From: a virus
DNA length: 64,000 nt
Virus record (IMG/VR): IMGVR_UViG_3300031994_000034
Direction: 5' to 3' (one strand)
A program made the translations under genes and the position numbers. The stretch's first letter is position 1. The number at the start of each line of letters is the position of its first letter. This document shows positions 1 through 64,000 of this stretch, piece after piece. The notes beneath the pieces are model-generated. The model saw only the letters and a list, made by a program, of their open reading frames with translations. It ran no database searches and had not been told where the DNA came from.

Positions 1-6
1 ACTGTA

Positions 7-357
7 TTGGAACAAAGATTCATGGAGCGGGTGCCAAACCTGCTGGGCGACATCGCAGAGTCGCCGGAAACTATCGCCAAGGCCAAGCAGCCGAAACAGA
101 AAGTATGGGTGTTAACCTATGTCGGGCTGAGTGACAGCGACTATGAAGCCAACGGCTATAGTGAGTGCCATGTGTGCGGCACGTTGGAAGCAGCCAAGGA
201 GAAAATGCGTCAGCTGCGCGACGCGGAGATTGAGAACTGCAAGGTCGAAGGGCGCGACTATGAGATTCTGGAAGACGAGACAACGGAACTGCGCATGTCG
301 TGGTGCTGCCACGGCGAGCAGGTGCGACTGGAAATCCACGAAGAGGAAGTGAAATAA
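7..357 (+). CDS. hypothetical protein (frame open to window start; may begin upstream or at ATG 22)
   Basis: 116-codon ORF in the co-directional + block with no in-frame stop back to position 1. No recognisable motif. Confidence 0.5.
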   Translation: MEQRFMERVPNLLGDIAESPETIAKAKQPKQKVWVLTYVGLSDSDYEANGYSECHVCGTLEAAKEKMRQLRDAEIENCKVEGRDYEILEDETTELRMSWCCHGEQVRLEIHEEEVK

Positions 358-358
358 T

Positions 359-385
359 CTGTGCTATCTGTGCTATCTGTGTGAG
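359..385 (+). repeat. tandem 9-mer array CTGTGCTAT CTGTGCTAT CTGTGTGAG
   Basis: Read directly. The same array recurs at 7323, 14490 and, inverted, at 4082 and 57744. Confidence 0.9.
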
Positions 386-393
386 AAAATAAC

Positions 394-420
394 CACGGAT
401 GGCACGGATGTCACGGAAAA
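394..420 (+). repeat. tandem 9-mer array CACGGATGG CACGGATGT CACGGAAAA
   Basis: Read directly in the intergenic region. Confidence 0.85.
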
Positions 421-429
421 AGAAGTATC

Positions 430-509
430 TTTGACCTGCGGTCGAAGGTACTCACGCTCGGAAAAGCTCAAATAAATTTGGCTTTCCGCTCACTTAATCG
501 TACCTTTGC
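430..509 (+). ncRNA. structured intergenic element, copy A (paralog of 7245..7324)
   Basis: Gap-free 80-nt alignment with copy B. A nested outer stem (443-451/500-508) and a long inner hairpin (459-488) are both kept by compensatory changes. Confidence 0.45.
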
Positions 510-526
510 AAAAACAACTAACGAAT

Positions 527-691
527 ATGAGAGTGATTGTAACTATTAAGGCAGGCAACAAGGCTGCCGAGAGCTTCTGTCAGGAGTTAGAAATGACCTT
601 GCAGGAGTGCGAAAAATTGAAAGACATCGCCCGTAAGGTTAACCAGCGGGCAGGAGAAGAGTGCATAACCGCATACGTGCATCAGATTTGA
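527..691 (+). CDS. hypothetical protein (54 aa)
   Basis: ATG-start ORF inside the track ORF 506..691, whose upstream extension starts at TTG inside the structured element. Confidence 0.5.
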   Translation: MRVIVTIKAGNKAAESFCQELEMTLQECEKLKDIARKVNQRAGEECITAYVHQI

Positions 692-696
692 GAATT

Positions 697-882
697 ATGA
701 GTAAGACTATTAAATTTGAGATTGCACGCGATCATAGTATCGCTACTGCGTGCCCATACGGAATGAGGAACCCAAGAGTGAAGCACTGGCTGATTTTGGT
801 TGGTTCGCTTCCATGTGGTAACTGCCAATACTTCGGGCATGATAACTATCCCGAGCATTCTATCGAATGTAATCATCCCTAA
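697..882 (+). CDS. hypothetical Cys/His-containing small protein
   Basis: ATG at 697 within ORF 661..882. The translation carries a CPYG...CGNC...H...H pattern. Confidence 0.5.
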   Translation: MSKTIKFEIARDHSIATACPYGMRNPRVKHWLILVGSLPCGNCQYFGHDNYPEHSIECNHP

Positions 883-894
883 TAACATTATGTT

Positions 895-1254
895 ATGGAC
901 GAAACATTGAAATACTTTAAGATATCGGGCGGCGATATATCGGTCAATGTGGTGGTGGCCTGCAAGCCCGACGAGGTGGAGCTGCTGCACGAGAAGTATG
1001 CCGGCTATACGCTGGAGGAGACGGAATGCCCCGAGGGTGCTCAGATAGTCTGCGCCTCGCCGCACATCAATCCCGATCCATTCGTGATGCACAACCCGGC
1101 GGCGTACCTCGACGATGTGTATGCCAACGTGAAGAGCGCGAAATATGACGGTCCGAACTGCGGGCGCTGCCAGAACCGCTTCCGCTATTCGGAGTTCTGC
1201 ACCTGCCACTACAGGCAGGCTAAACCATGCTACCGCTTCAAGCTGGAGCGGTAA
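895..1254 (+). CDS. hypothetical Cys-rich protein
   Basis: 119-aa ORF with the motif CGRCQNRFRYSEFCTCH near the C-terminus, followed by a terminator hairpin. Confidence 0.6.
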   Translation: MDETLKYFKISGGDISVNVVVACKPDEVELLHEKYAGYTLEETECPEGAQIVCASPHINPDPFVMHNPAAYLDDVYANVKSAKYDGPNCGRCQNRFRYSEFCTCHYRQAKPCYRFKLER

Positions 1255-1344
1255 ACCTTACAGTCCTGCACGGCCACCGAGCCTACCACTTGACTGGATG
1301 CGGGGCGCAATCATGTTGTACATAACTTTTGAATTTTGAGTGAC

Positions 1345-1379
1345 GGGCTGCTGCGCTGTGAAGCGCGGCAGTCTTTTTT
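1345..1379 (+). terminator. rho-independent-type terminator
   Basis: Imperfect 11-bp GC stem (ggctgctgcgc / gcgcggcagtc) followed by a T6 run. Confidence 0.6.
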
Positions 1380-1399
1380 AAGAAGACTATCAACCATCG

Positions 1400-1444
1400 G
1401 AATACTCAGAATGCTCCGAGCAATCAGAGTAATCCGAATAACCA
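1400..1444 (+). repeat. 9-bp periodic array GAATACTCA GAATGCTCC GAGCAATCA GAGTAATCC GAATAACCA
   Basis: Read directly. It sits in the leader just upstream of ATG 1454. Member of the dispersed GAnnAnTCn family. Confidence 0.85.
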
Positions 1445-1453
1445 TAACAGCCT

Positions 1454-1840
1454 ATGACAACGAAAGAACTTATCCCGGCACCGATTGACAACAAGAACCT
1501 GATGGAAGACGCCTTCGAGGATGACGTGTTCCAAGACTTCTATGCAGCACCAGACCACCGCAAGCGCAATATGCGCCACCTCATTGGGATGCACCGCGAG
1601 TGGGGCGGCGAGTTCGGCTGTGCTATCGTAGATGCCAAGTGGCACCATGCCGACAATATCGTCTGCATCAATGTACTGGCCGCGCCCCCTGCGGAGGACT
1701 TCGACATGGTGCGCAAGGAGGTGTATGCCGCCGCCGCAGACACCTTCAAGAGCTGGCAGTGCGAGGATAACCCCGGACTGGTGGTGAAAACGGAGGTACG
1801 CGATGCGACGCTGATTGTGACATTCTATTTCGAGGTGTGA
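1454..1840 (+). CDS. hypothetical protein
   Basis: 128-aa ORF. Its stop overlaps the next start (ATGA at 1837). Confidence 0.65.
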   Translation: MTTKELIPAPIDNKNLMEDAFEDDVFQDFYAAPDHRKRNMRHLIGMHREWGGEFGCAIVDAKWHHADNIVCINVLAAPPAEDFDMVRKEVYAAAADTFKSWQCEDNPGLVVKTEVRDATLIVTFYFEV

Positions 1841-2031
1841 TGACAACGAGAGCTATCAACGCAGCACTGCTCGCCGGAAAGGTGGTGGTGCTCAGGGACG
1901 ACCCGCTGCTGTGTATCGTCCCCGACCTGTGGGGCGAGCTGGTGGTGGTGAGCCGAGGGCAGGAACCCTTCGACACCCGACCGGCTACTCCGAGCGACAA
2001 ACGAAAAGCGGTCATCCTAATCAATTCATAA
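1837..2031 (+). CDS. hypothetical protein
   Basis: 64-aa ORF coupled to the upstream gene through an ATGA overlap. Confidence 0.5.
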   Translation: MMTTRAINAALLAGKVVVLRDDPLLCIVPDLWGELVVVSRGQEPFDTRPATPSDKRKAVILINS

Positions 2032-2078
2032 TTCATAATTCATAATGCACAATTCATAATTCACAATTCATAATTTAC
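2023..2078 (+). repeat. tandem heptamer array (AATTCAT/AATTCAC/AATGCAC) x8
   Basis: Read directly. The last unit, AATTTAC, abuts TATG of the gene at 2080. Confidence 0.9.
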
Positions 2079-2079
2079 T

Positions 2080-3546
2080 ATGACAACAATGAACTACAAC
2101 ATCGTCAAGACTGCTGAGGGCAGCATGACGACGTACCGAGTGGTCGGTGCGGAACAGGCGGACAATCAGGCTATCTGTCAGGCTCTGACGGAGGCGGCCA
2201 AGGATGTGTGGCAGTACCTGACGGCAATGCCCGGTGCCTATACCGCCACCGAGATGAGAAAGACGGACCTTAGCCTGCGCAACGGATTGGAACTCCCCAT
2301 GGAGTTGCACACGCTGCGTGTGGAGTGCGGAAAGTTCAACCTCTGTGTGAAGCCCATCGACGACTATGGGAAGCCAAACTACAGCACTATCTTCCGTGTG
2401 CTGACCGAGTTTGAGAAGTTGGCTCGTGTGAAGCAGGGCGACCGCGCTGTGTTCACGGTGGGCAAGGAACTGGGTGCGCTGGTGTGCGAGGCTCGTGTGG
2501 TGTTGCCAAGCGACATGAAGGCCATCTGCGCCTGCTGCGGTGACGACCCCCTGTACCCTTCGATGAGCTATCCCGCCCTCGACCTCGACCGCCGTTGCAT
2601 CGTGGCTACGGACGCTGTGCTGATGGTGGCGAAGAAAGTCACCGTAGCCTCTATTCACTACGAGGACAAGGTACCCGAGACGTTCTACCTGCCCAAGGAG
2701 GTGGAGCGGATGCAGGGTGAAGTGACGGTCCGGCTGTATGAGCAGGGCTGCACGGTCACGGACCAGAAGGGCACGGAGGTGAGCGTGGAGCATGAGAGGC
2801 CTTATCCCAAGTGGCACACGGTATGGCCGCCGTTGCGCGGTGGCATGACCCTCGTGGACAGCAAGGCATGGACAAAGGTGGTGAAGAGTGCCATGAACGG
2901 GATGCCGCAGAATAGCAAGTTGAAGGACGAGTCGCTGTTGCTGACCCACTATCCCGCATCGGCCAACCTCACGCTGAGGGGCTATGATGGTGCAGAGATG
3001 GTGAACGAACAGTGTATCACGGACTGCGTGGCGACCGACGAGGTACCCTACCGCATAGGAGTGTACGCACCGCGACTGCTGAAAGCCCTGGCCTTGCAGC
3101 CCAAGACGATGTGGATGGGATATTCGGAGTATGACACGCGGCCTACCCGCCTGGTGATGGAGAACGCAGAGGCGGAGATGGTGGTGGAACTCTATCGGTA
3201 TGACGTGGACGACCTGCGCGATGCGCTGATGCCGACGGATGAGGAGTATGTGGTGAGCGACACCCGCCGCCTCTATCACTGCTACGACAAGGACGGCTGG
3301 CTGCTGGAGCGGGTGGAAACGAAATATCCCACCTGTGGAGAGCTGAAGACTCAGAGTAATCTGAGTACTCCGACTACTCAGAGGACTCTGAGGGCTCGGA
3401 GAACTCCGACTACTCAGAGTACTCCGACTACTCCGATTACTCAGAGTACTCCGACTATTCGGACTACTCCGACTACTCAGACCACCGCACCACTATCTCT
3501 CGCTGACCGACTGCGCGAGGCCCTGCGGGCACGACTGGCAGCGTGA
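2080..3546 (+). CDS. hypothetical protein; weak sliding-clamp-like resemblance; C-terminal tail built from a 9-bp repeat
   Basis: 488-aa ORF. The segments 'CIVATDAVLMVAKK' and 'RPYPKWHTVWP' loosely recall DnaN-type motifs (low confidence). The C-terminal S/T/P/Q tail is encoded by the array at 3345-3483. Confidence 0.7.
   Translation: MTTMNYNIVKTAEGSMTTYRVVGAEQADNQAICQALTEAAKDVWQYLTAMPGAYTATEMRKTDLSLRNGLELPMELHTLRVECGKFNLCVKPIDDYGKPNYSTIFRVLTEFEKLARVKQGDRAVFTVGKELGALVCEARVVLPSDMKAICACCGDDPLYPSMSYPALDLDRRCIVATDAVLMVAKKVTVASIHYEDKVPETFYLPKEVERMQGEVTVRLYEQGCTVTDQKGTEVSVEHERPYPKWHTVWPPLRGGMTLVDSKAWTKVVKSAMNGMPQNSKLKDESLLLTHYPASANLTLRGYDGAEMVNEQCITDCVATDEVPYRIGVYAPRLLKALALQPKTMWMGYSEYDTRPTRLVMENAEAEMVVELYRYDVDDLRDALMPTDEEYVVSDTRRLYHCYDKDGWLLERVETKYPTCGELKTQSNLSTPTTQRTLRARRTPTTQSTPTTPITQSTPTIRTTPTTQTTAPLSLADRLREALRARLAA
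3345..3483 (+). repeat. 9-bp periodic array, about 15 units (GAGTACTCC GACTACTCA ...), in-frame inside a CDS
   Basis: Read directly. It translates as TPTTQS-type repeats. Confidence 0.9.
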
Positions 3547-3548
3547 GC

Positions 3549-3618
3549 AATTCATAATGCACAATTCACAATGCACAATTCATAATTCACAATTCATAAT
3601 TCATAATTCATAATTGAC
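3549..3618 (+). repeat. tandem heptamer array AATTCAY x10
   Basis: Read directly. The last unit, AATTGAC, abuts TATG of the gene at 3620. Confidence 0.9.
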
Positions 3619-3619
3619 T

Positions 3620-4081
3620 ATGGCAGACAACAGTTATGCAGTAACGAACCTGCGCACTATCAAAGAAAACATCATGGCCTACGCAAGCCATGCAGAAGGG
3701 TATCAGTATTCACCGCTCTATGAGAAGATAGAGGCGGCACAGATAGCCGTACAGCAGCTTATCGACGCTATTAGCGGCGAACCTGCCGACACGACACCTG
3801 CGGACGACCCGGCGCAGGATGTCTATGCCGAGTACAGCGCGGACATGCGCAAGGCGGTGGCTTATGTCAACGAACAACTGGAGTCGGAGGACAAGGCCAT
3901 TATTTGTGCCAAGGTGGATAAAAACTTCCGGCAACACATGAACCCCTCCTACAACATTGATGACGACAAGATCATCGACCTGCTGGAAGAATACGGTGCG
4001 GACCACGACCTCCCGGAAGGGTGGTGGGAAGAGGAGGCAGACATCGACGACATCGTGCTGCTGATTAACTTCGAGATGTAG
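3620..4081 (+). CDS. hypothetical acidic protein
   Basis: ATG at 3620 within the track ORF 3614..4081. Confidence 0.65.
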   Translation: MADNSYAVTNLRTIKENIMAYASHAEGYQYSPLYEKIEAAQIAVQQLIDAISGEPADTTPADDPAQDVYAEYSADMRKAVAYVNEQLESEDKAIICAKVDKNFRQHMNPSYNIDDDKIIDLLEEYGADHDLPEGWWEEEADIDDIVLLINFEM

Positions 4082-4108
4082 GTCACACAGATAGCACAGA
4101 TAACACGG
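4082..4108 (-). repeat. CTGTGnTAT 9-mer array (inverted orientation), 3 units
   Basis: The reverse complement reads CCGTGTTAT CTGTGCTAT CTGTGTGAC. Confidence 0.85.
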
Positions 4109-4167
4109 AAAGACAATTCATAATTCTTGCGCCGCTACGCTCTGCAAGCGAACAAGTTCGAGCGCAT

Positions 4168-4188
4168 AATTCATAATTCACAATTTAT
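4168..4188 (+). repeat. heptamer array AATTCAT AATTCAC AATTTAT
   Basis: Read directly. It abuts ATG 4189. Two more units lie at 4116-4129. Confidence 0.8.
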
Positions 4189-4590
4189 ATGGAAAAGATG
4201 ACTAAACAACAGGCTATTCAATACATCACGGACCTGATGGCGACCATTCAGGCAGCGTACTTCAAAGGACGAATGGAGGGGCATACGCTGTGGGTGCATG
4301 AGAGAATGGACGACAGTGCGGCTATCAGCATTGACCTCTACAACTTCGGAGGTGACGGCAAGCCGGTGTGCGAAGGTCTGCTGCCTTGCACCGTCACCTA
4401 CGACGACAGCTCGCAGGGTAAAGGTTGGCTCTACTGCATGTGCTACAATCCCGACGATGTGACGCCCCTGACATTCATCTTTGACAGCGATGCCTTCGGC
4501 GACATCAACCTCGACCCGGAGGATGTACACGAAGATGTGCTGCAGAACATCGCCACATGGCTGGAACAGGCTATGCGGCCTATCAACTAA
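4189..4590 (+). CDS. hypothetical protein
   Basis: 133-aa ORF. Confidence 0.65.
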   Translation: MEKMTKQQAIQYITDLMATIQAAYFKGRMEGHTLWVHERMDDSAAISIDLYNFGGDGKPVCEGLLPCTVTYDDSSQGKGWLYCMCYNPDDVTPLTFIFDSDAFGDINLDPEDVHEDVLQNIATWLEQAMRPIN

Positions 4591-4629
4591 ACCACGAATT
4601 TTTCACTATTCACTTTTAACTTTTCATTT

Positions 4630-4887
4630 ATGTTAAACATTGTTATCACAGGCTGTTTTAACAAATCAGCCATCGACGGCTATGGCCGTCAGGCCGTGCG
4701 CTCTATGATAGCGCACTGCGGACACAAGGTTTGCTCTGAGTTGAGCAGCAAGACCGACTATCTGTGCATTGGCACCGCCAACGTGCCGGGCAGGGGAGTG
4801 GGACCGGCCAAGATGCAGAAAGCGAAGGCCCTCGGCATCCCCGTCATCACGCTGGACCAGTTGCAGGCACTGCTCGACGTCGCGTAA
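4630..4887 (+). CDS. stand-alone BRCT-domain protein
   Basis: The pattern 'IVITG...SSKTDYLCIG...G.AKMQKAKALGIPVITLDQLQALL' matches the C-terminal BRCT module of NAD-dependent ligases. Confidence 0.65.
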   Translation: MLNIVITGCFNKSAIDGYGRQAVRSMIAHCGHKVCSELSSKTDYLCIGTANVPGRGVGPAKMQKAKALGIPVITLDQLQALLDVA

Positions 4888-4913
4888 ACTTTAACAATTA
4901 AAACCCGATTACT

Positions 4914-5087
4914 ATGAAGTACAACGTAAGTATCACGAGAATTGGCTATGCCCACACGAACTTCGAGGTGGAAGCCGATAGCGAATTGGAAGCGTGGGAG
5001 AAGGCTACGGATATGGCCGGCGATTGCGACTTCTCGGAGTGCGATGCCGACTATGAATGCGATGGCATTACACCGATGGCAAAGTAG
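4914..5087 (+). CDS. hypothetical small acidic protein (57 aa)
   Basis: ATG ORF below the track length cutoff. It fills the gap and fits the gene spacing better than the N-terminal extension of track ORF 4942..5472. Confidence 0.4.
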   Translation: MKYNVSITRIGYAHTNFEVEADSELEAWEKATDMAGDCDFSECDADYECDGITPMAK

Positions 5088-5160
5088 GGTGGGGGGATTG
5101 CTCCGCCCAGAAATCAAACAAATCTATTCAAATCTAACAAAAACTCAAAAAACGGAAACG

Positions 5161-5472
5161 ATGGAAGCAATCATTCCCCTGCAAGAACTTATTGCTGATT
5201 TGTGTCAGCAACACATCAATGCACAGAAGGAGTGTCCTTGCACCTGGCACAACCAGGAAACAGGTGAGGATATCACGACTTTCCGTGGTAAGACCTATAG
5301 AAACCTTACGTTTCAGCAAGTCTGTGATTTGAAGACGTGCAGAGAATTTGGTATTTACCACAATCTTTGTCAGGCTCTGGATTATCAGGACTGGCTCATC
5401 GGTCATCCCGCCGACCGGAATGCTGAGTATTACCTGCGAGAAATGAGAAAGAACTTGAACTTGCGAAATTAA
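5161..5472 (+). CDS. hypothetical protein
   Basis: Internal ATG (MEAIIPLQ...) of track ORF 4942..5472. The upstream part is Arg/Trp-rich and overlaps ORF 4914..5087. Confidence 0.55.
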   Translation: MEAIIPLQELIADLCQQHINAQKECPCTWHNQETGEDITTFRGKTYRNLTFQQVCDLKTCREFGIYHNLCQALDYQDWLIGHPADRNAEYYLREMRKNLNLRN

Positions 5473-5486
5473 AACTCAAAATCACT

Positions 5487-7211
5487 ATGAACTTATTTAC
5501 GAATAACCCCGATTTCTATCCTACGCCCAAGGAGGTTATCGGGCAGATGATGATGGGCGAAGAAGTGACTGGCAAAATCATTCTGGAACCGAGTGCCGGC
5601 AGCGGAAACATCGTTGACTGGCTGAAGGAGAATGGCGCAGCGGAGGTGATTGCCTGCGAGAACGACCCGCATTGCAGGAAGCTATTGGCTGACAAGTGTC
5701 GGTTGGTGGCAGACGACTTCCTGACGGTGACGAGCGAGCAGGTGAGTCACGTGGATATGATTGTGATGAACCCGCCCTTCTCGAAGGGCGTCGAGCACAT
5801 CCTTCACGCTTTCGAGATTGCGCCTCCGGGATGTACGGTGATTGCGCTTTGCAACGCTGACAGTGTGAGTGAACATCACAGCTACAGCCGCAACCAAATC
5901 CTGTACGAGAACATCCAGCTCTATGGCTACACGGAGTGTCTGGGCAAGGTGTTTGAGACCGCCGAGCGCAAGACGAGCGTGGTGGTGTCGCTGGTGAAGC
6001 TCTATAAGGAGGGCACGGGCGAAGAGGAATGGCAAGACTATATTTTCAGCCAGCAGGACGAGGACGCACTGAACATGAACGAGACAGAGGGACTGGTGCA
6101 GTACAATGTGGTGCGCGAAATGGTGAACCGCTACATGAGTGCCGTGAAGATGTTCGACGAGGTGATGGAGATGACACAGCGCATCAACGAGACGGCACGT
6201 GCTACGGATGGAAAGTATGATGCACCACCTATTGAGTTTCGTGCCGTAGAGTCTCGCGATGGTCGTGCCACTACCGTCACTCGTGAGGAGTACAAGAAGC
6301 AGCTGAAGAAATACTATTGGCGCACTATCTTCCGGATGCTGAAGATGGGGAAGTACGAGACACAATCGCTGCGTGAGCAGATGAACCGCTTTGTGGAGAA
6401 ACAGGTGAACGTGCCTTTCACGATGGGTAACATCTACAGGGTGCTCGACATGATTGTGCAGACGCACGGCCAGCGTATGCACAAGGCACTGGTGGAAGCC
6501 TTCGAGAATATCTGTTCTTTCAGTGCTGAGAACTCCACGGCTGGCGAGAAGTGGAAGACGAATGCGAACTACATGGTTAACCGCAAGTTCATCATCCCCT
6601 ATATGTGCGACGGCTACGACTGGGAATATTCTGGGGAAGCCTGGAGTATGGCCCGCAAGAGGGTAGGGCGCGAGTATGTGGAAGTCAGCGGTTCCAGTGT
6701 AGAGGAGATGTACGATGTCTGCAAGGCGCTGTGCTACATGACTGGGCGCGACTACAACGAGATTCCTTCACTGCCTGGTGGGTATGGTGGCCGGCGTGTC
6801 GCATGGAACACTTGGTTTATCTGGGGCTTCTTTCGCTGCAAGGCGTTCAAGAAGGGCACTATGCACTTCGAGTTCCTGGACGAGGACGTGTGGTATAAGT
6901 TCAATGCCGAAGTTGCCAAGACAAAGGGCTGGACACTGCCCAAGAAGAGCGACGGTTGGCAGCAGTCTCCGTCGAAACTCATTCCCCGCATCGACAAGGG
7001 CGACCTATTCCGCTGCAAGAAGGATGTGAAATACAGTGATGGAACAATGGCGTACCGCAAGGATATGGTGTACCGCTCCGAACGGGAACATGGTTATTCC
7101 TTGGGTTTCATTACCAACGAGAGCGGAAACGCAAACCACGCATGGCCTATCTATCAGGACAAAGGCAAAGGTGTGGACGACTGGCGCGACTGGTTCGAGA
7201 AAGTAGCATGA
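5487..7211 (+). CDS. N6-adenine DNA methyltransferase with a long C-terminal domain
   Basis: SAM-binding motif 'ILEPSAGSGNI' and catalytic motif 'VMNPPFS' in the N-terminal 120 aa. Confidence 0.8.
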   Translation: MNLFTNNPDFYPTPKEVIGQMMMGEEVTGKIILEPSAGSGNIVDWLKENGAAEVIACENDPHCRKLLADKCRLVADDFLTVTSEQVSHVDMIVMNPPFSKGVEHILHAFEIAPPGCTVIALCNADSVSEHHSYSRNQILYENIQLYGYTECLGKVFETAERKTSVVVSLVKLYKEGTGEEEWQDYIFSQQDEDALNMNETEGLVQYNVVREMVNRYMSAVKMFDEVMEMTQRINETARATDGKYDAPPIEFRAVESRDGRATTVTREEYKKQLKKYYWRTIFRMLKMGKYETQSLREQMNRFVEKQVNVPFTMGNIYRVLDMIVQTHGQRMHKALVEAFENICSFSAENSTAGEKWKTNANYMVNRKFIIPYMCDGYDWEYSGEAWSMARKRVGREYVEVSGSSVEEMYDVCKALCYMTGRDYNEIPSLPGGYGGRRVAWNTWFIWGFFRCKAFKKGTMHFEFLDEDVWYKFNAEVAKTKGWTLPKKSDGWQQSPSKLIPRIDKGDLFRCKKDVKYSDGTMAYRKDMVYRSEREHGYSLGFITNESGNANHAWPIYQDKGKGVDDWRDWFEKVA

Positions 7212-7244
7212 TAACCTGTGAGATTTGAATCAGATTTTGTATAA

Positions 7245-7324
7245 TTTGACCTACGGTCGAAGTTCCTTACGCTCGGCAAAGCTCATGCAAGCATGGCTGT
7301 GCGCTTGCTTAATCGGAACTTTCT
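7245..7324 (+). ncRNA. structured intergenic element, copy B
   Basis: Paralog of 430..509 with the same length. Five base pairs differ by double compensatory changes. Confidence 0.45.
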
Positions 7325-7349
7325 GTGCTATCTGTGCTATCTGTGTGAC
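7323..7349 (+). repeat. 9-mer array CTGTGCTAT CTGTGCTAT CTGTGTGAC
   Basis: Read directly. Confidence 0.9.
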
Positions 7350-7368
7350 ATTAAAAACAAGAAAGAAT

Positions 7369-7746
7369 ATGACGAAGTATATTATCAGCTGCAACATTGA
7401 CAAGGATGGTTGGGGTAAATATGTTCCTGGCCAGAAATGCCGTAATGTGTCGCTACACGAACTGACTGCCTACTACTATTGGCCTGACGTAGTGAGAATG
7501 TTTTTCCTCGAAATGTGCGATCATGGGCTGCCCGACTCTATCACCTTCAAGAAGGATGGTGTAAAGATAACGGCCAAGATGACATGGAAGGCAGGGAAAG
7601 AGTGGATAGAATTCCGACCCGTGAGTGAAGAATATGCCAAGCAGGAAGGCTACATCGAAATGCGCGACATAGACTGGATTGAACATCTACGCACCGACCT
7701 GAAGAACAATACCCGTACTTTGTTGAATGGACAGCCTACAAAGTAG
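7369..7746 (+). CDS. hypothetical protein
   Basis: ATG (MTKYIISC...) within track ORF 7225..7746. The upstream part of that ORF runs through the structured element and the repeat array. Confidence 0.6.
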   Translation: MTKYIISCNIDKDGWGKYVPGQKCRNVSLHELTAYYYWPDVVRMFFLEMCDHGLPDSITFKKDGVKITAKMTWKAGKEWIEFRPVSEEYAKQEGYIEMRDIDWIEHLRTDLKNNTRTLLNGQPTK

Positions 7747-7747
7747 T

Positions 7748-7909
7748 ATGACTGGCATCTATGGCCTCACCTTGCGGGCCTCGGACGGACGGGAACGACG
7801 CACGTTGGCGTGGCTCCCCACCGAGGCTATCCGGCAGGACTTCTACGAGAAAGCCCGACGCAACGGGATAAGTATAGTTATCAATTCACAATTCACAATT
7901 CACAATTAA
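7748..7909 (+). CDS. hypothetical protein
   Basis: ATG two nt after the preceding stop. The 3' end runs into a heptamer array. Confidence 0.45.
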   Translation: MTGIYGLTLRASDGRERRTLAWLPTEAIRQDFYEKARRNGISIVINSQFTIHN

Positions 7910-7917
7910 CAATTAAA
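7883..7917 (+). repeat. heptamer array AATTCAC x3, AATTAAC, AATTAAA
   Basis: Read directly. Confidence 0.85.
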
Positions 7918-7922
7918 AGACT

Positions 7923-7982
7923 GTGATAGAGAACTGGTTTATAGCAAATTTGTTGTTACTTTGTTGGTTGAAAGGAAAGTAA
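7923..7982 (+). CDS. 19-codon hydrophobic micro-ORF, copy 1 (GTG start): VIENWFIANLLLLCWLKGK
   Basis: Paralog of 8217..8276 and 10999..11058 with the same length and the same C-terminal LCWLKGK. An in-frame stop lies 2 codons upstream, so GTG is the only available start. Confidence 0.45.
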   Translation: MIENWFIANLLLLCWLKGK

Positions 7983-8010
7983 TCGCCTGCGGCGAAGCGA
8001 AAAGTGAACA

Positions 8011-8220
8011 ATGAAAAGTAAAATCTACACCATCGACGTACAAGTGGACGGCGAATGGAAGGAATGGAACGGCATAGACTATGCCGAATCCGTGCCAGAG
8101 GAAAAGGCGGAGATGTGCAAACAGTTGCGCCTGCTGAAGCGCAACGGCTACAAGGCACGTCGCCGCTATGTGAGAGAGACAATCATGGAGTTTTTAACCG
8201 TTAAAAGAAATAGCCTATGA
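8011..8220 (+). CDS. hypothetical protein
   Basis: 69-aa ORF. Its stop overlaps the start of micro-ORF copy 2 (ATGA). Confidence 0.6.
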   Translation: MKSKIYTIDVQVDGEWKEWNGIDYAESVPEEKAEMCKQLRLLKRNGYKARRRYVRETIMEFLTVKRNSL

Positions 8221-8276
8221 TAGAAAACTGGATTATCGCAATTTTGCTCATCCTTTGTTGGTTAAAAGGCAAATAA
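8217..8276 (+). CDS. 19-codon hydrophobic micro-ORF, copy 2: MIENWIIAILLILCWLKGK
   Basis: ATG overlaps the upstream stop. Against copy 3, 12 codons differ: 10 synonymous and 2 conservative. Confidence 0.55.
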   Translation: MIENWIIAILLILCWLKGK

Positions 8277-8291
8277 AAACGAGAAACGACT

Positions 8292-8570
8292 ATGGGGTTT
8301 GTATATGCAGTGATTAAGGGGGAGCAGGCGCTGAAGGCGTACTGCTCCCGCCGCTGGAAAGGCCAGCGCATACAGTGGACGGGCGTGTTCGGACATATCG
8401 ACGAATGCACCGTGGAGACTATCTGGGCCTTTGAGCCTGACGGCCAGTGTGCCCAATACTTCATCCTCTACCTGCCGCACCCCAAGGGCGAGCACAACGA
8501 CCAGAACGCCGTGCGCCACCAGGTGTATGAGGAAATCAGACAAGGAACCATCAAACTGTTGAACGTATGA
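8292..8570 (+). CDS. hypothetical protein
   Basis: 92-aa ORF with an ATGA overlap to the next gene. Confidence 0.6.
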   Translation: MGFVYAVIKGEQALKAYCSRRWKGQRIQWTGVFGHIDECTVETIWAFEPDGQCAQYFILYLPHPKGEHNDQNAVRHQVYEEIRQGTIKLLNV

Positions 8571-8752
8571 ACATCTACAAATTCATCGACCATCTGCAGG
8601 AACGCGCAGCGGAACTGGAGCCGGAAGCCGAAATCCTCGTGGAAGGCGAGGATGGCACACTCTATGACTTCGAGATTCAGGACACGCCCGAAGCCTTCGA
8701 CGGCTTCGATACGTTCTACCCAGCCGGGCTGAAGATAGTGCTTTGCAAGTGA
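8567..8752 (+). CDS. hypothetical acidic protein
   Basis: 61-aa ORF coupled to the upstream gene. Confidence 0.55.
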   Translation: MNIYKFIDHLQERAAELEPEAEILVEGEDGTLYDFEIQDTPEAFDGFDTFYPAGLKIVLCK

Positions 8753-8831
8753 AAAATCATATTTTTTCTGTAGATAATTTAAAAAAAGCTGTATCTTTGC
8801 AGCAGCTACAACAACTTAAAATCAACCGAAT

Positions 8832-9095
8832 ATGTATAAAGTGTTTTTTCAGACCCCTGGAGAGTTCTCCCAAGCGGTTATTATGCCAGGATTCAAGCCT
8901 GCAGAGTTTTCCACTATTGAAGAAGCCAAGGCCTATATCGCTAACCAAGTGCGCGAAGAAGATAAAGTACAGGATGGAGATAACTCCACTGCCGCCACTA
9001 TCTGCTATGAAGTTTACGATGGCTCGCCCTACGACGAGGAGGGCGAAGTGACAGAGCCCGTCTATATGAGCGACGAATACTACTTTAAGCCCTAA
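8832..9095 (+). CDS. hypothetical protein
   Basis: 87-aa ORF. Confidence 0.6.
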   Translation: MYKVFFQTPGEFSQAVIMPGFKPAEFSTIEEAKAYIANQVREEDKVQDGDNSTAATICYEVYDGSPYDEEGEVTEPVYMSDEYYFKP

Positions 9096-9116
9096 GCGAA
9101 ATGTTGGGAATGTGTT

Positions 9117-9611
9117 ATGGCATACTTGAACAAGGAACAATACGCTTATCGCCGCGAAAGTGCGGCGCGTAGGAATGCCGACAATGAGGCGGTGGCCGTG
9201 GAGCACGGCATGACGGAGGAACAGGCTGGACTCATCTCCGACCTGTGCCGTCTGCGCCACGAACTGCACACAAATATGGACAGAGTGACGCGAAGCGATA
9301 CCGACTTGCGCATCAAGGCGCAACTGGTGGCGGCTAATGCTGCCATCAAGGAAAGCGGACTGACGCCCGTCCCCTGCATCCCGACGGACGAGGGCGACTA
9401 TATCGACATCGACGACATCGACCTGCTGCAGGAGATTGAGGACTGGCCGGAGTCTGGTACCGATGAATGGCAGGAGAAGTGGAATGAGGAATACTCCCGC
9501 ATCTATGATGAACTGGAGCAACTGAACTCGGACATCGAACACTATCTTGCCGATATCGACCGGCAGTATGGTACGGCATGGTGCCCGAGCGGAGCTTTGA
9601 GAATCTTCTGA
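9117..9611 (+). CDS. hypothetical protein
   Basis: 164-aa ORF. Confidence 0.65.
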   Translation: MAYLNKEQYAYRRESAARRNADNEAVAVEHGMTEEQAGLISDLCRLRHELHTNMDRVTRSDTDLRIKAQLVAANAAIKESGLTPVPCIPTDEGDYIDIDDIDLLQEIEDWPESGTDEWQEKWNEEYSRIYDELEQLNSDIEHYLADIDRQYGTAWCPSGALRIF

Positions 9612-9613
9612 CT

Positions 9614-9790
9614 ATGACGTACAAACTGTGTATGCTCTCCGAACTGGCACCGATGTCGGTGGAGAGAACCATAGAGGCGCAGAACGACCAAGAGGCTATT
9701 GCTGAAGCTGAGACTTTTTCCGATGCAGTGCCGGTCCTTGTCTGCATGGACCTCTATGATGAGAATAACAAATTAGTGAAACATTGGTAA
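9614..9790 (+). CDS. hypothetical protein
   Basis: ATG 3 nt after the preceding stop, within track ORF 9578..9790. Confidence 0.5.
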   Translation: MTYKLCMLSELAPMSVERTIEAQNDQEAIAEAETFSDAVPVLVCMDLYDENNKLVKHW

Positions 9791-9819
9791 AACGCATACG
9801 AATATGACAGAGAACCGGA

Positions 9820-9936
9820 TTGTCGCGCAACCACATCTCTCGCATCGAGACGGGTAAGTACAATGTGGGCTTTGACATCCTTGTGAAGGTGGCCAAGGCA
9901 CTGGATATGGAGCTGGATTTTATCAGAACTGATTAA
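9820..9936 (+). pseudogene. remnant of an XRE-family HTH gene (C-terminal part only)
   Basis: The frame reads '(L)SRNHISRIETGKYNVGFDILVKVAKALDMELDFIRTD', which is the recognition-helix-to-end part of an XRE HTH. The N-terminal helices are replaced by a copy of the micro-ORF 5' sequence, and there is no ATG. Confidence 0.5.
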
Positions 9937-9956
9937 CAATTAAAAGCTACACAACT

Positions 9957-10976
9957 ATGGCAACAAAATCAACAATGCAGTTAGAAGCACTGCGCAATAC
10001 CGAGAACAGAAAGCACGCAACGAAAAGCGTATGCGATATGTTGGTGAAGCTGTCGCAAGACGGCTATGTCCGTACAGGACACTATACAGGCAGCGGTCGC
10101 CACACCAAGGCCGTTGACCAGACACTGGAGGTGGTGATGTCCCTGAAGCGCCTGCAGATAAGTCACGCCGAGGGCAACGACGCGCCGCGTGGCGGCGTGG
10201 CCGGCAACTATGTGGTGCTGACCAGCGAGGCACTGATGAAGCTCATAGGCAAGACCGACACCTATAGGCAGCTGCGCAAGCAGGCCGGCGCGGAGTGGAA
10301 GTACATCGTGCAGAAACCCTACACCGACAAAGAACTGCTGGAGCTGGCCCGGCAGAAAGTGGAGTGGGTGACCGACGAATACAAGGACGACCCCGACGGC
10401 CGCTACTGGCTGAACGTATATCATGGAGCCGAGGTCTATGAGCTGATTATCCGGCACGGACGCATCGTAGGCAGCATCTGCGAAGGCTTCCATCCTACCA
10501 TCCCCCGTGCCGACAACCGCATATCGCCGAGCCGTGAGAGGTGGATTGACGCACTGAAGGAGGCAGTCTGCGAACACATCGGCAGCGACTGGCATTTTGC
10601 CAAGGCCGACGGCTCTGGCACGGCCTTCTTCCTGCGCGAAGCCCCGCAGGATAAGGAACTGCAGAAGTACGTCAAGGAGTACATGGTACCCTCTATGGAC
10701 TGGCGCGACGGCGGCTACCATACGAACTACGAGATAAAGGGCACCGAGCAGAAGCCCCGCTATCTGCTGCAGCCCTCTGAGCAGCAGTCCGGCGGCTGGG
10801 TATGCACCGACACGGAGAACGGCATCGTCTGCCGCTTCCAGGCCCACCGCTTCAACGAGACCTCCAAGATGACCTTCCTGGAGGACGTGCCCCAGCCCGA
10901 TGCCCTGCAGATAGCCCGCCTGATGCGGGAGATGGGCGACTGGCTGGCCGAGCATCACGGAGATATTTTGTTTTAA
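9957..10976 (+). CDS. hypothetical protein
   Basis: 339-aa ORF preceded by the AAAGCTACA-type leader. Confidence 0.75.
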   Translation: MATKSTMQLEALRNTENRKHATKSVCDMLVKLSQDGYVRTGHYTGSGRHTKAVDQTLEVVMSLKRLQISHAEGNDAPRGGVAGNYVVLTSEALMKLIGKTDTYRQLRKQAGAEWKYIVQKPYTDKELLELARQKVEWVTDEYKDDPDGRYWLNVYHGAEVYELIIRHGRIVGSICEGFHPTIPRADNRISPSRERWIDALKEAVCEHIGSDWHFAKADGSGTAFFLREAPQDKELQKYVKEYMVPSMDWRDGGYHTNYEIKGTEQKPRYLLQPSEQQSGGWVCTDTENGIVCRFQAHRFNETSKMTFLEDVPQPDALQIARLMREMGDWLAEHHGDILF

Positions 10977-10998
10977 GAAACTAAAAAACGCATACGAA

Positions 10999-11058
10999 TA
11001 TGACAGAGAACTGGATTATCGCCATCCTCCTTTTGCTTTGCTGGCTGAAGGGAAAGTA
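10999..11058 (+). CDS. 19-codon hydrophobic micro-ORF, copy 3: MTENWIIAILLLLCWLKGK
   Basis: See copy 2. It is followed by a terminator hairpin. Confidence 0.55.
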
Positions 11059-11067
11059 AACAGAAAA

Positions 11068-11090
11068 AGCCCCGTGGGTGGCACGGGGCT
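11068..11090 (+). terminator. stem-loop terminator candidate
   Basis: 9-bp stem agccccgtg / cacggggct with a 5-nt loop. The T tract is weak. Confidence 0.45.
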
Positions 11091-11170
11091 TAATCCACAG
11101 CCCAAGGGCTGACGAATGACAATCCATCGGATTGCGCTGCGAAGGTACGACAATCCGCTGGATGTTGCAA

Positions 11171-11210
11171 GAAAATGTCAAAAAAGGAAAGAAAATGTCG
11201 AAAAAGGAAA
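11171..11210 (+). repeat. 20-bp tandem duplication (gaaaatgtcRaaaaaggaaa x2)
   Basis: Read directly. One mismatch. It ends 4 nt before ATG 11215. Confidence 0.85.
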
Positions 11211-11214
11211 GATT

Positions 11215-11490
11215 ATGAAACTAAGTGTACAAGAAACCGAGAAGCGCTTCGGCCATGAGGTAGTCAAGCAACTAACCGACATGCAGGCTGAGCCTACGGG
11301 ACGTCTCATCTATCCCGCATTTGAACCGCAACACAAAGGCATGAGCGAATACGTTGCCTGCCTGTCTGTTGACGGTGGCAGGCTGGATGCGTATTACTTC
11401 CAGCCTGAAGATGCCGACGAATGGGAGTATGGTGAGATGAACGGCATCGAGTATGGCGGCATTGAATACATAGAGTTTGTAGAAGACTGA
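11215..11490 (+). CDS. hypothetical protein
   Basis: ATG (MKLSVQETEK...) within track ORF 11116..11490. Confidence 0.6.
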   Translation: MKLSVQETEKRFGHEVVKQLTDMQAEPTGRLIYPAFEPQHKGMSEYVACLSVDGGRLDAYYFQPEDADEWEYGEMNGIEYGGIEYIEFVED

Positions 11491-11498
11491 AAACTGAT

Positions 11499-11681
11499 AT
11501 GAAGAAAGCAAATAATCGGACCTGCGCCGTATGCGGCAAGGTCATCACCAGCGGCTATGTCTGGGACGGAACGGACACGTTCTGTTCCGACGAGTGCGCC
11601 GCCAAAGTCTTCGACGGCGACGAGGGTTGCGTCGATATCTTGATAGATGACGGGCGAATAGTGTGGGAGGATAAGTTTTGA
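11499..11681 (+). CDS. small zinc-ribbon-like protein
   Basis: CAVCGK...18 aa...CSDEC pattern. Confidence 0.55.
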   Translation: MKKANNRTCAVCGKVITSGYVWDGTDTFCSDECAAKVFDGDEGCVDILIDDGRIVWEDKF

Positions 11682-11791
11682 GGATTCTTGCGACGGAATC
11701 GCAAGACACACTACCTATATATAACGTGCGTGTGCGCGCGTAAATGAACACTATTGTTGCCATAAGCATCATAGTGATTTTGAGTTTTGGG

Positions 11792-11823
11792 CCGCTGCGT
11801 CGGGATGACGCGGCGGTTTTTTT
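11792..11823 (+). terminator. rho-independent terminator
   Basis: 10-bp GC stem (ccgctgcgtc / gacgcggcgg), 5-nt loop, then a T7 run. Confidence 0.75.
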
Positions 11824-11924
11824 GTAAAATTCGATAATTCCTTCAAACATTATTGCGATAAATCAAATTTAATTTATTATATTTGCATCCGCTCTTGCCT
11901 TTTTACAAAATAAATTATAGTGAT

Positions 11925-12221
11925 ATGAAAAAGTTCTATAAAATGACAGACGAAGAACTTAGATTCTTTGCGTTCCGGCAAGCCATCGGAGCGGCAGAAA
12001 CGACACGCTTCCGTACTGCAGATGGCACGCGCGGCATGAATGAAGATGAAATTAAAGAGTACGCCGGGGCGATTCTTTCTTCAATCACGTTCTTCAACAA
12101 GCGCGACCCGCGCTATGCCGAGGAGATGCGCTATCGTGAGCTGTGCCGCCAGCAGAAGGAGGAGCGTGACGCGGCGGACAAACAGCGGCACGCAGAACGG
12201 GCAGAGGTTTATGTCCTCTGA
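11925..12221 (+). CDS. hypothetical protein
   Basis: ATG (MKKFYKMTDEE...) within track ORF 11883..12221. Confidence 0.6.
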   Translation: MKKFYKMTDEELRFFAFRQAIGAAETTRFRTADGTRGMNEDEIKEYAGAILSSITFFNKRDPRYAEEMRYRELCRQQKEERDAADKQRHAERAEVYVL

Positions 12222-12246
12222 CTTCTCGCTGGTGCTATACAGAGAA

Positions 12247-12283
12247 GAACGGCTGCCTTGCTAATCAAGTAGGGCGGCCGTTC
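12247..12283. terminator. bidirectional terminator hairpin between convergent genes
   Basis: 11-bp stem gaacggctgcc / ggcggccgttc with a 15-nt loop, lying between the stops at 12221 (+) and 12297 (-). Confidence 0.55.
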
Positions 12284-12296
12284 CTGCTTCAGTAAT

Positions 12297-12917
12297 TCAC
12301 TTTTTGTTTGATGGTTTCCCATATTCCCCCATTGCTTCGGCGGCGATAGAGAGTTGGGAATCCTGGAAGTGCTCGATATTGACGTTGATGCGGCGGAGCA
12401 GGGTGTTATGCGCCTGCAGGAGGTCGCTGTATTTCTTTGTGAGGTCATCGGCCTGCTGTCGAGTGGCTCGCATGAGCTGGTTGTGGTCGGTTATCTGCTC
12501 GCGGAGGGCTGCAATCAGATCATCTTTGGTAGAGAGTTCACGCTTCAAGGACATGATGGTTTCGTCCTTGGCGGCAAGAGCGGCGTTGATGAGACTGCTC
12601 ATGTCGGGGGTGTCTGTCTCGCCTGTCGTGGTCGTTTGAGACTGATTGCTGCTAATCGGTGCTAAGTCGGCAACGAGCATTATGTCGCTATCACCGCGAA
12701 GCCATGCCGGATTGAAGACGTTGCCAAAGGCTGAGTTCACCTTTCTTAGCGTTTCTTGTTTTACTCTTTTGATTTTGCCATTTAGCGCACGGGAGATGGT
12801 GGCCTCAAATAGGCCTGACTTTCGCGCAACATCTGCCTGGTTGTGAGCTTCGGTGTTGGCGTAAATCCAATCAAGCATCTGCTTGAAGATTTCATTTTCT
12901 TTTGTTTGCATAGCCAT
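12297..12917 (-). CDS. HTH (XRE/CI-like) transcriptional regulator with a C-terminal coiled coil
   Basis: N-terminal 'QADVARKSGLFEATISRALNGK' HTH followed by 'NPAWLRGDSDIML'. This is the only - strand gene in the early block and is divergent from 13171..13365. Confidence 0.7.
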   Translation of the reverse strand: MAMQTKENEIFKQMLDWIYANTEAHNQADVARKSGLFEATISRALNGKIKRVKQETLRKVNSAFGNVFNPAWLRGDSDIMLVADLAPISSNQSQTTTTGETDTPDMSSLINAALAAKDETIMSLKRELSTKDDLIAALREQITDHNQLMRATRQQADDLTKKYSDLLQAHNTLLRRINVNIEHFQDSQLSIAAEAMGEYGKPSNKK

Positions 12918-13050
12918 AAATATATTAAATAATGTTAATACTTGTTTCGGCTTGCACTACATCTCACTTTTTCTTCTTACCTTTGTAGTCCCGAAATAAA
13001 TAAAGTAAGGTTCGTTTAAGTCGGGAACAGGAAGAGCCTGCAGGCGCGTC

Positions 13051-13073
13051 AAAGAGCGTCTTTCAGCGGAAAG
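13051..13073. promoter_or_regulatory. overlapping small palindromes (AAAGA-gcg-TCTTT / CTTTC-agcg-GAAAG), operator candidates
   Basis: Read directly in the divergent intergenic region. A GCCTGCAGGC palindrome lies at 13036-13045. Confidence 0.3.
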
Positions 13074-13170
13074 CGTAGTGCCACCGATGCTAATTATTGA
13101 ACTATCCATTGCAAAGGTAAGACTTTTCCTGCGTTTTTGAATGTAATTGGAGATAATAAATAAAGAAAAA

Positions 13171-13365
13171 ATGCAAGAGAGAGTATCAAGACGGGAACTG
13201 AGGGACATGCGGGTCGGGCAGACGCGCATCTTCACACTGGCAGACAAGAAGAAGATACAGTCGGCCCGCGTGCAGGCGCAGATGTTGAAGAACGAGGAGG
13301 AGATGGGATTCCAAGTGAAGGCGGACTATACATCGGCCAGCGTGAGCATTACACGGACGAAATAA
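13171..13365 (+). CDS. small basic protein, divergent partner of the repressor-like gene
   Basis: ATG within track ORF 13147..13365 (whose start is TTG). The position is Cro-like but there is no clear HTH. Confidence 0.55.
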   Translation: MQERVSRRELRDMRVGQTRIFTLADKKKIQSARVQAQMLKNEEEMGFQVKADYTSASVSITRTK

Positions 13366-13384
13366 CCTATATACATATTATATT

Positions 13385-14017
13385 ATGAAACTAACACGCT
13401 ATCTGACACGCTATCTGAAGAACTTGCTCCGCGCCCTTGCGGGGCACAATCCGTTTTGGTTGGAGTTGGATGAACAACAACGTCTCCATAGGGAGGCCGA
13501 AGCCAAGGTGCAGGCGCAGGATGCAGAACTGCGGGCTGCAAAGGAATCGCAGAAGGCCGCCGAGGAACAGGTGGGGAGCTACCAGAACCTGACGGAGAAC
13601 CTGCGCAAGCGCATCACGGAAAAGGAAATAGAAAATGATCGGCAGCGGCGCGACTATACGCAGGCGGTAAACATCTTGCGCGAACAGCACCGGCTGCAGC
13701 GAGAGGAGTTGGAGCAGAAGAACCAGGAACTGCGCGACGACCTGCAGGCTACACTGGAGCAGCTGCAGCGCGTAAACAAAGATATCGGGCGCGAAATGAT
13801 GAACACCAACCTGCTGTCGAAGACGAACAGTGCGCTCGTTGACCTCTGTCAGGCCATGGCATCGGAGGACACGGAGAAGATGAAGGCGGTGGTGGAGTAT
13901 TTGGAATGGAGCAACCCGCTCTCGCGCATCGCACAGTATCACTTGAATGTGTTGGTGAGAAAGAAAGAGTTGGAAGAAAGAAGAGAGGTGAAGGCTGAAA
14001 CGGATGAAAATGCTTAG
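13385..14017 (+). CDS. coiled-coil protein
   Basis: 210-aa ORF rich in E/Q/R/L heptad-like sequence. Confidence 0.7.
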   Translation: MKLTRYLTRYLKNLLRALAGHNPFWLELDEQQRLHREAEAKVQAQDAELRAAKESQKAAEEQVGSYQNLTENLRKRITEKEIENDRQRRDYTQAVNILREQHRLQREELEQKNQELRDDLQATLEQLQRVNKDIGREMMNTNLLSKTNSALVDLCQAMASEDTEKMKAVVEYLEWSNPLSRIAQYHLNVLVRKKELEERREVKAETDENA

Positions 14018-14126
14018 GCAGCCGGAACCTGTGGCCCGAGAACGCAAAACTGCGCCACTCCCTGTTTTTACGTTCTTGGAATATACGGATTAGACGGATT
14101 TATAATTAACCATAAAAGCTACAACA

Positions 14127-14459
14127 ATGGATGGAACAGACAATTTTACCCCCCCCACCTCCACCCTCGAAAAGCAGGTGTGCAAGTGCTGCGGGCGGGA
14201 ACTGCCGGTCTCGCAATTCGGGCGCGGCGGCTACGGGTTGCACAAGACGTGCAACGAATGTATGGGCAAGAAGAAGTCCGAGGGACGCAAGAAGCGCGAC
14301 GAGATAGCCGACCTGCGCAGACAGGTGGAAGAGGCGCGGCAACTGCGGCTCCGCGACTTTCAGCCACGCGAACTGATGATACGACTGCGCGAGCTGGGCT
14401 ACGAAGGCGTGCTCACCTATACGCAACGGCATGAGATTGACATAGCGAAGGTTGATTGA
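14127..14459 (+). CDS. zinc-finger-like protein
   Basis: CKCCGR...14 aa...CNEC pattern. Preceded by the AAAGCTACAACA leader. Confidence 0.65.
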   Translation: MDGTDNFTPPTSTLEKQVCKCCGRELPVSQFGRGGYGLHKTCNECMGKKKSEGRKKRDEIADLRRQVEEARQLRLRDFQPRELMIRLRELGYEGVLTYTQRHEIDIAKVD

Positions 14460-14620
14460 ACCACAGATTTCGCGAATTGAACGAATTTTCTGTGTTATCT
14501 GTGAGATATTAAACGAGTTAAAGTCAATAACTTGAAGAATATGAAAAAGATTTGTGTAAGACTTGGAGCGGTGGCATCGGTGCTGCTCGCGCTCGTAATT
14601 GTGATAGGAGGGAAGTAGTT

Positions 14621-14905
14621 ATGGGATTCTTCTTGTTCTATATAGCATCTACGTCCTTGGCACTGTTTGTAACTTACCTGTATGCGTTTCGCGGCTACAG
14701 GCACAGTTTTCTCCATAATGATTGGATAAAGATGCTTGACTCCATGCCGCCTGTGACATGGATTCTCTGTCTGATGATAAGTTTTATGCCAGCGCTAAAT
14801 CTTGCAGGCAGCTTTGTCGGCCTTGTGTGGCCTTTGACTGGAGAGCTTGGAGGTGATGAAATTAAGATTGACCATTGGTTGTATCGGACAAGGGAAAAAT
14901 CATAA
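14621..14905 (+). CDS. small integral membrane protein
   Basis: ATG (MGFFLFYIAS...) within track ORF 14552..14905 with about three hydrophobic segments. A 25-codon hydrophobic ORF (14541..14618) precedes it. Confidence 0.55.
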   Translation: MGFFLFYIASTSLALFVTYLYAFRGYRHSFLHNDWIKMLDSMPPVTWILCLMISFMPALNLAGSFVGLVWPLTGELGGDEIKIDHWLYRTREKS

Positions 14906-15009
14906 ATAAGGCTTTGGTATGAAAAAGGAATAGCGTACACGCTACGCCTGTCGTGGAATGGCAGTAGGCTGTGCGTATTGGAATAAGAAACCTTTGCGCA
15001 CAGCCACTT

Positions 15010-15092
15010 GGGAGCGAAAGCCTGTAAATGGTGCAACAGGCATTAGTAAAACTTGCCGGTGAGCGAGGGTTCGAGTCCCTACACTCCCACCA
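15010..15092 (+). other. tRNA-like element (acceptor stem, T-arm and CCA present; no canonical anticodon arm)
   Basis: T-arm GAGGG-TTCGAGT-CCCTA at 15065-15081. The 3' acceptor strand CACTCCC-A-CCA pairs 6/7 with GGGAGCG at 15010-15016. A D-position hairpin gcctgt/acaggc has a GG-containing loop. The 23 nt in the anticodon position do not form a 5-bp stem. Confidence 0.4.
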
Positions 15093-15106
15093 TTGATAAT
15101 AAAATT

Positions 15107-18100
15107 GTGAACAAGAATAATTTCGACATATTAAATGGCCTGAGCCTCGTGGAGGTGATGCGAGGGTGGGGCAGGGTGCCGATGCGCGACGGTGATGCGT
15201 CGGCATCGTTCCTGTGTCCGTGGCATGATGATCATAGACCGTCGCTCATCGTTGACAAGGTGGTGCGGAAGGGTGCGACGGACCTCGGGTTTAAGTGCTT
15301 CGCTTGCCACGAGGAGGGCTTCGGGGCTGTGCAGTTAGCTGCACGGCTGATGGGTCTGCCGTCGGGTAAGGTGCCCGACGCGGACCGTGAGCGTGTGCTG
15401 ACAGAACTGGCTACGCGCTGCAACGTGGAGTTGGAGCAGGAGGAGGGCGAGAAGCAATATTACAACACACTGCGGACACAGATTATCGGTTGGGACGCCT
15501 TTCGCCAGGCCGAGGTGCAGTATGCTGAATGGGATGGCAAGGAACCGCAGTTCGAGCGCGGAGAGTGGACGGAAGAAGGACTGAAGGCACTGGGATTCAA
15601 GGTGGCGCTGACAAGCCGCAAGATGAAGAAATCGGAATACACGGAGTACTCTGGGTATTCCGAGAAGTCTGAGATTCAGCAAGGCGATATGCTGACGCAG
15701 TTCGACCCAGACACGGGCGAGGCGCTTTACTGGTGCTCGTTGGGTGCCGGGTTCTATCGCGGACCGAAGAAGGCAGAGGCACGGACTATCCGGGCCTGGG
15801 GTGCGGAAGTGGAGCGGCTGTTTGGCGTGGAGCCGGTGGCGAGGTTCATCCGTCGGAAGGAGAATGAGAAAAAGGGCGGCTACTACGTAAGCATCGTGAG
15901 AGCCACAAAGAACTATCCTATCTTCATGTTCCGCTATGCGTGGGGCGTGAAGAAGTATGAACCGAAGGACTTCTACGGCACGACGAAGTGGACGTGGTGG
16001 TGTCTCGCGGAAGATGCCGACTTGGAACACCGTTGGTATGCTGATGCCGGGCTGACGGACGCGCTGGAAGGTGCGGTGCCGGAGGTGGACGAGCGGCACC
16101 CCTACGAGAAGCAGAAGGATAAGGACGGAAAGGAAACGGGCAAAGTGAAGTTTGGGCGCGTGGTGCTCTGTAGCGGTCCGAGGGATGCGATGGCGGTGTA
16201 TAGCCATAGCAATGCCCATGTGGTGTGGCTGCACTCTGAGCAGGCGGGCTTTGACAAGAAGAACGGCAACGTGCGGCCTAACCGCTGGCTCCGGGCTTTT
16301 ATCAAGAAGTTGCTGGGCGTGACGAAGGAGGGCGGGCTTTATGTCTGCTACGACGAGGATGCCACGGGGCTGGCGGCAAGCCAGGCTATTGCACTGAATA
16401 ATCCGCAGGTGCGGTGGCTGAGACTGCCGAAGGAGCTGGGGATGATCCTTGCGGGAAAACCGCAAGGCACACTGCAGAAATCGCTGAAGGACGTGACGGA
16501 CTTTGTGACGCGCTTCGCGGAGGTGGAGGGGCTGATGCCCGCCGACGTGCAGCACGACGACCCGGTGGAGTGGTTCGACAATGCGTTGTTCGACACGCCG
16601 ACGTGCCAGTTCTGGCAGTATGAAAGTGAGCGGAAGGACAAGGACGGTTCGCCGCGCAACAGATATAAGTTCGACCTGCGCAATACACCCGTGTTTCTCC
16701 GTGCGAGGGGCATGGTGCGAAAGTATGTGGAGCAGGGCGATGACTCCTATTCGCGCTTTTTCTTGTTGGGCAACGACCATACGTTCTGTGAGTTATTCGC
16801 GGGACAGAAGGGGAGCAACAAACTCGTGGCACAGAGCCGTGACCTCATGGCGGAATGGCTCAGGGCGCACAAAGAATACAACGACGAGAAGGGTGCGCTC
16901 TCACGCGCTATTTTTTCTGCGAAGATGGAGCAGAGCGTGATGGAGAGCATCGAGACGGTGGACTTCGACGACAAGAGTTTTGGCGAGGACTTTGACCACT
17001 TCTTCTTCAAGAATGTGGCAGTAAAGGTGACAGCCGACAAGATAGAGAAGGTACCGTACAGCAGCATGAAGTGGTGGACCAGTGCCGACGCTATCCTTGA
17101 CGGTAAGTTCGAGGTGGTGCCGCAAGCGTGGCGCGTGGAGGTAAATCCATTCTACGAGCCGGAGCGCATCAAGCACGAAGAGATATTGCAGACCGCCAAG
17201 ACCAGCGAGGAACGGGCACAGGAAAATATGCGCTGGGATCAGTGGGAGGCGCTGTGGAAGTACCGTCTCGTGACAGACAAACCCATAGGCGAGATGCCTA
17301 TGCACTTCCGCTTCCTGTATAACACATGCCGCATCTTCTGGGAGAAGGAGCAGTCGCAGGAGCTGACGAAGACGGAGAAGCAGGTGCAGGATATGTACTT
17401 CATCGCCATGCTCCATGCCCTCGGCTCGGCGTTGGTAAGACACCGCTCCGCCAACCGTCAGCAGTTCATCCACATCACCGACAACGGTACACGGCGAGAG
17501 GATTTGGCATCGGGTGGCACGGGTAAGACCGCCATCTTGGAAATGCTCTCGCTCGTGCGTTGTTCCCTCGCCATCGACGGCAAGGCGCTGGAAGGCTCGA
17601 ACATCATCCTGGAACAGGAACTCGGAAAGATTGTACCGGGGCTACACAACGTGGTCTGTCTGGACGAACTGCCAGCCGGGTTCTCTCCCAAGAAGATGTA
17701 TAACATGCCGCTGGGCGTGACCTCACGCGGACTGTATCACGGCTCTGTCCGGCTCACGGGCGACGACCTGCCGAAGTTTGTGGTGGCCAGCAACGAGCAG
17801 TTGGACCTAAGCAGCGACTCTACGAGCCGTCGCATCTATCAGATCCTCGTCGGCGACTGGTATCATCCGCGCAGCATGGACGGTTCGCGTCCGGCACACA
17901 CACCTGCCGACGACTTCCGCAAGGACTACCACGTCAAAGAAGTGTCGCGCAACCTGCCCGCAACTTTGCTCAACGAGGCCAGGAACCTCCTGCTCGGCTG
18001 TGTGCAGCTCTTCTTCCAACTGCCCGACGAGACCCTGCGCCCGCCACGTGACAGCCGTGCCCTGCTGCGTCAGGCACTGGCGGCCAGCAAGGATGAGCAG

Positions 18101-18568
18101 TTCACGCTCTGGATAGCGCAGTACCTCGCTGACAAGCGGCACCTCGGTGCGCCCATCGCCCAGCGCGAACTGGCCATCTCGCTGCTCGACTACTGCGGAA
18201 TCAGCGTAGGCGAGAAGACCCTGAAGGCAGCCTACAAGCGCATCCGCGACAACCTGACCGACTACATCAAGACCAGCATCTACGTCGTGGACCCGCCCGT
18301 GGTGTTGCTGACCCCAACGGACAGAGAACGTGGATTCCGGCAGTGCGCGGCATGGCAATACCCCAAGGCCTCCGACGGCTACAGCATAGCCCTCAACGAC
18401 AAGGGCGAGCGGATGCCGCGCGAACTTCGCAACAGCACAAGGGTATATTACTTCTATGTCAAGAGTCGCATACCGAGGCACTTCTACAGCCCCGACCATG
18501 TGGGCGACAAAGACTATGTGCAGGCGGCGCCGGAGAAGGATCCGGAGGCGGGCGAGCAATCGGAATAA
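15107..18568 (+). CDS. DNA primase (CHC2 zinc finger plus Toprim) fused to a P-loop helicase/NTPase
   Basis: Motifs 'CPWHDDHRPS...CFACHEEG', Toprim-like 'VVLCSGPRDAMA...YVCYDEDATG', Walker A 'GGTGKTA' and Walker B-like 'VVCLDELP'. Start placed at the in-frame GTG 15107, because the track start at 15053 lies inside the tRNA-like element. Confidence 0.85.
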   Translation: MNKNNFDILNGLSLVEVMRGWGRVPMRDGDASASFLCPWHDDHRPSLIVDKVVRKGATDLGFKCFACHEEGFGAVQLAARLMGLPSGKVPDADRERVLTELATRCNVELEQEEGEKQYYNTLRTQIIGWDAFRQAEVQYAEWDGKEPQFERGEWTEEGLKALGFKVALTSRKMKKSEYTEYSGYSEKSEIQQGDMLTQFDPDTGEALYWCSLGAGFYRGPKKAEARTIRAWGAEVERLFGVEPVARFIRRKENEKKGGYYVSIVRATKNYPIFMFRYAWGVKKYEPKDFYGTTKWTWWCLAEDADLEHRWYADAGLTDALEGAVPEVDERHPYEKQKDKDGKETGKVKFGRVVLCSGPRDAMAVYSHSNAHVVWLHSEQAGFDKKNGNVRPNRWLRAFIKKLLGVTKEGGLYVCYDEDATGLAASQAIALNNPQVRWLRLPKELGMILAGKPQGTLQKSLKDVTDFVTRFAEVEGLMPADVQHDDPVEWFDNALFDTPTCQFWQYESERKDKDGSPRNRYKFDLRNTPVFLRARGMVRKYVEQGDDSYSRFFLLGNDHTFCELFAGQKGSNKLVAQSRDLMAEWLRAHKEYNDEKGALSRAIFSAKMEQSVMESIETVDFDDKSFGEDFDHFFFKNVAVKVTADKIEKVPYSSMKWWTSADAILDGKFEVVPQAWRVEVNPFYEPERIKHEEILQTAKTSEERAQENMRWDQWEALWKYRLVTDKPIGEMPMHFRFLYNTCRIFWEKEQSQELTKTEKQVQDMYFIAMLHALGSALVRHRSANRQQFIHITDNGTRREDLASGGTGKTAILEMLSLVRCSLAIDGKALEGSNIILEQELGKIVPGLHNVVCLDELPAGFSPKKMYNMPLGVTSRGLYHGSVRLTGDDLPKFVVASNEQLDLSSDSTSRRIYQILVGDWYHPRSMDGSRPAHTPADDFRKDYHVKEVSRNLPATLLNEARNLLLGCVQLFFQLPDETLRPPRDSRALLRQALAASKDEQFTLWIAQYLADKRHLGAPIAQRELAISLLDYCGISVGEKTLKAAYKRIRDNLTDYIKTSIYVVDPPVVLLTPTDRERGFRQCAAWQYPKASDGYSIALNDKGERMPRELRNSTRVYYFYVKSRIPRHFYSPDHVGDKDYVQAAPEKDPEAGEQSE
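15635..15679 (+). repeat. 9-bp periodic array inside the primase CDS (GAATACACG GAGTACTCT GGGTATTCC GAGAAGTCT GAGATTCAG)
   Basis: Read directly. It translates as EYTEYSGYSEKSEIQ. Confidence 0.8.
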
Positions 18569-18589
18569 TCAGAGTATTCAGAAAATGGA
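18554..18589 (+). repeat. 9-bp periodic array spanning the primase stop and the next start
   Basis: GAGCAATCG GAATAATCA GAGTATTCA GAAAATGGA, read directly. Confidence 0.75.
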
Positions 18590-18959
18590 ACAGGAGAAGC
18601 ATCAGCAGAGAGTCATTGTCATCCGCAAGTCGCGGTTGACCGGACGGGCGATATGGATATACGAAGGCCCTACACGCAGGGCGGCGCATTGGGCCTATTG
18701 GTATGCACGCCGCAAGGAGGTGCAGCGCGTGAACACCTGGTGCGACAGGGCCTTGCGCCGCAAGGCGAACATCCTGCGACTGTTGAACAAGTGCCTGGAG
18801 CACATTCCGCTGGATGCCGTGCTCACGCCGGAGCAGAATGCAGCTGCACGCACGCTCCGAAAGATAAGCGAAGAGGCGTACATGCCGGACATGGAGTTCT
18901 ATAACCAAGTCATAGCTGCACACAAAGTGCAGGCAGTTAATGATTTGAGAAGGAAATAG
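18585..18959 (+). CDS. hypothetical basic protein
   Basis: ATG (MEQEKHQQRV...) within track ORF 18456..18959, whose upstream part overlaps the primase 3' end. Confidence 0.6.
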   Translation: MEQEKHQQRVIVIRKSRLTGRAIWIYEGPTRRAAHWAYWYARRKEVQRVNTWCDRALRRKANILRLLNKCLEHIPLDAVLTPEQNAAARTLRKISEEAYMPDMEFYNQVIAAHKVQAVNDLRRK

Positions 18960-19009
18960 AGGATTTGTCTAACCAGTATTATGTTTAGTTTCTTGTCATT
19001 TAGAGTACT

Positions 19010-19342
19010 ATGAACTACCATGTAAAAGAAAAATGGGTCTCCAAACCGTGTAATTGCAGAAATGAGTTTGCGACGCCACGCGACCATCATCAGTATGGAT
19101 ATGAGACTGAACATGATTTTTCAGCTGCTCTCCATAGACTGCACAGCCGATGGTCGGGCTGGACGGGTACGGAGATCGGCAGGCGCAACGGCTTCATCCG
19201 TCTGCGCTTCGTGGGCGTCTATGGCGACGTGAGCAACGTGTGGCTCCCGGACTTCATGCTGGAGCGCGTGCCGGAGCCGATGGGCGACACGAGTGGCGAC
19301 AGCACGGAGGAGCTGCTTGACGAGATATTCAAGTTCGACTAA
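19010..19342 (+). CDS. hypothetical protein
   Basis: 110-aa ORF. Confidence 0.65.
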
Positions 19343-19356
19343 ATACACCAATCACC

Positions 19357-19500
19357 ATGACAAGAGAACAGTATATAGAGCGCATGGCCCGTGCGATGTA
19401 CGGCGAGCGCTGGCAGTGTGCCGAGGCACAAGAGAAGGCCTCCCGCATGGCGGACAAGGCGGCTGCGGTATATCCATTCGACACGGAGGAACAACCATGA
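19357..19500 (+). CDS. hypothetical small protein (47 aa)
   Basis: ATG ORF whose stop overlaps the infA-like start (ATGA). Confidence 0.45.
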
Positions 19501-19724
19501 GCAAGCAAGATTTCATCAAGACTAAGGGCAAAGTGACGGAAGCCCTCGGCGGCGACCGCTTTCGCGTGGAGTTGGAGAATGGTGCCGTCATCCTCGGCAC
19601 ACTCTCGGGCAAGATGCGGCAACGGCATATCCGCGTGATGCCAGGCGATGCGGTGGAAGTGGAAATGTCGCCCTACGACCTTACGCGGGGACGGATAGCA
19701 TACAGGTATAACAAACAACGATAG
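19497..19724 (+). CDS. infA: translation initiation factor IF-1 homolog
   Basis: The 75-aa product '[75 protein letters not shown]' is collinear with bacterial IF-1. The blocks [27 protein letters not shown] are shared. Confidence 0.9.
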
Positions 19725-19733
19725 ACATACGAT
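19624..19733 (+). repeat. 110-bp direct repeat, left copy (infA 3' end plus leader)
   Basis: Aligns gap-free with 20095..20204 with 4 mismatches. Confidence 0.9.
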
Positions 19734-19734
19734 T

Positions 19735-20094
19735 ATGGCAACAATGAATTTCTTCCTCTCTATCTGTGGAGTGATAGCCTACGTGGCGATGGCGTATCTG
19801 GCCATCACGGCCTATGTCCGCTTGCGGCATGTAGGCTCGAAACTGGACGAGCTGCAAGCCACGACGGCAAAATTGTGCGCCCTGGTGTCGGCCTTGAAGC
19901 TGCAGAGCGATTTCGACCACATCAACGACATGAAGGACACCCTTCGGCAGCTCGTAGAGGCCGAGCGGTTTGAAGATGCTGCGAAACTGCAAGCCGTCAT
20001 CGCCGAACAGGAAGAGCTTGCGCTGAAGAACATGAAGGCGCTTCAGGATTCCTACGGTGGCAAGGAACTGGTGGTGCGCATAGGACGTAAGTGA
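19735..20094 (+). CDS. membrane-anchored protein with a UVR-like motif, flanked by the 110-bp repeats
   Basis: N-terminal hydrophobic segment. '[19 protein letters not shown]' resembles the UvrB/UvrC UVR motif. Confidence 0.65.
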
Positions 20095-20204
20095 GGCATA
20101 TCCGCGTGATGCCAGGCGATGCGGTAGAAGTGGAAATGTCGCTCTACGACCTTACGCGTGGACGGATAGCATACAGGTACAACAAACAACGATAGACATA
20201 CGAT
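20095..20204 (+). repeat. 110-bp direct repeat, right copy (infA 3' fragment, non-coding)
   Basis: Duplicate of the last 101 nt of infA plus 9 nt of leader. It lacks the infA start and N-terminus. Confidence 0.9.
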
Positions 20205-20508
20205 GAAGCGAGTATATATCAGCGGTGCCATAGCGCACTATGATTTGAACGAGCGCAGGGCGGCCTTCGGGCGTGCCGCAGCGTTTCTGCGCGGTCAGGG
20301 CTACGACGTGTTCAATCCGTTCGAGAACGGCCTTTCGCAGGACGAGGACTGGCGCAAGCACATGAGGGTGGACATCCGTGCTCTGGTGGACTGCGATACC
20401 ATCTATATGCTCAGGGGGTGGGAATTGTCGAAGGGTGCGAAGTTAGAGCTGGATGTAGCCAGCAGTTGCGGCATACCCGTGTGGTTCCAGAGAGAAGCGG
20501 AGGAGTAA
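20203..20508 (+). CDS. DUF4406 / nucleoside 2-deoxyribosyltransferase-like protein
   Basis: The pattern 'VYISGAI...N...F...A..L...G..VFNP...W..HM..DI..L..CD.IYML.GW..S.GA.LE...A...GIPV' matches that family. Confidence 0.7.
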   Translation: MKRVYISGAIAHYDLNERRAAFGRAAAFLRGQGYDVFNPFENGLSQDEDWRKHMRVDIRALVDCDTIYMLRGWELSKGAKLELDVASSCGIPVWFQREAEE

Positions 20509-20514
20509 ACCGTT

Positions 20515-21639
20515 ATGTCTGCGCCGAAGTCCATAAGCATTTCTCCCCTGCCGGCCCTGCCGAAGTGCTGGAGTGACCTCTCGTGGCAGCAGCTCTGCCA
20601 GTGTTGGGAGGCGAAGATGCGCTACGGCGGCAACCCCGACGTTGCTCGGGCGGCGGCGTTGTTGAAGATGGTCGGGCTGGGGCGGAGTAATCAGAAAGCT
20701 CAGATAGACCCCCTCACCGGCGAGACCAGCCACATTCTCTCCGCTGCCGACGGACGCCTCTTCACCGTCACTCCCCGCGAACTGGCATGGATGGCTCAAA
20801 AGGCACTGCCCTGGTTTGACTATCCCTACGGCGACATGGGCGAGAAGGAGGAACGCGACGAGCAGGGAAAGATTACGAAAGAAGGGCGCGAGGCAGTGAG
20901 CGGTTACGTCAGTGATTTTCGCGACGCGATGATCCTGCCGGAGACGGAGGTGGTTATCGTGGGCGACAGGCTGTTGGCCGGCAGCGAATGGGAGCGCATG
21001 AGCGATAAGGAAAGAAAACTCTTAACTCTACACTCTAAACTCTCCACTCTCCACTTCTCCCTTCCCCAGATGGCGTGCAATAACATCACATGGCAGCAGT
21101 ATCGCTCCATGCAGGCACTGGCCCCGCAACTCTTCCACGAAGGGAACAGCGAGGAGGAAGCCCTCGACCTGCAGGCGCAGTTCTTGGCCTACTGCCTTGT
21201 GCCAGCCAAGGAGGATACCGCCACCGACGACCGATTTCGTCCGCGCCGCATCTACCGTTACGAAGCGGAACGTGCCGAGCAGACCATCCCGTTCTGGCGG
21301 GAGCGGTTAACCCGGATCAGCCAGAATACTCAGAGTAATCAGGACACTCAGACCGTTCTCCCCCTCTTCCACATCTGCTTCCAGGCCTATCACACCGCCG
21401 TTCTCTACTACGAGAAGGCCTATCCTCTCCTGTTCACTGATATCGGTAAGAGCCAGGAGTTCCGCGACGCCCTGCAAGGCGAAGTCGGCACCGTCAACTC
21501 CGTAATGAAATACCAGGGCTACTCAGATCCTCAACAGGTCTATGATGCCAATCTCCCCATCATCCTCGATACGCTCAACACGATGGCAAAAGAGGCTAAG
21601 GAGATAGAGAAAATGAACGCTAAAATTAAGAAGAAATAA
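20515..21639 (+). CDS. hypothetical protein
   Basis: 374-aa ORF. It contains a short 9-bp array (21324-21350, QNTQSNQDTQ) and a CT-rich low-complexity tract. Confidence 0.75.
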   Translation: MSAPKSISISPLPALPKCWSDLSWQQLCQCWEAKMRYGGNPDVARAAALLKMVGLGRSNQKAQIDPLTGETSHILSAADGRLFTVTPRELAWMAQKALPWFDYPYGDMGEKEERDEQGKITKEGREAVSGYVSDFRDAMILPETEVVIVGDRLLAGSEWERMSDKERKLLTLHSKLSTLHFSLPQMACNNITWQQYRSMQALAPQLFHEGNSEEEALDLQAQFLAYCLVPAKEDTATDDRFRPRRIYRYEAERAEQTIPFWRERLTRISQNTQSNQDTQTVLPLFHICFQAYHTAVLYYEKAYPLLFTDIGKSQEFRDALQGEVGTVNSVMKYQGYSDPQQVYDANLPIILDTLNTMAKEAKEIEKMNAKIKKK

Positions 21640-21643
21640 AATT

Positions 21644-21844
21644 ATGGCAAGAGGTGCAATAAAAAACTCTGTACTGCTGCAGGAGGCGGCAAAAATGATT
21701 GCTGAATATCTTGAATCGGAGGTGTGCGACTTAATGGCCGACGAATACGACGGCGCTACTTATTGTCCGCCGGACTGCCCCAAAACCGTGGATGACGGAT
21801 GCGTGTTGCATCTTCTTAGGCTAAAGTGCATGAAAAAGCGATAA
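21644..21844 (+). CDS. hypothetical Cys-containing small protein
   Basis: 66-aa ORF. Confidence 0.5.
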   Translation: MARGAIKNSVLLQEAAKMIAEYLESEVCDLMADEYDGATYCPPDCPKTVDDGCVLHLLRLKCMKKR

Positions 21845-21877
21845 ACACGAAGTTATAACCAATTATAAAGCTACAAC

Positions 21878-23677
21878 ATGGAACAAATAACCCTACTTTA
21901 CATCGACCTCTTCTGTGGCGCGGGCGGCACCAGCAGCGGCGTGGAGTATGCCCGCGTGGACGGCAGAAAGTGCGCCAAGGTCATTGCCTGTGTCAACCAC
22001 GACAAGAATGCTATCCTCTCGCACCAGGCCAATCACCCGCACACGCTCCACTTCACCGAGGACATCCGCACGCTGGAACTGTCGCCGATGGTGACACACC
22101 TGCGGAAGATGAAGGCGAGATACCCAAAGGCTCGTGTGGTACTATGGGCCTCACTGGAGTGTACGAACTTCTCAAAGGCCAAGGGTGGTCAGCCCCGCGA
22201 TGCCGACAGCCGCACACTGGCAGATCACCTGTTCCGCTACATTGAGGCACTCGACGTTGACTACATCCAGATAGAGAACGTGGAGGAGTTTATGTGCTGG
22301 GGAGCGCTCGATGAGAACGGTAAACCCGTGAGCAAGGACCAGGGCAGCGACTACCTGCGGTGGGTGCGCAAGGTGCAGGAATATGGCTACGACTTCGACT
22401 GGCGCATCCTGAATGCTGCCGACTTCGGAGCATACACCTCGCGCAAACGCTACTTCGGGCAGTTTGCCCGCCGTGGGCTGCCCATTGTCTTCCCCGAACA
22501 GACCTACGCGAAGAATGGCGACGAGGGAGGTCTCTTCAAAATGTACCACAAGTGGCGTGCCGTCCGCGACGTGCTCGACCTCGACGACGACGGCGAGAGC
22601 ATCTTCACCCGCAAGAAGCCACTCTGCGAGAAGACGCTGGAACGCATCTACGCCGGCCTGGTGAAATTTGTGGCAGGAGGAAAGAAACAGTGCGAGGCGT
22701 GGATTCTGAAATACAACTCCATGAACCAGCAGAACCACCACAACGCACCCTCCCTCGATGAGCCGTGCCCCACGGTGGCGTGCCAGAACCGCCTCGGACT
22801 GGTGAAGTGTCAGTTCCTCTCGAAGCAGTTTAGCGGCGACCCTGACAGCAAGAACATCGACATCGAGCAGCCTGCCGGCACCGTGACCACCATCGACCAT
22901 CATGCACTGGTGTCATCAAGGTTCCTTACGGAGTATTTTGGTGGTGCTGACCACAACCATAGCATCGAGGAACCTGCGACCACTGTGACGACCAAGGAAC
23001 GTCACGCCTTTGTGACGGCATACTACGGGAACGGCTACAACTCGTCGATTGACAGTCCTGCACCCACCGTGACCACGAAGGACAGGATTTCTCTCGTGAG
23101 CACGAAGTTCATCGCCAACGAATACAGCGGCGGCGGTCAGCTCTCCAGCATTGAACAGCCGAACCCCGCCGTTCTCACTACGCCCAAGCAGAAAATTGTT
23201 ACCTGCAAGCCGTGGTTGATGAGCACCGACTTCAATAATGTCGGAAGTTCTGTTGATGGGCCGGCACCAGTTATAACAGCATGTCACAAATATCATTACC
23301 TGATGAATCCCTATTCATTCAAGAGCGACGGCGGCAGCATCGAGAAACCTTGCTTTACGCTGATAGCGAGGATGGATAAGATGCCGCCCTACCTCATTAC
23401 CACCAAGGAGGGCGAGGTGGGCATCGCCATCTACGAGAGCGACAGCCTCTGGACGCGAAAGGTGAAGGAGTTTATGGCTGCTTATGGCATCATCGACATT
23501 TGTATGCGTATGCTGAACATCGGCGAACTGAAACGCATCATGGGCTTCCCCACCGACTACGTTCTCGTAGGTACCCAAGCCGAGCAAAAGAAATACATCG
23601 GCAACGCCGTGGAGGTGAACATGAGCCGCGTGCTCTGCGAGGCACTGGCCCGGAAACTTGAAAGTATTAACAAATAA
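21878..23677 (+). CDS. DNA (cytosine-5) methyltransferase with an expanded, internally repeated variable region
   Basis: Motif I 'DLFCGAGG', catalytic Cys motif 'SLECTNFS', 'QIENV', 'TSRKRYF' and motif X 'IGNAVEV'. Seven tandem modules of the type S-I-E/D-x-P-x-P-T-V-T-T lie between motif VIII and the C-terminal motifs. Confidence 0.85.
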   Translation: MEQITLLYIDLFCGAGGTSSGVEYARVDGRKCAKVIACVNHDKNAILSHQANHPHTLHFTEDIRTLELSPMVTHLRKMKARYPKARVVLWASLECTNFSKAKGGQPRDADSRTLADHLFRYIEALDVDYIQIENVEEFMCWGALDENGKPVSKDQGSDYLRWVRKVQEYGYDFDWRILNAADFGAYTSRKRYFGQFARRGLPIVFPEQTYAKNGDEGGLFKMYHKWRAVRDVLDLDDDGESIFTRKKPLCEKTLERIYAGLVKFVAGGKKQCEAWILKYNSMNQQNHHNAPSLDEPCPTVACQNRLGLVKCQFLSKQFSGDPDSKNIDIEQPAGTVTTIDHHALVSSRFLTEYFGGADHNHSIEEPATTVTTKERHAFVTAYYGNGYNSSIDSPAPTVTTKDRISLVSTKFIANEYSGGGQLSSIEQPNPAVLTTPKQKIVTCKPWLMSTDFNNVGSSVDGPAPVITACHKYHYLMNPYSFKSDGGSIEKPCFTLIARMDKMPPYLITTKEGEVGIAIYESDSLWTRKVKEFMAAYGIIDICMRMLNIGELKRIMGFPTDYVLVGTQAEQKKYIGNAVEVNMSRVLCEALARKLESINK

Positions 23678-23689
23678 AAAGCTACAACA

Positions 23690-24145
23690 ATGATGAAACC
23701 AACAGAACTAATGAACGGCGACTATGTCCGCGTGAATAGACCGGGACTTTGCATCAAGGAGGGTACCGTAGTGCAAATTTTGTCAGTTGACAGCGCGGAT
23801 AGCCTCGTGAATTTCAATTTGAAGGGCTCAGCAGTGTGCAAGCCTATCAATGACGATGACTATGAGGGAGGCATCTGGCTCAATTATCTTGACCCTATCC
23901 CTCTCACCAAGGAAATTCTGAAGAAGAACGGGTGGGAGTACAACGACGAAGAAGCAAAATTCTTCCCCAAAACATGGGTCGGCGGCGGACTGATGCTCCA
24001 GGAGCGTGACGAAGGATTTATGATTGTTGTCACTTCAGACTACGACGACGAAGACACCAATGACACCCCGTTCGTTTTGCTTTACGTCCACGAATTGCAG
24101 CACGCCCTGCGGCTAAGAAGAATTGAAAAGGAGATAGAAGTATGA
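23690..24145 (+). CDS. hypothetical protein
   Basis: 151-aa ORF preceded by the AAAGCTACAACA leader, with an ATGA overlap to the next gene. Confidence 0.7.
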   Translation: MMKPTELMNGDYVRVNRPGLCIKEGTVVQILSVDSADSLVNFNLKGSAVCKPINDDDYEGGIWLNYLDPIPLTKEILKKNGWEYNDEEAKFFPKTWVGGGLMLQERDEGFMIVVTSDYDDEDTNDTPFVLLYVHELQHALRLRRIEKEIEV

Positions 24146-25038
24146 AAACTTCTCTTACAGAACAGACGATACAACGGGTGCTGTCGGGATTCTTTGCGAC
24201 GAACAGCGTGCGGTACAACATCGACGGGCTGTATGTGTTCGCATGGGAAAGCGACAAGCTGCTGAAGACTAAAGCGGGCTACTATTATGAGTTTGAGATT
24301 AAGATTTGCCGCTCAGACTTCAAGCATGATTTCACCAAGGTGGATAAGCACGCCATTCTTCGAGGTGATAAGTACATGCCAAAGTTCTGGGAGTACTTCG
24401 AGTTGAACAAACATCACTACCCCACGTTGGAGCTGTGGGAAGCTGATTGCAGGAAACACAGCCAGCACTATTTTTGCGACCACTTCAAGCGCCCAAATTA
24501 CTTCTACTACGCCGTGCCGAAAGATATGGTGAGCGTTGATGAAGTGCCGGAGTATGCCGGGCTGATATATATCGAGGAGGAAGCCGACAAATGGGACTGC
24601 CACCGCTACACAATCGAGAAGAAAGCGCCATGCCTACACAAGGAGAAATACACCGACGATGCACTGGGTCTGGGCGAGAAGTTCTACTACAATATGACTC
24701 GTTGGCGCGACACGGCTCATAACTTCCAGCGTGACTATAATGAGAAATGCAAGGAGCTGAAGGACGAACTGGCATCCCATGGCCACGAGAAGACCTACGA
24801 GCAACTACAGCGCGAACTGACCTACGCCCTGCAACGTGAGGACGCACTGCGTGAGGAAGTCCGCGAGAAGACGCGACAGATGTTGCAACGCAGCTACGAC
24901 CTGAAATACGACGACATTGAACGGCACTTATTCATGGACGAACTGGAAAGGCTGGGCGTGGATGTGAAGCAATGCTACGCCGAAATCCGCGAGAAAGCCA
25001 CTGCGAAATACAAAGAAAGATACCCATATAACAATTAA
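24142..25038 (+). CDS. PD-(D/E)XK-type nuclease-like protein (MmcB-like) with a coiled-coil tail
   Basis: 'WESD...YYYEFEIKICRSDFKHD' fits a D...ExK nuclease core. Family assignment is from memory only. Confidence 0.5.
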   Translation: MKTSLTEQTIQRVLSGFFATNSVRYNIDGLYVFAWESDKLLKTKAGYYYEFEIKICRSDFKHDFTKVDKHAILRGDKYMPKFWEYFELNKHHYPTLELWEADCRKHSQHYFCDHFKRPNYFYYAVPKDMVSVDEVPEYAGLIYIEEEADKWDCHRYTIEKKAPCLHKEKYTDDALGLGEKFYYNMTRWRDTAHNFQRDYNEKCKELKDELASHGHEKTYEQLQRELTYALQREDALREEVREKTRQMLQRSYDLKYDDIERHLFMDELERLGVDVKQCYAEIREKATAKYKERYPYNN

Positions 25039-25050
25039 AAAGCTACAACA

Positions 25051-25776
25051 ATGAAACTGAAACACATCACCTTCACGGGCATCGACGCCCGAACCGACCT
25101 GCAGGAACTGCAGGACATACAACGGCAGTACCCACTGGCGGAGTTTGGTGTGCTGACAAGCTACCACTGGTATGAGAACACGCAGCGCTACCTCAATCCG
25201 CAGTTCCTGCCCAACCTCTATGGACGTGGGCTGAACCTCGCCCTGCACATCTGCGGCTCGGCGGCCCACGACGCTATAGACGGGTTTTGGAACCGCATCA
25301 ACCGCCACACCGTAGCGTATCTCTACAGGTGTATGTTCCAGCGCGTGCAGCTCAACGTGGCCAACCGCAGCGACAACCCCGACCGTCTGGCCAGTATGCC
25401 GCCCAACTGCTGCGCCGATGTCATCATCCAGCAGCGCCCCGGCGATGCAGCGCTCTTTGAGCGCAGCCTGTGGGTAGGCCGCGTGAACCCCCGGCTCAGG
25501 ACTGTATCAATGCTGATAGACGGCAGCGGCGGGCTGGGCATCGACACGCCCATCAGTATTTACCAATCAGCAGAAAAGATCGGCTATGCCGGCGGCATCT
25601 CGCCCGACAACGTGGCCGGCAAACTGACGTACCTCTTCGAGAACGTCCGCGACGGCGAGTTCTGGATTGACATGGAGAGCGGCGTAAGGACAGACGACTG
25701 GTTCGACCTCGACAAGGTGCGCCGCGTGCTGGAGACGTGCCAGCCGATTATTAAGGAATATAGCAGGGAGGACTGA
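25051..25776 (+). CDS. phosphoribosylanthranilate-isomerase-like (TrpF-like) TIM-barrel protein
   Basis: 'ITFTGID', 'LALHICG', 'DGSGGLG', 'GYAGGISPDNV' and 'WIDMESGVR' are collinear with the phosphate-binding blocks of TrpF. Confidence 0.5.
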   Translation: MKLKHITFTGIDARTDLQELQDIQRQYPLAEFGVLTSYHWYENTQRYLNPQFLPNLYGRGLNLALHICGSAAHDAIDGFWNRINRHTVAYLYRCMFQRVQLNVANRSDNPDRLASMPPNCCADVIIQQRPGDAALFERSLWVGRVNPRLRTVSMLIDGSGGLGIDTPISIYQSAEKIGYAGGISPDNVAGKLTYLFENVRDGEFWIDMESGVRTDDWFDLDKVRRVLETCQPIIKEYSRED

Positions 25777-25779
25777 GCG

Positions 25780-25917
25780 ATGGCAGCATTCCAGTGTTTC
25801 TTCTGTGCGAAGTTCGCCAAGTGCGACGACCACAGGGCAGACTGCCAGGCGTGGGAGGCCAAGCCGACAGAGACCGTCCGCAAGCGCGGCGGGAAAATGG
25901 AAGTAAAATTCAAATGA
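25780..25917 (+). CDS. hypothetical Cys-rich micro-protein (45 aa)
   Basis: ATG ORF filling the gap, below the track cutoff. Contains CFFC...C...C. Confidence 0.35.
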   Translation: MAAFQCFFCAKFAKCDDHRADCQAWEAKPTETVRKRGGKMEVKFK

Positions 25918-25976
25918 CAACAGGCATTATGAGTACACAACCGACTTGTATTGTAAAGCCGGAGGGGAACTGATTT

Positions 25977-26207
25977 ATGGCTCAAGAAGTAATTTCCTAC
26001 ACCCTCCGCTCAGACAGCAGCCAAACACCCTGTCCTCATGGCATGAAGGCTACATGCCTCAACTGCGGTATAAAGGAACCACGCCTGGTGCATGTCGGTT
26101 CATGGATGGAGCGCGACTGTCCTTTCTTTGTCGAAGACAAAGGCGGGCGGAATGGCGTCGTATGCGACTTTATACCTGACACATTCACCATTTATAATTC
26201 GAGATAG
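25977..26207 (+). CDS. hypothetical Cys-containing protein
   Basis: 76-aa ORF. Confidence 0.5.
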   Translation: MAQEVISYTLRSDSSQTPCPHGMKATCLNCGIKEPRLVHVGSWMERDCPFFVEDKGGRNGVVCDFIPDTFTIYNSR

Positions 26208-26209
26208 CT

Positions 26210-26557
26210 ATGCCCTACGGAATATGTAAAGTATGTGGATGCACGGACAACGATCCGTGCTTCAACCCAAAACACGGCAACTGCTGGTGGGCTGATGATA
26301 CGCACGAACTGTGCAGTCATTGCGCCGATCCAGCGATTGCCAACGACCCAGAGACCGTTCACTGCATCAACTCACACGACCCATATAAGCAATCCATAGC
26401 TGAAAGGCTAATATGCCTTCACTGTCGGCATTGGCACAAAGACAAGGATAGCGGCGATATTGAGGATGAAGATGCTTGGGGCGAATGCGACGTCAATGAA
26501 TGGCGTGCGTATGGCAGTGACCCCATGTGTGTGGATTTTGACGAAAAGGAGGACTAA
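26210..26557 (+). CDS. Cys/His-rich protein (probable metal binding)
   Basis: 115-aa ORF with more than 10 Cys, including CKVCGC and CSHC. Confidence 0.6.
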   Translation: MPYGICKVCGCTDNDPCFNPKHGNCWWADDTHELCSHCADPAIANDPETVHCINSHDPYKQSIAERLICLHCRHWHKDKDSGDIEDEDAWGECDVNEWRAYGSDPMCVDFDEKED

Positions 26558-26560
26558 ACA

Positions 26561-27163
26561 ATGTCGAGAAACTTCATACACAGGATTGACTTGCACCTAA
26601 AGGCAGGCAAGAGCGGACGATGGGAGGTCAGGCCGTTCACCGTCAGCGAACAGGACACGAAATGGTCTAAAGTGCGCTGCATCATCAACGGGTGCAGCGA
26701 GAGGGCGCTCGAAGCTGGCGACTACTGGATGCTGACAAAGGACGGCTTGCTGTATATGTCGAATACACCAGCCGAGGTGTGCGACCATGCCGACTTTATC
26801 GGAATGGCATCTGGCAGCGTGCTCATTGCGGGACTGGGACTGGGCATGGTGGTGCAGGCATTGCTCGACCGTGGGCAGTGCCGGCGCATCGTAGTGGTAG
26901 AGAAATCGCAAGACGTAATCAACCTTGTGGCACCGTGCTATCAGGACCCGCGCGTGGAGATTGTCTGCGAAGACATTTTTCTGTACCGCCCGACGGAGCA
27001 TTTCGACTATGCGTGGTTCGACATCTGGCCAGACATCAGCGGCGACAACTATCCCGAGATGAAGCGTCTGCACCGTCGTTTTGCCCGCAGCGTGACGTTC
27101 CGATTCAGTTGGTGCCGCAAGGAGGCTCGCAAGCGGTACAATAGCGATATGCACGAGGCATAA
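26561..27163 (+). CDS. class I SAM-dependent methyltransferase-like protein
   Basis: Rossmann motif 'VLIAGLGLGMV' followed by 'VVVEKS' and 'CEDIF'. Substrate unknown. Confidence 0.55.
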   Translation: MSRNFIHRIDLHLKAGKSGRWEVRPFTVSEQDTKWSKVRCIINGCSERALEAGDYWMLTKDGLLYMSNTPAEVCDHADFIGMASGSVLIAGLGLGMVVQALLDRGQCRRIVVVEKSQDVINLVAPCYQDPRVEIVCEDIFLYRPTEHFDYAWFDIWPDISGDNYPEMKRLHRRFARSVTFRFSWCRKEARKRYNSDMHEA

Positions 27164-27233
27164 CTGAATAATTTTTGAATGTAATTTTGAATAATTTCCC
27201 TGCGACAGCAGGATAAGAACAAAGAAGCGAATT

Positions 27234-27764
27234 ATGGACGAACAAAAGATCGTAACGCTAAACCACCTGAAGAATTGGGTGGATGATTGGGTGAGAACCT
27301 GCCACAAGAATAATGTGAACCCCAGTGACGTGCCCTTCCTTATTGAGAACGACAGACGCCAATACAGGCCATTCTCGGGCAGTATCGGTTTCGGCAGCCG
27401 TGGCGTAACGGTGGCCATCGAATACTTCAATAGCGACATCGTGCGCTACGAGCCCAAGGACAAGCGGCCCGAAGGCGGTGGCGAGTATTGGAAGAGCCGT
27501 GGAGCCAGTTCGGATGATGTCAGTGGCTTTGTGGAATCGAAGCCTGCAGGTGAGCGTTTGCTGCGCATGGTGAAGTACGTCCTCGAAACGGACGAACCGA
27601 AGACGCGGCTCGACTACCGCGAGTTTGAACCGAACTGGATTCAGTTCAAGTTCTCTGCCGAGGAATTTGACGTGGAGAAACTCGACCAGATGGCCCGCGA
27701 CAACGGCAACGTACTGACCGAGGCTATCGTCAGGAAGTGCGTGAAAGAACTGAAGGAGGAGTGA
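27234..27764 (+). CDS. hypothetical protein
   Basis: 176-aa ORF. Confidence 0.7.
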   Translation: MDEQKIVTLNHLKNWVDDWVRTCHKNNVNPSDVPFLIENDRRQYRPFSGSIGFGSRGVTVAIEYFNSDIVRYEPKDKRPEGGGEYWKSRGASSDDVSGFVESKPAGERLLRMVKYVLETDEPKTRLDYREFEPNWIQFKFSAEEFDVEKLDQMARDNGNVLTEAIVRKCVKELKEE

Positions 27765-27767
27765 GCG

Positions 27768-27977
27768 ATGACCGACCGTATGAAGATAGAACGCGGCAAG
27801 ACTTATGTCTGCCTGAAGAGCCTGCACAGCAACGTGGGACCTGACCACATGGCTTTCACCGAGGGCAGCGAGTACACCGCCGACCATGACAATGCCCTCT
27901 ACGGCGACGATAACCTGAGTTACGCCCTGCCCGCCCACTGGCGGCTGGCCGACTGGTTTAAACTGAAGGAGGAGTGA
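27768..27977 (+). CDS. hypothetical protein
   Basis: 69-aa ORF, tightly packed with its neighbours. Confidence 0.55.
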   Translation: MTDRMKIERGKTYVCLKSLHSNVGPDHMAFTEGSEYTADHDNALYGDDNLSYALPAHWRLADWFKLKEE

Positions 27978-27980
27978 GCG

Positions 27981-28445
27981 ATGGAAAGAGAGCAGATAAC
28001 CATCAACGGCATGGAGTTCCGCGCCGAGCAGCTGATGCCCAATTACCAGGGCAAGTACGACTGCATCTGCGAGAACTGTATCTTCAATGCCGACTGGGTG
28101 GACTTCGGAGAGGACTTCCCATGCATGAAGGTGAAGTGCATGATAAACGACGGGCGTAACGGCAACCGCAACGTGTGGACCGCCGTTGGCGACCGCGATC
28201 TGTTAAAGCGAAAGCCAGTCACCTGGTGGGTGTCGTTCACCTACAACTACGAGTACCTTGAATGCGACGGCATCTGGGAGAGCGACAGCAGCAGCGACGC
28301 ACGCAGATTCCTGTGCCGCGAGGAGAATATAGAGAAGAAGGTTATGGAATACGTCAAGGAAGAGCTCGCCTACGACAACGGCGATATCCGCAACATCAAG
28401 ATTGAGATAGAAGACCACTACATCACAACCGACAACGAAGTGTGA
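27981..28445 (+). CDS. hypothetical protein
   Basis: 154-aa ORF. Confidence 0.65.
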   Translation: MEREQITINGMEFRAEQLMPNYQGKYDCICENCIFNADWVDFGEDFPCMKVKCMINDGRNGNRNVWTAVGDRDLLKRKPVTWWVSFTYNYEYLECDGIWESDSSSDARRFLCREENIEKKVMEYVKEELAYDNGDIRNIKIEIEDHYITTDNEV

Positions 28446-28492
28446 CCGACAGCTTCAAATTATGAACACAACGAATAAACGAGAAACGAATT

Positions 28493-28957
28493 ATGAAGTA
28501 CATCAACGCAGATAAAATCAAGGCCGAGATAAAACGGCGAATGTCCGAAGAAGTGGCATTGTTCGAAGAACAGTGCCAGGGCGGGCGGGAGCCGAGCCCG
28601 AGCAGCGCCGTCGTACACATGAGATACCAGCAGCTGCTGAAGTTTATCGACCAGATGCAGCAGGAGGAGCCACTGCCTCCAGGCATTGAGAATGAGAGCC
28701 GGAAGAAGGAGATTCGACCAGGAAGGCGTAAAGGAAATCATCAGCAAGGAGGACCCGCAGCCATGAGACTACTGCTACGATGGATATTCTACATTGCTTG
28801 CGTCACGGCGGCGTACTTCCTGCTCGACATCGGCTTCGGCCAGTATTGGCAGGCTTCGCGCCTGGTGGGCTTCATCAGCAGGAACGCGGGCGTATGCCTG
28901 CTGCTGATTACGGGAGCCTACCTCCAGAGGCAGATAATAGATCGAGAAATGGAATAA
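28493..28957 (+). CDS. hypothetical protein with C-terminal transmembrane segments
   Basis: 154-aa ORF. The C-terminal 'LLLRWIFYIACVTAAYFLL' and 'AGVCLLLITGAYL' are hydrophobic. Confidence 0.6.
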   Translation: MKYINADKIKAEIKRRMSEEVALFEEQCQGGREPSPSSAVVHMRYQQLLKFIDQMQQEEPLPPGIENESRKKEIRPGRRKGNHQQGGPAAMRLLLRWIFYIACVTAAYFLLDIGFGQYWQASRLVGFISRNAGVCLLLITGAYLQRQIIDREME

Positions 28958-28975
28958 TGGAAAAGACAACGGATT

Positions 28976-29320
28976 ATGACGAAAATCAGCGAGCTACGCA
29001 AGCAACTCGGCTTAGACAGCCGTATGGGCAAGGTGAAATGCAAGGTGTGCGGCAAGGAGCTGGAAGTACCAAATATGTATTCGGAGCGCGACCGCAATGC
29101 TGTGCTCAAGCCCTACTGCTGCACCACTACGGTGCTCCACGTGCAGTGGCTCATCCACCACGGGTGGCACGTCAGCAACTACGATGCCGACCCCGCCGGG
29201 GCGTTCTACTGTCCAGACTGCTTCCCCAAGGGCACGCCTGAGTTCAGCAGCAGTGCGGCAGGCAAGGACTGGTGCGAGCAGGCCGAGCGGTGGATGAGAG
29301 AGAACGACGGCAAACAATAA
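28976..29320 (+). CDS. hypothetical zinc-ribbon-like protein
   Basis: CKVCGK ... CPDC pattern. Confidence 0.6.
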   Translation: MTKISELRKQLGLDSRMGKVKCKVCGKELEVPNMYSERDRNAVLKPYCCTTTVLHVQWLIHHGWHVSNYDADPAGAFYCPDCFPKGTPEFSSSAAGKDWCEQAERWMRENDGKQ

Positions 29321-29356
29321 ATATTAGAAACAATAATCATTTAAACGACAACGACA

Positions 29357-30085
29357 ATGAAGAAAAGAAACTACAAGCGCATCTTCCGCCCCGGAACGCT
29401 ATTCCGTGTGGCGGGCACAAACGCCGTGTTCATGTCGCTCGGACTGAACCCGAAGGACAACCGGCAGATTCTCTCATTCAACGGTATGGACATCGTGCGC
29501 CGCTGTGTCGTGAAGCGTGCCGATGGACGCGCCGTGCCCGTCACAAGGCGCGAGCAGCAGACCTACTGGGCCGTGATGCGCGAGGTGATAGCACAGCGCG
29601 AGGAAGCACCGAAATTCTCGCCGGGCGACTGGATTACTGAAATCAGCACCGGACGCTACGACCTGGTTGAGAGATACAGCAACGGCTACTACGCCTGCGA
29701 GAACTGCGGATTCCCGAAGCACTACCAAGTAGGCTACCGTCGCTGGAACATCAACGATGCCCGCCCCGGCAACATCCTCTTCTATCACCCCACGAAGATG
29801 GCCTTCATTTTTAAGGGTTTCGAGGGTGACGACCGCAAGCTGAAGCTCTTCTGCAGCTGCAACATCGAGGCACCCGACCAGCCAGGATTCTTCCAGCTCT
29901 ACGACGAGGACGAGTATTTTGGACGAGCCGACGACCCCAACATCATCCTCGGCGTCATCCCTGCCAACAACAAGCAGGGCCGGACGATGTTCGCCAAGAT
30001 GCAAAGCGAGGGCTACGACCTGAAGACGTGTCGGGACGGTCGGCTCGTACTGGTGAAGACACGGAACGAGCAAAAGGAGGACTGA
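29357..30085 (+). CDS. hypothetical protein
   Basis: 242-aa ORF. Confidence 0.7.
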   Translation: MKKRNYKRIFRPGTLFRVAGTNAVFMSLGLNPKDNRQILSFNGMDIVRRCVVKRADGRAVPVTRREQQTYWAVMREVIAQREEAPKFSPGDWITEISTGRYDLVERYSNGYYACENCGFPKHYQVGYRRWNINDARPGNILFYHPTKMAFIFKGFEGDDRKLKLFCSCNIEAPDQPGFFQLYDEDEYFGRADDPNIILGVIPANNKQGRTMFAKMQSEGYDLKTCRDGRLVLVKTRNEQKED

Positions 30086-30088
30086 CCG

Positions 30089-30289
30089 ATGGACAGCCGA
30101 ATGGGAATTTATGTGTCGTTTGGCAAGGAGGACATCATCCTCGACTGCAAGTACTGTAGCAAGACCGATAAGAAAGGTTTTGGCCTTCATCACGCCTATG
30201 GTCATGAGTGCTTGCTGAAGCCAGAGAAGCGCCGGTGCAACCGCTGTCGATGGTGCTACTTTGGCCCGCATCACACTCACGGATACTGA
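30089..30289 (+). CDS. hypothetical Cys-rich small protein
   Basis: 66-aa ORF. Confidence 0.5.
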   Translation: MDSRMGIYVSFGKEDIILDCKYCSKTDKKGFGLHHAYGHECLLKPEKRRCNRCRWCYFGPHHTHGY

Positions 30290-30351
30290 ATATTTTTTAA
30301 CTGATTTTTAGCCAATTTCTGCCAAAAAGGGCATCACAACGAAAGAGCAAT

Positions 30352-30666
30352 ATGACACTGGACGAGGCAATCAATCACTGCGACGAGCGGGCGTGCGGCG
30401 ACACGGCGTGCGCCTTGGAGCACCGCCAGCTGAAGGCATGGCTGGAGGAACTGAAGAGAATCGGCGAATGCACATGGCACCAGCCCGGCGACGACCCGCG
30501 ACGAGAGAAGGACTACAAAGGGCGCGACCGCCATATCCTCGTGCTCGAAAAGGACGGCACGCTGCGCAAGACGTGGCCCATCCTCTACCGTGCGGAAGAC
30601 ACCCTGCGCTGGGCCTACGTCGCCGACCTGATGCCCAAAGACATCGACTATGAGAGAATGTATTAA
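30352..30666 (+). CDS. hypothetical protein
   Basis: 104-aa ORF. Confidence 0.6.
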   Translation: MTLDEAINHCDERACGDTACALEHRQLKAWLEELKRIGECTWHQPGDDPRREKDYKGRDRHILVLEKDGTLRKTWPILYRAEDTLRWAYVADLMPKDIDYERMY

Positions 30667-30683
30667 CAATTAAAGCTACAACA

Positions 30684-31235
30684 ATGACAACATCAGAACC
30701 GAAGAAAGGCTTGGAATCGCTGACCGCCGAATACTATCGTTGTTTGGAGCGCGAGCCTGGGCGAAAGGAAGAATGGCGGCAGAAGTACGAATGGGCACTG
30801 GCTCGCGCACAGCAGTATGCCGACCGCCTTGGCACTGACCGTGAGACAGTGCTGGCAGCATGGGAGGAAGACCGTGACTACTGGTACGTGAACTACTATC
30901 AGGAGAGCAACCAACCCGACCTTGCCGGCAAAATCGGTGCCGTGACGCTCGCCGAATGGCGGGCCGAGGGTGAACAACTCTACGGCAAAGAACAGCTCGA
31001 CTGGCGTTTCCGCTGCCCCGCCTGCGGACATGTGCAAACCATGCGGCAATTCAAGGAGGCTGGGCTGAACCTGCAACTGGCCTACCTCAACTGTGCCTCG
31101 CGCCACAATCTCGGCGGCAAGGCAGACTGTAAGTGGACCATCGGCGGACTGCTCCGTGTTGGAGGCCGCTACGTCATCGACGCCAAGTTTCGCCCACGTT
31201 TGATATTTGAGTTTGCTGACAGAGAAACAAAGTAA
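30684..31235 (+). CDS. hypothetical protein with a CxxC motif
   Basis: 183-aa ORF preceded by the AAAGCTACAACA leader. Contains 'RCPACGHV'. Confidence 0.7.
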   Translation: MTTSEPKKGLESLTAEYYRCLEREPGRKEEWRQKYEWALARAQQYADRLGTDRETVLAAWEEDRDYWYVNYYQESNQPDLAGKIGAVTLAEWRAEGEQLYGKEQLDWRFRCPACGHVQTMRQFKEAGLNLQLAYLNCASRHNLGGKADCKWTIGGLLRVGGRYVIDAKFRPRLIFEFADRETK

Positions 31236-31237
31236 TA

Positions 31238-31525
31238 ATGAAACCTATGGAAAAGAAAACAATCAAATGGCATTCGGCAACGGAAAGCCCCGGCAAGAAA
31301 AGATTCGTCGGCGCCTTCATCAAGAAAGGGCGCAGCGAGGATCAACTGACGTTCAAAGTCATTCGCTACTTCACAGACGGCGTTGTGCCATGTGAAAGTT
31401 GCGAGGAAGGAGGCGATGAGCTGTGTGTGGCATGGACTGACTACAAGGAACTAATCAAAGGCATCACGCCCACGATGATTGCCAATGCCAAGCGCGGCGC
31501 GTGGGGCTGGTGGAAGGAGGAATGA
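31238..31525 (+). CDS. hypothetical protein
   Basis: 95-aa ORF. Confidence 0.6.
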   Translation: MKPMEKKTIKWHSATESPGKKRFVGAFIKKGRSEDQLTFKVIRYFTDGVVPCESCEEGGDELCVAWTDYKELIKGITPTMIANAKRGAWGWWKEE

Positions 31526-31528
31526 CCT

Positions 31529-31684
31529 ATGGACAGACAAGAATTTGAATGGCGGATAGATCAACTTCTAAGAGAATACATTCTCAACAACGATAATGAG
31601 GACATCAACATCCGCAACAAGATATCGTGGGCGGGTGAGTCTCGCAAATGGTTAGTTGATATATCTGTAAGAAAAATAATATGA
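31529..31684 (+). CDS. hypothetical small protein (51 aa)
   Basis: ATG ORF below the track cutoff, starting 3 nt after the previous stop. Confidence 0.4.
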   Translation: MDRQEFEWRIDQLLREYILNNDNEDINIRNKISWAGESRKWLVDISVRKII

Positions 31685-31728
31685 TTAAGAACCATCCATA
31701 TTGGTGCAAACAGTAAAAGCTACAACAA

Positions 31729-32058
31729 ATGAAACTTATCAATTTTATCAAAGGACTAAGGCTACGCCGCGAAGCAAAGCGCGAAGGCGTGCCATTCAGA
31801 GAGTGTATGTGGTATAATTGCCGGGCCATGCTGCCAAAAGACATCCTTGCCGAAAAATCCTTCATCGAAATCTTCGATGCGGACGGTCGTTATATCGACT
31901 GTCCCGGCATCGGAGGCGAAGTCGTCTATAACGCCCACGGCAGACGCTACAGCTACCGCGTCGTTGGGTTCAAGAACGATTCGCCCAACCGTGACTGGCT
32001 TTATGATACCGACTACATCAACCCCGTGGTGGAATACGTAGGGAAAGTAAAAGAGTAA
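31729..32058 (+). CDS. hypothetical protein
   Basis: 109-aa ORF preceded by the AAAGCTACAACAA leader. Confidence 0.65.
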   Translation: MKLINFIKGLRLRREAKREGVPFRECMWYNCRAMLPKDILAEKSFIEIFDADGRYIDCPGIGGEVVYNAHGRRYSYRVVGFKNDSPNRDWLYDTDYINPVVEYVGKVKE

Positions 32059-32071
32059 AAAGATTATCACC

Positions 32072-32704
32072 ATGTCACTCGACCTCTACATCTACTCCCG
32101 CCGCCCTGTGCGGCACCAAGGCACTGGCGTATTCGTCCGCGACAACGGGCAGACACGCGAACTGAAAACCATCGACGAGGTGCGGCAGCACTTCCCCGAC
32201 GCCGATCTCTCGGACATCCACGTCACCGACTACGAGGACAACGAACTGTTCCACATGAACCTCACCCACAACCTCACGGACATGGCCTCGCACGTCCCCA
32301 TCGCGGGCACCGACGGATACCTCACGCTGCCACAAGACTACGAGCGCGACAAACCCGACTTCACGCCCAAACCACTCTCGGCCTACAACCTGCTGTGGCA
32401 CCCCGAGACTAATCCGCTGCTGGAGCAGACCACCATCCACCGCAAGGACACGGCGGATGGCGGTGAGAAGGTCGGCGAGGTGTTGGAACAGCCCGTGACG
32501 CGCATCACGCCCGAGCTGGTCCGTCAGGTTATGGCTGTGTCATTCTATATTACGCATCACCGCGACGAACTCACGCCCTACAATTCAGACAACGGCTGGG
32601 GTACCTACGAACAGCTCCGTGACCGTACCCGCAATCTCCTCCTCTGTCTGCTCGAAATCCCCGCAGAAGAGTACGACCAATACTGTCTGTACTGCTGGAC
32701 ATGA
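32072..32704 (+). CDS. hypothetical protein
   Basis: 210-aa ORF. Confidence 0.7.
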   Translation: MSLDLYIYSRRPVRHQGTGVFVRDNGQTRELKTIDEVRQHFPDADLSDIHVTDYEDNELFHMNLTHNLTDMASHVPIAGTDGYLTLPQDYERDKPDFTPKPLSAYNLLWHPETNPLLEQTTIHRKDTADGGEKVGEVLEQPVTRITPELVRQVMAVSFYITHHRDELTPYNSDNGWGTYEQLRDRTRNLLLCLLEIPAEEYDQYCLYCWT

Positions 32705-32743
32705 TTTTTCTAAACAACTAATTAACATAAAACCAAACAAACA

Positions 32744-33304
32744 ATGACAACAAAGACATCCCAATGGTTCGAGTGCAAAGTGCGCTACGACCAGATGCAG
32801 GAAAATGGCCTGCTGAAGAAAGTGACAGAACAGTATGTAGTAGAAGCTCTCAGTTATACCGAGGCAGAAGCTGCCATCATCAAGCAGATTGCTCCCTACA
32901 TCAGCGGCGACTTCGAGATTACCGGCATCAAGCCCGCCGCCTACCGCGACGTGATATTCATGTCGGAAGCTGCGAAGAAGTTCCATAATGAGGTGGACGA
33001 AATGACACGTGCCTTGCAGAAAGGCGATGGTCAGAAAGCAGATGAAGTATTTCATCGTCCACTGGAGCAACAGAACAACACCGACACGTTGTTCTTTAAG
33101 GCCAAAATCCAATTCATCACCCTCGACGAGAAGAGCGGCAAGGAGAAGCGCACTCCAATGACCTATCTTGTGCAGGCTACTTCGCTCGACAATGCCGTGC
33201 AAAATATCGGCGTAGCCATGCAAGGCACGATGATTGACTACGCCAAGTCGAGCGTCGCCGAGACCAAAATCCTTGATGTCTTCGAGCATTGTGCAGCAGA
33301 ATAA
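32744..33304 (+). CDS. DUF4494-like protein
   Basis: The N-terminus 'WFECKVRYDQMQENGLLKKVTEQYVVEALSYTEAEAAIIKQIAPYISGDFEI' matches my recollection of the Bacteroidota DUF4494 family. Confidence 0.6.
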   Translation: MTTKTSQWFECKVRYDQMQENGLLKKVTEQYVVEALSYTEAEAAIIKQIAPYISGDFEITGIKPAAYRDVIFMSEAAKKFHNEVDEMTRALQKGDGQKADEVFHRPLEQQNNTDTLFFKAKIQFITLDEKSGKEKRTPMTYLVQATSLDNAVQNIGVAMQGTMIDYAKSSVAETKILDVFEHCAAE

Positions 33305-33344
33305 ATCGTAAATCGGTGGCAACGAACTGCCATTCTAACCGACT

Positions 33345-33848
33345 ATGGATACAAGACAACAACGTAATCCAAGTGTGTCCTCGTATGAGTGGTACACCCC
33401 GAAGTGGATTATCGACGAGTTGGGACCCTTTGACCTCGACCAATGCGCACCGTTGCCGCATCTCCGTCCCTATGATATCGCACCAGCGTGTTATACAGAG
33501 CAAGATGATGGCCTGAAACAGGAATGGCGTGGTGTCGTGTGGCTTAACCCGCCGTACTCGCGCAAGTTACTCACTCTATTCGTAATGAAGCTGGCTGAGC
33601 ACAACAACGGTATTGCCTTGCTGGTTAATAGAACGGACAACGTACTCTTTCAGGATGTTATCTTTCAGAAGGCCGCTTCGCTGCTGTTTATGCGCAACAG
33701 GGTGAAGTTCATGCGCCCCGACGGTACCACGGGCAACCCCTTCTTCGGTTCGGTGCTTGTTGCCTTCGGATCTGAATGTGACCGACGATTGCGCCGATGT
33801 TCGATTGAAGGGAAATATGTAATACTCAATCCACAAGACAGTAAATAA
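33345..33848 (+). CDS. phage-type DNA N6-adenine methyltransferase (Dam family)
   Basis: 'YEWYTPKWIIDELGPFDLDQCAP' and 'WRGVVWLNPPYS' motifs. Confidence 0.8.
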   Translation: MDTRQQRNPSVSSYEWYTPKWIIDELGPFDLDQCAPLPHLRPYDIAPACYTEQDDGLKQEWRGVVWLNPPYSRKLLTLFVMKLAEHNNGIALLVNRTDNVLFQDVIFQKAASLLFMRNRVKFMRPDGTTGNPFFGSVLVAFGSECDRRLRRCSIEGKYVILNPQDSK

Positions 33849-33852
33849 ATCT

Positions 33853-34239
33853 ATGAGCAAACGAAAATCCCTGCAGCCCTGGCTCGAATACTTCGACATG
33901 CTGCACACCTACGAGCAGAAAGGCTACTTGGAGGTGAAGCCCGAGAAGCACGAGGCGTACATCACCCGTGCGGCGCTCTGCACCCTAAGCCCCACCCCGG
34001 ACCTCCCCGAAGGAGAGGGGGGCGCTGCCGACACCCGCGTCCTCGACACGGCCCGCCGTCTGTGCACCTACGCCGCCTACCGCTCCGCCTCCGACGCAGA
34101 CTACGACAAGTATGCCTTCGCCCTCCACGTCGTGAAGGAGGAACCGCCCCATGATGTTCTTTGCACCCTCCTCCTTACCCGCAAAAGGAACTGGCTCGGC
34201 ATCAGACTGGAGCGAGTGGAAGTCATCAACTACGAGTAG
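33853..34239 (+). CDS. hypothetical protein
   Basis: 128-aa ORF. Confidence 0.6.
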   Translation: MSKRKSLQPWLEYFDMLHTYEQKGYLEVKPEKHEAYITRAALCTLSPTPDLPEGEGGAADTRVLDTARRLCTYAAYRSASDADYDKYAFALHVVKEEPPHDVLCTLLLTRKRNWLGIRLERVEVINYE

Positions 34240-34248
34240 AGGTGAACA

Positions 34249-34971
34249 ATGGACAAGCAAGAATGGATAGACGAGGCCTGCGAATGGCTGAGGAATAATC
34301 TGCCATACAGCTCTAAGCCGCCTCTGCAACTCATCGCGGAGTTTCGTGAAGCTATGACCGCCGGGCAGTCGGATGGCGACTCGTCCGACCCTGTCGGTTT
34401 CGAGACATTCTGGCGCGAATACGATAAGAAGGTAGAACGCCGCAAGGCCGAAGCCCTATGGAAGCGACTCTCCAAGCGTGATCGCACGGCGGCAATGGCA
34501 TACCTCCCTCTGTACAAGCAGGCAAAGCCCGACAAGCAGTTCCGCAAGAATCCCGCCGTCTTCCTGCGCAACCACACGTGGGAGGACGAACTCATCGGCC
34601 TGCCGCAGGAAACTGCGAAAGCGGACAAACAACAGCAGGATGCTCCACCACCTACGCACGACGAGTTTGGCACACGCATCAATGCCGGCATCACGCCCGG
34701 AGAGCATCAGGCATTTGCCCTGCTGAAGGAAGACCTGTTAAGGGCCTGGTCGCGCCACAAGGATGAGCAGAACGGCCAATCGTTACGGCAGTTGCTTGGC
34801 GACTTGGAGCTGACAGCCATCAGCGACCAGACACGCTGCGTCTGTCTTGGCAGCCGGAACTTCTCTTTCACAAGAGAGAACACCGTGCCGTGGTTCTGGG
34901 TGCCCGACGCATTCGACCGTATCGTTGCCTTGCGCTTCAATGGCTATGGCTGGACTGTTAAAAACCCTTAA
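34249..34971 (+). CDS. hypothetical conserved phage protein
   Basis: 240-aa ORF and the last gene of the + strand early block. Confidence 0.7.
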   Translation: MDKQEWIDEACEWLRNNLPYSSKPPLQLIAEFREAMTAGQSDGDSSDPVGFETFWREYDKKVERRKAEALWKRLSKRDRTAAMAYLPLYKQAKPDKQFRKNPAVFLRNHTWEDELIGLPQETAKADKQQQDAPPPTHDEFGTRINAGITPGEHQAFALLKEDLLRAWSRHKDEQNGQSLRQLLGDLELTAISDQTRCVCLGSRNFSFTRENTVPWFWVPDAFDRIVALRFNGYGWTVKNP

Positions 34972-34990
34972 AACATGTTGGAAAAATGAC

Positions 34991-35026
34991 AAAAAAAGCC
35001 GCTATCCTCACGGGTGGCGGCTTTTC
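34991..35026. terminator. bidirectional terminator between convergent blocks
   Basis: A7 run, a 10-bp stem (gccgctatcc / gggtggcggc with G-U pairs), a 4-nt loop, then a T4 run. Confidence 0.75.
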
Positions 35027-35061
35027 TGCAACATTACTAACATAAAATTGCTATGAAGAAC

Positions 35062-35328
35062 TCACTCTTTGTCATCTTGCTGCTTGCGTATGAAGTCGGC
35101 CAGCTCCTGCTTTGTCCGGTGCTCAAACTCGCCAAGGCGAGTCTTGAAATATATACTTACTCCGAAGATGCCTCCGGCATAAATCAGAGCCTGGCTAATG
35201 TACCACAACACACCATCGGCGATGTCGTAGTTGTTGAGAAAGAACGAGAGGAAAGCCAGCACAATTCCGCTCACCACCATTGCCACGGCTGTGCCGTACT
35301 GAATCCATTCTTTTGTGTTTGATTCCAT
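35062..35328 (-). CDS. small two-TM membrane protein (holin candidate)
   Basis: ATG (MESNTKEW...) within track ORF 35062..35373, with two hydrophobic helices and a charged C-terminus. The holin role is inferred from topology only. Confidence 0.55.
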   Translation of the reverse strand: MESNTKEWIQYGTAVAMVVSGIVLAFLSFFLNNYDIADGVLWYISQALIYAGGIFGVSIYFKTRLGEFEHRTKQELADFIRKQQDDKE

Positions 35329-35395
35329 TGTTTCTGAGTTTGCGTTTCGTTTACTGGAAATATAGATATTCAATGTGCGAAAATCAAGGGCGACT

Positions 35396-35423
35396 CATAA
35401 TTGTGAATTGCGAATTATGAATT
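35396..35423 (-). repeat. heptamer array (AATTCAT AATTCGC AATTCAC AATTATG on the - strand)
   Basis: Read directly. Same orientation as the - strand genes. Confidence 0.85.
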
Positions 35424-35427
35424 AGCT

Positions 35428-36507
35428 TCATCCTTCCAGTGCCAGCGTCACTGTGAACTCCACACTTGCCATCGTCTGTTTCGCGCGATCATAGATGCCT
35501 GTCTGCTTCTTGGCCGGCGCCACCACCACGGGCACAAACTTACCCTGGTACCGCATCCACCACTGCCGGGCCATCAGAAACTCCGCTGTCCACCATTCGG
35601 CCCACTCGCGTGTCTGAAGTCCGCTCGACATGGCCCAACTCCTCCTCCCACCGCTGGCTACAGCCATCAGCGACCGCGACGGGCGGAATGTCGGACGTTC
35701 CACCCTTGCATATTGTGTGGTGTCCACTTCTATGCCCATCGACTCCTTCATCAGTGCGCTACACGTCTCCACGGCTCCGCGCCGGTTTACAAACAGAAAG
35801 TCGGTGTAGTTCTGCGTGTCGCGCACCACCAGCGGCGCGTGGGGCCTGGGCGAATCGCTGTTTCCGCTACCGCCGCTGAACGTGGCTGGGTAGAACGTGC
35901 TTTGTGTATATCCCTGCTGCAGGTCGGTCCACGACGTGATACTGTCCCGTCCCACCCGCTCCGGCGTGCTCGTCGGTTTCGTGCTGGCGTCGCCGTTGCG
36001 CAGGTTCGTCTCGTTCCAGTAGGAAACGTCGGCATCCTCCTCCTCCGGGATATTGCTCCGCTCCCACTCCGTCAGCCGACCGATGCAGCACTGTCCGCCG
36101 GCGAATGTTCCGCAGTCGGCGGTTGTGTATTTTCCATCCTTACTGTCAAGATATTCGGTATAGACGGTTAGCGAATAGCTGCGGTATAAGCGCCCGTAAG
36201 CGCTGGCCGATGTGGCAGTCAATGTCTGAGTGGCTGCCGCCACTTCATGCTCGAACTTGAAGCCCGACCAGATGGCCCGCAGCGCCGAGCTGATGTCGAA
36301 ACTGATTTCCGTCTGTCCGCCTGTGTCGAAGCAAAACTCGCCCACCACGCTGCCCGCATACTTCACCTGCACGCGCACCACGGTGAACGGGCTCGTCACC
36401 GTCTCGCCCCAGTACAAGCCACTGATTTTTATTACCACGGGAGAGTCGGCGAAGTAGGTGTGTCCCTCGCCAAACATCCCGGAAATTGTTACCGTATTCG
36501 ATGCCAT
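35428..36507 (-). CDS. virion structural protein (function unknown)
   Basis: ATG (MASNTVTISG...) within track ORF 35428..36582. It lies downstream of the 1215-aa structural gene. Confidence 0.65.
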   Translation of the reverse strand: MASNTVTISGMFGEGHTYFADSPVVIKISGLYWGETVTSPFTVVRVQVKYAGSVVGEFCFDTGGQTEISFDISSALRAIWSGFKFEHEVAAATQTLTATSASAYGRLYRSYSLTVYTEYLDSKDGKYTTADCGTFAGGQCCIGRLTEWERSNIPEEEDADVSYWNETNLRNGDASTKPTSTPERVGRDSITSWTDLQQGYTQSTFYPATFSGGSGNSDSPRPHAPLVVRDTQNYTDFLFVNRRGAVETCSALMKESMGIEVDTTQYARVERPTFRPSRSLMAVASGGRRSWAMSSGLQTREWAEWWTAEFLMARQWWMRYQGKFVPVVVAPAKKQTGIYDRAKQTMASVEFTVTLALEG

Positions 36508-36600
36508 ACGCCAGTCTTTTTGTAGGGAAAATAAGTCCATCCCGAGCAAAAAGCAAGGGCAGACGGGCCGTGTCTGTCCCACCGTCTCATGTCACTTCCG

Positions 36601-36683
36601 GAAGATGTGAGTATTACTTCGGCAACATTCGAGTATTGCATGGTGTAACATTCGAGTATTGCGCCGACAATACTCACATCTTC
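36601..36683. repeat. 15-bp perfect inverted repeat (GAAGATGTGAGTATT / AATACTCACATCTTC) enclosing two 16-bp direct repeats (AACATTCGAGTATTGC)
   Basis: Read directly. It is intergenic, between two - strand structural genes. Confidence 0.85.
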
Positions 36684-36703
36684 TAAGAGCAACATGAGAT
36701 GGC

Positions 36704-39700
36704 TTAGATATACATAATCTCCATCGTCACCAGTCCTAATCCCGATTGGTTGCTCACCTGATATTCCATCTTGCGGATAAAGCCAGTAATGTCGCCCACA
36801 CGGACACGTTTCGTCTTGTCGATGCTGAGCAACTGCGCCAACTCCATGCGCACGGTCATCCTGGCGATGCGGGCATTGCGCACCCAGTAGGAATACTCCT
36901 TGTAGAACTGGTCCATCAGGCCCCTGCCCCGCAGGTTCGGGTTGGTGATTTCCAGATAGCGACGGTTGATAGCGCTGATGTTTACAGGTTCCACTTCTTC
37001 TCCTTCTGCAGCATAATAGACAGCCTGAAGTTGGTGCAGAATTTCCGCACGCTCTTCTGTGGTGTCAATGTCGAGAATAAGATGCTGTGTGTCATGCGCA
37101 ATGATTTTAGAACTTGCCAACCCTTCAAACGTATTCACATAACTTTGCAGTTGTTCAGGAGAAAACACCGTGCCATCTTCGCATATTGGAGTCCATAGTA
37201 TCTCATGCACTTTCCCGTCGCTGTACTCTACGCCCTTTCCGATGCTGTATATAGTGGCATAGTCACCCGCTTCGGCGCTCCATCCTGCGGCCCTCATAGT
37301 GGCCCCGCTAACAATCGGACGTGCGAGCAGGTTGGTATTGGCCGTCTTGTAAAGGCTCTGCATTGCTTTTGCAGCTTCGGTTTTGGTTTTTATCACACCG
37401 CCAAGTGTCGGGTCAAAGTCGGGATTGGGCTTCTCGGAGCGGAGCTTCAAGGACACAGCTCCACTTGTGGAAGTCTCGTCGTCGTAGTCGTAACAGGCGA
37501 TGGCGTTACCTTCATTATAGTAAGTCGCGACGTTTTTCAGGACGTCGCTTGGCTTTGTCGGATTTATTCCGATGATCATATTACTGGCATAAATGCCTTG
37601 CCAGGTATGTCCAGCTGCATCCCTTGCGAGTATGGTGTCGATGTCTGTGGGGGGAGTGTCGTCGGTTCCGTTCTGCAAATAAGAGATGTATTCCTGCATG
37701 AAATCGTATCGCATCAGTGCGTTGTTGCCGTTGACGCAGCACAGCCAGATGGTATATGTATCCCCGTCGGCGCTCATTATGGTGTCTGCCGTTGCATAAT
37801 ACCCCTCGTTTGACAGGAGTAGAAGTCTCGGCCTGTCAGATATGTAGTAAGTGTCTATAATGTTATATATATCGGGGCGGCGTGGATGAGGACCCTTTCT
37901 GGTTTTGAGGTCACATTGGTTTGTACACCCAGCCTCTGCGAGCAGCTTATCTCCATACTCATAACCTGTAAACGGTTGCATGGTACTCCGTAACCATAGT
38001 TCGCCCATGTCATTGCAAATATCAGGGTTTGCAGAGGCTGAATCACCTGGCATGGTAATCCAATAGTCATTCCCCTCGCCCTCTTCCGTGTCAGACTCAT
38101 ATATTGTGCGGCCCGCGTAGAGAGAAGAGGTGCTTCCGCGCAAAATGCCCAAAGACAATCCCCAATCCATATCTTCCAGTGGCGACAGCATTTCGTCGGT
38201 AATCTTGAAGTTGTCGTCCAGATATAGTCGATAGCCTTCGCGGATCCACCCCGTCAGCTTATAAGTGAACGTCCGTCCATTTTTCGTGAAAGAGATTGTC
38301 TCGTTTCCATTTTCGTCGGTGGCCTTGAAGGAGACCGGAGTGGCAACTTCGAGAAGGCCGCTCCTATACTTAGGCTCTTCCTTTGTGTTTGTATAGCCCC
38401 CATTGCTATATATGAGGCTATCTTTCATCTTTTCCAGAAATTCGGATGGTGTGGTATCAATAGCTCTTTTATAGTTATTTGACTGCCCAAGATATTGGGC
38501 GGCTGCGTCGGCGTTTTTGTATGGCACGCCCATCTCTTTGCTTATGAAGAATGCGTAGTTCATGCCGACGCGGCTGTAATCTATAAGTGACGTGTCAGTA
38601 CTGGAGGCTCCAGACGGTTCTTCAACGGCAGACATGATGGCTGGGGTGAAGTTGATGTGAACCTCCTCGATCGTTTCGTCCTCTCCAGTGCAGTTGCCAT
38701 CCTCTGCATCCATATACTGTGCGCATTCAAAAAGCGAGGGGAACGGATCGTTGCTGGCATCCTTGAAATCCTCGTCAATCTTTACGACGTAGGAATTACC
38801 CGTATTCATTGCCACGTAGCATGTCGGGCTTAGGCACTTAGCGTTGTTTAATATGGGCGTATAGTTTTCGTAGAACTCAAACTTTGTATAATCGTGTGCC
38901 TCGGGTGGAAGTTCCCAGTTGCCTTCGTTTTTTTTCTTTGCAAGCAAGAATCCCTTATAGTTGTATGCCGTATTATCCTCGCCTCCGCCGTAGGTGAGGC
39001 GAAAGCCGCGAACACAATTATCTCTTTTTTCTGCAGAAATAATGGTTCCTTGTATCTCGTGAATGTCCTGTGAGCGGAATATATTCCTCAGTAGAAGAAC
39101 TCGGACCAGTGTGTAGTCCTTGTTAAATGCGAGGCGAACGCCGAAGCCTGATTCCAGCCCATTGATCACTTCTTGAATGTCCACGTCGGGAAAGTTGCCG
39201 CTCGTGGCATAGGCAGGCTGCCAAGTTACATCCTCTACGCCAACGCCAACGTTGGTTATCACTGCTTCGTCTATATCAAACGCCTCATAAAAATTTTTTT
39301 CCCATGCCGGCTCGGCTTTTATCGACCATGAGGGCTCTTCAGTAGATGGCTGCGGAACAAATGGAGTTGATTTCCCGAATGGCATATAGTCGCCTCTGTA
39401 AGTCTTGTCGTCTTTTGTTTTGTATGCGCACTTGGTATTGACAAAGAACAGACGGCACAAATCTTCGACGTTCAGCATCTGATTTTCCTCTATGGTAATC
39501 CCGAGGTGTTTCATTAAAAGTTTGAACCAGTACAGTACGTAGAAGTTGGGAGCCGGGTTGATGCGGCGTGGCGAACTCACGTGGTAGCCTCTGATGGCAT
39601 TTTCCTCCATGCTGGAACCGTTGCTTTTGTATTCGCGGTCCTGATAGCATATCGTCACATTGCAATATGGGTGTCCATCGTCATAGGCAATGTCTGTATT

Positions 39701-40351
39701 GATGGTGTCGGCTACGCTTAGCGTGTATTCGTCATCAGTGTCGGATTCCTTCCATGTTCCGTCTGGCCTGACAAATTTCGGAAATATCTGCGACTTAAAA
39801 TCCTTGCTTACTAATCGCGCATTATTAAGCAATAAGTATGTGGGTGGGTAGCCAAATGTACGATCAATATTGCTTAGGTGTGAAACTCTGATTTCGACAT
39901 TGGTTCTGAGAAGTTCCCTTTCTCTGTCCACCGCCATACCGATGAGTATGTCGTCTGATATAGGAACCTGATTGGCCTTTGCCCCTTCTATCATTTCCTC
40001 AAACGTTTTCTGGCCAGACTCAAAAGTGACATCCACGTTTCCGTCCTTGTCCACCTCCACCTCGTCGGCCAGGCGCAGGTAGCCCAGGAAGAGAGGCAGC
40101 CCCTCCACCCACAGCCGGGCCTTGCGCTTGTCAATCTGTTCGTGCAGGCGCGAGCCGTGCATCTCTCCGGCAGTACCGAATATGTGTGCGTTAGCGGGTA
40201 TATTCAGCTGGAAGTCGTGACTCCACAAGTTACCCTTGTCGAATATCTCCGACGTGTCCGTGATGCTGATAGACGCATTCTCAGGCAGCCACGCATATTG
40301 CGATGCCCCGTTTTTCTCTCTCGACAGTATTTCCAGTGCCAGATGTTCCAT
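36704..40351 (-). CDS. large virion structural protein (tail/baseplate or fibre candidate), 1215 aa
   Basis: Long uninterrupted ORF adjacent to the fibre/DGR module. No catalytic motif recognised. Confidence 0.8.
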   Translation of the reverse strand: MEHLALEILSREKNGASQYAWLPENASISITDTSEIFDKGNLWSHDFQLNIPANAHIFGTAGEMHGSRLHEQIDKRKARLWVEGLPLFLGYLRLADEVEVDKDGNVDVTFESGQKTFEEMIEGAKANQVPISDDILIGMAVDRERELLRTNVEIRVSHLSNIDRTFGYPPTYLLLNNARLVSKDFKSQIFPKFVRPDGTWKESDTDDEYTLSVADTINTDIAYDDGHPYCNVTICYQDREYKSNGSSMEENAIRGYHVSSPRRINPAPNFYVLYWFKLLMKHLGITIEENQMLNVEDLCRLFFVNTKCAYKTKDDKTYRGDYMPFGKSTPFVPQPSTEEPSWSIKAEPAWEKNFYEAFDIDEAVITNVGVGVEDVTWQPAYATSGNFPDVDIQEVINGLESGFGVRLAFNKDYTLVRVLLLRNIFRSQDIHEIQGTIISAEKRDNCVRGFRLTYGGGEDNTAYNYKGFLLAKKKNEGNWELPPEAHDYTKFEFYENYTPILNNAKCLSPTCYVAMNTGNSYVVKIDEDFKDASNDPFPSLFECAQYMDAEDGNCTGEDETIEEVHINFTPAIMSAVEEPSGASSTDTSLIDYSRVGMNYAFFISKEMGVPYKNADAAAQYLGQSNNYKRAIDTTPSEFLEKMKDSLIYSNGGYTNTKEEPKYRSGLLEVATPVSFKATDENGNETISFTKNGRTFTYKLTGWIREGYRLYLDDNFKITDEMLSPLEDMDWGLSLGILRGSTSSLYAGRTIYESDTEEGEGNDYWITMPGDSASANPDICNDMGELWLRSTMQPFTGYEYGDKLLAEAGCTNQCDLKTRKGPHPRRPDIYNIIDTYYISDRPRLLLLSNEGYYATADTIMSADGDTYTIWLCCVNGNNALMRYDFMQEYISYLQNGTDDTPPTDIDTILARDAAGHTWQGIYASNMIIGINPTKPSDVLKNVATYYNEGNAIACYDYDDETSTSGAVSLKLRSEKPNPDFDPTLGGVIKTKTEAAKAMQSLYKTANTNLLARPIVSGATMRAAGWSAEAGDYATIYSIGKGVEYSDGKVHEILWTPICEDGTVFSPEQLQSYVNTFEGLASSKIIAHDTQHLILDIDTTEERAEILHQLQAVYYAAEGEEVEPVNISAINRRYLEITNPNLRGRGLMDQFYKEYSYWVRNARIARMTVRMELAQLLSIDKTKRVRVGDITGFIRKMEYQVSNQSGLGLVTMEIMYI

Positions 40352-40358
40352 AGCAAGT

Positions 40359-40386
40359 CTTATTACTCTGATGCTCGGATTACTTC
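40359..40386 (-). repeat. 9-bp-type array in the 5' leader of the 1215-aa gene
   Basis: The - strand reads GAAGTAATCC GAGCATCA GAGTAATAA between the ATTGCAG box and the ATG. Confidence 0.7.
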
Positions 40387-40395
40387 AATTTCCGA

Positions 40396-40434
40396 CTGCA
40401 ATATCGCCAAATCCCTTACCGAAATCAAGGGCAG
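40396..40434 (-). promoter_or_regulatory. late promoter-like motif P1 (CTGCCCTTGAT-N21-ATTGCAG)
   Basis: One of six copies of the CTTGCCCTTGAY ... ATTGCRG pattern, 45 nt upstream of start 40351. Confidence 0.5.
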
Positions 40435-40438
40435 AGTC

Positions 40439-40475
40439 CTTGCCCTTGACGCACGAGGGAGGTTGCGGTATTTTT
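40439..40475 (+). promoter_or_regulatory. late promoter-like motif P2 (CTTGCCCTTGACG-N17-TATTTTTA)
   Basis: Back-to-back with P1. Their upstream boxes form the palindrome TCAAGGGCA-gagtcc-TTGCCCTTGA. Confidence 0.45.
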
Positions 40476-40649
40476 ATGGCAGATAACTTTAACGCAACTA
40501 TCATGGCAAACGACACAGCGACCATCGACCCCCGCTACCTCACCTACAACAAGAACGAGGTGCAGGCGTTGCTCGACAAGGTGAACGCCGAGACCGTGGC
40601 AACGGAAGAAAGTGTAAGAAACATCGTGACGAACTATCCAACAGAGTGA
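40476..40649 (+). CDS. small protein upstream of the DGR target (57 aa)
   Basis: ATG (MADNFNAT...) within track ORF 40236..40649. The C-terminal 'ESVRNIVTNY' is shared with the next ORF. Confidence 0.5.
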   Translation: MADNFNATIMANDTATIDPRYLTYNKNEVQALLDKVNAETVATEESVRNIVTNYPTE

Positions 40650-40653
40650 GAAA

Positions 40654-40989
40654 ATGGCTAAGCAACCAGACCTGACCGGGCTCACACACATCGTGGCCCA
40701 GCAGCTGCACCTCTACTACGAGCTGCAGCCCGACGGGACGAAAGTCCTGCGACACATCCGAGTGAACAACCACAGTCTCAACGTGCCGGAAGGTATCACC
40801 ATCGACGACCTGCCCGCCGACATCATCGGCAAAGAGCAGATGAAACAGAACAGCGTGGGTTCGTCGGAGATTGAGGACGATACCGTCGGCCTGGACGACC
40901 TGAATCCGAGCGTCCGCGAAGCTATCGAAGCTGCGGAGCCTGTGGCATCGGAGACCGACGTGCGTGACATTATCAAGAATTATCAATAA
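40654..40989 (+). CDS. hypothetical protein (fibre-associated?)
   Basis: 111-aa ORF. The C-terminal 'TDVRDIIKNY' parallels the preceding ORF. Confidence 0.6.
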   Translation: MAKQPDLTGLTHIVAQQLHLYYELQPDGTKVLRHIRVNNHSLNVPEGITIDDLPADIIGKEQMKQNSVGSSEIEDDTVGLDDLNPSVREAIEAAEPVASETDVRDIIKNYQ

Positions 40990-41006
40990 CAAACACAGAC
41001 AGAATT

Positions 41007-43940
41007 ATGACAAGCACAGACAGAATCACACTGGCCAGACTCGCAGCCTTCCACGACGAACTGCGCAAGGGCCTCAAGAAGGGCGACATCGACGTCAACG
41101 CCAAGAACCTCACATCCTGGGACGAGCGCGACGCGCTGGCCGTGCAGAGCTCGTTCGCAACACTCGTCCGTACCACCGCAGGCGAAGATTCCATCGACAG
41201 CGAGCGCGGAGCACGGCCCGTGAGTCTCGTGGCAATCTCCGACTTCAGCGCCGCCGAACTGCGCGAGACGGGATTCAACCTCCTGCGCAACGCACCCACC
41301 GTGGGAGCGGGCTACTACATGCTGTTGCCCAAAATGGAGTTCGGCTCCTACGGCACCGCAAACAAGGTTAACGGACTGCTCTTCACCGACAAGGACGGCA
41401 ACAACCTCACCCCCACCGTGCGCTTCCGCCCCCTCAGCCAGGGCGCTCCGACGCGCGTCACCGACGGCGACGCCTGCACCTATGTGGACAGCAACGGTCT
41501 CCGATTCTACACCACCCCCGACGTGGGCTACGTCATCGTCAGCGGCATCAACCCCGCACAGGTATGCGCACACCTGGCCTGGAGTCGGCGCTACGATGAG
41601 TATGTCGCCATCGACAGCGAGGCCGACACAGGCTCCACCATCAACCTCTCGGCCATCATCACGGCCTGCCACGACTTCGGGCTCCTGCTCGTGGCCACGC
41701 AGAACGGCATCACCGTGGCCGACAGCATCACCTTCGGCGACACCGCAGCCACGTGGCACCGTCGCGTGGGGCGCACTCAACCCGCGTGGACCAACACGCA
41801 GCAGGAGAGCGGAGAGTGGCTACACGAAGCCACCATTGCCGATATGAAGGCTGGAGGCGTCGTGGAGTGCGGAGAACTCGCACTGACCAGTGCCGGACAG
41901 ACCGTCAGCTACACCGACCGCAACGAGGATGCCACGACCGCCTACGTCAAGTACGAACTCGCCACCGTGGTCACAGGCACCGTCGCCGTCTCGCCCCTGA
42001 TGAAGGTCGAGGACTGGGGAGTAGAGGTGCTGACGCAGGCCACGGGCACCGCCGAGGTGACTCTCCAGTACGCGCAGAACTACCCCGACGCCGTGGCCGA
42101 GATGGTCAACGGTGGAGTGCAGCGACGCACTGCAGCGCTGGAGGCGCAGATCCTGGCCCTGCAGCAGGCCGTAGGCGGCATCGGAGCCAAGGCCGAAGGA
42201 TACATCCGCGTGGCAGGCTCATCCGACCCCGCACTCAGCTACAAGAGCTACAAGTTCGACGAGACGGGTGGCTTCCAGCGCGACAGCGTGTTCAACATGC
42301 TCTACCCCTGTCTTGTTGGTACCAAGCTCACCGGCGACAATACTCAGGTGGGAAAAATCCTCTACGTCCTGAAAAAACTCGGCGCACGCACAGCCACGGC
42401 TGCCGACGCTGGCTTCACCGAGGGGCAGGCCGTATGGGACGACATCTACGGCACACCCCATGCCATTGACGGCTCCGAGGGCGACGTCATGATTACCAAC
42501 ATCGACCTCTACTACCGCATCAAAGGCAAGTTCCCCGTGCAGGGCACGGAGTATGACGTATATCTCGTCGCACCCACGCCATTCACCTGGCAGGGCTACG
42601 AGGCCGAGGCAGTGACGCGCCGCGGCGTCAGCCCCGACTACTGCGTCAGCCACACCGACACCGACAGCGTGGTGCGTATGCACTCCGTCTATAACCCCGC
42701 GTGGGACGGCTCCTACAACGCGCCCGCAGGCGTGGTGGGTAAGTACATCTACAGCCAGGACGCGCAGACGGGAGTAATCACCGAGCAGTACGACGAAACG
42801 GCTACCTTGCTTGGCGGGGCAGGAGGATGCAGCAGCACCGACCTCGCACTCTACACGGGCGAGCAACACGCCATGAACCACAACCCGGACACCACGAAGA
42901 TGCTGCCCTTCGCCAACCAGACGGCAGCCTCCGTCGAGGACTGGTACGCACTCATGCTTGCCGAGGGCGGCACCTTTGATGCCCACAAGGCAGCACTCAT
43001 GGGCAGCGGATTCTCCAGCAACGACCCCGCCACCTCTGCCGCCGACTGGGAGGAGAGCGCCGCAGGGGCCAAGAACGGCATACGCATCTACGACAAGGAG
43101 GGGGTTCCAAGGTACTACTCGCCATCCGGCAACGCTGAGACCACTATCGGTCTGACGGACAGCGCGGACAAGCTCTTCGGAACCATCGTCAACTCGTACC
43201 GCACGCCCTTCAAGGTGATGGAGGCTCACCGCGCCGTCAGCTACGCCGTCGCCCACGGCATCGGCGAGCTGCAGTGGTTCATCTTCGAGGGCAACAAATA
43301 CAAGTACCGCTCGGTCGATGGCTTTGCCGGACCGCAGCAGGGCGAGATGACTTGCGTGGTGTGGAAGATGCTCTCCACCAAGCTCGGAGCATCATGCTTC
43401 GACCCCACCGACAAGACCACCAGCATCGAAGGCCACCGCATAGATTTCCTCTTCTCGACAGCCCTCTTCCACGGCATCACCACGCAGGTGTCACCGTCGT
43501 GGTGGGTGAGCGGTCTCGTCTTTACCGAGGACGAGAACCAGGCCTACGAGGCATACCTCCAGATCGACCCGTCCAAGCTCGCGCTGACACCCAACGGTGA
43601 GAAGGACGTGGCCGACAGCTGGCCCTTCGAGCAGGACTACGAGCACGCCGCCTCATACGCCTCCGGCAGCGGCTACCGCAAGAACTACGCCCGTCAGTCG
43701 CTCTTCCTCGCACCCGACAATGCCAACAAGAGCGGCGCAGGACTCCACACCTACATCGGTGCGTATAATTACTACTCAGGCACTGCGGCTGCAGCAGGCA
43801 AGAAAGCGGTGCGCGGCTTCCGGCGCGGCGCCCGCGTGATCAACGCGTACCTGTCTCCGCTCTGCGTGGTCGCCGGCAGTGCGCCCTCGTACGCGTACAC
43901 GGGCCTCGCGTTCGGCACCTGTGTGCGCATCGTGGACTGA
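41007..43940 (+). CDS. DGR target protein: 977-aa tail-fibre/receptor-binding candidate with a C-terminal variable region
   Basis: Long late ORF. Its last 45 codons contain the VR that matches the downstream TR except at TR adenines. Confidence 0.9.
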   Translation: MTSTDRITLARLAAFHDELRKGLKKGDIDVNAKNLTSWDERDALAVQSSFATLVRTTAGEDSIDSERGARPVSLVAISDFSAAELRETGFNLLRNAPTVGAGYYMLLPKMEFGSYGTANKVNGLLFTDKDGNNLTPTVRFRPLSQGAPTRVTDGDACTYVDSNGLRFYTTPDVGYVIVSGINPAQVCAHLAWSRRYDEYVAIDSEADTGSTINLSAIITACHDFGLLLVATQNGITVADSITFGDTAATWHRRVGRTQPAWTNTQQESGEWLHEATIADMKAGGVVECGELALTSAGQTVSYTDRNEDATTAYVKYELATVVTGTVAVSPLMKVEDWGVEVLTQATGTAEVTLQYAQNYPDAVAEMVNGGVQRRTAALEAQILALQQAVGGIGAKAEGYIRVAGSSDPALSYKSYKFDETGGFQRDSVFNMLYPCLVGTKLTGDNTQVGKILYVLKKLGARTATAADAGFTEGQAVWDDIYGTPHAIDGSEGDVMITNIDLYYRIKGKFPVQGTEYDVYLVAPTPFTWQGYEAEAVTRRGVSPDYCVSHTDTDSVVRMHSVYNPAWDGSYNAPAGVVGKYIYSQDAQTGVITEQYDETATLLGGAGGCSSTDLALYTGEQHAMNHNPDTTKMLPFANQTAASVEDWYALMLAEGGTFDAHKAALMGSGFSSNDPATSAADWEESAAGAKNGIRIYDKEGVPRYYSPSGNAETTIGLTDSADKLFGTIVNSYRTPFKVMEAHRAVSYAVAHGIGELQWFIFEGNKYKYRSVDGFAGPQQGEMTCVVWKMLSTKLGASCFDPTDKTTSIEGHRIDFLFSTALFHGITTQVSPSWWVSGLVFTEDENQAYEAYLQIDPSKLALTPNGEKDVADSWPFEQDYEHAASYASGSGYRKNYARQSLFLAPDNANKSGAGLHTYIGAYNYYSGTAAAAGKKAVRGFRRGARVINAYLSPLCVVAGSAPSYAYTGLAFGTCVRIVD
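43808..43922 (+). other. DGR variable region (VR)
   Basis: 115-nt gap-free match to 44188..44302. All 18 mismatches lie at TR adenines. Confidence 0.9.
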
Positions 43941-43981
43941 GACGAAGACAGAGGAGCGTAGCGACGACGAAAGCGAAAACC

Positions 43982-44003
43982 GCGCGGCCCGAAAGGGCTG
44001 CGC
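43982..44003 (+). other. GC-rich hairpin with a GAAA tetraloop downstream of VR
   Basis: 9-bp stem (gcgcggccc / gggctgcgc, one G-U pair) with loop GAAA, 42 nt after the target stop. A second 7-bp GC hairpin lies at 44007-44025. Confidence 0.7.
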
Positions 44004-44187
44004 CCCGCCGCCGCCCAGCGGCGGCCAGCTCCCAGGGCAGAGGTGTCGCCTGCCCAACACTGAAATCCATGCCGACGGCCAGCGGCGCAAGCGAATCGGA
44101 GTAGCCGCCGTCGGTGAGGTTGATGCCCGGCAGTGTGCGCGGCGCCCCACGCCGCGACCACAGGGTTACAAGGCAGCTGCACTGTAC

Positions 44188-44302
44188 GGTGCGCGGCTTC
44201 CGGCGCGGCAACCACGTGAACAACACGAACCTGTCTCCGCTCTACGTGAACGCCAACAATGCGCCCTCGAACGCGAACACGAACATCGCGTTCGGCAACT
44301 GT
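44188..44302 (+). other. DGR template repeat (TR)
   Basis: AAC/AAT-rich copy of the VR carrying 27 adenines, located between the target gene and the RT. Confidence 0.9.
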
Positions 44303-44598
44303 AAAGCAAAGCGTCTCGCGGTTTCCCCCGCGATATTCCCAATAAGTCCTCCAGCAGCCCCGACCTGAGCCGCACGGAGGCAGGTGCAGAGCCTGGCTGA
44401 CGAAGAGAGCCGAACAACGCAAAGAAAAGGTGCCAAAACCACCAGCCGACCGGGCACAGTGCCCAGCGGTTTACCCGCTGGAATCACGCATAGCCAAGAC
44501 AGGGTAGGCTGCCGTATAGTCAAAAGCGGCAATCGGCGCACACAGGTCACACAGCGCCCGGAGGTTTCCCCACCGGGACAAAAAAAGAGAAGAAAGCA

Positions 44599-45939
44599 AT
44601 GTCCATATCCACCTGGCACAACACCCTCGCCGCCCTCCCAGCTGCCGTACACGACAGTTACATGGCCAAGACCGCTCGCCAGCGCTCTAAGCGCGAGGTG
44701 CAGCGCGTCATGGCCGATGTGGACACCTTCTGCCGCCAGAAACAAACAGAACTAAAAAACAATACCTACCGCGTAGGCCCCTACCGCCACTTCCGCCTTA
44801 CGGACAAGAAGAAAGAGCGAGACATCAGCGTACTCCCCTACTCCGACCGCTGCGTCCAGAACGCCGTCAAGGATGCCATACAGCCACTGCTCCTCCGACA
44901 GATGACCGATGATATGCTGGGAGGGCTCCCGGAACGCGGTGTTTTAAGCGCAGTGACGAGATATTCTGTCGTGAAAAAAATACGGCGACTGATGAACGAC
45001 AAATCGCTAAGATACTACCTGCAGGGCGACATCCGAAAGTTCTACGACTCCATCGACAACGTAGTGGCCATGAGGCTCATCGAGCAAAAAGTCAAGGACC
45101 AACGGACACGCGCGCTCATCAGGCAGCACATCTTCAACCAGAAGCGGCTGGCCATCGGCGACCCCTTCTCTCACCTCATCGCCAACCTCGTCATGTCCTG
45201 CGTCATCCGTAAGGCAAAAGCCAAGTATGGTCGTCGCATCCACCTCATCAACTTCGCAGACGACTTCATAGCCTTCGCCAAGGACAAAGCCACCCTTACC
45301 GCCCTCCGCAGCGACATGAACCGCTGGGCCAAAACCCTCCGCCTCCACTACAAGCCCCTCTACATCCGCCCCGTCACCCATCCCCACTGTGCCTGGCGGT
45401 TTTCCCGCCCGGCCCCCATCACCTTCTGCGGCTACCGCTTCGGCCCCGCCTACGTCCACCTCACCCGCCGCACCAAGCTCCGCTACATCCGCACCCGTCA
45501 TCGCCGCCGCTCCCTCGCCAGCTACCAAGGCATCCTCGCCGTGGCCGACACACGCCACCTCCGTCACCTCATCCAGTACAACGACAATCACCATATGACA
45601 GAGAAAATACGTCGCCCCTTCGCGGGGCGCCCCATGAAGATTGAAACACTCGAAGGCATACCACACACCATCGTCAATGTCGTCGAGAAACCGTCGCGAC
45701 AGCGCGACAGCGAAACCTACATGCACGTTCAGGCTATCGCCGACGGACTCGGACTCATCGTCTATTCCACCGCAGCATCCAAGATATGCGCCTACCTCCG
45801 TGCTGCATACCGGCCAGGAATGCCGATGCCAGACATGCGCATCGTCCACGACTGGAGCGGATTCTACTACGAAGGCACCGTCTATACCGACGCCGAGGAA
45901 GAAGAAATGATACGCAAGCAATACAACATACCCAAGTAA
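44599..45939 (+). CDS. DGR reverse transcriptase
   Basis: RT motifs 'ERDISVLPYSDRCVQNAV', 'YYLQGDIRKFYDSID', 'LAIGDPFSHLIANL' (the DGR-type [ILV]GxxxSQ block, here ending in SH), the catalytic 'INFADDFIAF', and 'FCGYRF'. Confidence 0.9.
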   Translation: MSISTWHNTLAALPAAVHDSYMAKTARQRSKREVQRVMADVDTFCRQKQTELKNNTYRVGPYRHFRLTDKKKERDISVLPYSDRCVQNAVKDAIQPLLLRQMTDDMLGGLPERGVLSAVTRYSVVKKIRRLMNDKSLRYYLQGDIRKFYDSIDNVVAMRLIEQKVKDQRTRALIRQHIFNQKRLAIGDPFSHLIANLVMSCVIRKAKAKYGRRIHLINFADDFIAFAKDKATLTALRSDMNRWAKTLRLHYKPLYIRPVTHPHCAWRFSRPAPITFCGYRFGPAYVHLTRRTKLRYIRTRHRRRSLASYQGILAVADTRHLRHLIQYNDNHHMTEKIRRPFAGRPMKIETLEGIPHTIVNVVEKPSRQRDSETYMHVQAIADGLGLIVYSTAASKICAYLRAAYRPGMPMPDMRIVHDWSGFYYEGTVYTDAEEEEMIRKQYNIPK

Positions 45940-45946
45940 CACAACT

Positions 45947-46282
45947 ATGTACACCGAACGTTTTACCGAACCGCACAAGCAAGGCCTGGAGCGGTTTACC
46001 AACAGCAACGCAGGGCGCTTCTTCACCAGCGAGCGCACCGAGCAAGTCACAGACCCCGAGACACAGGAAAAGCACACCGAGTACGTCTATGACGTCTATG
46101 AGGTGGCAGACTGCCGCGACCCCCACAAGGTCAAGAACGGTGTCATCACCGACGTACACCCATTCGGCGACGAGACCAAGATCCTGCGCAAGACCCTCCG
46201 CAAGATGCTAAGCGAGGCAAAGTACAACAGCGATGACTTCGCTGAGTTCCGAACCTACAACGAGTTCTGCGAGAGTGTATAA
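45947..46282 (+). CDS. hypothetical protein
   Basis: 111-aa ORF immediately after the RT. It is not Avd-like (acidic, no helical-bundle character that I can see). Confidence 0.6.
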   Translation: MYTERFTEPHKQGLERFTNSNAGRFFTSERTEQVTDPETQEKHTEYVYDVYEVADCRDPHKVKNGVITDVHPFGDETKILRKTLRKMLSEAKYNSDDFAEFRTYNEFCESV

Positions 46283-46315
46283 ACCCAAGTATCACCTTAA
46301 ACACGCAAACAAATC

Positions 46316-46672
46316 ATGGCTACATTCTACAAGGGCGACGAGATTAAGTTCGCCATCAACCTCGAAGCTCCAGGCTTCGACATGAATACGGACGACTTCG
46401 ACATTGAGGTCAAGTCTGGCAATACCAGTGTAAAAGGTTACAAGACACCGCCTGCAGGCACGACGACCCCTGCCCTTGTCATCTTCAAAGAGACACAGGA
46501 AGGTGAGGGGGGCGAGGCTACAAGTCAATGGTACGCCATTGCCGATACGGCAACCTTGGCTACAGGCACTATGCGAGTTATTGCAACCGCATACATCGTC
46601 GATGTCAACGCAAACGACGGCATACGCAAGAACATTGCAGTGCAGTCGCTCGGGCAACTTAAAGATGCTTAA
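46316..46672 (+). CDS. hypothetical protein
   Basis: 118-aa ORF. Confidence 0.65.
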   Translation: MATFYKGDEIKFAINLEAPGFDMNTDDFDIEVKSGNTSVKGYKTPPAGTTTPALVIFKETQEGEGGEATSQWYAIADTATLATGTMRVIATAYIVDVNANDGIRKNIAVQSLGQLKDA

Positions 46673-46677
46673 CCGCT

Positions 46678-46989
46678 ATGACCTGCCTTGACTTTGCAAT
46701 CGCGCCCGCTCGGCAGGCATCCCTCCTTGTCGCCGTCACCGCCGCCAGCCTCTCCATTGAGACGGCGGCGATGGCGCAGGTGGATGTGACGCCTGCAGCT
46801 CAGGCTTCTGCTTCGGTGGTTCCAACTCCTGATGTGAAAATCACGGTCGCTCCTAACCCGCAGGTGCGGCTCAGCATCGGCGAGGTGTGTACCATATCCA
46901 GAGGTACGCTTGTGGTGCTCGCCGCAAGCGACGGGCCGCTACGCACTCGCGATGGAGGATTCTTCCTCCTGAATCCTGCTACGAACTAA
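46678..46989 (+). CDS. hypothetical protein
   Basis: 103-aa Ala/Val/Pro-rich ORF. Confidence 0.5.
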   Translation: MTCLDFAIAPARQASLLVAVTAASLSIETAAMAQVDVTPAAQASASVVPTPDVKITVAPNPQVRLSIGEVCTISRGTLVVLAASDGPLRTRDGGFFLLNPATN

Positions 46990-47068
46990 GATTCTCTTCG
47001 GGGATAGAAAAAAAAAAAAGTCCCCGACCTCTGCACTAATAAGCTCTCTTACCCTCTTATTGCACGAC

Positions 47069-47137
47069 ACCACCACTCTGGCGGAAAGGCCGGGGACCCT
47101 AAGTCCTCACTTTCCCAGAGTGGTGGTTGTTTTTTTC
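47069..47137 (+). terminator. long hairpin terminator
   Basis: 13-bp outer stem accaccactctgg / ccagagtggtggt, further inner pairing, then a T7 run. It is preceded by the hairpin cgggga-A12 loop-tccccg at 46999-47027. Confidence 0.75.
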
Positions 47138-47191
47138 GCCGCATGAAGGTAAGAGTTTGCAAATGTATAAATAAATTTTGAAATACAACGT

Positions 47192-47419
47192 ATGATACGT
47201 GCAGAAATTATCGAATTTAACAAAGAATTGCTTCAAAAGTTGAAAGAAGCAGGCGTAAAACTGGAAGATTACCGCTATTGCGACCTCTACCGAGACTATA
47301 TGGAAATGTCGCACACAGAGCGCAACCGCAAGGTGGTGTTCCTCACGCTGGCCCAAAGATATGGTATCAGCGACCGTCAGGTTTACAACATCGTTAACCA
47401 CATGAAATCTGTTGTTTGA
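47192..47419 (+). CDS. small HTH protein, Mor-like late-activator candidate
   Basis: The C-terminal 'LAQRYGISDRQVYNIVNH' is HTH-like. It stands alone between strong terminators and late genes. AT-rich upstream sequence with TTTG / TAAATTTTG boxes. Confidence 0.45.
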   Translation: MIRAEIIEFNKELLQKLKEAGVKLEDYRYCDLYRDYMEMSHTERNRKVVFLTLAQRYGISDRQVYNIVNHMKSVV

Positions 47420-47585
47420 CAATCGCTTGAAACAGCTGCTTCGGGGATGAAGCGCAGACTTCGGGTGCTTTCATGTAATTGTCTTTGTGTAAGGCAGATA
47501 AGCAGGTAATTTTGCCGTCGGGTTCTTCCTGTAAGACCCGCGAGACTATTTACCTTTTTATCCACACACAAAACACATTTTCATT

Positions 47586-48671
47586 ATGTCAGACATGAAA
47601 GTATTTTCCATCCCTGACGCGAATGGCGGCAGTGGCAATGCGCTTGCCAACGGCATCGTGCCCTTCATACTCGGTGCGGGTATGAGCGGCGGCATGGGCT
47701 TCGGCGGCTTCGGCGGTGGCTATGGCGGCTGGAACGCGCTGAACATGAACAACATCACTGAGTTGTTCGCAATGGGTATCCTTGCCAGCATGTTCGGCTG
47801 GAACGGCAACGGAGGCTTCGGCGGCATGGGCGGTGCCAACGGCGTCGGTTTCCTCGCCAACCAGTTGAACAACGACAACGGCCGCGACCTGATTATGCAG
47901 GCAGTGACCAGTCAGGGTGAGCAGAGCCGCACGGCTACACAGACCCTCTCCACGATGCTGGGTCAGGACTTCAACCTTGTCAACAGCGGCATCCAGCTCA
48001 TCCAGTCTTCACTGGCAAACATCGCCGCACAGCAGGGCATGACTCCGCTGCAAATCATCAACAGCATCCAGAGTGGCAACGCTGCCCTCAGTCAGCAACT
48101 GTGTCAGTGCTGCTGCGACAACAAGTTCGCCATTGCACAGCAGACCAGCGAACTTCAGCAGGGCATGAACGCTGGTTTCAACGGCGTGCAGATGGGACTC
48201 AACCAAGGTTTCAACGGCGTGGAACGCGGACTTGGCGGCATTCAGACGCAGATGGCACTGAACGCTGGAAAGGACGAACTGGCAACTTGTCAGCAGACCT
48301 ACACGCTCACCGACGGTGCCAACCGCAACACGCAGGCTGTCCTCGCCAAACTCGATGCTATGCAGACCCAGGCTCTGCAGGACAAGCTCGATGCTGCCCG
48401 CGAGAAGAACACGCAGTTGACCAGCGAAATCAGCCAGCTGAACCAGAACCAGTACATCGCTGGTGTGGTAGGTCAGACGATGGCTCCGGTCAACGCCCAG
48501 CTCGCCGCCCTCAACAAGGAGGTCGATGACATCAAGTGCAAGCTGCCCAACACCGTCAACGTACAGTACCCGAACCTCGTGGCTGTCAATGCTACACCAT
48601 ACGTTAGCGGAGGCATCTACCCTAACGGCATATTCGGCGGTGGTTACAACTACGGCAACTACGGTTTCTAA
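47586..48671 (+). CDS. Gly/aromatic-rich and Gln/Asn-rich late protein
   Basis: 361-aa ORF. The N-terminal 'GGMGFGGFGGGYGGWN' and C-terminal 'GGGYNYGNYGF' low-complexity ends flank a Q/N-rich coiled region. Confidence 0.75.
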   Translation: MSDMKVFSIPDANGGSGNALANGIVPFILGAGMSGGMGFGGFGGGYGGWNALNMNNITELFAMGILASMFGWNGNGGFGGMGGANGVGFLANQLNNDNGRDLIMQAVTSQGEQSRTATQTLSTMLGQDFNLVNSGIQLIQSSLANIAAQQGMTPLQIINSIQSGNAALSQQLCQCCCDNKFAIAQQTSELQQGMNAGFNGVQMGLNQGFNGVERGLGGIQTQMALNAGKDELATCQQTYTLTDGANRNTQAVLAKLDAMQTQALQDKLDAAREKNTQLTSEISQLNQNQYIAGVVGQTMAPVNAQLAALNKEVDDIKCKLPNTVNVQYPNLVAVNATPYVSGGIYPNGIFGGGYNYGNYGF

Positions 48672-48686
48672 GGAAGGAGGTGAATC

Positions 48687-49031
48687 ATGGGATGCTATGC
48701 AAACATGCCTACTAACATCAACGGGATTCCCTATCTGCGCTCGACCAACACGACCGTAGGCACCACCACCGTGGACCTTGCCCTCGGCTCTTACCGTCGT
48801 CCGCTTCCTCCCGTTGGATACTTCACGGTGCGGATTGCCGATGCCATCCCGACGGGCACGACAACGACGCTGCCTGTCACTCTGACCCGCAACGGACAAA
48901 CCCGCGCCCTCACCCTCTTCGACGGCACACCCGTCACCGTGGCCGACCTCATCGGTGGCACTGGCGTTTTCCTCGTCTTCAACGACGAAGAGAGCGGTAT
49001 TCTGCAACTGATGACACGCACCGTCGTCTAA
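48687..49031 (+). CDS. hypothetical late protein
   Basis: 114-aa ORF. Confidence 0.65.
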   Translation: MGCYANMPTNINGIPYLRSTNTTVGTTTVDLALGSYRRPLPPVGYFTVRIADAIPTGTTTTLPVTLTRNGQTRALTLFDGTPVTVADLIGGTGVFLVFNDEESGILQLMTRTVV

Positions 49032-49099
49032 CCTCTTTCACGGCAGACGGCGGTTCTGCTGCCGCCTGTCATTATTAAACACCAAAAAGTATCAACCAA

Positions 49100-49651
49100 A
49101 TGGATTTCCAAAGTTTACGTCCAGGCAGTGCTATATACATCCTGCACCGCGAAACAACGCCACAGCTCATCGTGGCAACCGTCCAGAACAAACCCGAGCC
49201 AAAGCCTCGCTACATGACGCAGACTCCGGCAGCCACTCCAGCCGCCTACGCCGGCACAAACATGATGGCGCCCGTGGTCGAAGTCGTAGCCCGCTGCGGC
49301 ACCGAAGATGTACCCTTCAGTAACCTCACCCCCACCGACACCTCTGCCACCTATAACAACGGTCAAACATTCATCACCACCACGCCAGACGCTATGCTGC
49401 CTGCCGTTGATGCGATGATTCAGGAGAGCCGCAAGGCGCTCGAAAAGGTGGATTTCCACAAGACGGTTCTCGTAGAAGGTGAGAAGATGCTCGAAACCCT
49501 TAATCCGCGATACCGCGAGGAGAAGGAGCAGAAACAGGACATTGCCAACCTGAAGGGACAGATGGGCGACATCGTGAACACCATGAACACCATGATGACC
49601 ATGATGCAGGACCTGAAGAAAGGCATCTCGTCTGCGGCAAAGAGCAAGTAG
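49100..49651 (+). CDS. hypothetical late protein
   Basis: 183-aa ORF. Confidence 0.7.
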   Translation: MDFQSLRPGSAIYILHRETTPQLIVATVQNKPEPKPRYMTQTPAATPAAYAGTNMMAPVVEVVARCGTEDVPFSNLTPTDTSATYNNGQTFITTTPDAMLPAVDAMIQESRKALEKVDFHKTVLVEGEKMLETLNPRYREEKEQKQDIANLKGQMGDIVNTMNTMMTMMQDLKKGISSAAKSK

Positions 49652-49674
49652 AAATCCCTAACCTCATTACGACT

Positions 49675-49989
49675 ATGATTTTCGGAATAGAGTTTCGCGA
49701 CGAGCACGATAAGCAGGAGCTCGTCGAAAAGGCACAGGCTGCCAAGGAAGCCGTCTGTGATCTTTGGGAGAAGATGGCACAGCACATGCCGGAACTCCAG
49801 CAAGTCCAGGAGCGCAATGCCCGCTATCGCAGCGGCATGATGGGCAACCCCGGTGGCTGGAACGGCAACGTAGGCTACCGCAACTACGGTGGCGGTTATA
49901 ACATGACTGGAGGCCCCTCAATGGGTGGCTACCCCATGTACCGCGAGAACCCGGCCTACACCGGCTACGGCGACCGCCCCGGTTACTAA
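49675..49989 (+). CDS. late protein with a G/Y/N/P-rich C-terminal tail
   Basis: 104-aa ORF ending 'GGWNGNVGYRNYGGGYNMTGGPSMGGYPMY...'. Confidence 0.6.
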   Translation: MIFGIEFRDEHDKQELVEKAQAAKEAVCDLWEKMAQHMPELQQVQERNARYRSGMMGNPGGWNGNVGYRNYGGGYNMTGGPSMGGYPMYRENPAYTGYGDRPGY

Positions 49990-50042
49990 GCCATTCTTGC
50001 GCCCTGCGGTTTTCCCGCAGAGCCTCCCTCCCTTTCCCGAGT

Positions 50043-50065
50043 GGGCGGCGGTTCAGCCGCCGCCC
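50043..50065 (+). terminator. GC hairpin terminator
   Basis: 9-bp stem gggcggcgg / ccgccgccc with a 5-nt loop and a T-rich tail. A second hairpin, ctgcgg-ttttc-ccgcag, lies at 50004-50020. Confidence 0.6.
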
Positions 50066-50130
50066 CTCATTTCCCTTTTTCTCTGTCACGTATGTTGCGA
50101 TTTTATCGCAACCCTAAAATTAAAAAAACA

Positions 50131-50550
50131 ATGCAAGACCTCCGTCAATTCGATATTCTTCCCAGTGGCCTTCGCGCCTACCTTGCCCAGTACGGCCACC
50201 ACTTTTCCAAGCCTCTCTGCGACTACGCCGTATCGCTCATGCAGAAAGCAGGTCCAGACGGCAAACCTGTCGCCATCACACCCATGTCCCGCGAGGAAGT
50301 CGATACCCTCCTCAAGACCCACGGTGTAGAGTTGAAGAACAACGTCCTCTACGACCATGTGTTCGTCGCCAACATGGTCAAGTCCGACCAGCTCGGATCT
50401 TCCATCGTCGATGCCAAGCACCACGCACTCGCCATCAAGGACTACATTGATGACGTTGACAAGGCCGAAGGCTACCTCTTTGATCGCTGGATGTCCGACC
50501 TCTGTGGTCTCGGCCCAAAGTACATCCCCTACTGGGAAGATATGATTTAA
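50131..50550 (+). CDS. hypothetical late protein
   Basis: ATG (MQDLRQFD...) within track ORF 50041..50550, whose upstream part covers the terminators. Confidence 0.65.
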   Translation: MQDLRQFDILPSGLRAYLAQYGHHFSKPLCDYAVSLMQKAGPDGKPVAITPMSREEVDTLLKTHGVELKNNVLYDHVFVANMVKSDQLGSSIVDAKHHALAIKDYIDDVDKAEGYLFDRWMSDLCGLGPKYIPYWEDMI

Positions 50551-50590
50551 CCTGTTATGTGCCGTGCCACTCTGTGACACGGAATAGCCT

Positions 50591-50986
50591 ATGCTTCGCG
50601 ATTATCTCGACATTAATCGTCACTGGGGCATCCTCGCATACTACGATGCCCTCCCATCCGACTTCGCCCAACTCGCGCCTATCCTGCGTGAGTTCGGGTG
50701 CCCTGAGTCTGAAATCGGACGTGCCTACAGCACCATCCACCGCACTAACAAAGCCTTTGTCTTCACCGCACCCTGGGCACGTATGTCCGTCATGGTCGTG
50801 GGTCGCGTCACCCATCCATCACAGTTCCTCAACTCCCTTCTCCATGAGTTCGACCATCTGCAGGACGCCATCCTCCAATACTACCAGGTTGAGCACGGCA
50901 CTGAGGACGCAGCCTATCTCCAGGGCTATCTTGGACAAATTGCCTACGAAGGCATCCTTCCCCTCCTCTGTCCCGCCTGCTCTTAG
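50591..50986 (+). CDS. putative zinc metallopeptidase-like protein (HExxH)
   Basis: 131-aa ORF with 'LLHEFDHLQD'. No further family evidence. Confidence 0.45.
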   Translation: MLRDYLDINRHWGILAYYDALPSDFAQLAPILREFGCPESEIGRAYSTIHRTNKAFVFTAPWARMSVMVVGRVTHPSQFLNSLLHEFDHLQDAILQYYQVEHGTEDAAYLQGYLGQIAYEGILPLLCPACS

Positions 50987-51013
50987 TGCGCCATGCGGTT
51001 TCCCGCATGGATG

Positions 51014-51053
51014 CTTGCCCTTGATTCCCGTCCCGTATTTTGCGATATTGTCG
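51014..51053 (+). promoter_or_regulatory. late promoter-like motif P6 (CTTGCCCTTGAT-N-ATATTGTCG)
   Basis: It follows the hairpin 50991-51010 and precedes ATG 51064. The downstream box lies in the palindrome TTGCGAtattgTCGCAA. Confidence 0.45.
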
Positions 51054-51063
51054 CAAAAAGAGT

Positions 51064-51558
51064 ATGACCAACTGCAAAGAATTTGTCCTGGACGACGTGA
51101 TGGCCGTCACAGCCATCCCTCTTGCCAACATCTCGGCGAGCAACATCACCTCGCCCGTCAACCAACTCTCCCCCACCCTTCCCTCGTCCACCATCGTTCC
51201 CTCCATGCTATCCGGCTCCATCACCATTGGCTTGCAGCCCGCTGTCCTTGGTGGCACACTCATCCACATCATGCGAAAGTCGGGCAAAGCCAAAGACGAC
51301 GAGAACGACAGCGTAGCCGGACGGCTCCACACCGTCACCGTCACCTGCGAAGCCGACGACCGCGACCCCGACGTGTGGAATCACCTCCTCACCTTGGAGC
51401 GCACTCCCTCCCATCTTCTGCTCACCTTCCGCGACAACACCCGTGCCTTCGTCTCTGCGACAGAAGATACATACCTCTGTAACGTTGAGCGTGACGGAAG
51501 CAAAACCTCCATCACGCTCAGGGTCCAGAATCTCATGGGCATCCAGCTCCTCGTGTAG
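51064..51558 (+). CDS. hypothetical late protein
   Basis: ATG (MTNCKEFV...) within track ORF 51040..51558. Confidence 0.65.
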   Translation: MTNCKEFVLDDVMAVTAIPLANISASNITSPVNQLSPTLPSSTIVPSMLSGSITIGLQPAVLGGTLIHIMRKSGKAKDDENDSVAGRLHTVTVTCEADDRDPDVWNHLLTLERTPSHLLLTFRDNTRAFVSATEDTYLCNVERDGSKTSITLRVQNLMGIQLLV

Positions 51559-51562
51559 TGCG

Positions 51563-51583
51563 CCGTGCGGTTCTCACGCACGG
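51563..51583. terminator. bidirectional hairpin between convergent genes
   Basis: 7-bp stem ccgtgcg / cgcacgg between the stops at 51558 (+) and 51594 (-). Confidence 0.55.
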
Positions 51584-51593
51584 GCTCTCTCCC

Positions 51594-52106
51594 TCACAGC
51601 TTCTCATACATCTCACGCAAGGTCGCTATTGTCCTTGCGTTTTTTGTTGCCATCGCCGCGAAGTGACCGCCATACGTCAGGTTGATTGGCCCACACAGGG
51701 CGATGTCGGGCAGCAGGATGGCCGTGTCGTTTTGCTGCACATTCCGCAGCGTCAGGCGGTCGGGGAAAGGATTCTCCTTTGCCCACGCCGATGCAAGCGG
51801 CGACTTGTTCTCCCGCAGGTCGGCGATGAGCATTAGGTGCCCGATGACGTACACCTTACCGCTGCCGTCGATTTTCGGCCATTGCTTGCGCATCCACGTT
51901 GCAAGCAACTCCGTTACCGTGTCGGGCAGTGCGGGCACCACAAGAAGCAAGTCTGCCTTGCCGCTATAGTGCATAAGAATGACGGGCAGTATCTCCGTCA
52001 GCGACAGGTCGCCGTAGCCGTGGAAGAAGTCGGTGCCGTCCTCGCCCAGTGCCTTGCGCAGCCGGGCGATGTGTTTCTGTGTGCAACAGGGTTCTATCAG
52101 GTGCAT
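51594..52106 (-). CDS. hypothetical protein (last gene of the morphogenesis operon)
   Basis: 170-aa ORF. Confidence 0.7.
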   Translation of the reverse strand: MHLIEPCCTQKHIARLRKALGEDGTDFFHGYGDLSLTEILPVILMHYSGKADLLLVVPALPDTVTELLATWMRKQWPKIDGSGKVYVIGHLMLIADLRENKSPLASAWAKENPFPDRLTLRNVQQNDTAILLPDIALCGPINLTYGGHFAAMATKNARTIATLREMYEKL

Positions 52107-52183
52107 AGTGATGGGTTGTTATAACAAGGCCCGGACTGTCTGGTAGCCCGGGCCTTGGTGATTAAGCAGTGAGGCAATGATGC

Positions 52184-52777
52184 TTATGCAGCATCGGCCT
52201 GGCTAATCTCGCCGTAGTATTTCACGGTGTCATATACCTGGAAATCGCAGGAAACACTGAAGGTGGTTCCGTGGTCGTCACCTCGCGCAGCACCCGTATC
52301 AGTGGTGCGGCTCCAGGTGATGTCGCCCTGCGGGTTGCCCACCACCAGCCACTCTGTGACTGGACTGCTGCCGCCGGCGGGGTCCTTCTTGACGCCCGTG
52401 GGGAAGAACACGAGGAAGTTGCCGTCGAGGTTGCTCAACGTGCGACTCAGTACGGCCATCTCGTCGATGCCGATCTCCACACGGCCCGTACCCGTCACGG
52501 TGTTTCCCTTGCCGGGTCCGTTGTCCTCCGAACTAACCTGCCCTGTTTGACCTTTGAAGTCGATGCGATAGCCCTTCAGGACTGTGCCACCGCCGGTAGG
52601 AGTGATGACGTATCGGTTCTTGCCCTCGTCAACCTCCACTTCGTCGATGAAGCCTTCCTCAGCCTCCAGTTCAACAGCGTTGGCAAAGGGCACGACCATG
52701 CAGTAGCTTGACACGCCTGCAGGATTCTCCTTACAAGTGTTTGCGGCCTTGAGGACCGAATTAAAATTGCAAGCCAT
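52184..52777 (-). CDS. virion structural protein (tail-tube or head-accessory candidate)
   Basis: 197-aa ORF immediately downstream of the capsid gene. The role is inferred from position only. Confidence 0.65.
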   Translation of the reverse strand: MACNFNSVLKAANTCKENPAGVSSYCMVVPFANAVELEAEEGFIDEVEVDEGKNRYVITPTGGGTVLKGYRIDFKGQTGQVSSEDNGPGKGNTVTGTGRVEIGIDEMAVLSRTLSNLDGNFLVFFPTGVKKDPAGGSSPVTEWLVVGNPQGDITWSRTTDTGAARGDDHGTTFSVSCDFQVYDTVKYYGEISQADAA

Positions 52778-52885
52778 AATCTATTCTGTGTTTGTTTGTG
52801 TGACTAATTGATCATTTCAGAAAAATCAGAGGGCGGCGGCCAGGCGGCGATATGGACCCAGCCGCCGCAGCACCTCCGATAGCGT

Positions 52886-54310
52886 TTAGCCCTTCACGTA
52901 GTAGGTCTTGCCAGACTCTACCTCGGTGTCCTCAGTCAGAGAATACACATCGCCGCTCTTCTCATACCAGCCCTGCGCAGCGGGGTTGCCAGAGGGGTTC
53001 TCTACGGCTGTGTAGGTGGGAGTCTCGTCGCCGCCACCGCCGTTGCCGTTCTCAGGAATCTCCTCGGTGAAGCGGGCCTGCAGGTCAACTACGCCACCCT
53101 TGAAGGTGTAAGCGTAAGTAGCCGCTGTGCCACCGTCCGACCAGCCGATGAAGACGTAGCCTGTCTTCGGAGTAGCCTTCACGGTGATGACGTCGCCCTC
53201 CTTGTAGAGGTCCTGAGGAGACTGGATGGCAACCGTACCCATCTTCTCGTTGTTGCTGGACACGGTGAAGATGTCTGCGATGTAGTCGCCTACAGGCAGG
53301 TCGCTGTGTGTGTTCACGGCATCGTTGGTGGCGAACACCTCCGGACCGAAGTCGCGGATGCGTGCCGTGGCACGACCGTTGGCCTGGTAGTCGAACACGC
53401 GGAGGTCGGTGTTCACCTGACCAATCGAGATGAGTGCCTGGTTCTCGCGGTTGTCGCAGATGAACTCGAGGTTGCCCTCTACGCTTGCGATGAGCTGGCC
53501 ACCCTTACCCATAGCGGAGCTGGTCTTCAGCACCACGTTAGGCATTTCGGCAAATTTCCAGCCGGCCGTCAACACGGTGGGAGCAATCTGAGGATAGGTG
53601 AGCATGTAGCCCTTCACGGCCTTGCGGCAGAACTCGTCGCTGGCGTAGATGTAGAGCGTCTGCTCGGGCTTCTTCATGGCAGCGGAGAGGCCGCCGTAGA
53701 AGGTGGTGAGCAGTTCGTACACCTGGTCAGCCTCCAGGCCGGTGATGTCACCGGTCTCAATGAGGTTGCCGTTCTGCTTCGAGATGGTGCCGTCGGTGCG
53801 GCGTTTGGCGATGATGGTGTAGATACCATCGTAGAGGGACAAGCCCTTCTTCACCTTGTTCTCGTTGCTGTCCTCGGCGAGGGCGCGGTTGGCGATGTTG
53901 CCGAAGAAGAAGTTAGCACGGATATCCTCTGCGAAGCGACCCGAAAGCTCGTTCAGCAGGAAGGTGGTGTGCGGTGCGCTCTCAGCGACGTTAGTCACCT
54001 CGAACGGACCCTTCTCTTTGTAGCGCTCAATACTGTCAGCGGTGTGGAGCACGATGGGTTCAACCTTTGCGGGGTTGTCCACAAACTTGCCCAGTTCGCT
54101 CGACTTCACGTTGCCGACTACGTAGGGACGTGCCTGCAGACCCTTGCGGTTGAAGATGTAGCAGGTGTCGATATTCTCGACATCCGTAGTCACCTTCACG
54201 CCCAGGTCTTCAAACATGCTGTCGGTGAGCAGGTAAGCCTTGGCTACCAACTCAGGGTGGATCGTCTCTTTGACGGTCTGAATCTGTGCAATGCTAAGTG
54301 CGTAAGCCAT
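52886..54310 (-). CDS. major capsid protein candidate with a C-terminal Ig-like repeat domain
   Basis: 474-aa ORF directly downstream of the protease/scaffold gene. The C-terminal 'YKEGDVITVKATPKTGYVFIGWSDGG' resembles the Listeria-Bacteroides repeat domain. Confidence 0.6.
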   Translation of the reverse strand: MAYALSIAQIQTVKETIHPELVAKAYLLTDSMFEDLGVKVTTDVENIDTCYIFNRKGLQARPYVVGNVKSSELGKFVDNPAKVEPIVLHTADSIERYKEKGPFEVTNVAESAPHTTFLLNELSGRFAEDIRANFFFGNIANRALAEDSNENKVKKGLSLYDGIYTIIAKRRTDGTISKQNGNLIETGDITGLEADQVYELLTTFYGGLSAAMKKPEQTLYIYASDEFCRKAVKGYMLTYPQIAPTVLTAGWKFAEMPNVVLKTSSAMGKGGQLIASVEGNLEFICDNRENQALISIGQVNTDLRVFDYQANGRATARIRDFGPEVFATNDAVNTHSDLPVGDYIADIFTVSSNNEKMGTVAIQSPQDLYKEGDVITVKATPKTGYVFIGWSDGGTAATYAYTFKGGVVDLQARFTEEIPENGNGGGGDETPTYTAVENPSGNPAAQGWYEKSGDVYSLTEDTEVESGKTYYVKG

Positions 54311-54364
54311 AATGTGTTTGTGTTGGTGGGTTGATAATTGTTTTGTGTTCTCTTGTGTTCTTTT

Positions 54365-54390
54365 CTCTGATTACTCGGGATGCTCCGATA
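54365..54390 (-). repeat. 9-bp-type array in the capsid gene leader
   Basis: The - strand reads TATCG GAGCATCCC GAGTAATCA GAG directly after the ATTGCAG box. Confidence 0.7.
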
Positions 54391-54431
54391 CTGCAATAAT
54401 AGCGGATGCTGGCCTTTGGGTCAAGGGCAAG
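54391..54431 (-). promoter_or_regulatory. late promoter-like motif P3 (CTTGCCCTTGACC-N-TATTATTGCAG)
   Basis: It follows the terminator hairpin 54437-54455 and lies about 80 nt upstream of capsid start 54310. Confidence 0.5.
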
Positions 54432-54459
54432 TGCGCCTTGCGGTTTTCCCGCAAGAGCC

Positions 54460-56220
54460 TTATGCCTTTCCCACCTTTTTCAAGGCGCGTATTTCCTCGT
54501 AGGTCATGCCGGCCTTCACGCGCTGGTGCTGGTTCGCCTTCGGAGCCTCGCCAGTACCGTTGCCGGCTGGCACACCAGCGCCGGCGTTGGTCATCGGAGC
54601 GGGCTTCTCGCTGAGTTCCTTTACCTCGGCCTGCAGGTCGGCCACCTTCTTCTGAAGGGCCTCGATGCTGGCATCCTTCTCCGTGAGGGCTGCATCCTTG
54701 GCAGCGATGGTGGCAACGTGTTCGGCAATCGTCTTGTCGCGCTCTGCGATGACGGCCTGTGCTTCGTTGAAGTTCTTCTGCGCTTCGGCGACATTGGCTT
54801 GTGCCTCGTCGCGCTCCTCGGCAATGCCATTCAGCGTGGCAAGGCTCTCCTTCAGCTCGGCAATCTCCTTGTCCTTCTCGGCAATCATCGCCTCTGCTGT
54901 GGCAAGTGCCTCTGCCTGTTCTGCGGCATCCTCATTAGCGGGTTGCTCTTCGGCGGACTGCTCCTGTGCAGTGGCTTCCTCGGCAGCTGGTTTCTCCGTG
55001 GCAGGTGCTTCCTCGGCAGCAGGTGCTTCAGTGGTTCCGAGCTGTTTGGTCAGCTCGTCAATCTTTGCTTGCAGACCTGCGACCTCGCTGGCCTTCGTCT
55101 GCATCTCCGTCAGTTTCTCGTTCAGCGTGTCGAGAAGAGGTGCATTGAGGAAGGTGCCTTCCTCGGTCACGTTCAGCTCTTCCACACCAAGAACCTGAGC
55201 GATGTTCTGATACTTCTTAGTCATGTTCGTACTATTAGTGGGTGAAACATTGTGTCGTCTGCTCTCAGTGGGCACGTCGGCAGGTCGGCCTACGTTCCGG
55301 CTTGCCGTTCGCTCAATAGGCTCCTCGCTGCCGTCGGCCACGGCAAAGGCGCGACCTATCAACTCGCCCAGCAGCATCTGTCCGTCGCACAGGACGCCCA
55401 TCACCTCGTCGGCATAGAACACCTTTCCGTCCAGATGCTCGTCGGTGGCGTTGGTGAACGATGCCTGCATGTCGGTGCGGAACTCGTCTTCCAACTTGTC
55501 CAGCTCGGCGATGAGCAGCGTGGCATCGTTGTCGTTGGCGATGTCGCGTATCTCCTTGTTCTTGTTGATGCTCTTCGTGGCGTAGTATTCGTGGTAGGTC
55601 TCGTTGGTATAAATCTTCTCGCCGTCGCCCAGCGTGAAGAACGATGCCATCACGCCCACGCAGCCCAGTTGGTCTTTCAGGTTGACCACATACACCTCGT
55701 CGCAGAACGAGGCGAGGTACATGCCAGCCGAAGCACACAGCCCGTCGATGAGTGCATAGACGCGCTGACCGCGCTCGTGGGCATAGTCGATGGCCTGTTT
55801 GAAATCATTCTTGGCCCAGGCTGAACCGCCCGGCGTGTTGATGACGATGACGTGGGCACGGCAATACCTGTTATCGGCAGCCTCCATCATCCAGTCGCGG
55901 ATATCCTTCGAACCGTAGGTGCAGGCATCGCCGTTGCGCGTGATGGGACCGCTCACGGGCATCACGTTCACGAAAGGCACGCTCATCTTCGACAGCAGGT
56001 TCTCGCCCCATCCGTCGTAGCGGGGCACAGCCGCGCCGTCCTCCGTTACCTGTACCTCGCGGATGAAGTCACCACCTGCCACGGCCAGCATCGGGCGTTT
56101 CTTCTCTACGGTGGCCAGCGCCACGTGGTTGTTGGCGTTGTACATCAGCGTGGGCAGTATGCCGTGGACGAACGCCGGCAGTATCATCCAGTGCTTCGTA
56201 GTGAATAATTCGTAGTTCAT
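54460..56220 (-). CDS. S49/ClpP-family prohead serine protease fused to an acidic coiled-coil scaffold-like domain
   Basis: 'VIVINTPGGS' and 'GLCASAGMYLA' peptidase blocks in the N-terminal half. The C-terminal half is rich in A/E/K coiled coil. Confidence 0.8.
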   Translation of the reverse strand: MNYELFTTKHWMILPAFVHGILPTLMYNANNHVALATVEKKRPMLAVAGGDFIREVQVTEDGAAVPRYDGWGENLLSKMSVPFVNVMPVSGPITRNGDACTYGSKDIRDWMMEAADNRYCRAHVIVINTPGGSAWAKNDFKQAIDYAHERGQRVYALIDGLCASAGMYLASFCDEVYVVNLKDQLGCVGVMASFFTLGDGEKIYTNETYHEYYATKSINKNKEIRDIANDNDATLLIAELDKLEDEFRTDMQASFTNATDEHLDGKVFYADEVMGVLCDGQMLLGELIGRAFAVADGSEEPIERTASRNVGRPADVPTESRRHNVSPTNSTNMTKKYQNIAQVLGVEELNVTEEGTFLNAPLLDTLNEKLTEMQTKASEVAGLQAKIDELTKQLGTTEAPAAEEAPATEKPAAEEATAQEQSAEEQPANEDAAEQAEALATAEAMIAEKDKEIAELKESLATLNGIAEERDEAQANVAEAQKNFNEAQAVIAERDKTIAEHVATIAAKDAALTEKDASIEALQKKVADLQAEVKELSEKPAPMTNAGAGVPAGNGTGEAPKANQHQRVKAGMTYEEIRALKKVGKA

Positions 56221-56243
56221 TGTCGTCGTTTTTATGTGTTTGT

Positions 56244-56283
56244 CCGCAATTTACGTTATCCCGTCCCGTAGGTCAAGGGCAAG
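56244..56283 (-). promoter_or_regulatory. late promoter-like motif P4 (CTTGCCCTTGACC-N-TAAATTGCGG)
   Basis: Same pattern, about 25 nt upstream of start 56220. Confidence 0.5.
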
Positions 56284-56406
56284 TGCGAAAGCAAAGACTG
56301 AGTGTCTTTGGTTTTGCGCTTGGGTGCAGCCGTCGGCTCGTGCAAGGCCGTGAGTGGAATGAGCGACCGCCACAGGAGACGCTAACGGCAAGGGGGGGGC
56401 AGCGCA

Positions 56407-57648
56407 TCACTTTTGCTCCGTAGTTCTGTGCGTCATCGGGAATGCCGTGAACAACTTTCTGTGCTGCTGTTCGCAAGCCTCCTTTCTCCGTCGTGCCTCT
56501 GCCGCGCAAGCACAAGCCTTGTCCTTCGCCTCCTGTTCCTCACGCGCGCGCACGTTATTATATATAGGTGTACCCACGACGGCATCGCCCAGTGCGTCCA
56601 GGTTCTCCTCGATGAACTGGCACGCCATCGCCATCGCCTGCTGTGCGTCCGTCATGCTGTCACGCCGGGCCAGTTTCGCATCCTTCTGAGAACTGGCCGT
56701 GGCGTAAGTCCCGGAACCCGAGAGCAGGGTGGTCTGCGTGATGGTCGTCCGTCGGCCCTCTACATAGAAAGCCAGGGCGGTGCGCAGTAGGCTCAGAAGT
56801 TCAGAGTACTCTGGGTTTTCCGAATACTCTGAATACTCCGAATCGCCATTGGCTACACCCACCACCGTCTTCAGTAACTTCGCCCCAATCCTCGGCTTTA
56901 GGTACGTGTTCTGACAGAACCGTATATCGCGCACCAAGGCCACGTATGCCATCCGTTCCCCTTTGATGTCCAAGTATTCATTCAGTGCCCGTGCCGTCTG
57001 GAACAAGAGGTCCTTATGCAGGTAGAACGCATCTGCCTCTGCCCACTTCTCTGCAAACCGTTTGTCGCCCTTCGCGTCGGCTTCGAGGAACAGCAGCAAC
57101 GAGTCGATGGATCTGCCAGCACTCATGTAGGCATCCTTCACCACGCGCTCCATGCGCTTCTCGTCCGTCGGCTCGTAGCCGTCGGCGGTCACGATGTTCA
57201 TGCCGCCGCCTTCGTTGAACGACACCGTGAGCAGTCCCGCCTTATGCGACAGCATCTTGTAGAACTCTATCTGCTGGCAGATACGGATGAGCCGTATCGT
57301 CGCCAAGTCCTCCTCCGACACCTCCATGTCGCCATCGGCAGCACCCTCGTAAGTCTCGCGGTAGTTGCCCTGCTGAATCTGGTCCAGCCGCTCCGTCACG
57401 TCGGCGTGAGCCAACTGCGCATCCTGCCGTGCCTTCCCCGTCGGGCGCACCGTCGTAGCGGTTATATCGACATACGTCTCACGCAGTCGGTCGTACTCCC
57501 CGAGCAGCCACTGGTACAGGCTGTTGCCCAGCAGCGGTTCTAAGGCCACCGCTTCCTCCTCTTCCAGATATCCGAAGAGTTGCTGCGGGCGGTCCCACCG
57601 TGCCGTGGGCATCATAGAGATTATTTCATTCTGTGTGGTAATAAGCAT
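56407..57648 (-). CDS. hypothetical morphogenesis protein (413 aa)
   Basis: Long ORF between the tape-measure-like and protease genes. It contains an in-frame 9-bp array (56804-56848, SEYSEYSENPEYSE). Confidence 0.75.
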   Translation of the reverse strand: MLITTQNEIISMMPTARWDRPQQLFGYLEEEEAVALEPLLGNSLYQWLLGEYDRLRETYVDITATTVRPTGKARQDAQLAHADVTERLDQIQQGNYRETYEGAADGDMEVSEEDLATIRLIRICQQIEFYKMLSHKAGLLTVSFNEGGGMNIVTADGYEPTDEKRMERVVKDAYMSAGRSIDSLLLFLEADAKGDKRFAEKWAEADAFYLHKDLLFQTARALNEYLDIKGERMAYVALVRDIRFCQNTYLKPRIGAKLLKTVVGVANGDSEYSEYSENPEYSELLSLLRTALAFYVEGRRTTITQTTLLSGSGTYATASSQKDAKLARRDSMTDAQQAMAMACQFIEENLDALGDAVVGTPIYNNVRAREEQEAKDKACACAAEARRRKEACEQQHRKLFTAFPMTHRTTEQK

Positions 57649-57654
57649 AGTCCT

Positions 57655-57699
57655 GAGTATTCCGAATAGTCCGAGTAATCGGAGTTATCTGATTCTGTC
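57655..57699 (-). repeat. 9-bp periodic array in the 5' leader of 56407..57648
   Basis: The + strand reads GAGTATTCC GAATAGTCC GAGTAATCG GAGTTATCT GATTCTGTC. Confidence 0.8.
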
Positions 57700-57738
57700 T
57701 GCAATATCGGCATTCCACCATGCGCGGTCAAGGGCAAG
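57699..57738 (-). promoter_or_regulatory. late promoter-like motif P5 (CTTGCCCTTGACC-N-GATATTGCAG)
   Basis: Same pattern, about 50 nt upstream of start 57648. Confidence 0.5.
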
Positions 57739-57743
57739 GAGAG

Positions 57744-57761
57744 TTCACACAGATACCACAG
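57744..57761 (-). repeat. CTGTGGTAT CTGTGTGAA 9-mer pair (- strand)
   Basis: Read directly, between the heptamer array and P5. Confidence 0.8.
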
Positions 57762-57795
57762 ATAATTGTGCATTGTGAATTATGAATTGTGAATT
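57762..57795 (-). repeat. heptamer array (AATTCAC AATTCAT AATTCAC AATGCAC AATTAT on the - strand)
   Basis: Read directly. It begins 4 nt after the stop of the tape-measure-like gene. Confidence 0.85.
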
Positions 57796-57798
57796 GAA

Positions 57799-60700
57799 TC
57801 AATATCTCTGCCCGTACCTGTTCAGTGTTTTCTTTCCGCTGTCGTAGGAATCTACCAGGCCTCCTTTGCCATAGACATCAAAGGTGGCTTTGATGCCGTT
57901 GATGCGCAAGTCCTCCAGGAGGTCGCTCTGACGATCGATGCTGGCTTGCAGGGAGGCTGCCTGTTCGGCGCTCATGCCGGCGGCAGCGCTTTCCGAATAC
58001 TCCGAGTAATCCGAGAACTCAGAGAGATTGCCGTCGGCGAAGGCCGCCACTCCCCTGCCCCTGCGACGCAAGGCGCTGATACGTCCGCCGCCGCTGAGGG
58101 TCTGTATGGCGTGCCAGATTTCGCCTTCGTTCATCGTGATTTGGCGGGTGGTGCCTGCGTCGATGATCATCTCGCGGCCTCGCTCGCCGCTCAGGTGGAA
58201 CTCTGGGCCGTTGGTGAGGTGGGTCTTCGGGCTGCGCCCCATGTAGCGGGCGCGGTAGGTCTTGCCGTCGGCGGCATCCACGTTGTATTGCCGTCCTTCG
58301 CGCAGGGTGGATGGGTCGGTAAACTCGTTCACGTTACCCTCGGCATAGGTAAGCATACCAGTAGTCAGGCGACCTGAAGCGACAGAAGATACGCCCGTGG
58401 CCTGTGCGATTTCAGATTTTGACTTGGCAATCTTGCTGGCAGCAAGGCCCATCAAGCCGCCGAGTAGCCCAGTAAAAATGGCAAAAACGGGAATAGCACC
58501 CCAGCCCAGTTGTGACCACAGCTTAGACAGGACGGAAGGCGTTTCAGCGGCCACTTGTCCCGTGGTTTGGGAGAGGTTGGTGGTCAGTGCCGTGATGGCT
58601 GCGTTACCAGCAGCCTGCACGGCAATCATACCGAACTTCTGCGAGGCCGACATATTCTCATTCGACATAGCCTGGTAGGCGATGCCGTAGAGGTTGGCGG
58701 CGACGGTCATCTTGGCGAAGGCCGACTGTGTGCTCTTCTGTATCTTCGTGTCGGTCTGAACCTGCCCCTGCGCAATGTCCTGTTGGTTCTGTAGGATGGT
58801 CTCTTTGGCGGCGGTACTGCCTTCGGCATAGGCCTGCCATGGCGATATAATTGTTTCGGCGGCGGGCGTATCGCTGGTGGGCTGCAGGGGTGAGATGCCG
58901 TCCACGCCGAAGCCGGCCCCGGCAGCTGAATCGTCGCCCGCCCCGCCTCCGGCCATTGTCGCTGCCAGTCGCAGTATGGCCTTCGTGTTGGTATCCAGTG
59001 CATCCGTGTTCGCGTCGATGCTGACGTTCTGCAGCATCGCGTTCAGCTGGTCGGTGATGGTCTCCGACATCTTCATGTTCAGGTCGTCCATCAGTTTCTT
59101 CCATGCGTCGGCCATTGCGTTGCGCTGCTCGATGTCCAGCACCTCCTGGTCGCTGAGTGTCTGGTACGATGCCTCGGCGTCCTTCGTGCCGGCGTTCTCC
59201 ACGACGATGTACTGGCCGCTGGTCGATGCGCCCGTCAGCCGCTTCTTGGCCTGCTCGGTGTAGAAGTCGGCCTGTCCCGTGTTCGATGCCTCGAAGACAC
59301 CTTGCAGTGAAGAAGCAACCAGGTCGCCCCATTCGCGCAGCGCTGTATAGAGGCGGTTCTGGCTCTCCTCCATCTGATTGGCGATGGCCACGCGCTGCTC
59401 CTCCAGCTTCTTCAGTTCCTCCGTCTTGGCCAGGTTCAGAGAGCGGCGCAGGTGCTCGGCATCCTCCAACCGGCCTTCGGCTTTCAGCTGCGCAATGCGC
59501 TCCTCGCCTATCTGACGCATACGGTTGTAGTAGGTCGTCTGCATGGCCAGTCGCACCTGCATCTGTTTGATGGCCAACTTGTCGGCCACGCGCTCGCTGG
59601 CCTGTCCTGCGCCGATGAGCGAGTTGGCCCGCTTCACCTGATCCTCGGCCAGTCCCAGTCGGCTCAGCGCCTTCTCGAAGCCGTCGCGGCGGCTCTGCGT
59701 CTGTCCCTCTGCGATGTCGGCCCACCAGATGTCGGTCTGCTTCTTGATGAGCGACGCCTCCTTCTTGATGGCATTCTGTATCTCGTCGTAGGCCGTGCGC
59801 AGCTGCGCCATGAGTGCCTGCTGCATCTGGGTGTCCCCGCGTATGGCGTCGGCCCAGGCTTGCATGCCCTGCTCGCCCATGTGGCGCATCACCTCCTCGA
59901 TGGTTGTCGAATAAGCATTCTCTGCCTCGCCCAGCATGAAGGCCGTGCGCTTCATCTCCTCGGTAGCCTGCCGGCTGTTGAAGTCGCTCATGTCGGCATT
60001 CTCGCGCATCAGGCGGTTGCGCTCGGCGGTCATGTCAGCCGTCAGTATGCCCATCGTCACCAGGTTCTCGCGCAGGTTGCTCGTGATGCCGTCGTAGGGC
60101 CGTTCCTTCTCGATGATGTCGCGGATGGCCTTCATCTGTGCGGTCACGGCCTGCTGCTGTTTCAGGAGGTCGCGCTCGATGCCTTTGTCCAGTTTGCCGA
60201 AGATGGTGCGCTGCTCCGCCTCGCTCTTCTGTCCGATGTCGTAGATGAACTTCACCGTCTTGCCGATGGTCTTCTGAATGAAGTCGGCGGTGTCGCCCGT
60301 GCGTTCGCTGAGGATGTCGAAGATGGCTTGCTGCTCCTCTTCCGTTACCTCGGTACTTTTCTTGGCGTAGAGCTTCTGCAGTTCCGCCCTGCGCTGGTGC
60401 CATTCCATTTCGTTGGCCAGCGTGCGGTTCTTCATCTCGGCCTCCGTGATACCCTCCTCCGTGGCTGCCTCCTGAATGCGCGTCTTGCGCTCCGTGTAGT
60501 AGGCATCCAGTTCATTGAGGTACGCACTCCACTCGTCCTTGATGACCTTGGCGCGAGCCTTCTGTTTGGTCGGGTCCATCCAGTCGCCCGTGTTCGTCAG
60601 ATGCTTCTCGTGCAGGGCATCCTGTATCTTCAGTCGCTCGGTATTGTACCACTCGATCGCCTGCTTCGTGTCCTTGATATTCTTGCGTGTGGCCTCGGTG

Positions 60701-63700
60701 ATGAACTTGGCATCCTCCGAGAGAACCGCCTGCACTTCAGCACCATTTGCCAACGCACGTACACGCTCCAGCATCTCCTTGCGGCGCGAGACGAGGGCAT
60801 CGGCATCCCAATCCTGATAGGGCGAGGTGACGCGGTTGTAGGAGCCGTAGGGGTTTGTAGTGGGTGTGGGAGTGGGTTCGGGGTTTTCGTCTGTGCCCGT
60901 AGGTGTGTTAATCTTCAACTCTTTTACTCTTCCTTGCAGACGTTCTATTCCCTTATCAACAAGAGCAATATCTGCTTCAAGACTTTTAATGGCAGAATCC
61001 TCCTTCTTTACGTCTGCCTTTGCCTTTTGCAGGTTTTGGCTTTCACGTGACATGCCTGTAGCCATCGCCCGCATACCCGACGTGCCAAGCTGCTGATTGG
61101 CTTGTGCGCCTACAAGACTTGTCCTTAGACTTTCCTTCGATACTCTTCCCTGTGCCTCCTTGCGTCGTTCCTCTGCTTCTTCCTTTTCAAGTTCCAACTC
61201 CATCCTTTTCTGCTGCAACTCCTTCGCCTTCTCCTCGTAGGCACGGGCACGGGCAGTTTCCATGATGGATGCAGCCAGCTCGTCATACGCACTGGCGGCG
61301 GCTTTGGCAAAATCGCTTTCGGAAGCAAGGTTCTCGTAGTATTGCTTATACTTCTCGTCGCCCACCATATCCTTCAGGGCCTTTTTCCGCTCGTCCAGCG
61401 ATTTTGTCTGGTCTTGTGTTGCCTTGTATAGTTTCTCAAGTTCGATGCGCTGTTCGATGCTTTCTTTCTTCGCGTTCTTCTCTGCGTCCTCAGCCGCGTT
61501 CAGTGTCTTCGCTGCTTCCGAAACTTTCTTCTTGAATGCTCCCATAGCGTCAGCCGCGAGTAATATAGCACCTGCGGCAGCCGTGAAGATGTTGCCCCAT
61601 TGCAATGCCGTCATTTCCCCCTTTACAAATCCCAACAGCACTCCAATGTTTTTCAGCCCGTTCCCCAACGATACCAAAGCGCCTTTTGCAATGCTTAGCA
61701 CTTCTACTCTAACCAAGGTCAAATAAGCGATAATGGAACGCAGGGCAACGCTGATGCCGCTGTTGCCCGTCAAAAGGTCAACCACTTCCCGTAGTCTGTC
61801 GATAATCCAACCAAGCCGTCTTTGCGCACTATCCCCCACAAACGCTTCCTCAAATTGGTTCTTCAACCTCTCCCACTTCGCAGCGGCGGTTTCGTTCATG
61901 TTCGCAAACTCGTTAGCCAGAGCCGTGTTTTTCTCGTAGGCTTCGCTGGCGATGCCGAGTTGCTTCTCCAGTTCGTCCACGTTCTGCGAGAGCAGACCGA
62001 AGACGATACCGGCGCGGGCACCCTGCTGTTCGAGGTCTTTCATCACCTCGCGCATGGTGGCGTTCCGTCCCAGCATACCCTCGATGGTCTGCGCCATCTG
62101 CTCCTGTCCCTGCTCGGTGCTGGTGTCGATGTGCTGGATGTTGTCGCGCATCTTCTGGAAGATGAGCACCATTTGCTCCATCGGTGCCAGGCTCTTCAGG
62201 TACGATTCCGTCACATTGATACTGTTGGCGATGGCAAAGGAGTTGTTCTTAATGGCAGGAATCATACGCGAGAGAGCCGTAGCCGACATCTCGACGCGAC
62301 CGCCCAGCGCGTCAATGGTAGAACCGAGGGCGGCAATCTGGTCGATTGAGATACCAGCCTGAGCACCCACGGCACCCACACGGCTCACGAAGTCGGTAAT
62401 TGGTCCGGCGGCAGAAGCCGAGTTGGCACGCAGAGCGATGATGGTAGAGCCCACCTTCTCCAGCGTCTCGCGCACGTTGCCACCATTCTTCTCCAAGTCG
62501 CCCGTGGCATTGGCTATCTTGATGATGGTGCGCGCACTCTCGTTACCCAGTTCCGGCAGGGCGACAATCAGCTGGTCGGCAGCCTCAGTGAAGCCCTGCA
62601 CCTGCTCCTGCGTCTTCAAACCGACAGAACCTGCTAACGAACTCAGCTCCATGAGTTGCGTCAGCGAAGTTCTGGTGTCCAACTTCGCCAGGTTATTGCT
62701 CAGCCGTCCCACCTCGTCGGCGGTGAAGCCCGTGGTTTTACGCACCTCACCCATCTTGTCCGAAAGCGTCAGCAAGTCACCCATCGCCTGAGAAAGTTTC
62801 TGCATCGCTACGGCAGCACCCACGTACAGCCCGACGTAAGTCTTCAGTCGCGACCACGCCTTGTCGAAGGCCGAAGCAGTGCCTTTGCTGGAGTTGCCGA
62901 GTTGCTTCATCTCGAAGTCGGCAGCCTTTATCTTCGCCGCCAGTTCCTCGAAGCGTTTCTGCCCCTCCTCGGTGCTGCGGTCCATCGCGTTCAGTGCCAA
63001 ACGTCCCTGCTCCACCGCCTGTTTCAGCGCATTGAACGACTTACCCTTGGGTTGGTCGAGCACGGCCTGGACTTCTTTCGTGAGTTCGCCAGTCTTGGAA
63101 AGTTCGAGGTCAATCTTGTTAATGGCGTCCTGCAGTTCGGTGAAACGAGCTGTGCCGCGTCCTGCTGCGTTCTGTGCATCTTCAAGCGCTTTCTTGGCGA
63201 GTTTCAGTTTGTCGGTGCTGGCAGAGAATCCTTGCGTCCCGAGTTGTCCGGCAAGAGCTTCGGCATCGGCAAACGCCATCACTTCCCCTGCTGCCACCTT
63301 CGCTGCCGCTCCTGTCTTCTCGATGTAATTGTTTATCTCTGCAATAACGGAGGCTTCGGTCTGACGTGGTAAGGAGTCGCGATAGGCGATGAGCGCTTTT
63401 TGCTGCTCCTGAATCTGTGACGCACTGGCATTGCTGGTGTCGCCACGGAAGAAGTTGAGGGCATCCTGTCCTTTTGTGCGGACACCGACCGCCGCCATTT
63501 GCTCTTGCAAATCCTTTACCTGTTGTAGGTTGTTCTTATATTGCTGTATGCTTTGGGCTGCTGTCTTCGGGTCGTCAATAAGTCGCTGCCAATAACTCTC
63601 CTGTGCTTTAAGTGCCGATTGCGACAAGGCTGTTCCTTGCTGCAACTGTGTCTGCATGAGCTGATTTTGCTTGGTTCTTTCCTGCGCGGCTTTCTGTTCG

Positions 63701-64000
63701 GCATTGATTTCTTTCTGCGCCGTCCGTTCTGCCTCCAGACCAAATTTGCGAAGATGTTCCTCTGCCTTGACAATTTGCTGCGATAGAGTTCGATACATGC
63801 TTTCCGTCGGAGCGAAAGTCTGCTGATACTCCCGTGCCGCTGCAATCGCCTTGCGCAGGTCTGCCTCTGATAGCGTAACATATCGGTTGCCGATGAGTTT
63901 GTCAGCCCACTCTACATTCTGAGTCCTTGTCAGCTGCTCTTGCAACTGATGAACGGTAGCGAGGTTGTCTTTGTATGTCTGCAAGTTGGCGGCTGCTGTC
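57799..64000 (-). CDS. tape-measure-like giant protein (more than 2060 aa, N-terminus beyond the window)
   Basis: The frame is open to position 64000. It is largely coiled coil, with a central segment (…GLYVGAAVAMQKL…LAGSVGLKT…) that resembles tape-measure core regions and hydrophobic segments near the C-terminus. An in-frame 9-bp array at 57995-58021 encodes EFSDYSEYSE. Confidence 0.7.
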   Translation of the reverse strand, partial: TAAANLQTYKDNLATVHQLQEQLTRTQNVEWADKLIGNRYVTLSEADLRKAIAAAREYQQTFAPTESMYRTLSQQIVKAEEHLRKFGLEAERTAQKEINAEQKAAQERTKQNQLMQTQLQQGTALSQSALKAQESYWQRLIDDPKTAAQSIQQYKNNLQQVKDLQEQMAAVGVRTKGQDALNFFRGDTSNASASQIQEQQKALIAYRDSLPRQTEASVIAEINNYIEKTGAAAKVAAGEVMAFADAEALAGQLGTQGFSASTDKLKLAKKALEDAQNAAGRGTARFTELQDAINKIDLELSKTGELTKEVQAVLDQPKGKSFNALKQAVEQGRLALNAMDRSTEEGQKRFEELAAKIKAADFEMKQLGNSSKGTASAFDKAWSRLKTYVGLYVGAAVAMQKLSQAMGDLLTLSDKMGEVRKTTGFTADEVGRLSNNLAKLDTRTSLTQLMELSSLAGSVGLKTQEQVQGFTEAADQLIVALPELGNESARTIIKIANATGDLEKNGGNVRETLEKVGSTIIALRANSASAAGPITDFVSRVGAVGAQAGISIDQIAALGSTIDALGGRVEMSATALSRMIPAIKNNSFAIANSINVTESYLKSLAPMEQMVLIFQKMRDNIQHIDTSTEQGQEQMAQTIEGMLGRNATMREVMKDLEQQGARAGIVFGLLSQNVDELEKQLGIASEAYEKNTALANEFANMNETAAAKWERLKNQFEEAFVGDSAQRRLGWIIDRLREVVDLLTGNSGISVALRSIIAYLTLVRVEVLSIAKGALVSLGNGLKNIGVLLGFVKGEMTALQWGNIFTAAAGAILLAADAMGAFKKKVSEAAKTLNAAEDAEKNAKKESIEQRIELEKLYKATQDQTKSLDERKKALKDMVGDEKYKQYYENLASESDFAKAAASAYDELAASIMETARARAYEEKAKELQQKRMELELEKEEAEERRKEAQGRVSKESLRTSLVGAQANQQLGTSGMRAMATGMSRESQNLQKAKADVKKEDSAIKSLEADIALVDKGIERLQGRVKELKINTPTGTDENPEPTPTPTTNPYGSYNRVTSPYQDWDADALVSRRKEMLERVRALANGAEVQAVLSEDAKFITEATRKNIKDTKQAIEWYNTERLKIQDALHEKHLTNTGDWMDPTKQKARAKVIKDEWSAYLNELDAYYTERKTRIQEAATEEGITEAEMKNRTLANEMEWHQRRAELQKLYAKKSTEVTEEEQQAIFDILSERTGDTADFIQKTIGKTVKFIYDIGQKSEAEQRTIFGKLDKGIERDLLKQQQAVTAQMKAIRDIIEKERPYDGITSNLRENLVTMGILTADMTAERNRLMRENADMSDFNSRQATEEMKRTAFMLGEAENAYSTTIEEVMRHMGEQGMQAWADAIRGDTQMQQALMAQLRTAYDEIQNAIKKEASLIKKQTDIWWADIAEGQTQSRRDGFEKALSRLGLAEDQVKRANSLIGAGQASERVADKLAIKQMQVRLAMQTTYYNRMRQIGEERIAQLKAEGRLEDAEHLRRSLNLAKTEELKKLEEQRVAIANQMEESQNRLYTALREWGDLVASSLQGVFEASNTGQADFYTEQAKKRLTGASTSGQYIVVENAGTKDAEASYQTLSDQEVLDIEQRNAMADAWKKLMDDLNMKMSETITDQLNAMLQNVSIDANTDALDTNTKAILRLAATMAGGGAGDDSAAGAGFGVDGISPLQPTSDTPAAETIISPWQAYAEGSTAAKETILQNQQDIAQGQVQTDTKIQKSTQSAFAKMTVAANLYGIAYQAMSNENMSASQKFGMIAVQAAGNAAITALTTNLSQTTGQVAAETPSVLSKLWSQLGWGAIPVFAIFTGLLGGLMGLAASKIAKSKSEIAQATGVSSVASGRLTTGMLTYAEGNVNEFTDPSTLREGRQYNVDAADGKTYRARYMGRSPKTHLTNGPEFHLSGERGREMIIDAGTTRQITMNEGEIWHAIQTLSGGGRISALRRRGRGVAAFADGNLSEFSDYSEYSESAAAGMSAEQAASLQASIDRQSDLLEDLRINGIKATFDVYGKGGLVDSYDSGKKTLNRYGQRY

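Follow-up and report, generated by a model that had tools for sequence, protein, structure and literature searches.

A 9-bp tandem-repeat lattice dispersed through a phage genome and abundant in rumen and gut Bacteroidales

The viral record IMGVR_UViG_3300031994_000034 was analysed as a single stretch of 64,000 nucleotides (the window), in which arrays of the 9-base repeat GAnTAnTCn are confirmed to be real and non-random. The arrays are built of head-to-tail 9-mers with the consensus GA[not C]TA[not G]TC+N, 2-15 per array, at about ten loci. On balance, we think that they are probably a fast-evolving 9-bp satellite, maintained at the DNA level and common to the phage and to rumen/gut Bacteroidales, and not a phage-specific control element. 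A satellite of unit GA[A/G/T]TA[A/C/T]TC+N and period 9 bp would thus have colonised this phage sub-lineage at 10-13 sites or more.

The pattern (GANNANTCN)x3 matched 22 times in the window versus 0.00 times across 100 dinucleotide shuffles. Phase-aware scans, which returned 3-15 units per array, had a shuffle background of 0.5 runs (mononucleotide) or none (triplet-block), and TRF reported periods of 9, 18 and 27. The ten loci listed in a preliminary description are all present, and shuffles yield none; eight are clear, whereas 40359-40386 and 54365-54390 are weak taken alone. The loci, at least ten, are scattered across the whole window, structural genes included (Table 1). Outside the arrays, solitary GANTANTC is not enriched (8 found, 8.8 expected), and the motif is therefore present only as arrays. 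As described earlier, TCNGA occurs at each unit junction, and the reported translations proved correct throughout: TPTTQS, QNTQSNQ, EYTEYSGYSE, SEYSEYSE (ORF 56407) and SEFSDYSEYS (tape-measure protein). Database searches were less informative. Pfam and PHROGs recognised only a primase zinc finger, a tape-measure protein and a protease/scaffold among the array-bearing proteins, and no repeat family; megablast of GenBank with the primase gene found no close phage relatives. A literature search on the repeat unit and on 9-bp tandem repeats in phages or Prevotella/Bacteroides found nothing relevant, the one match for GGAGTACTCC being an unrelated ScaI protection assay. A loose scan of IMG/VR (GANNANTC x3) was set aside as uninformative, the matches listed being for the most part common coding repeats with identical units and no relation to the window.

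Table 1. Repeat arrays and the associated promoter-like box in the window
Feature	Position	Strand	Description
Intergenic array	1400-1444	.	5 units; ends 9 nt 5' of ATG 1454
Coding array	3345-3483	+	15 units (3345-3479); ORF 2080-3546, read (S/T)(T/N)(P/Q/R)
Coding array	15626/15635-15679	+	4-5 units; variable linker of primase 15053-18568, read EYTEYSGYSE
Stop/start junction array	18554-18589	+	3-4 units (3 at 18554-18580); primase stop to next ATG 18585
Coding array	21315/21324-21359	+	3-5 units; linker of ORF 20515-21639, read QNTQSNQDTQ
Degenerate leader array	40359-40386	-	~3 units, 1-nt deletion; 5' leader of ORF 36704-40351
Short leader array	54365-54390	-	~2 units with indel; 5' leader of ORF 52886-54310
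Coding array	56803-56848	-	5 units; hypervariable linker of ORF 56407-57648, read DSEYSEYSENPEYSE
Leader array	57655-57699	-	4-5 units; promoter-like box to start codon of ORF 56407-57648
Promoter-like box (context)	57700-57737	-	TGCCCTTGAC-N18-GATATTGCA(G); equivalents 54391-54430, 40396-40434
Coding array	57995-58021	-	3 units near C-terminus of tape-measure protein 57799-63984, read SEFSDYSEYS

Alignments place each coding array inside a segment that is hypervariable in length and sequence, and only two hydrophilic frames are used, (D/E)YS and (S/T/N)(T/N)(P/Q/R), referred to below as EYS and STQ; the hydrophobic R-V-L frame is never used. In ORF 2080 the array makes up the linker that joins the conserved VETKYPTCGE to the C-terminal LSLADRLREALRARLAA; most homologues have a K/P/E-rich linker there instead. 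A frameshift into the EYS frame was considered here and rejected: a TAA in unit 2 closes that frame, and homologues keep to the STQ frame over a further 100 aa and more. At the primase linker, relative L004 (86% nucleotide identity) has unrelated sequence, and SEYSEYSEYSE, intact or decayed, is found in several homologues at 74-98% identity. The array of ORF 20515 has an orthologue at the same position in L403 and L430 (SQSNQSNRNTQ), retained despite an identity of only 62% between the proteins and of only 55% at synonymous sites. In homologues of ORF 56407 at 86-97% identity the linker is short by one or more units, and in other relatives it is unrelated, acidic or Ser-rich. For this ORF gene callers pick a later start codon, and the 402-aa form matched L435. 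At the tape-measure protein, the homology of L436 to the window stops at 58027, and the homologous segment does not cover the array.

The non-coding arrays occupy leaders and spacers. The 1400 array begins ~20 nt past the T-run of an intrinsic-terminator-like hairpin (1345-1380), and orthologous arrays differing in unit count or sequence are found in L158, L416 and L409. Its translation was rejected, since the EYS frame lacks a start codon and meets a stop seven codons upstream. At the end of the primase gene, the TAA stop sits within a GAATAATCA unit and the following ATG lies at the array end; L435 has the same layout at 1990-2016, with the stop inside a TAA unit, and L004 has no array there, its homology to the window ending at 18552. 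Three further arrays lie in late-gene leaders, just after a sequence noted earlier as an 'ATTGCAG box'. The box exists, but it is the downstream end of a longer, family-conserved promoter-like element, TGCCCTTGAY-N18-(G/T)ATATTGCRG, which occurs seven times in the window and is followed by an array in three of the seven. The 40359 array begins 9 nt after the element. The 54365 array, directly after it in the leader of a Listeria-Bacteroides repeat protein gene (Flg_new_2), has 2 units in the window and 4 clean units in L439, and the site is empty in L436; the window array is the short allele of the L439 array. The 57655 array is identical in L435, L436 has a short leader with no array at this site, and arrays of this type are absent in 26 of 26 IMG/VR relatives (L132-L157), most such leaders being only ~15-25 nt. 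Translation was rejected here as well, the frame being closed by a TAA upstream of ATG 57648. The seven late leaders total only ~200 nt, yet three carry an array, an excess over random non-coding seeding that could indicate function. Coding and non-coding arrays alike occur only at insertion-tolerant sites, namely 5' leaders, stop/start spacers, hypervariable linkers and C-terminal regions.

Comparison of copy numbers across relatives, proposed in the preliminary description, shows that counts vary and that arrays are present or absent at given sites. The ORF 2080 array has 15 units in the window and 10 in strains that are 92-97% identical (L158, L159 and L160); together with the 2, 4 or 0 units at the 54365 leader and the linker variants of ORF 56407 with one or more fewer, these differences show that whole units are gained and lost among close strains, as in VNTRs. 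By a strict definition there are 7 arrays in the 64-kb window; 82 kb of close strains hold 11, with three further arrays just past the window end in the 99.3% identical L435; by comparison, 33 more distant relative loci (651 kb) hold only 3. The distribution indicates that the arrays are confined to one phage lineage. Variation in copy number among strains and presence or absence at given sites make a self-spreading microsatellite the best-fitting of the three roles proposed earlier.

The lattice is not a peculiarity of the phage. A search for GANTAMTC x3 in bacterial genome contigs returned at least 120 matches, a census biased by the search pattern, almost all in rumen/gut Bacteroidales MAGs, which among the matches listed often had several array-bearing contigs each; across all of IMG/VR the same pattern was found in 36 stretches. 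The host loci listed contain 139 arrays. By crude ORF calls, 72 of these are intergenic and 15 sit at the end of an ORF; the other 52 lie inside ORFs (STQ frame, 44; EYS frame, 8), as do 5 of 10 in the phage. The intergenic arrays lie mostly between co-directional genes, also between convergent ones, and typically run from 2-20 nt past a stop codon to 5-60 nt short of the following start; some arrays adjoin rpsD, a RadA-like gene or an aminoacyl-tRNA-synthetase gene. Copy number ranges from 3 to 16. Other short satellites are likewise frequent in the host loci listed, with 73 heptad arrays that represent 44 unit types, and no gene family beside the arrays recurs in more than 6 of the 120 host loci listed, each viewed as an 8-kb genome piece. 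Rumen Bacteroidales are likely the hosts of this phage. Because the lattice is abundant in their chromosomes, a phage-encoded binding protein, one of the readers suggested earlier, is unlikely.

That the arrays are unrelated low-complexity coding repeats under protein-level selection, with an incidental shared DNA motif, is the least credible of the alternatives. All coding arrays do lie in linkers, and the EYS peptide alone implies much of the motif, with 1.6-2.5 of 3-4 units retained on codon resampling. However, when the ORF 2080 peptide was held fixed and codons were drawn from the phage's own usage, 1.2 motif units were kept versus 14 observed (log10 P = -33.9). The STQ frame needs the rarest codons (ACT 11%, AGT 10%, AAT 24%), with ACT, the rarest Thr codon, used throughout the array, and it varies at second codon positions, its synonymous third positions being fixed. 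Non-coding leaders carry the lattice too, and roughly half of the listed host arrays are intergenic. This explanation, which the preliminary description had itself named as a possible refutation, is thus contradicted already by the codon control and the non-coding copies, and the claim of conservation at the nucleotide level is borne out. Six of nine bases are constant, also at synonymous third positions and in orthologous arrays with diverged flanks; constraint or homogenisation therefore acts on the nucleic acid, not on the protein. The period of 9 leaves reading frames intact, as had been pointed out, and the protein level is a further filter: the ORF 2080 array uses GAC, which gives Thr in the translated frame, where host arrays have GAT, which would give Ile. 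Clusters of restriction or methylation targets (TCNGA at junctions, AGTACT/GTAC in units), acting as decoys or methylation-dependent switches, are also highly improbable. There is one TCNGA per unit, the phage encodes two methyltransferase-like proteins, and CTAG and GATC are strongly avoided in its genome, in the manner of restriction sites. However, neither of these proteins, one a C5-cytosine methylase and the other of DUF4942 type, is linked to TCNGA, which outside the arrays shows only a mild deficit (O/E 0.75), on a par with GGNCC, CCNGG and GANTC and no deeper than that of several other N-centred palindromes. The value for GTAC (O/E 0.79) reflects a generic mild palindrome deficit, mid-range among 4-mer palindromes and far from that of CTAG and GATC, and the arrays are found in host genomes too. 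The methylase or nuclease-target role proposed earlier has accordingly little support.

Two further readings ask what the lattice might be read by. One is a binding lattice for a symmetric, dimeric host DNA-binding protein, each dimer reading one GAnTA|TAnTC-type palindrome, with dimers spaced 9 bp apart much like MetJ on its tandem 8-bp metboxes and phage arrays recruiting or titrating the factor, for example in late-gene leaders; we consider it rather doubtful. The quasi-palindrome described earlier is present as a two-fold GAnTA|TAnTC pattern over six conserved positions, with symmetric exclusions at positions 3 and 6 (C in 4 of 262 and G in 2 of 262 units, respectively, in the host loci listed), but it is imperfect, these two positions being usually non-complementary. 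The symmetry points to double-stranded DNA over RNA; conservation across loci, genomes and reading frames, synonymous sites included, and the three occupied late leaders further favour such a lattice. Against it, single sites are not enriched, most relatives do without arrays in the same leaders, so that arrays are not needed for late expression, and host arrays lie in all kinds of spacer and in coding sequence, beside unrelated housekeeping genes, unlike a regulon. The host loci listed also yielded no candidate protein and no recurrent neighbouring gene family. A role at the RNA level, as REP-like stabilisers, processing sites or spacers tuning the Shine-Dalgarno-independent initiation of Bacteroidetes, seems unlikely. 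More than half of the host arrays listed are intergenic, mostly co-directional and placed from stop to start; phage arrays begin directly after promoter-like boxes; and the fold of some arrays is significantly better than that of shuffles (z = -3.6 to -5.6), the 1400 array among those that fold well (z = -4.2). Yet the late-leader and primase-stop arrays show no folding advantage over shuffles (z = +0.2 to -1.1), the three late leaders giving +0.2 (57655), -0.4 (40359) and -0.4, and these values rule out a hairpin or REP-like structure as a universal property. Non-complementary positions 3 and 6 would leave stems of 2-bp blocks, the constraints are strand-symmetric, arrays also lie between convergent genes and within coding sequence, and Rfam gave no match for the window or for nine host loci.

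We therefore return to the satellite as the preferred account. Copy number would change by slipped-strand mispairing or unequal recombination, and new loci may arise by template switching or gene conversion, with existing arrays of the host or of co-infecting phages as the source, or alternatively grow from chance proto-units. Filled and empty leaders, when compared, revealed no target-site duplication and no clear microhomology, and no seeding event with a diagnostic junction was found among the compared sites. A single array probably affects the phenotype little, by way of linker or leader length. The excess of arrays in late leaders argues against the satellite, and so does the shared lattice: pure slippage and drift predict a locus-specific consensus, yet dozens of phage and host loci share one lattice. 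Frequent inter-array conversion or selection is therefore needed, and the uniformity across loci and genomes could stem from conversion between arrays or from selection by a host factor.

Among known systems, bacterial and phage VNTRs or minisatellites resemble the arrays in their head-to-tail units, strain variation in copy number, tolerance in linkers and frame-preserving period. An ordinary VNTR is however a single-locus family, whereas here one 9-bp lattice occupies a dozen phage loci and many host loci, spans two frames and non-coding DNA, and holds 6 of 9 bases against synonymous drift. REP/BIME elements, mobilised by RAYTs, are likewise short, partly palindromic, dispersed in many copies, clade-specific and often clustered in spacers just past stop codons, with co-directional or convergent genes on either side, but their units of 20-40 bp form a stable stem-loop, while the lattice unit is a 9-bp imperfect palindrome and several arrays do not fold. 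REP/BIMEs are also extragenic, whereas about a third to half of the lattice copies lie inside coding sequence and the lattice is present in a phage; no RAYT-like (Y1 transposase) or associated gene was seen beside the lattice in the 8-kb host pieces. MetJ metboxes and ribbon-helix-helix operator arrays (omega heptads, ParR iterons) share the short symmetric boxes abutting in tandem, with a period of 8 or 7 in place of 9; the lattice, in contrast, is not confined to the promoters of a regulon, its copy number is highly variable and, unlike for those arrays, we know of no cognate protein. The start-associated sequences and stoperators of mycobacteriophages are short motifs repeated genome-wide, upstream of starts and inside genes. 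They are, however, single asymmetric 13-17-bp sites at cluster-conserved positions, associated either with a phage repressor or with translation, and not found in the host, whereas the lattice is abundant in Bacteroidales contigs and absent from most phage relatives. Replication-origin iterons form one cluster near replication genes, unlike the dispersed arrays here.

A tentative extension, which we hold to be possible but not probable, is that the GA-D-TA-H-TC-N lattice represents an undescribed cis-element of rumen/gut Bacteroidales that is read or maintained by conserved host machinery and exploited by the phage. A symmetric DNA-binding protein would be one candidate for this machinery, and a repeat-generating or repeat-homogenising enzyme another; the phage sub-lineage would then have raised array density 5-10-fold, especially in late-gene leaders and at gene junctions, and the heptad arrays, diverse in sequence, may be part of the same phenomenon. 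Under the satellite account, array segments should in annotation be taken neither as protein motifs nor as phage regulatory boxes. The arrays might serve to mark host range in uncultured rumen phages, and counting their units gives a ready strain marker. If the satellite account is true, a specific and fast-changing satellite is common to the phage and its host clade and writes itself into leaders and, in two frames, into protein linkers; if a dedicated factor fixes the 6 of 9 bases, the lattice would be a new cis-element system in important, poorly studied gut bacteria.

The tandem 9-bp repeats (nonamers) of the preliminary description are real: the run (GANNANTCN)x3 has 22 matches in the window as against 0.00 in 100 dinucleotide-preserving shuffles. 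Units follow the consensus GAGTACTC with a single spacer base added, and because this core is nearly self-complementary the identical lattice appears on both strands. The unit sequences and all the translations proposed earlier were confirmed on reading the window. A phase-aware scan of the window, requiring runs of in-phase units, recovered eight of the ten loci described; the remaining two, 40359-40386 and 54365-54390, are weak when taken alone, with two to three degenerate units and an indel in each. The latter is a two-unit allele; at the matching leader position one relative (L439) has a clean four-unit array, and in another (L436) the site is empty. Beyond the reported loci, the scan found nothing comparable in the window except a marginal, degenerate three-unit run at 14078-14104, and controls gave 0.5 in-phase runs per mononucleotide shuffle and none in triplet-block shuffles. 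Outside arrays, GANTANTC occurs 8 times in the window against 8.8 expected; isolated units are not over-represented, and the motif therefore exists solely in array form.

Features of the window, with strand or sense where assigned
Feature	Coordinates	Strand	Remark
Nonamer arrays in genes	3345-3483, 15626-15679, 21315-21359, 56803-56848, 57995-58021		in order: ORF 2080, primase, ORF 20515, ORF 56407, tape-measure gene
Nonamer arrays in leaders or spacers	1400-1444, 18554-18589, 40359-40386, 54365-54390, 57655-57699		18554-18589 spans primase stop and next start
Promoter-like boxes	57700-57737, 56240-56282, 54391-54430, 40396-40434, 35350-35393	-	upstream of late/structural genes
Promoter-like boxes	40440-40480, 51015-51055	+	upstream of late/structural genes
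G-free heptad arrays	2022-2075, 3548-3615, 4165-4189, 7878-7916	+
G-free heptad arrays	35399-35424, 57764-57796	-
Variable repeat (VR)	43807-43922		116 nt, 3' end of 977-aa ORF 41007-43940
Template repeat (TR)	44187-44302		380 nt downstream of VR
Reverse transcriptase gene (RT)	44599-45939		after TR

The repeat is not specific to the phage: comparison with bacterial genomes shows the lattice to be abundant in rumen and gut Bacteroidales. The pattern GANTAMTC x3 (18 plain and 3 two-fold positions; a handful of chance matches at most, by estimate) has at least 120 matches among species genomes of bacteria and archaea. Among the matches listed, almost all are rumen or gut Bacteroidales MAGs, often with several contigs per MAG, from Prevotella/Prevotellaceae, Bacteroidaceae, Paludibacteraceae and Muribaculaceae. 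For a metagenome set searched with the same pattern, the matches listed are likewise a lower bound, and all of IMG/VR (2.9 million contigs) holds only 36 stretches, several of them in relatives of this phage. The host loci listed (853 kb) carry 139 arrays of 3-16 units, 72 intergenic, 15 straddling an ORF end, 44 read in the (S/T/N)(T/N)(P/Q/R) or STQ frame and eight in the (D/E)YS or EYS frame. A typical intergenic array begins 2-20 nt past a stop and leaves 5-60 nt up to the start codon that follows, with flanking genes co-directional in 40 cases, convergent in 13 and divergent in seven, and one flanking gene missing at the locus end in 12. Genes preceded by an array include rpsD, a RadA-like gene and one for an aminoacyl-tRNA synthetase, and a further array directly follows a TAnnTTTG box of the Bacteroidetes type in front of a lipoprotein gene; such surroundings are chromosomal. 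No gene family recurs beside host arrays (maximum 6 of the 120 loci listed). With host units oriented by the genes beside them, C occurs at position 3 in 4/262 and G at position 6 in 2/262, both of which the search pattern permitted; an exclusion of this kind, symmetric between the strands, points to a feature of the DNA duplex.

The frame GAn-TAn-TCn encodes (D/E)-Y-S, a shift by +1 (An-T/An-T/Cn-G) yields (S/T/N/I)(T/N/I)(P/Q/R/L), and the third frame gives R/G-V/L/I-L/F. Coding arrays of the phage use the first frame in three genes, the +1 frame in two and the third never. In the STQ frame, the unit bases that vary (3, 6 and 9) fall on second codon positions, and those that do not (T4, T7 and G1) on synonymous third positions. 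Conservation at the nucleotide level, as claimed earlier, is borne out by codon resampling of the ORF 2080 array (peptide fixed, the phage's own codon usage, 2000 trials), which keeps 1.2 motif units, with a maximum of 6, versus 14 observed. ACT is used throughout this array, though it makes up just 11% of Thr codons, and the log10 probability of the array's codon choice is -33.9. In the orthologous ORF 20515 arrays, 9/10 and 11/11 codons have lattice-conforming third positions by manual count, and the gene flanking the array has only 55% synonymous-site identity. Given the fixed synonymous positions and the resampling result, a constraint or a homogenising process acts on the nucleic acid. 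Filtering at the protein level is also visible: ORF 2080 units are GAC-rich (GAC giving Thr), whereas non-coding host arrays use GAT, which would read Ile, and almost never have C at position 3.

The window belongs to a large tailed phage and carries recognisable genes for a primase, a tape-measure protein, a head protease/scaffold, a Listeria-Bacteroides-repeat protein and two methyltransferase-like proteins, one of C5-cytosine and one of DUF4942 type. A megablast search with the primase gene found no close GenBank relative; relatives are numerous in IMG/VR, on contigs 45-145 kb long, and among ENA and Logan assemblies, and one homologue bears a label of Prevotella MAG origin. Homologue comparison places each coding array in a segment hypervariable in length and sequence: a linker before the conserved C-terminal helix in ORF 2080, where most relatives have a K/P/E-rich stretch; a variable linker and the C-terminus in the primase; an acidic, Ser-rich linker in ORF 56407; and a linker in ORF 20515. 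Non-coding arrays occupy 5' leaders or stop/start spacers. Unit numbers differ between close strains, with 15 versus 10 in ORF 2080 of strains 92-97% identical, 2 versus 4 versus 0 in the leader of Flg_new_2, and alleles shorter by at least one unit in the ORF 56407 linker of homologues at 86-100% identity; the array at 1400 varies in both unit number and sequence. The distribution is strongly skewed, close strains holding eleven arrays in 82 kb and the window seven by the same strict definition, versus only three in more distant relatives (33 loci, 651 kb, roughly 58-91% protein identity). A sequence 99.3% identical to the window has three extra arrays just past the window end, one with its gene's TAA stop inside a unit, as at the primase stop. 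Some arrays are old, and the one in ORF 20515 is kept at its position in two relatives (L403, L430) despite only 62% protein identity. Comparisons of filled and empty sites gave no diagnostic junction for the seeding of new loci.

The "ATTGCAG box" reported to precede the late-leader arrays is present, but as the 3' end of a larger element conserved in the family, TGCCCTTGAY-N18-(G/T)ATATTGCRG, which may be the late promoter of these phages. The seven window copies read TGCCCTTGAY-N18-(G/T)AT/AATTGCRG, and an array follows in three of them; the usual leader in most relatives is short, A-rich and about 15-25 nt. The box upstream of the ORF 56407 homologue is kept in most of 26 relatives. Gene callers in public assemblies start this homologue at an internal Met (402 aa, MMPTARW...; window 57610-57648) and not at ATG 57648, which, if correct, lengthens the distance between leader array and true start by about 40 nt.

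Near-identical strains are also distinguished by mosaic differences. ORF 1454-1840 is missing in three relatives (L158, L416, L409), the junction lying about 20 nt past the 1400 array; L158 has an IS605-type OrfB/TnpB gene (15911-17344) that the window lacks; and several breakpoints in the homology with relatives are no more than a few bases away from arrays (18552, 57654 and 58027; 19527 in L004). The window also holds a complete diversity-generating retroelement (41007-45939), with 18/18 TR/VR mismatches at template adenines. Its G-free heptad arrays (units CAATTCA/TAATTCA, CATAATT and CACAATT; 3.6-10 copies) are intergenic, either immediately preceding early ORFs or separating a stop codon from the late promoter-like box that follows, and relatives have quite different units at matching positions (AGTGAAG, TTTACGA, AGTGAAT and others). 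The host loci are unusually rich in further short satellites, with 73 period-7 arrays of 44 different units, CAATTCA and TCATAAT of the phage included, and about 20 unrelated 9-mer arrays. In one host spacer (L358, 3810-3990) the order is (GAAAACG)x4, nonamer x6, (GCTCCCC[C])x3, (TAACCTT)x2, (CCGTTTT)x3; the outer heptads are mutually reverse-complementary, and their pairing into a long hairpin would leave the nonamer array in its loop. At five host loci, including L352 3088-3945 and L363 about 2599-2850, a nonamer array lies at the N-terminus of small proteins that appear to resemble the four-helix-bundle/23S rRNA intervening-sequence family (motif HGHYRxLRVYQ).

Several functional readings were weighed. 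A phage regulatory protein is an unlikely reader of the arrays, since the lattice is present in host chromosomes and most relatives have no arrays in the same leaders. The suggested methylation or nuclease target, TCNGA, is indeed below expectation outside arrays, but its O/E of 0.75 is no more extreme than other values in the window (GANTC 0.65, GGNCC 0.66, CCNGG 0.78); GTAC and AGTACT show only a generic mild palindrome deficit, and neither phage methylase type points to any of the three. Separately, CTAG is absent from the whole window, where trinucleotide counts predict about 97 copies, GATC occurs 48 times instead of 224, a five-fold depletion, and CCGG, GANTC and GGNCC are reduced to about 0.6-0.65; the pattern is one of strong restriction-site avoidance. 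Compared with shuffled sequences, four arrays (1400, 3345, 15626 and 56800) form more stable folds, at z = -3.6 to -5.6; no such gain is seen for the three in late leaders (z = +0.2, -0.4 and -0.4) or for the one at the primase stop (z = -1.1), and in the common host units GATTACTC, GAATAATC and GATTATTC positions 3 and 6 do not complement each other. The ability to form hairpins is thus not general to the family, and was rejected as its common property. We found no match to known RNA families in the window or in nine host loci, and consider a role at the RNA level improbable. Somewhat less doubtful, though still unlikely in our view, is a lattice for a putative host DNA-binding factor, which would suit the symmetry, the uniformity across loci and the arrays in three of seven late leaders, but fits poorly with the lack of single sites, the scattered genomic contexts, the wide copy-number variation and the unconserved positions. 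Little probability falls to all other readings together.

We found no published description of the element. Its behaviour is that of a VNTR, with tandem units and copy-number polymorphism both found on testing. It resembles REP/BIME elements in distribution but differs in the size of its unit, in not generally forming stem-loops and in not being confined to extragenic DNA, and no RAYT-like partner was seen beside arrays in the host loci, which are 8-kb pieces of genomes. Its likeness to MetJ-type tandem operators is one of geometry only, and it differs from mycobacteriophage start-associated sequences and stoperators in being common to host chromosomes and not positionally conserved. We class it as a dispersed short-period satellite with unusual properties. 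The arrays grow and shrink in steps of whole units, a change that would proceed by slippage or unequal exchange, and they survive only where the site is permissive and, within genes, the frame is hydrophilic. The uniformity of six of nine bases across loci, frames and genomes may reflect frequent conversion between arrays or selection by a host factor. On balance, we lean towards viewing the arrays as a DNA-level nonamer satellite, common to rumen Bacteroidales and this phage sub-lineage, that would have no dedicated function.

Follow-up and report, generated by a model that had tools for sequence, protein, structure and literature searches.

Between positions 7923 and 11059 of the virus record IMGVR_UViG_3300031994_000034, in a region of Prevotella phage type, three very short open reading frames (ORFs) encode nearly the same hydrophobic peptide, which raises the question of whether they are genes and what their products might do. 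The window analyzed here is the whole stretch of this viral DNA (64 kb), and the loci compared with it are referred to as relatives and numbered with the prefix L.

Micro-ORF copies and their surroundings

The following features were recorded at the locus:

7923–7982, plus strand: micro-ORF copy 1, GTG start, peptide VIENWFIANLLLLCWLKGK followed by a stop codon
7983–7995, plus strand: small hairpin TCGCC-TGC-GGCGA, then GAAAAGTGAA, directly past the copy 1 stop
8011–8220, plus strand: 69-aa ORF, its TGA stop overlapping the copy 2 ATG (ATGA)
8217–8276, plus strand: micro-ORF copy 2, ATG start, peptide MIENWIIAILLILCWLKGK followed by a stop codon
9804–9826, plus strand: 5′ remnant of a fourth micro-ORF (MTENRIVA...); 9789–9826 and 10985–11022 share 95% identity
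11000–11059, plus strand: micro-ORF copy 3, peptide MTENWIIAILLLLCWLKGK followed by a stop codon
11067–11091, no strand assigned: 10-bp G+C-rich hairpin, 8 nt past the copy 3 stop, with a T-run on the minus strand only

A sequence-only reading of this DNA had reported three 19-codon ORFs with near-identical peptides and mostly synonymous DNA differences. Pairwise comparison of the copies agreed with this, and the coordinates of copies 1 and 2 were correct, whereas copy 3 had been placed at 10999–11058, one base off, which yields an out-of-frame translation. Copy 1 is the most divergent copy: its core carries a polar Asn at position 9, its codons 9–14 (TTGTTGTTACTTTG) match the L003-type allele, and relatives L020–L022 have no copy at its exact slot. 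Because of the GTG start and the Asn in the core, copy 1 may be in decay, and it is possibly the weakest copy. The fourth-copy remnant, overlooked in the sequence-only reading, has W5 replaced by R and runs directly into the 3′ half of an XRE-type HTH gene. The remnant forms the left edge of a segment of ~1.2 kb (the HTH fragment and a 339-aa ORFan) that is missing in L009 according to the alignment.

The copies sit in same-strand operons, with starts located −4 to +23 nt from the upstream stop. Copy 1 starts 13 nt past the stop of ORF 7727–7909 and ends 28 nt before the next start codon. The ATGA overlap at copy 2, described earlier, was confirmed and is also kept (−4) in L001, L003, and L015; the 69-aa ORF is the conserved upstream partner of copy 2 in relatives, and the gene downstream begins at 8292, 15 nt after the copy 2 stop. 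Copy 3 starts 23 nt past the stop of the 339-aa ORF (9957–10976), and the next start codon follows 155 nt behind its end. Across the family, downstream distances range from 6 to 267 nt, with differing genes. The three copies cease to resemble each other at the ORF borders (68-nt repeat family).

The 20 nt upstream of each start contain 9–11 A, a content reached by only 1.6–6.4% of the 20-mers in the window; neighboring genes have similar A-rich leaders. A Bacteroidetes −7 promoter motif is present at 8792 on the plus strand, ahead of the operon whose last gene is copy 3. The setting consists of arrays of tiny same-strand accessory genes, namely early/accessory ORFans beside methyltransferases and a repressor-like gene, and no recurrent functional neighbor of family members was found.

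The hairpin behind copy 1 has only a weak minus-strand terminator-like score, and this 3′ flank is common to the micro-ORFs (short forms) in L015 and L013/L023, where the loop is GAA. The sequence-only reading had also placed a terminator hairpin behind copy 3. The 10-bp hairpin is there, but the plus-strand sequence behind it is TAATCC, and the hairpin scores as a minus-strand terminator because the T-run lies on that strand. It opens a conserved structured 3′ flank common to L018, L026, L028, and L029, and the region between copy 3 and the gene at 11215 contains several hairpins with alternative pairings.

Selection on the reading frame

Copies 2 and 3 differ at 15 of 54 nucleotides (3/1/11 at codon positions 1/2/3). 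As noted earlier from the sequence, this affects 12 codons, ten of them synonymously and two conservatively (I/T and I/L). When the same number of substitutions was placed at random, as many residues were kept between copies 1 and 2 in 0.035% of 20,000 trials, and the residue retention seen for copies 1 and 3 and for copies 2 and 3 was matched in 0 of 20,000 trials (P ≤ 3.5e-4 for the pairwise tests of the three window copies). The degenerate codon pattern of the peptide had three matches in the window, compared to 0 expected (100 shuffles).

The homolog sample comprised 19 distinct 60-nt DNA sequences from metagenomes, including 12 short forms. The short forms had a pS of 0.66, a pN of 0.09, and a dN/dS of 0.062 (NG86), and dN/dS for all forms was 0.081; these ratios are only approximate, because synonymous sites are near saturation. 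Variable columns at codon positions 1/2/3 numbered 7/2/15 in the short forms and 9/2/15 in all forms, so 15 of 17–18 third positions were variable as opposed to two second positions. Among the six frames, pN/pS was lowest in the plus frame (0.18 vs. 0.46–11.8 in the others).

A frame-agnostic nhmmer scan returned only in-frame full-length copies and two truncated remnants (window 9804–9826 and L020 10506–10532). No frameshifts were seen in full-length copies among the homologs found, most short forms of which were retrieved with a motif-demanding pattern that favors intact copies, a bias only partly offset by the scan and by loci fetched via neighbor or long-form proteins. The start codon of the short forms invariably precedes E-N-W by exactly two codons. 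Start and stop codons are never missing, save in one stop-loss allele (L003/L006/L016/L021), whose 20 extra C-terminal residues are mostly polar and basic, compatible with a cytoplasmic C-terminus. RNAalifold gave 0 consensus pairs for the homologs, and single-sequence folding z-scores were −0.25 for copy 1 and +1.2 for copy 2. The proposal that purifying selection acts on a translated peptide and not on a DNA or RNA repeat thus held up, with a dN/dS of ~0.06–0.08 across the 19 homologous sequences, the plus frame as the best frame, and neither frame-breaking full-length copies nor conserved RNA pairing.

A helix shared with longer proteins

The 17-residue core ENW..A.LL.L[C/A]WLKGK recurs as the C-terminal helix in a family of unannotated 41–98 aa proteins. 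The family was taken as P0001–P0089 minus the unrelated long proteins P0020 and P0023 (87 clusters/members), with 24 representatives at 50% identity and 80 clusters at 90% identity. Its sequences derive from Prevotella MAGs, rumen/gut metagenomes, and IMG/VR contigs, and its carriers are Prevotella/Prevotellaceae phages and mobile islands. In the long form, a lipoprotein-type signal peptide with a lipobox is followed by an acidic linker (9–15 residues) and the helix (N-W-x-x-A-I-x-x-L-L-[A/C]-W-L-K-G-(G)-K/R). A lipobox precedes the helix in 76 of the 87 members, linkers contain on average 3.2 acidic and 0 basic residues, and the Asn is invariant (87/87). The short-form profile HMM matched the C-terminus of 48–50 aa ORFs, and the tail HMM gave 37.8–39.6 bits on the window copies (E about 1e-10). 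This sequence similarity makes the 19-aa peptide a homolog of the C-terminal helix in the long proteins.

The AF2 model of one long member (mean pLDDT 67, moderate) has two helices, at residues 8–20 and 29–46, and the second (18 residues) spans the entire region equivalent to the short peptide. Both this model and the homology to the signal-peptide family agree with the single hydrophobic helix with a basic end that had been suggested earlier. At 12 residues (W5–L16), the hydrophobic run is shorter than a usual membrane span, although the 19-aa IbsC is counted as spanning the membrane (PMC12648545). Substitutions are hydrophobic-for-hydrophobic (I/L/V/F) along the full length of the helix, which has no polar face except at its ends. 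Relative to the long family, signal peptide, lipobox Cys, and acidic linker are all missing from the window copies; their start codon lies two codons ahead of E-N-W, and helix position 12 is Cys instead of Ala. Cys14 is common to the short forms, and Ala14 occurs in almost all long forms of this lineage.

Short and long forms swap at the same genomic positions at two loci. Behind a 245-aa gene and a common upstream flank, the long form occurs in L031 and the short form in L026; the downstream flank of L026 is that of L029, which also has a long form. After a 70-aa gene (9578–9790 in the window), the long form (48 aa) is found in L020–L022 and the short form in L009; in the window, this slot is occupied by the remnant and an insertion, with copy 3 behind them. 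At one of the two loci, the forms differ by a clean ~86-nt indel that takes out both signal peptide and linker. Relatives carry 2–4 family members where the sequence suffices, and the window has three short forms and zero long forms. Helix motif and slots aside, the long family and the window copies have their phage lineage and type of accessory-gene array in common. The short form is most parsimoniously derived by deletion, because long forms occur much more widely and are the only ones in more distant relatives. The three ORFs are thus probably real protein-coding micro-genes, bare-helix paralogs of this small membrane protein family that lack its signal peptide.

Alternative explanations and possible role

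The helix might oligomerize into small pores that time lysis or cut off host energy, with the N-terminal segment of the long form as a delivery or delay device. This sub-hypothesis on function is compatible with the micro-gene explanation, and we consider it rather unlikely. The two-segment and bare second-segment forms parallel pinholin S21 68 of phage 21, also a small phage membrane protein, whose second segment keeps the core activity while the first adds regulation: pores, albeit transient ones, require TMD2 and form with TMD2 alone, and the timing of activation is set by the N-terminus (bioRxiv 10.1101/2021.04.20.440580). Membrane depolarization is known for many small hydrophobic peptides. 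However, the pinholin is not homologous to the window peptides, has 68 aa and a polar pore-lining face, and belongs to a lysis cassette. No endolysin, spanin, or other lysis gene was recognized near any family member, the neighbors being the early/accessory genes described above; 19 aa is far below known holin sizes, and the helix lacks a polar face except at its ends. Unimolecular spanins (e.g., T1 gp11) combine an N-terminal lipoprotein signal with a C-terminal transmembrane helix. In this they resemble only the long form; a lipoprotein signal is absent from the window copies. To bridge the periplasm, spanins require a domain of ~100 residues, and the linker here has 9–15.

It is improbable that each micro-ORF encodes a membrane-depolarizing type I toxin (Ibs/Sib-like) with translation checked by a cis-encoded antisense sRNA; the sequence-only reading had likened the peptide to type I toxins in size and character. 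The length of 19 aa, hydrophobicity, polar/basic C-terminus, and multi-copy state fit the criteria applied in the search by Fozo et al. 2010 (PMC2887945) and the 19-aa IbsC/IbsA of E. coli and Salmonella, which likewise are nearly all one hydrophobic helix, occur as several paralogs per genome, and escape gene callers. Prophages often carry type I toxins, and a convergent RNA ending at the copy 3 hairpin, which reads as an opposite-strand terminator, is conceivable. But in ibs-sib and zor-orz, similarity extends beyond the coding region (PMC2887945), whereas among the window copies it ends with the ORF. Copies 1 and 2 are tightly flanked by same-strand genes (−4/13 nt upstream, 15/28 nt downstream), leaving no room for an own promoter, a 5′ UTR, or an antisense gene. 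No TAnnTTTG −7 motif, the Bacteroidetes-type promoter signal, was found on the minus strand from 5137 to 11870, and apart from the copy 3 hairpin this strand showed no significant folding. Rfam matches were far below threshold, and the peptides matched no toxin family and have no sequence similarity to IbsC/IbsA. Neither the antisense sRNA gene nor the own promoter of ibs-sib was found at these operon-embedded copies, and homologs with a lipoprotein signal peptide do not have a toxin layout. According to PMC12390103, type I systems have so far been described only in Proteobacteria, Firmicutes, and Tenericutes; Bacteroidota are not among these phyla.

We also give little credence to the short forms being functionless 3′ relics of the long gene that look conserved through youth or gene conversion by long forms. 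The wider spread of the long form, its exclusive presence in distant relatives, the degraded look of copy 1, and the existence of remnants would fit such an origin. The short forms are nevertheless old, judging by their 12 distinct sequences and near-saturated synonymous sites at low dN/dS; every one starts at the same point before E-N-W, and the window contains no long form. Because Cys14 is found in short forms and Ala14 in almost all long forms, the short forms evolve as a lineage of their own, unconverted by long forms.

A leader peptide or uORF, whose translation, or ribosome stalling on it, controls transcription termination or translation of the next gene (8011, 8292, 11215), was the other function suggested earlier, and it is very improbable. 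The small distances behind copies 1 and 2, the hairpin behind copy 1, and the alternative pairings ahead of the 11215 gene would suit it, and arrest peptides can be conserved in amino acids. Downstream partners and distances vary, however, both in the window (28, 15, and 155 nt) and across the family. In relatives the same slots are filled by the 48–50 aa signal-peptide form, a lipoprotein precursor that is implausible as a leader; the I/L/V/F exchanges along the whole helix are typical of membrane segments, no conserved RNA pairs involve the ORF, and the copy 3 hairpin has no T-run on the plus strand. That the conserved unit is DNA (a recombination linker or a protein-binding site between cassettes) or structured RNA with an incidental ORF is hardly credible: the copies do lie at cassette junctions, the cassettes around them differ between relatives, and the two remnants place rearrangement breakpoints inside copies, but a non-coding repeat is largely refuted by the codon-position pattern, the peptide persists despite near-saturated synonymous sites, no stretch of identity between copies is long enough for homologous recombination to be efficient, RNAalifold found no pairs, and start and stop codons are kept in all but the stop-loss allele.

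As micro-genes for bare-helix peptides, the three ORFs would be co-transcribed with their neighbors, and their translation would rely on termination-reinitiation or on A-rich, SD-independent initiation. The peptide would insert in the cytoplasmic membrane with its N-terminus (E-N) periplasmic and its KGK end cytoplasmic, a topology predicted because the signal peptide and acidic linker of the long form impose it on the same helix, and the positive-inside rule fits. The near-invariant N4, W5, A8, I9, L12, L13, W15, L16, K17, and G18 may mediate helix-helix packing with the peptide itself or with a host membrane protein, and multiple copies may provide dosage or slightly different specificities. 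As a putative role, we tentatively suggest an early or accessory envelope function, for example in excluding superinfecting phages or in modulating a host membrane protein. T5 Llp, TP-J34 Ltp, and P22 SieA are also small phage envelope proteins, some of them lipoproteins, that are encoded among accessory genes and expressed early or from prophages (PMC3952083, PMC10883804, bioRxiv 10.64898/2026.03.26.714494). Llp, Ltp, and SieA have no sequence similarity to the window peptides, and their folded extramembrane domains bind the receptor or the injection apparatus, whereas here no more than about 10–15 residues (long form) or 4 residues (short form) are exposed. "Membrane-modulating micropeptide", as proposed from the sequence, remains the best generic description. 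What is new is the identity of the peptide, which corresponds to the helix at the C-terminus of a widespread but unstudied mini-lipoprotein (~50 residues), and the bare-helix peptides make up a new family of a known kind.

Coding selection on the micro-ORFs

Three 60-nt ORFs encoding nearly the same peptide, which had been picked out by a sequence-only reading, were all present in the window. The third one had been placed one base off, at 10999-11058, where it translates out of frame, and it is listed here at its corrected position together with the remnant of a fourth copy.

Micro-ORF copies in the window
7923-7982, + strand: copy 1, GTG start, peptide VIENWFIANLLLLCWLKGK
8217-8276, + strand: copy 2, peptide MIENWIIAILLILCWLKGK
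11000-11059, + strand: copy 3, peptide MTENWIIAILLLLCWLKGK
9804-9826: 5' remnant of a fourth copy (identity between 9789-9826 and 10985-11022, 95%)

The peptide has 19 aa in total, with an apolar run of 12 consecutive residues (W5-L16), short for a membrane span, and a KGK end. Its closest analogs in size and character are IbsC and IbsA; the Kyte-Doolittle mean of the core was 2.1-3.0 in the copies vs 3.6 in IbsC. Copy 1 alone might be decaying, having a GTG start and an Asn in the core.

Between copies, 11-15 of the 54 internal nucleotides differed, yet only 2-3 of the 18 residues did. The 12 codon differences between copies 2 and 3 were, as originally counted, ten synonymous changes plus I/T and I/L, and the nucleotide differences of this pair were distributed 3/1/11 over codon positions 1/2/3. 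When the same number of substitutions was placed at random, residues were preserved equally well in 0.035% of trials for copies 1 and 2, and in 0 of 20,000 trials each for the pairs 1-3 and 2-3. A degenerate codon pattern for the peptide gave three matches in the window and none in 100 shuffles.

The homolog set comprised 19 distinct 60-nt sequences, 12 short forms (the bare-helix peptide) and seven tails of a longer relative described below, and was a modest, partly pattern-biased sample from one phage lineage. Variable columns by codon position were 7/2/15 for short forms and 9/2/15 for all forms. With pS of 0.66 in both sets and pN of 0.09 (short forms) and 0.12 (all forms), dN/dS (Nei-Gojobori, JC-corrected) was 0.062 and 0.081, respectively, ratios that are approximate because synonymous sites are near saturation. 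The proposed purifying selection on a translated peptide was thus borne out. The frame as read had the lowest pN/pS of the six, 0.18 vs 0.46-11.8 elsewhere. Antisense ORFs over the copies (7913-8182, 8201-8464 and 10981-11181, − strand) were considered and rejected, having pN/pS of 0.46-11.8 and no conserved peptide.

Since pattern-based discovery favours intact copies, a frame-agnostic nhmmer run was added over all fetched loci. All full-length matches were in frame with start and stop, except for one allele in which TAA had become CAA and the ORF was lengthened to 39 aa; the defective copies were two truncations only. RNAalifold found zero conserved base pairs within the ORF, and on either strand the copy 1 and copy 2 regions folded no more stably than shuffles. 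Neither frame-breaking substitutions nor an RNA structure behind the synonymous changes was found, and both the distribution of variation over codon positions and the absence of conserved pairing contradict a DNA or RNA repeat. The comparisons demonstrate that the ORFs are coding and under purifying selection, with several copies embedded in operons. Genes of 19 codons escape standard annotation, and here the comparative evidence alone makes a very strong case for a real gene.

The stop-loss allele (4634-4693 in contig L003, also in L006, L016 and L021) runs out of frame into the next gene. The tail of its 39-aa product (MTENWFIAILLLLCWMKGKQTRKDYGTTDLRSNSRRAGI) is basic and polar, is tolerated, and fits the predicted cytoplasmic C-terminus of the peptide. 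No exact match to the 39-aa protein was present in a collection of 15 billion proteins.

Short and long forms of one family

An HMM of the short peptide also matched the C-terminus of a 48-aa ORF in related contigs (MKESIISLCVVIFLVILCVASCSAGGEDSTGENWILAIILLLAWLKGK), and recovered a 21-aa variant and a 3' remnant. Relatives with these two carried 3-4 family elements per genome; relatives with enough sequence had 2-4 family members each, and the 64-kb window had three short forms, one remnant and no long form.

Further family elements in related contigs
L020, 5760-5825 region (also L002, L003, L006, L016, L021, L022): 21-aa divergent member MVENWILAIIMILAAMKCGVK, upstream of a homolog of the 55-60-aa gene
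L020, 10455-10532: 3' remnant (...LLCWLKGK and stop), farther downstream than the 21-aa member

The family of the 48-aa protein is unnamed and lacks a model in Pfam, NCBIfam and PHROGs. It comprised seven close clusters, 24 representatives at 50% identity and 80 clusters at 90%, all "hypothetical". In total, 87 members of 41-98 aa were counted (P0001-P0089 minus the unrelated long proteins P0020 and P0023). Their architecture was uniform, typically MKKNI...LLLTSC followed by D[ST]GG[ED]DDGT.GNWF.AI..LLAWLKGGK. At least 76 of the 87 had a lipobox upstream of the helix, and the linker was 9-15 residues long with a mean of 3.2 acidic and 0 basic residues. The Asn was invariant (87/87), and W, A, I, LL, W, L, K and G were nearly so. 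The helix motif of the long family, N-W-x-x-A-I-x-x-L-L-[A/C]-W-L-K-G, was present in the window copies, which scored 37.8-39.6 bits (E ~1e-10) with a tail-only HMM. AlphaFold2 predicted two helices (residues 8-20 and 29-46, mean pLDDT 67), the second spanning exactly the segment equivalent to the 19-aa peptide.

By sequence, the closest true relatives of the micro-ORFs are this unnamed long family. The window copies start two codons before E-N-W and have no lipoprotein signal, lipobox Cys or acidic linker, and because the signal and lipobox are missing they were taken as truncated paralogs rather than full members. The short peptide itself was rejected as a lipoprotein (LLLLC as lipobox), as it has no basic N-region and Leu at -1 breaks the lipobox rule; the long form was ruled out as a spanin by its linker length.

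Searches of Pfam, NCBIfam, PHROGs and PDB gave no significant match, and the weak ones (E 0.05-1), including those of the PDB profile search, were to signal peptides of Bacteroidota and other lipoproteins only. Full-text literature searches for the peptide strings gave no match, and the long family was likewise absent from the searchable literature.

In seven members of 73-85 aa (P0017, P0018, P0025, P0064, P0083, P0084, P0088), the lipoprotein signal was preceded by an additional hydrophobic segment at the N-terminus and a loop rich in Arg. P0089 (42 aa), with a polar N-terminal extension in place of a signal peptide, is an independent signal-less variant. The long form P0081 (L039 6754-6903, L040 2130-2279) lay in an apparently chromosomal island, flanked by HU-HIG, DUF4248 and DUF6575 genes on one side and a complete type I restriction-modification system (HsdM, HsdS, HsdR) on the other, so the family is not confined to phage contigs.

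Short and long forms were interchangeable as alleles at the same genomic slots. After a 245-aa gene, the form was 50 aa long in L031 and 19 aa long in L026; the upstream flanks of the two aligned base for base, and the downstream flank of L026 matched that of L029, itself with a long form. L031 and L026 differed by one clean indel of ~86 nt: signal peptide and linker are gone from L026, where an ATG stands two codons ahead of E-N-W. After a 70-aa gene (window 9578-9790), the long form was found in L020-L022 and the short form in L009; in the window, this slot held the 5' remnant, a 1.2-kb insertion consisting of half an XRE-type HTH gene and a 339-aa ORFan, and then copy 3.

The segment 9789-10984 is missing in L009, and its edges are a 38-nt direct repeat (9789-9826 and 10985-11022, 95%). 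Within it, 9820-9936 is the 3' half of the XRE-type HTH gene, fused to the truncated micro-ORF (...ISRIETGKYNVGFDILVKVAKALDMELDFI), and the 339-aa ORFan (9957-10976) had no Pfam or PHROG match. The segment has the appearance of a gained cassette or of a scar left by rearrangement, a breakpoint lying within a micro-ORF.

The distant relatives (L032-L040) had long forms only, so that a derived short form is most parsimonious. The short form is not a recent wreck: short forms were as diverged from each other at synonymous sites as from long forms, kept the start codon, and had Cys at helix position 12, vs Ala in almost all long forms of that lineage. Relic pseudogenes are contradicted by this, the short forms being old and selectively maintained. 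The alleles amount to a natural domain-deletion experiment, pointing to the C-terminal helix as the functional core, and these naturally occurring bare-helix alleles are the unusual and useful feature of the family.

Genomic setting and expression

Neighbours were annotated with Pfam and PHROGs over 40 window ORFs. They were mostly ORFans, and because almost all are uncharacterised, the context gives little help on function. The element had three or more DNA methyltransferase genes, and nothing in the 64 kb was recognised as a structural, lysis or integrase gene or as a tRNA.

Annotated genes of the window
5487-7211: DNA methyltransferase, DUF4942-type, 574 aa, 35-40% identical to Flavobacteriia phage proteins
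21878-23677: DNA methyltransferase
26561-27163: DNA methyltransferase
44599-45939: reverse transcriptase
12297-12917, − strand: HTH repressor-like gene

Among 50,697 phage records, neither megablast with 10 kb nor sensitive blastn with the copy 3 region turned up a real match, and no relatives of the gene at 11215 were found in IMG/VR. Codon-pattern scans located the micro-ORF in three IMG/VR viral contigs, a Prevotellaceae MAG (UBA4301) and several metagenome contigs, and one long-form relative was annotated from a Prevotella sp. MAG. As relatives occur in such MAGs, the window was treated as a Prevotellaceae phage or phage-like element, the host assignment resting on MAG titles.

All copies lay on the strand of their neighbours. 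Measured from the stop before each, copy 2 starts at -4 nt, copy 1 at +13 nt and copy 3 at +23 nt; copy 2 does overlap the stop codon of the 69-aa ORF 8011-8220 as ATGA, as had been noted. The 20 nt before each start contained 9-11 A, a count reached by 1.6-6.4% of window 20-mers, and leaders of neighbouring genes were similarly A-rich. Initiation regions that are SD-less and A-rich have been described for Bacteroidota, and the leaders of the copies are of that kind. The peptide would be made by translational coupling or reinitiation. An exact Bacteroidetes -7 motif (TATCTTTG) was found at 8792, before the operon ending in copy 3.

A 15-nt sequence (ATTAACAATTAAAAG) is repeated exactly, at 7905 and at 9932, and in both places ends a few bases before a start (GTG 7923 of copy 1, ATG 9957). 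The 3' end of ORF 7727-7909 consists of a tandem array of ~3.5 units of 8 nt (CAATTCAC, 7878-7909).

The 3' flank of copy 3 (11060-11210) is conserved, highly structured and common to L018, L026 (twice), L028 and L029. Its first element is the hairpin previously taken as a terminator of copy 3 (11067-11091), which is real, with the terminator T-run on the minus strand. It is followed by a second hairpin (cagcccaagggctg, ~11100-11113; cagaccgaagtctg in relatives, one compensatory pair), two CAATCC-nnn-GGAT(T)G palindromes (~11121 and ~11152) that can pair mutually over 13 bp, and two copies of a 20-nt direct repeat (AAGAAAATGTC[A/G]AAAAAGGA, 11169-11208) just before ATG 11215. Two further hairpins present in relatives are deleted in the window. 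The module may act as an array of operators, as an attenuator or as an sRNA. Rfam gave two sRNA matches at the first hairpin (E ~0.2, bits below half the gathering threshold), which were taken as noise.

Predicted membrane role and its alternatives

The peptide is predicted to insert into the cytoplasmic membrane, its E-N end facing out and its KGK end facing in; in the long form, such an orientation would be imposed by a signal that is cleavable, a linker that is acidic and a C-terminus that is basic. The near-invariant conservation along the helix suggests specific helix-helix packing rather than generic hydrophobicity, and the partner of the helix would be either another copy of itself or a membrane protein of the host. 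As a possible role, an envelope function of early or accessory kind is tentatively put forward, e.g. superinfection exclusion or modulation of a host membrane protein. The superinfection-exclusion lipoproteins Llp, Cor and Ltp showed no sequence or domain homology to the family (Pfam, NCBIfam, PHROGs, PDB).

The main alternative, a pore-forming or depolarising role, would be distinctly improbable in our judgement. It would be analogous to pinholin S21 68, in which TMD2 alone forms transient pores and the N-terminal segment times activation (bioRxiv 10.1101/2021.04.20.440580). Against a holin or pinholin, lysis-category PHROG and Pfam annotations were absent from the 40 window ORFs, as were such Pfam annotations around the relatives; a novel lysin may be present among the mostly ORFan neighbours.

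An Ibs/Sib-like toxin-antitoxin module of type I, a kind raised in the sequence-only reading, agrees with the peptide and fails at the locus. Searches for such toxins look for small (<70 aa) hydrophobic peptides that have a single transmembrane helix and end in polar or charged residues (PMC2887945), which the 19-aa peptide matches in size, hydrophobicity (W5-L16) and KGK end. However, similarity stops at the ORF (the repeat family is 68 nt, ORF plus 8 nt), and starts -4, +13 and +23 nt from a same-strand stop leave no room for a 5' UTR or for promoters, whether own or antisense; no motif of an own promoter was seen either. For an antisense gene, no -7 motif (TAnnTTTG) was found on the minus strand of 5137-11870, minus-strand folds of the copy 1 and copy 2 regions were no better than shuffles (z = -0.12 and -0.17), and Rfam was sub-threshold over the copy 3 hairpin, whose minus-strand terminator leaves a small opening for this reading.

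The other early proposal, a regulatory leader peptide or attenuator uORF, is contradicted: the downstream genes vary, at distances of 6-267 nt across the family, the ORF has no conserved pairing, and its slots are interchangeable with a lipoprotein precursor, the 48-50 aa signal-peptide protein.

Small single-pass membrane proteins of phages and prophages are well known, and this family is new within that kind; neither the peptide nor the long family was present in the curated libraries (Pfam, NCBIfam, PHROGs). Through it, the short gene is linked to mini membrane proteins of Prevotella phages and mobile islands that form 87 clusters or more. The genus Prevotella is dominant in rumen and gut, and to our knowledge the biology of its phages is almost unknown. 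If the helix has a host membrane protein as its target, the family would be a Bacteroidota and phage example of small-membrane-protein regulators, which are known mainly from enterobacteria. The peptide can be synthesised chemically, so membrane insertion, oligomerisation, toxicity, partner binding and phage exclusion are directly assayable.

A bolder reading, which we consider improbable, is that the 19-residue peptide is the smallest active unit of a new class of Bacteroidota phage membrane effectors, in which the bare helix alone binds and inhibits a host inner-membrane machine or forms a conductance and the lipoprotein signal of the long form is an optional delivery device. If true, it would be, as far as we know, the smallest phage gene product shown to be both functional and under selection, and, since a phage deploys it, a toxin-like micropeptide with no need of an RNA antitoxin. 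Repeated duplication, to 3-4 copies per genome, and the allelic exchange between long and short forms would in that case be the mark of an arms race in which a membrane target is contested.

Follow-up and report, generated by a model that had tools for sequence, protein, structure and literature searches.

The infA locus and its carrier

The window, a stretch of 64,000 nt, contains an infA-like gene whose 75-aa product (P0001) is a phage homologue of initiation factor IF-1. The gene lies inside a co-directional block of replication and DNA-modification genes that is tightly packed, with gaps of −4 to 50 nt (Table 1). Its start at 19497 overlaps, by ATGA, the stop codon (19498–19500) of a 47-aa ORF, as the first-pass annotation had described; between the window and relative L102 this short ORF shows four synonymous and three non-synonymous differences (pS 0.14, pN 0.03). 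The same annotation had called the infA copy virus-carried, which agrees with the gene content of the carrier: phage genes elsewhere in the window comprise a tape-measure protein and a head-protease-like protein, with a diversity-generating (DGR) reverse transcriptase and several DNA methylases also encoded.

Table 1. Coordinates of infA, its neighbours, the 110-nt direct repeat and phage genes within the window.
Feature	Coordinates	Strand	Remarks
Primase-like protein, ~1170 aa	15053..18568	+	Conserved upstream anchor; weak CHC2 zinc-finger match (PF01807, E 0.0013, below cut-off)
Small conserved ORF, ~124 aa, in the interval between the primase-like gene and infA	18588..18959	+	tblastn matches in L001-L005 and L117-L122; counterparts in relatives are genes of 120-164 aa; no family match
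110-aa ORF	19010..19342	+	Nearest lineage only (L102-L106); no Pfam match
47-aa ORF overlapping the infA start (ATGA)	19357..19500	+	Nearest lineage only (L102-L106); no family match
infA-like gene, 75-aa phage IF-1 (P0001)	19497..19724	+	Stop codon TAG
Direct repeat, copy 1	19624..19733	+	Last 101 nt of infA plus 9-nt spacer; repeat search and alignment
119-aa ORF, hydrophobic N-terminus	19735..20094	+	Weak UVR-motif match; homologue after infA in L102-L106, L001, L003 and L004
Direct repeat, copy 2	20095..20204	+	Dead 3' infA fragment; 106/110 nt identical to copy 1
DUF4406, nucleoside 2-deoxyribosyltransferase-like	20203..20508	+	PF14359, 78.5 bits; directly after infA in type-B relatives
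374-aa conserved ORF	20515..21639	+	Closes the variable slot; homologues 55-60% identical in L001-L005; called in L102-L108
Head-protease-like protein	54460..56220	-	
Tape-measure protein, 2061 aa or longer	57799..63984	-	

The carrier is a tailed phage of ~126 kb from gut or rumen Bacteroidota. Its relatives are IMG/VR viral records and metagenome contigs of 125.8–141.6 kb, among which sizes of 125,791–125,940 bp recur; two IMG/VR records, of 125.9 kb and 141.6 kb, have a CheckV estimate of 100%, and sample names indicate gut and rumen metagenomes as the sources. A megablast search with 8 kb around infA gave no match among GenBank phages, the phage family being absent from that collection at the DNA level. 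One 125.8-kb relative (L007) is binned in a 3.1-Mb Prevotellaceae MAG (G001), in which the sole infA match is the phage-borne copy on the 125.8-kb contig; the MAG is probably incomplete, its own infA missing from the search, and the binning is therefore a weak host hint only.

A primase-like homologue (1137–1190 aa) lies upstream of infA in all infA-carrying relatives (at least 15), usually at a distance of 0.4–0.8 kb with one to three small ORFs between (~2.5 kb in L118), and the genes downstream of infA are variable. With the primase-like protein as query, six more members of the family were recovered, four with infA and two without it at the site. L120, a 96-kb, 80%-complete IMG/VR record and the relative with the primase-like protein most similar to that of the window (91% identical), has no infA anywhere in its record, and an unrelated 149-aa gene occupies the slot (L120:6952-7401). 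Since two relatives lack infA at the site, one of them throughout its record, the gene is dispensable; it is an accessory gene of this phage family, advantageous but not essential, and its slot behaves as an accessory-gene hotspot.

Recombination has left a mark on this slot in the form of a 110-nt direct repeat, whose second copy is a dead infA fragment 371 nt downstream of infA; read from a GTG at 20091, it gives an ORF of 34 codons that overlaps the stop of the 119-aa ORF and carries Pro59 to Leu. Close relatives occur in two forms, type A (L102-L106), in which infA is followed by a 116–119-aa ORF, and type B (L107-L109), in which it is followed by DUF4406. The sequence after copy 2 matches the infA–DUF4406 junction of the type-B relatives L107 and L108, so that the window consists of type A joined to a type-B junction of 3' infA and DUF4406. 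On the strength of this match, copy 2 is read as a recombination scar, not a second gene, and infA provides the homology anchor at a hotspot of shuffling.

Family membership and fold

The 75-aa product is a member of the bacterial IF-1 family, on which profile, sequence and fold evidence agree. It matches the infA equivalog profile TIGR00008 of NCBIfam over its entire length (profile positions 1–69 of 69) with 104.4 bits against a cut-off of 61.15, and the S1-like IF1 profile PF01176 of Pfam, by which the first-pass annotation had proposed that the assignment be judged, over positions 2–64 of 64 with 85.4 bits against 30.2. Bacterial IF-1 sequences from the PDB align to the product gap-free and at full length (phmmer, E 2.6e-23 to 2.3e-19), and these alignments contain the sequence blocks on which collinearity with IF-1 had originally been claimed.

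An AlphaFold2 model built on an alignment of 56 relatives (pLDDT 87.3) has strands at residues 7–18, 21–26, 31–36, 52–57 and 64–71 and a short helix at 38–42, forming a single OB fold in which a five-stranded barrel carries the helix between strands 3 and 4. The top 12 Foldseek matches of the model are bacterial IF-1 throughout, with TM scores of 0.84–0.96 to solved IF-1 structures. Superposition on free and 30S-bound IF-1 (4ql5, 9fco_I, 9h9h_X, 1hr0_W) gives an rmsd of 0.8–1.6 Å; for the ribosome-bound chains 9fco_I, 9h9h_X and 1hr0_W taken separately, TM is 0.86–0.95 and rmsd 1.2–1.6 Å.

Other families with related domains fit poorly. The archaeal and eukaryotic aIF1A/eIF1A profiles TIGR00523 and NF003082 score 28.8 bits (cut-off 102.9) and 27.8 bits (cut-off 108), both below threshold, and the modelled 75-aa protein has none of the C-terminal helical domain and tails of a/eIF1A. 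The N-terminal OB domain of RsgA (PF16745) reaches 21.6 bits, below its cut-off of 27, and the phage protein is a stand-alone 75-aa domain without GTPase. No cold-shock or S1 family matches the phage IF-1 at E ≤ 0.01 in the profile search.

A phage-only lineage maintained by selection

A search of 5.8 billion proteins retrieved ~65 distinct relatives of 71–79 aa at 68–99% identity, on contigs of up to 126 kb; next below them came canonical 72-aa Bacteroidota IF-1s at 65–69% identity. Of 121 Bacteroidales genomes, 118 have a cellular infA product 52–64% identical to the phage IF-1, the overall range against any cellular Bacteroidota IF-1 being 52–69%. A search of a representative library gave no closer relatives and served as a broad sample for loop statistics. 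The ending of the protein, 14 residues long, had been described in the first-pass annotation as resembling the Bacteroidota type; the affinity holds insofar as the nearest cellular IF-1s belong to Bacteroidota, although the ending itself is not diagnostic, the 2n8n chain ending alike.

In a tree of 169 distinct IF-1 sequences (75 columns), a branch supported at 99% SH-aLRT separates the 74 distinct phage-type sequences from Bacteroidales, other Bacteroidota, Bacillota and Pseudomonadota. A phylogeny against cellular infA had been proposed as a means of dating the acquisition; the phage clade is well separated, but the 75-column tree gave neither date nor source and supports no particular attachment of the clade among Bacteroidota and other phyla. 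Every clade member for which a contig was retrieved has a phage-type setting, and infA keeps its synteny across assemblies made independently from many samples. For eleven phage copies compared in pairs, dN/dS is 0.05–0.3, with synonymous sites saturated between lineages; infA has therefore long been maintained by selection inside phages and is not a fresh host capture.

These data bear directly on the view of the gene as a passenger, be it a host infA of recent capture, a product of chimeric assembly or a copy in decay and devoid of function. The dead fragment 371 nt downstream and the recombination-prone slot speak for such a view, yet tree, dN/dS and synteny contradict it: purifying selection (dN/dS 0.05–0.3) acts on the full copy, which is intact, shares only 52–69% identity with any cellular IF-1, is monophyletic with 73 other sequences, always in a phage-type setting where a contig was retrieved, and is syntenic across independent assemblies from many samples. 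A passenger is accordingly considered most improbable.

In some clade members (L119:7045-7356, L122:7092-7415, L118:8905-9219, P0063 and P0089), extensions or insertions of 25–35 residues rich in Lys, Arg and Glu precede the OB domain, recalling the basic N-terminal extensions of phage bS21. A very divergent phage IF-1 (42% identity) in a 169-kb IMG/VR record (L006:5001-5231) has a G-G-G-Q loop and a Q-R-H helix motif, with ~6 residues inserted to separate strands 2 and 3, and sits on a long branch loosely with the clade. IF-1 homologues of 89–90 aa from Burkholderiales and Betaproteobacteria MAGs (L062-L068) share the G-K-M-R-Q-R-H-I-R helix motif of the phage clade and have ~18 aa of basic tail at the C-terminus; these genes are possibly a second infA paralogue.

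Conserved and remodelled residues of the 30S interface

Column by column, 73 clade members were set against 72 IF-1s of cellular Bacteroidota and 23 further IF-1s; residues that are invariant or nearly so on both sides are F22, L26, N28, G38, K/R39, R41, I45, R46, G50, D51, V53, E56, S58, Y60, D61, G65, R66, I67 and R70. Published 30S contacts of IF-1 include K39, R41, R46, Y60, R64 and R66 (PMC10913371), and Arg64 and the C-terminal Arg69 have been implicated in 30S binding (PMC4611024), phage R70 corresponding to E. coli R69. [quoted passage not shown] The contact residues K39, R41, R46, Y60, R64, R66 and R70 are all present in the window protein and are 93–100% conserved in the clade, counting K/R exchanges at position 39 and R/K/H exchanges at position 64.

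Loss of the residues needed for A-site binding had been named in the first-pass annotation as evidence that would speak against an IF-1; these seven are retained, whereas the hairpin tip and three further positions differ (Table 2). Residues 19 and 20 form the tip of the strand 1–2 hairpin in the AlphaFold2 model, and the window IF-1 has a G-G-D-R tip with Q42 and H44 in place of the canonical (P/S)-N-A-(M/T) with M42 and Y/F44. Of the signature positions, M21, H30 and M42 fall on the published 30S interface. Because the tip and the three further positions differ systematically from cellular IF-1, the phage copy is assigned by sequence to a diverged phage lineage that is not host-like.

Table 2. 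Differences between cellular IF-1 and the phage clade, by position.
Position	Cellular IF-1	Phage clade
19	N (98-100%)	G/A (91%)
20	A/T	D/E (99%)
21	M	R (94%)
30	H (90%, Bacteroidota)	V/A/I
42	M	Q/N (89%)
44	Y/F	H (94%)
47	I	V
48	L	M
C-terminus	No tail	Basic tail of 3-4 residues

Among 149 nearest cluster representatives, N19 is found in 131 (88%), A/T20 in 134 and Y/F44 in 138, and an acidic residue 20 in just two, both phage-like in appearance; since some apparently cellular IF-1s vary there, the canonical tip is a typical feature of the family with no standing as a formal criterion. Three candidate traits were set aside. Loss of His30 is not phage-specific, Ala30 being normal in Lactobacillaceae IF-1; loss of the N-A-M loop is not general to phage IF-1, three huge-phage proteins keeping P-N; and tighter binding through a higher positive charge finds no support in a difference as small as that observed (clade mean net charge +4.3 against +3.9 in cellular IF-1, p = 0.02).

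The strand 1–2 loop of the clade resembles the L-G-x-x-(R/W) loop of aIF1A/eIF1A, which have a homologous OB fold (Foldseek TM about 0.8) and occupy the same ribosomal site, and one Aenigmatarchaeota aIF1A contains the exact octamer EALGGDRF of the phage IF-1. This likeness rests on five sequences and may be due to chance.

The replaced residues could also be read as release from ribosomal constraints, with the changed helix-44 loop marking an RNA-binding OB protein that acts off the ribosome as an RNA chaperone, a cold-shock-like protein or an antiterminator for phage transcripts. Such an activity has been reported for E. coli IF-1 itself. The clade-wide replacement of the ribosome-specific N19-A20-M21 tip and of M42 and Y44, the dispensability of infA and its position among replication genes, not translation genes, would all suit such a role. 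It is nevertheless considered unlikely, as R41, R46, Y60, R64, R66 and R70 stay invariant over saturated synonymous divergence, the residues facing A1492/A1493 and uS12 thereby indicating a constraint beyond a generic need for RNA binding, and as neither a cold-shock nor an S1 family match was obtained (E ≤ 0.01).

Start-site signals and translation genes

The start sites of this phage had been described as lacking Shine-Dalgarno sequences, and counting bears this out: of 70 gene starts, 6 have GGAG, GAGG or AGGA at −17 to −5, whereas random in-gene positions used as control give 8.7 ± 2.6. The context of the same 70 starts is Kozak-like: 60% have A at −3, 46% have C at −2 and 57% have T at −1; the leaders are A-rich, A peaking at −8 and at −13/−14, and G is depleted from −22 to −12. 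Absence of Shine-Dalgarno enrichment together with A-rich leaders is the pattern described for Bacteroidia (PMC9976891, PMC13000457).

A perfect GGAGG does occur 7 nt before the infA ATG (19483–19487), confined to the nearest lineage; it was rejected as a special Shine-Dalgarno site, as it encodes Glu-Glu of the 47-aa ORF and the leaders of other relatives are A-rich. Scans of 14000–24500 for sigma-70 promoters and terminators and for the Bacteroidota motif TAnnTTTG gave nothing above chance.

Neither bS21 nor IF-3 was found in complete relatives of the phage and no tRNA gene in the 64,000-nt window, so there is no wider translation toolkit for a ribosome takeover; IF-1 is the sole recognised translation gene of the family.

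Putative role during infection

The best reading of infA is a working, ribosome-binding IF-1, because fold and contact residues are retained, the gene is under selection and the leaders are of host type; the product is somewhat more probably than otherwise a phage-adapted factor that binds the A site of the host 30S subunit. It would be made during infection together with the replication genes, would occupy the A site between helix 44, the 530 loop and uS12 in the manner of cellular IF-1, and would then work with host IF2 and IF3 in start-site selection, sustaining or raising initiation capacity while infection proceeds. That the phage thereby manipulates host initiation, as the first-pass annotation suggested, is what we infer.

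The remodelled interface suggests changed binding, changed release or competition with host IF-1. Loss of Asn19 makes a weakened or different contact with helix 44 possible, and the substitutions (N-A-M to G-D/E-R at 19–21, and those at 30, 42 and 44) could alter the kinetics of binding and release or the competition with host IF-1, effects that would act on the Shine-Dalgarno-blind ribosomes of the host. A stronger version, in which the a/eIF1A-like L-G-x-D/E-R loop, M42Q and Y44H make a functionally distinct IF-1 that outcompetes the host factor and biases initiation towards A-rich phage leaders, or that makes initiation insensitive to a shut-off, by host or phage, of cellular IF-1, is doubtful; if true, it would represent a virus-specific specialisation of a universal initiation factor.

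Occupation of the A site with altered release might instead stop host initiation, the protein acting as a competitive inhibitor or decoy, or the phage copy might substitute for a host IF-1 inactivated by a host defence or by a shut-off mechanism of the phage. To our knowledge, no defence system targets IF-1. The changes hit precisely the interface positions M21, H30 and M42, with the His30 of 90% of cellular Bacteroidota giving way to V/A/I in the clade, and IF-1 in excess can block the association of subunits and thereby inhibit synthesis (PMC10913371). A general A-site blocker would, however, halt phage translation too, no feature exempting phage mRNAs was found, and with Ala30 natural in Lactobacillaceae the change at position 30 means little alone; this reading is judged rather unlikely, a shade more so than an off-ribosome role.

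Should the substitutions of the working factor alter how the ribosome behaves, they would represent the retuning of a universal factor by a virus; otherwise the gene would be an ordinary dosage supplement. The phage family offers a clean test case, the signature substitutions being few and located on residues mapped to the 30S interface, and a reconstituted initiation system of Flavobacterium johnsoniae (PMC9976891) is available for a direct comparison of the host factor with the phage IF-1.

Comparison with cellular and phage-borne factors

Cellular IF-1 (InfA; 1HR0, 1AH9, 4QL5, 9FCO) and the phage protein are alike in the OB domain of ~72 aa, the fold, the core and the basic 30S contacts; they differ in sequence (52–69% identity), in the hairpin (S/P-N-A-M to G-G-D/E-R) and in the basic tail of the phage form. 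Cellular infA genes lie in a ribosomal-protein cluster on the chromosome, whereas the phage gene lies in a replication block and is dispensable.

Phage IF-1 is already catalogued. In their account of huge phages, Al-Shayeb et al. 2020 (PMC7162821) listed IF1 next to IF3, ribosomal proteins, tRNAs and tRNA synthetases, and Lak, DAC and other examples are in GenBank; such genes, mostly from huge phages, have so far been listed and never characterised. The features by which phage auxiliary translation genes are recognised (PMC7162821) are found here too, in the form of hallmark genes in the window, CheckV-complete viral relatives and dN/dS of 0.05–0.3. The IF-1s of huge phages, Lak and Phosso are likewise phage-borne homologues proposed to redirect host translation, and Lak megaphages are likewise assigned to Prevotella. 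Those huge-phage genomes measure 470–600 kb, however, against ~126–142 kb in the present family, and none of their IF-1s falls in the clade, identity reaching at most 63%. The uncultured huge phages LR756511 and LR756508 and Sinorhizobium phage Phosso keep the canonical P-N loop, and the Lak megaphage protein has a P-S-T-R loop with H30 replaced by F, both unlike the clade.

New, in relation to these, is a deep IF-1 lineage confined to phages, carried by mid-sized phages of Bacteroidota and marked by a defined 30S-interface signature; also new are the standing of IF-1 as the sole translation gene of the phage and the occurrence of natural relatives that have the gene beside others that lack it. 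The lineage is of interest for how phages compete for initiation on the ribosomes of Bacteroidota, which ignore Shine-Dalgarno sequences. Phage bS21 of Bacteroidota phages (PMC7162821, PMC6375957) represents the same concept, a small initiation-related ribosome ligand in hosts without Shine-Dalgarno pairing, but is a different protein that binds at the platform, the site of IF-1 being the A site.

An IF-1-like OB domain (46% identity, E 2e-13) is also encoded by gene 4 of the Bacteroides thetaiotaomicron phages DAC16, DAC19, DAC20, DAC22, DAC23 and SJC03. His30 is replaced there as in the clade, in this case by Met; the proteins nevertheless belong to a separate lineage, with 101 aa including an N-terminal extension, an N-G-T loop, and M42 and Y44 kept. 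Gene 4 (DAC19_4 in DAC19, L112:627-932) is annotated as a hypothetical protein, and as these phages are cultured, they provide a culturable system for phage IF-1.
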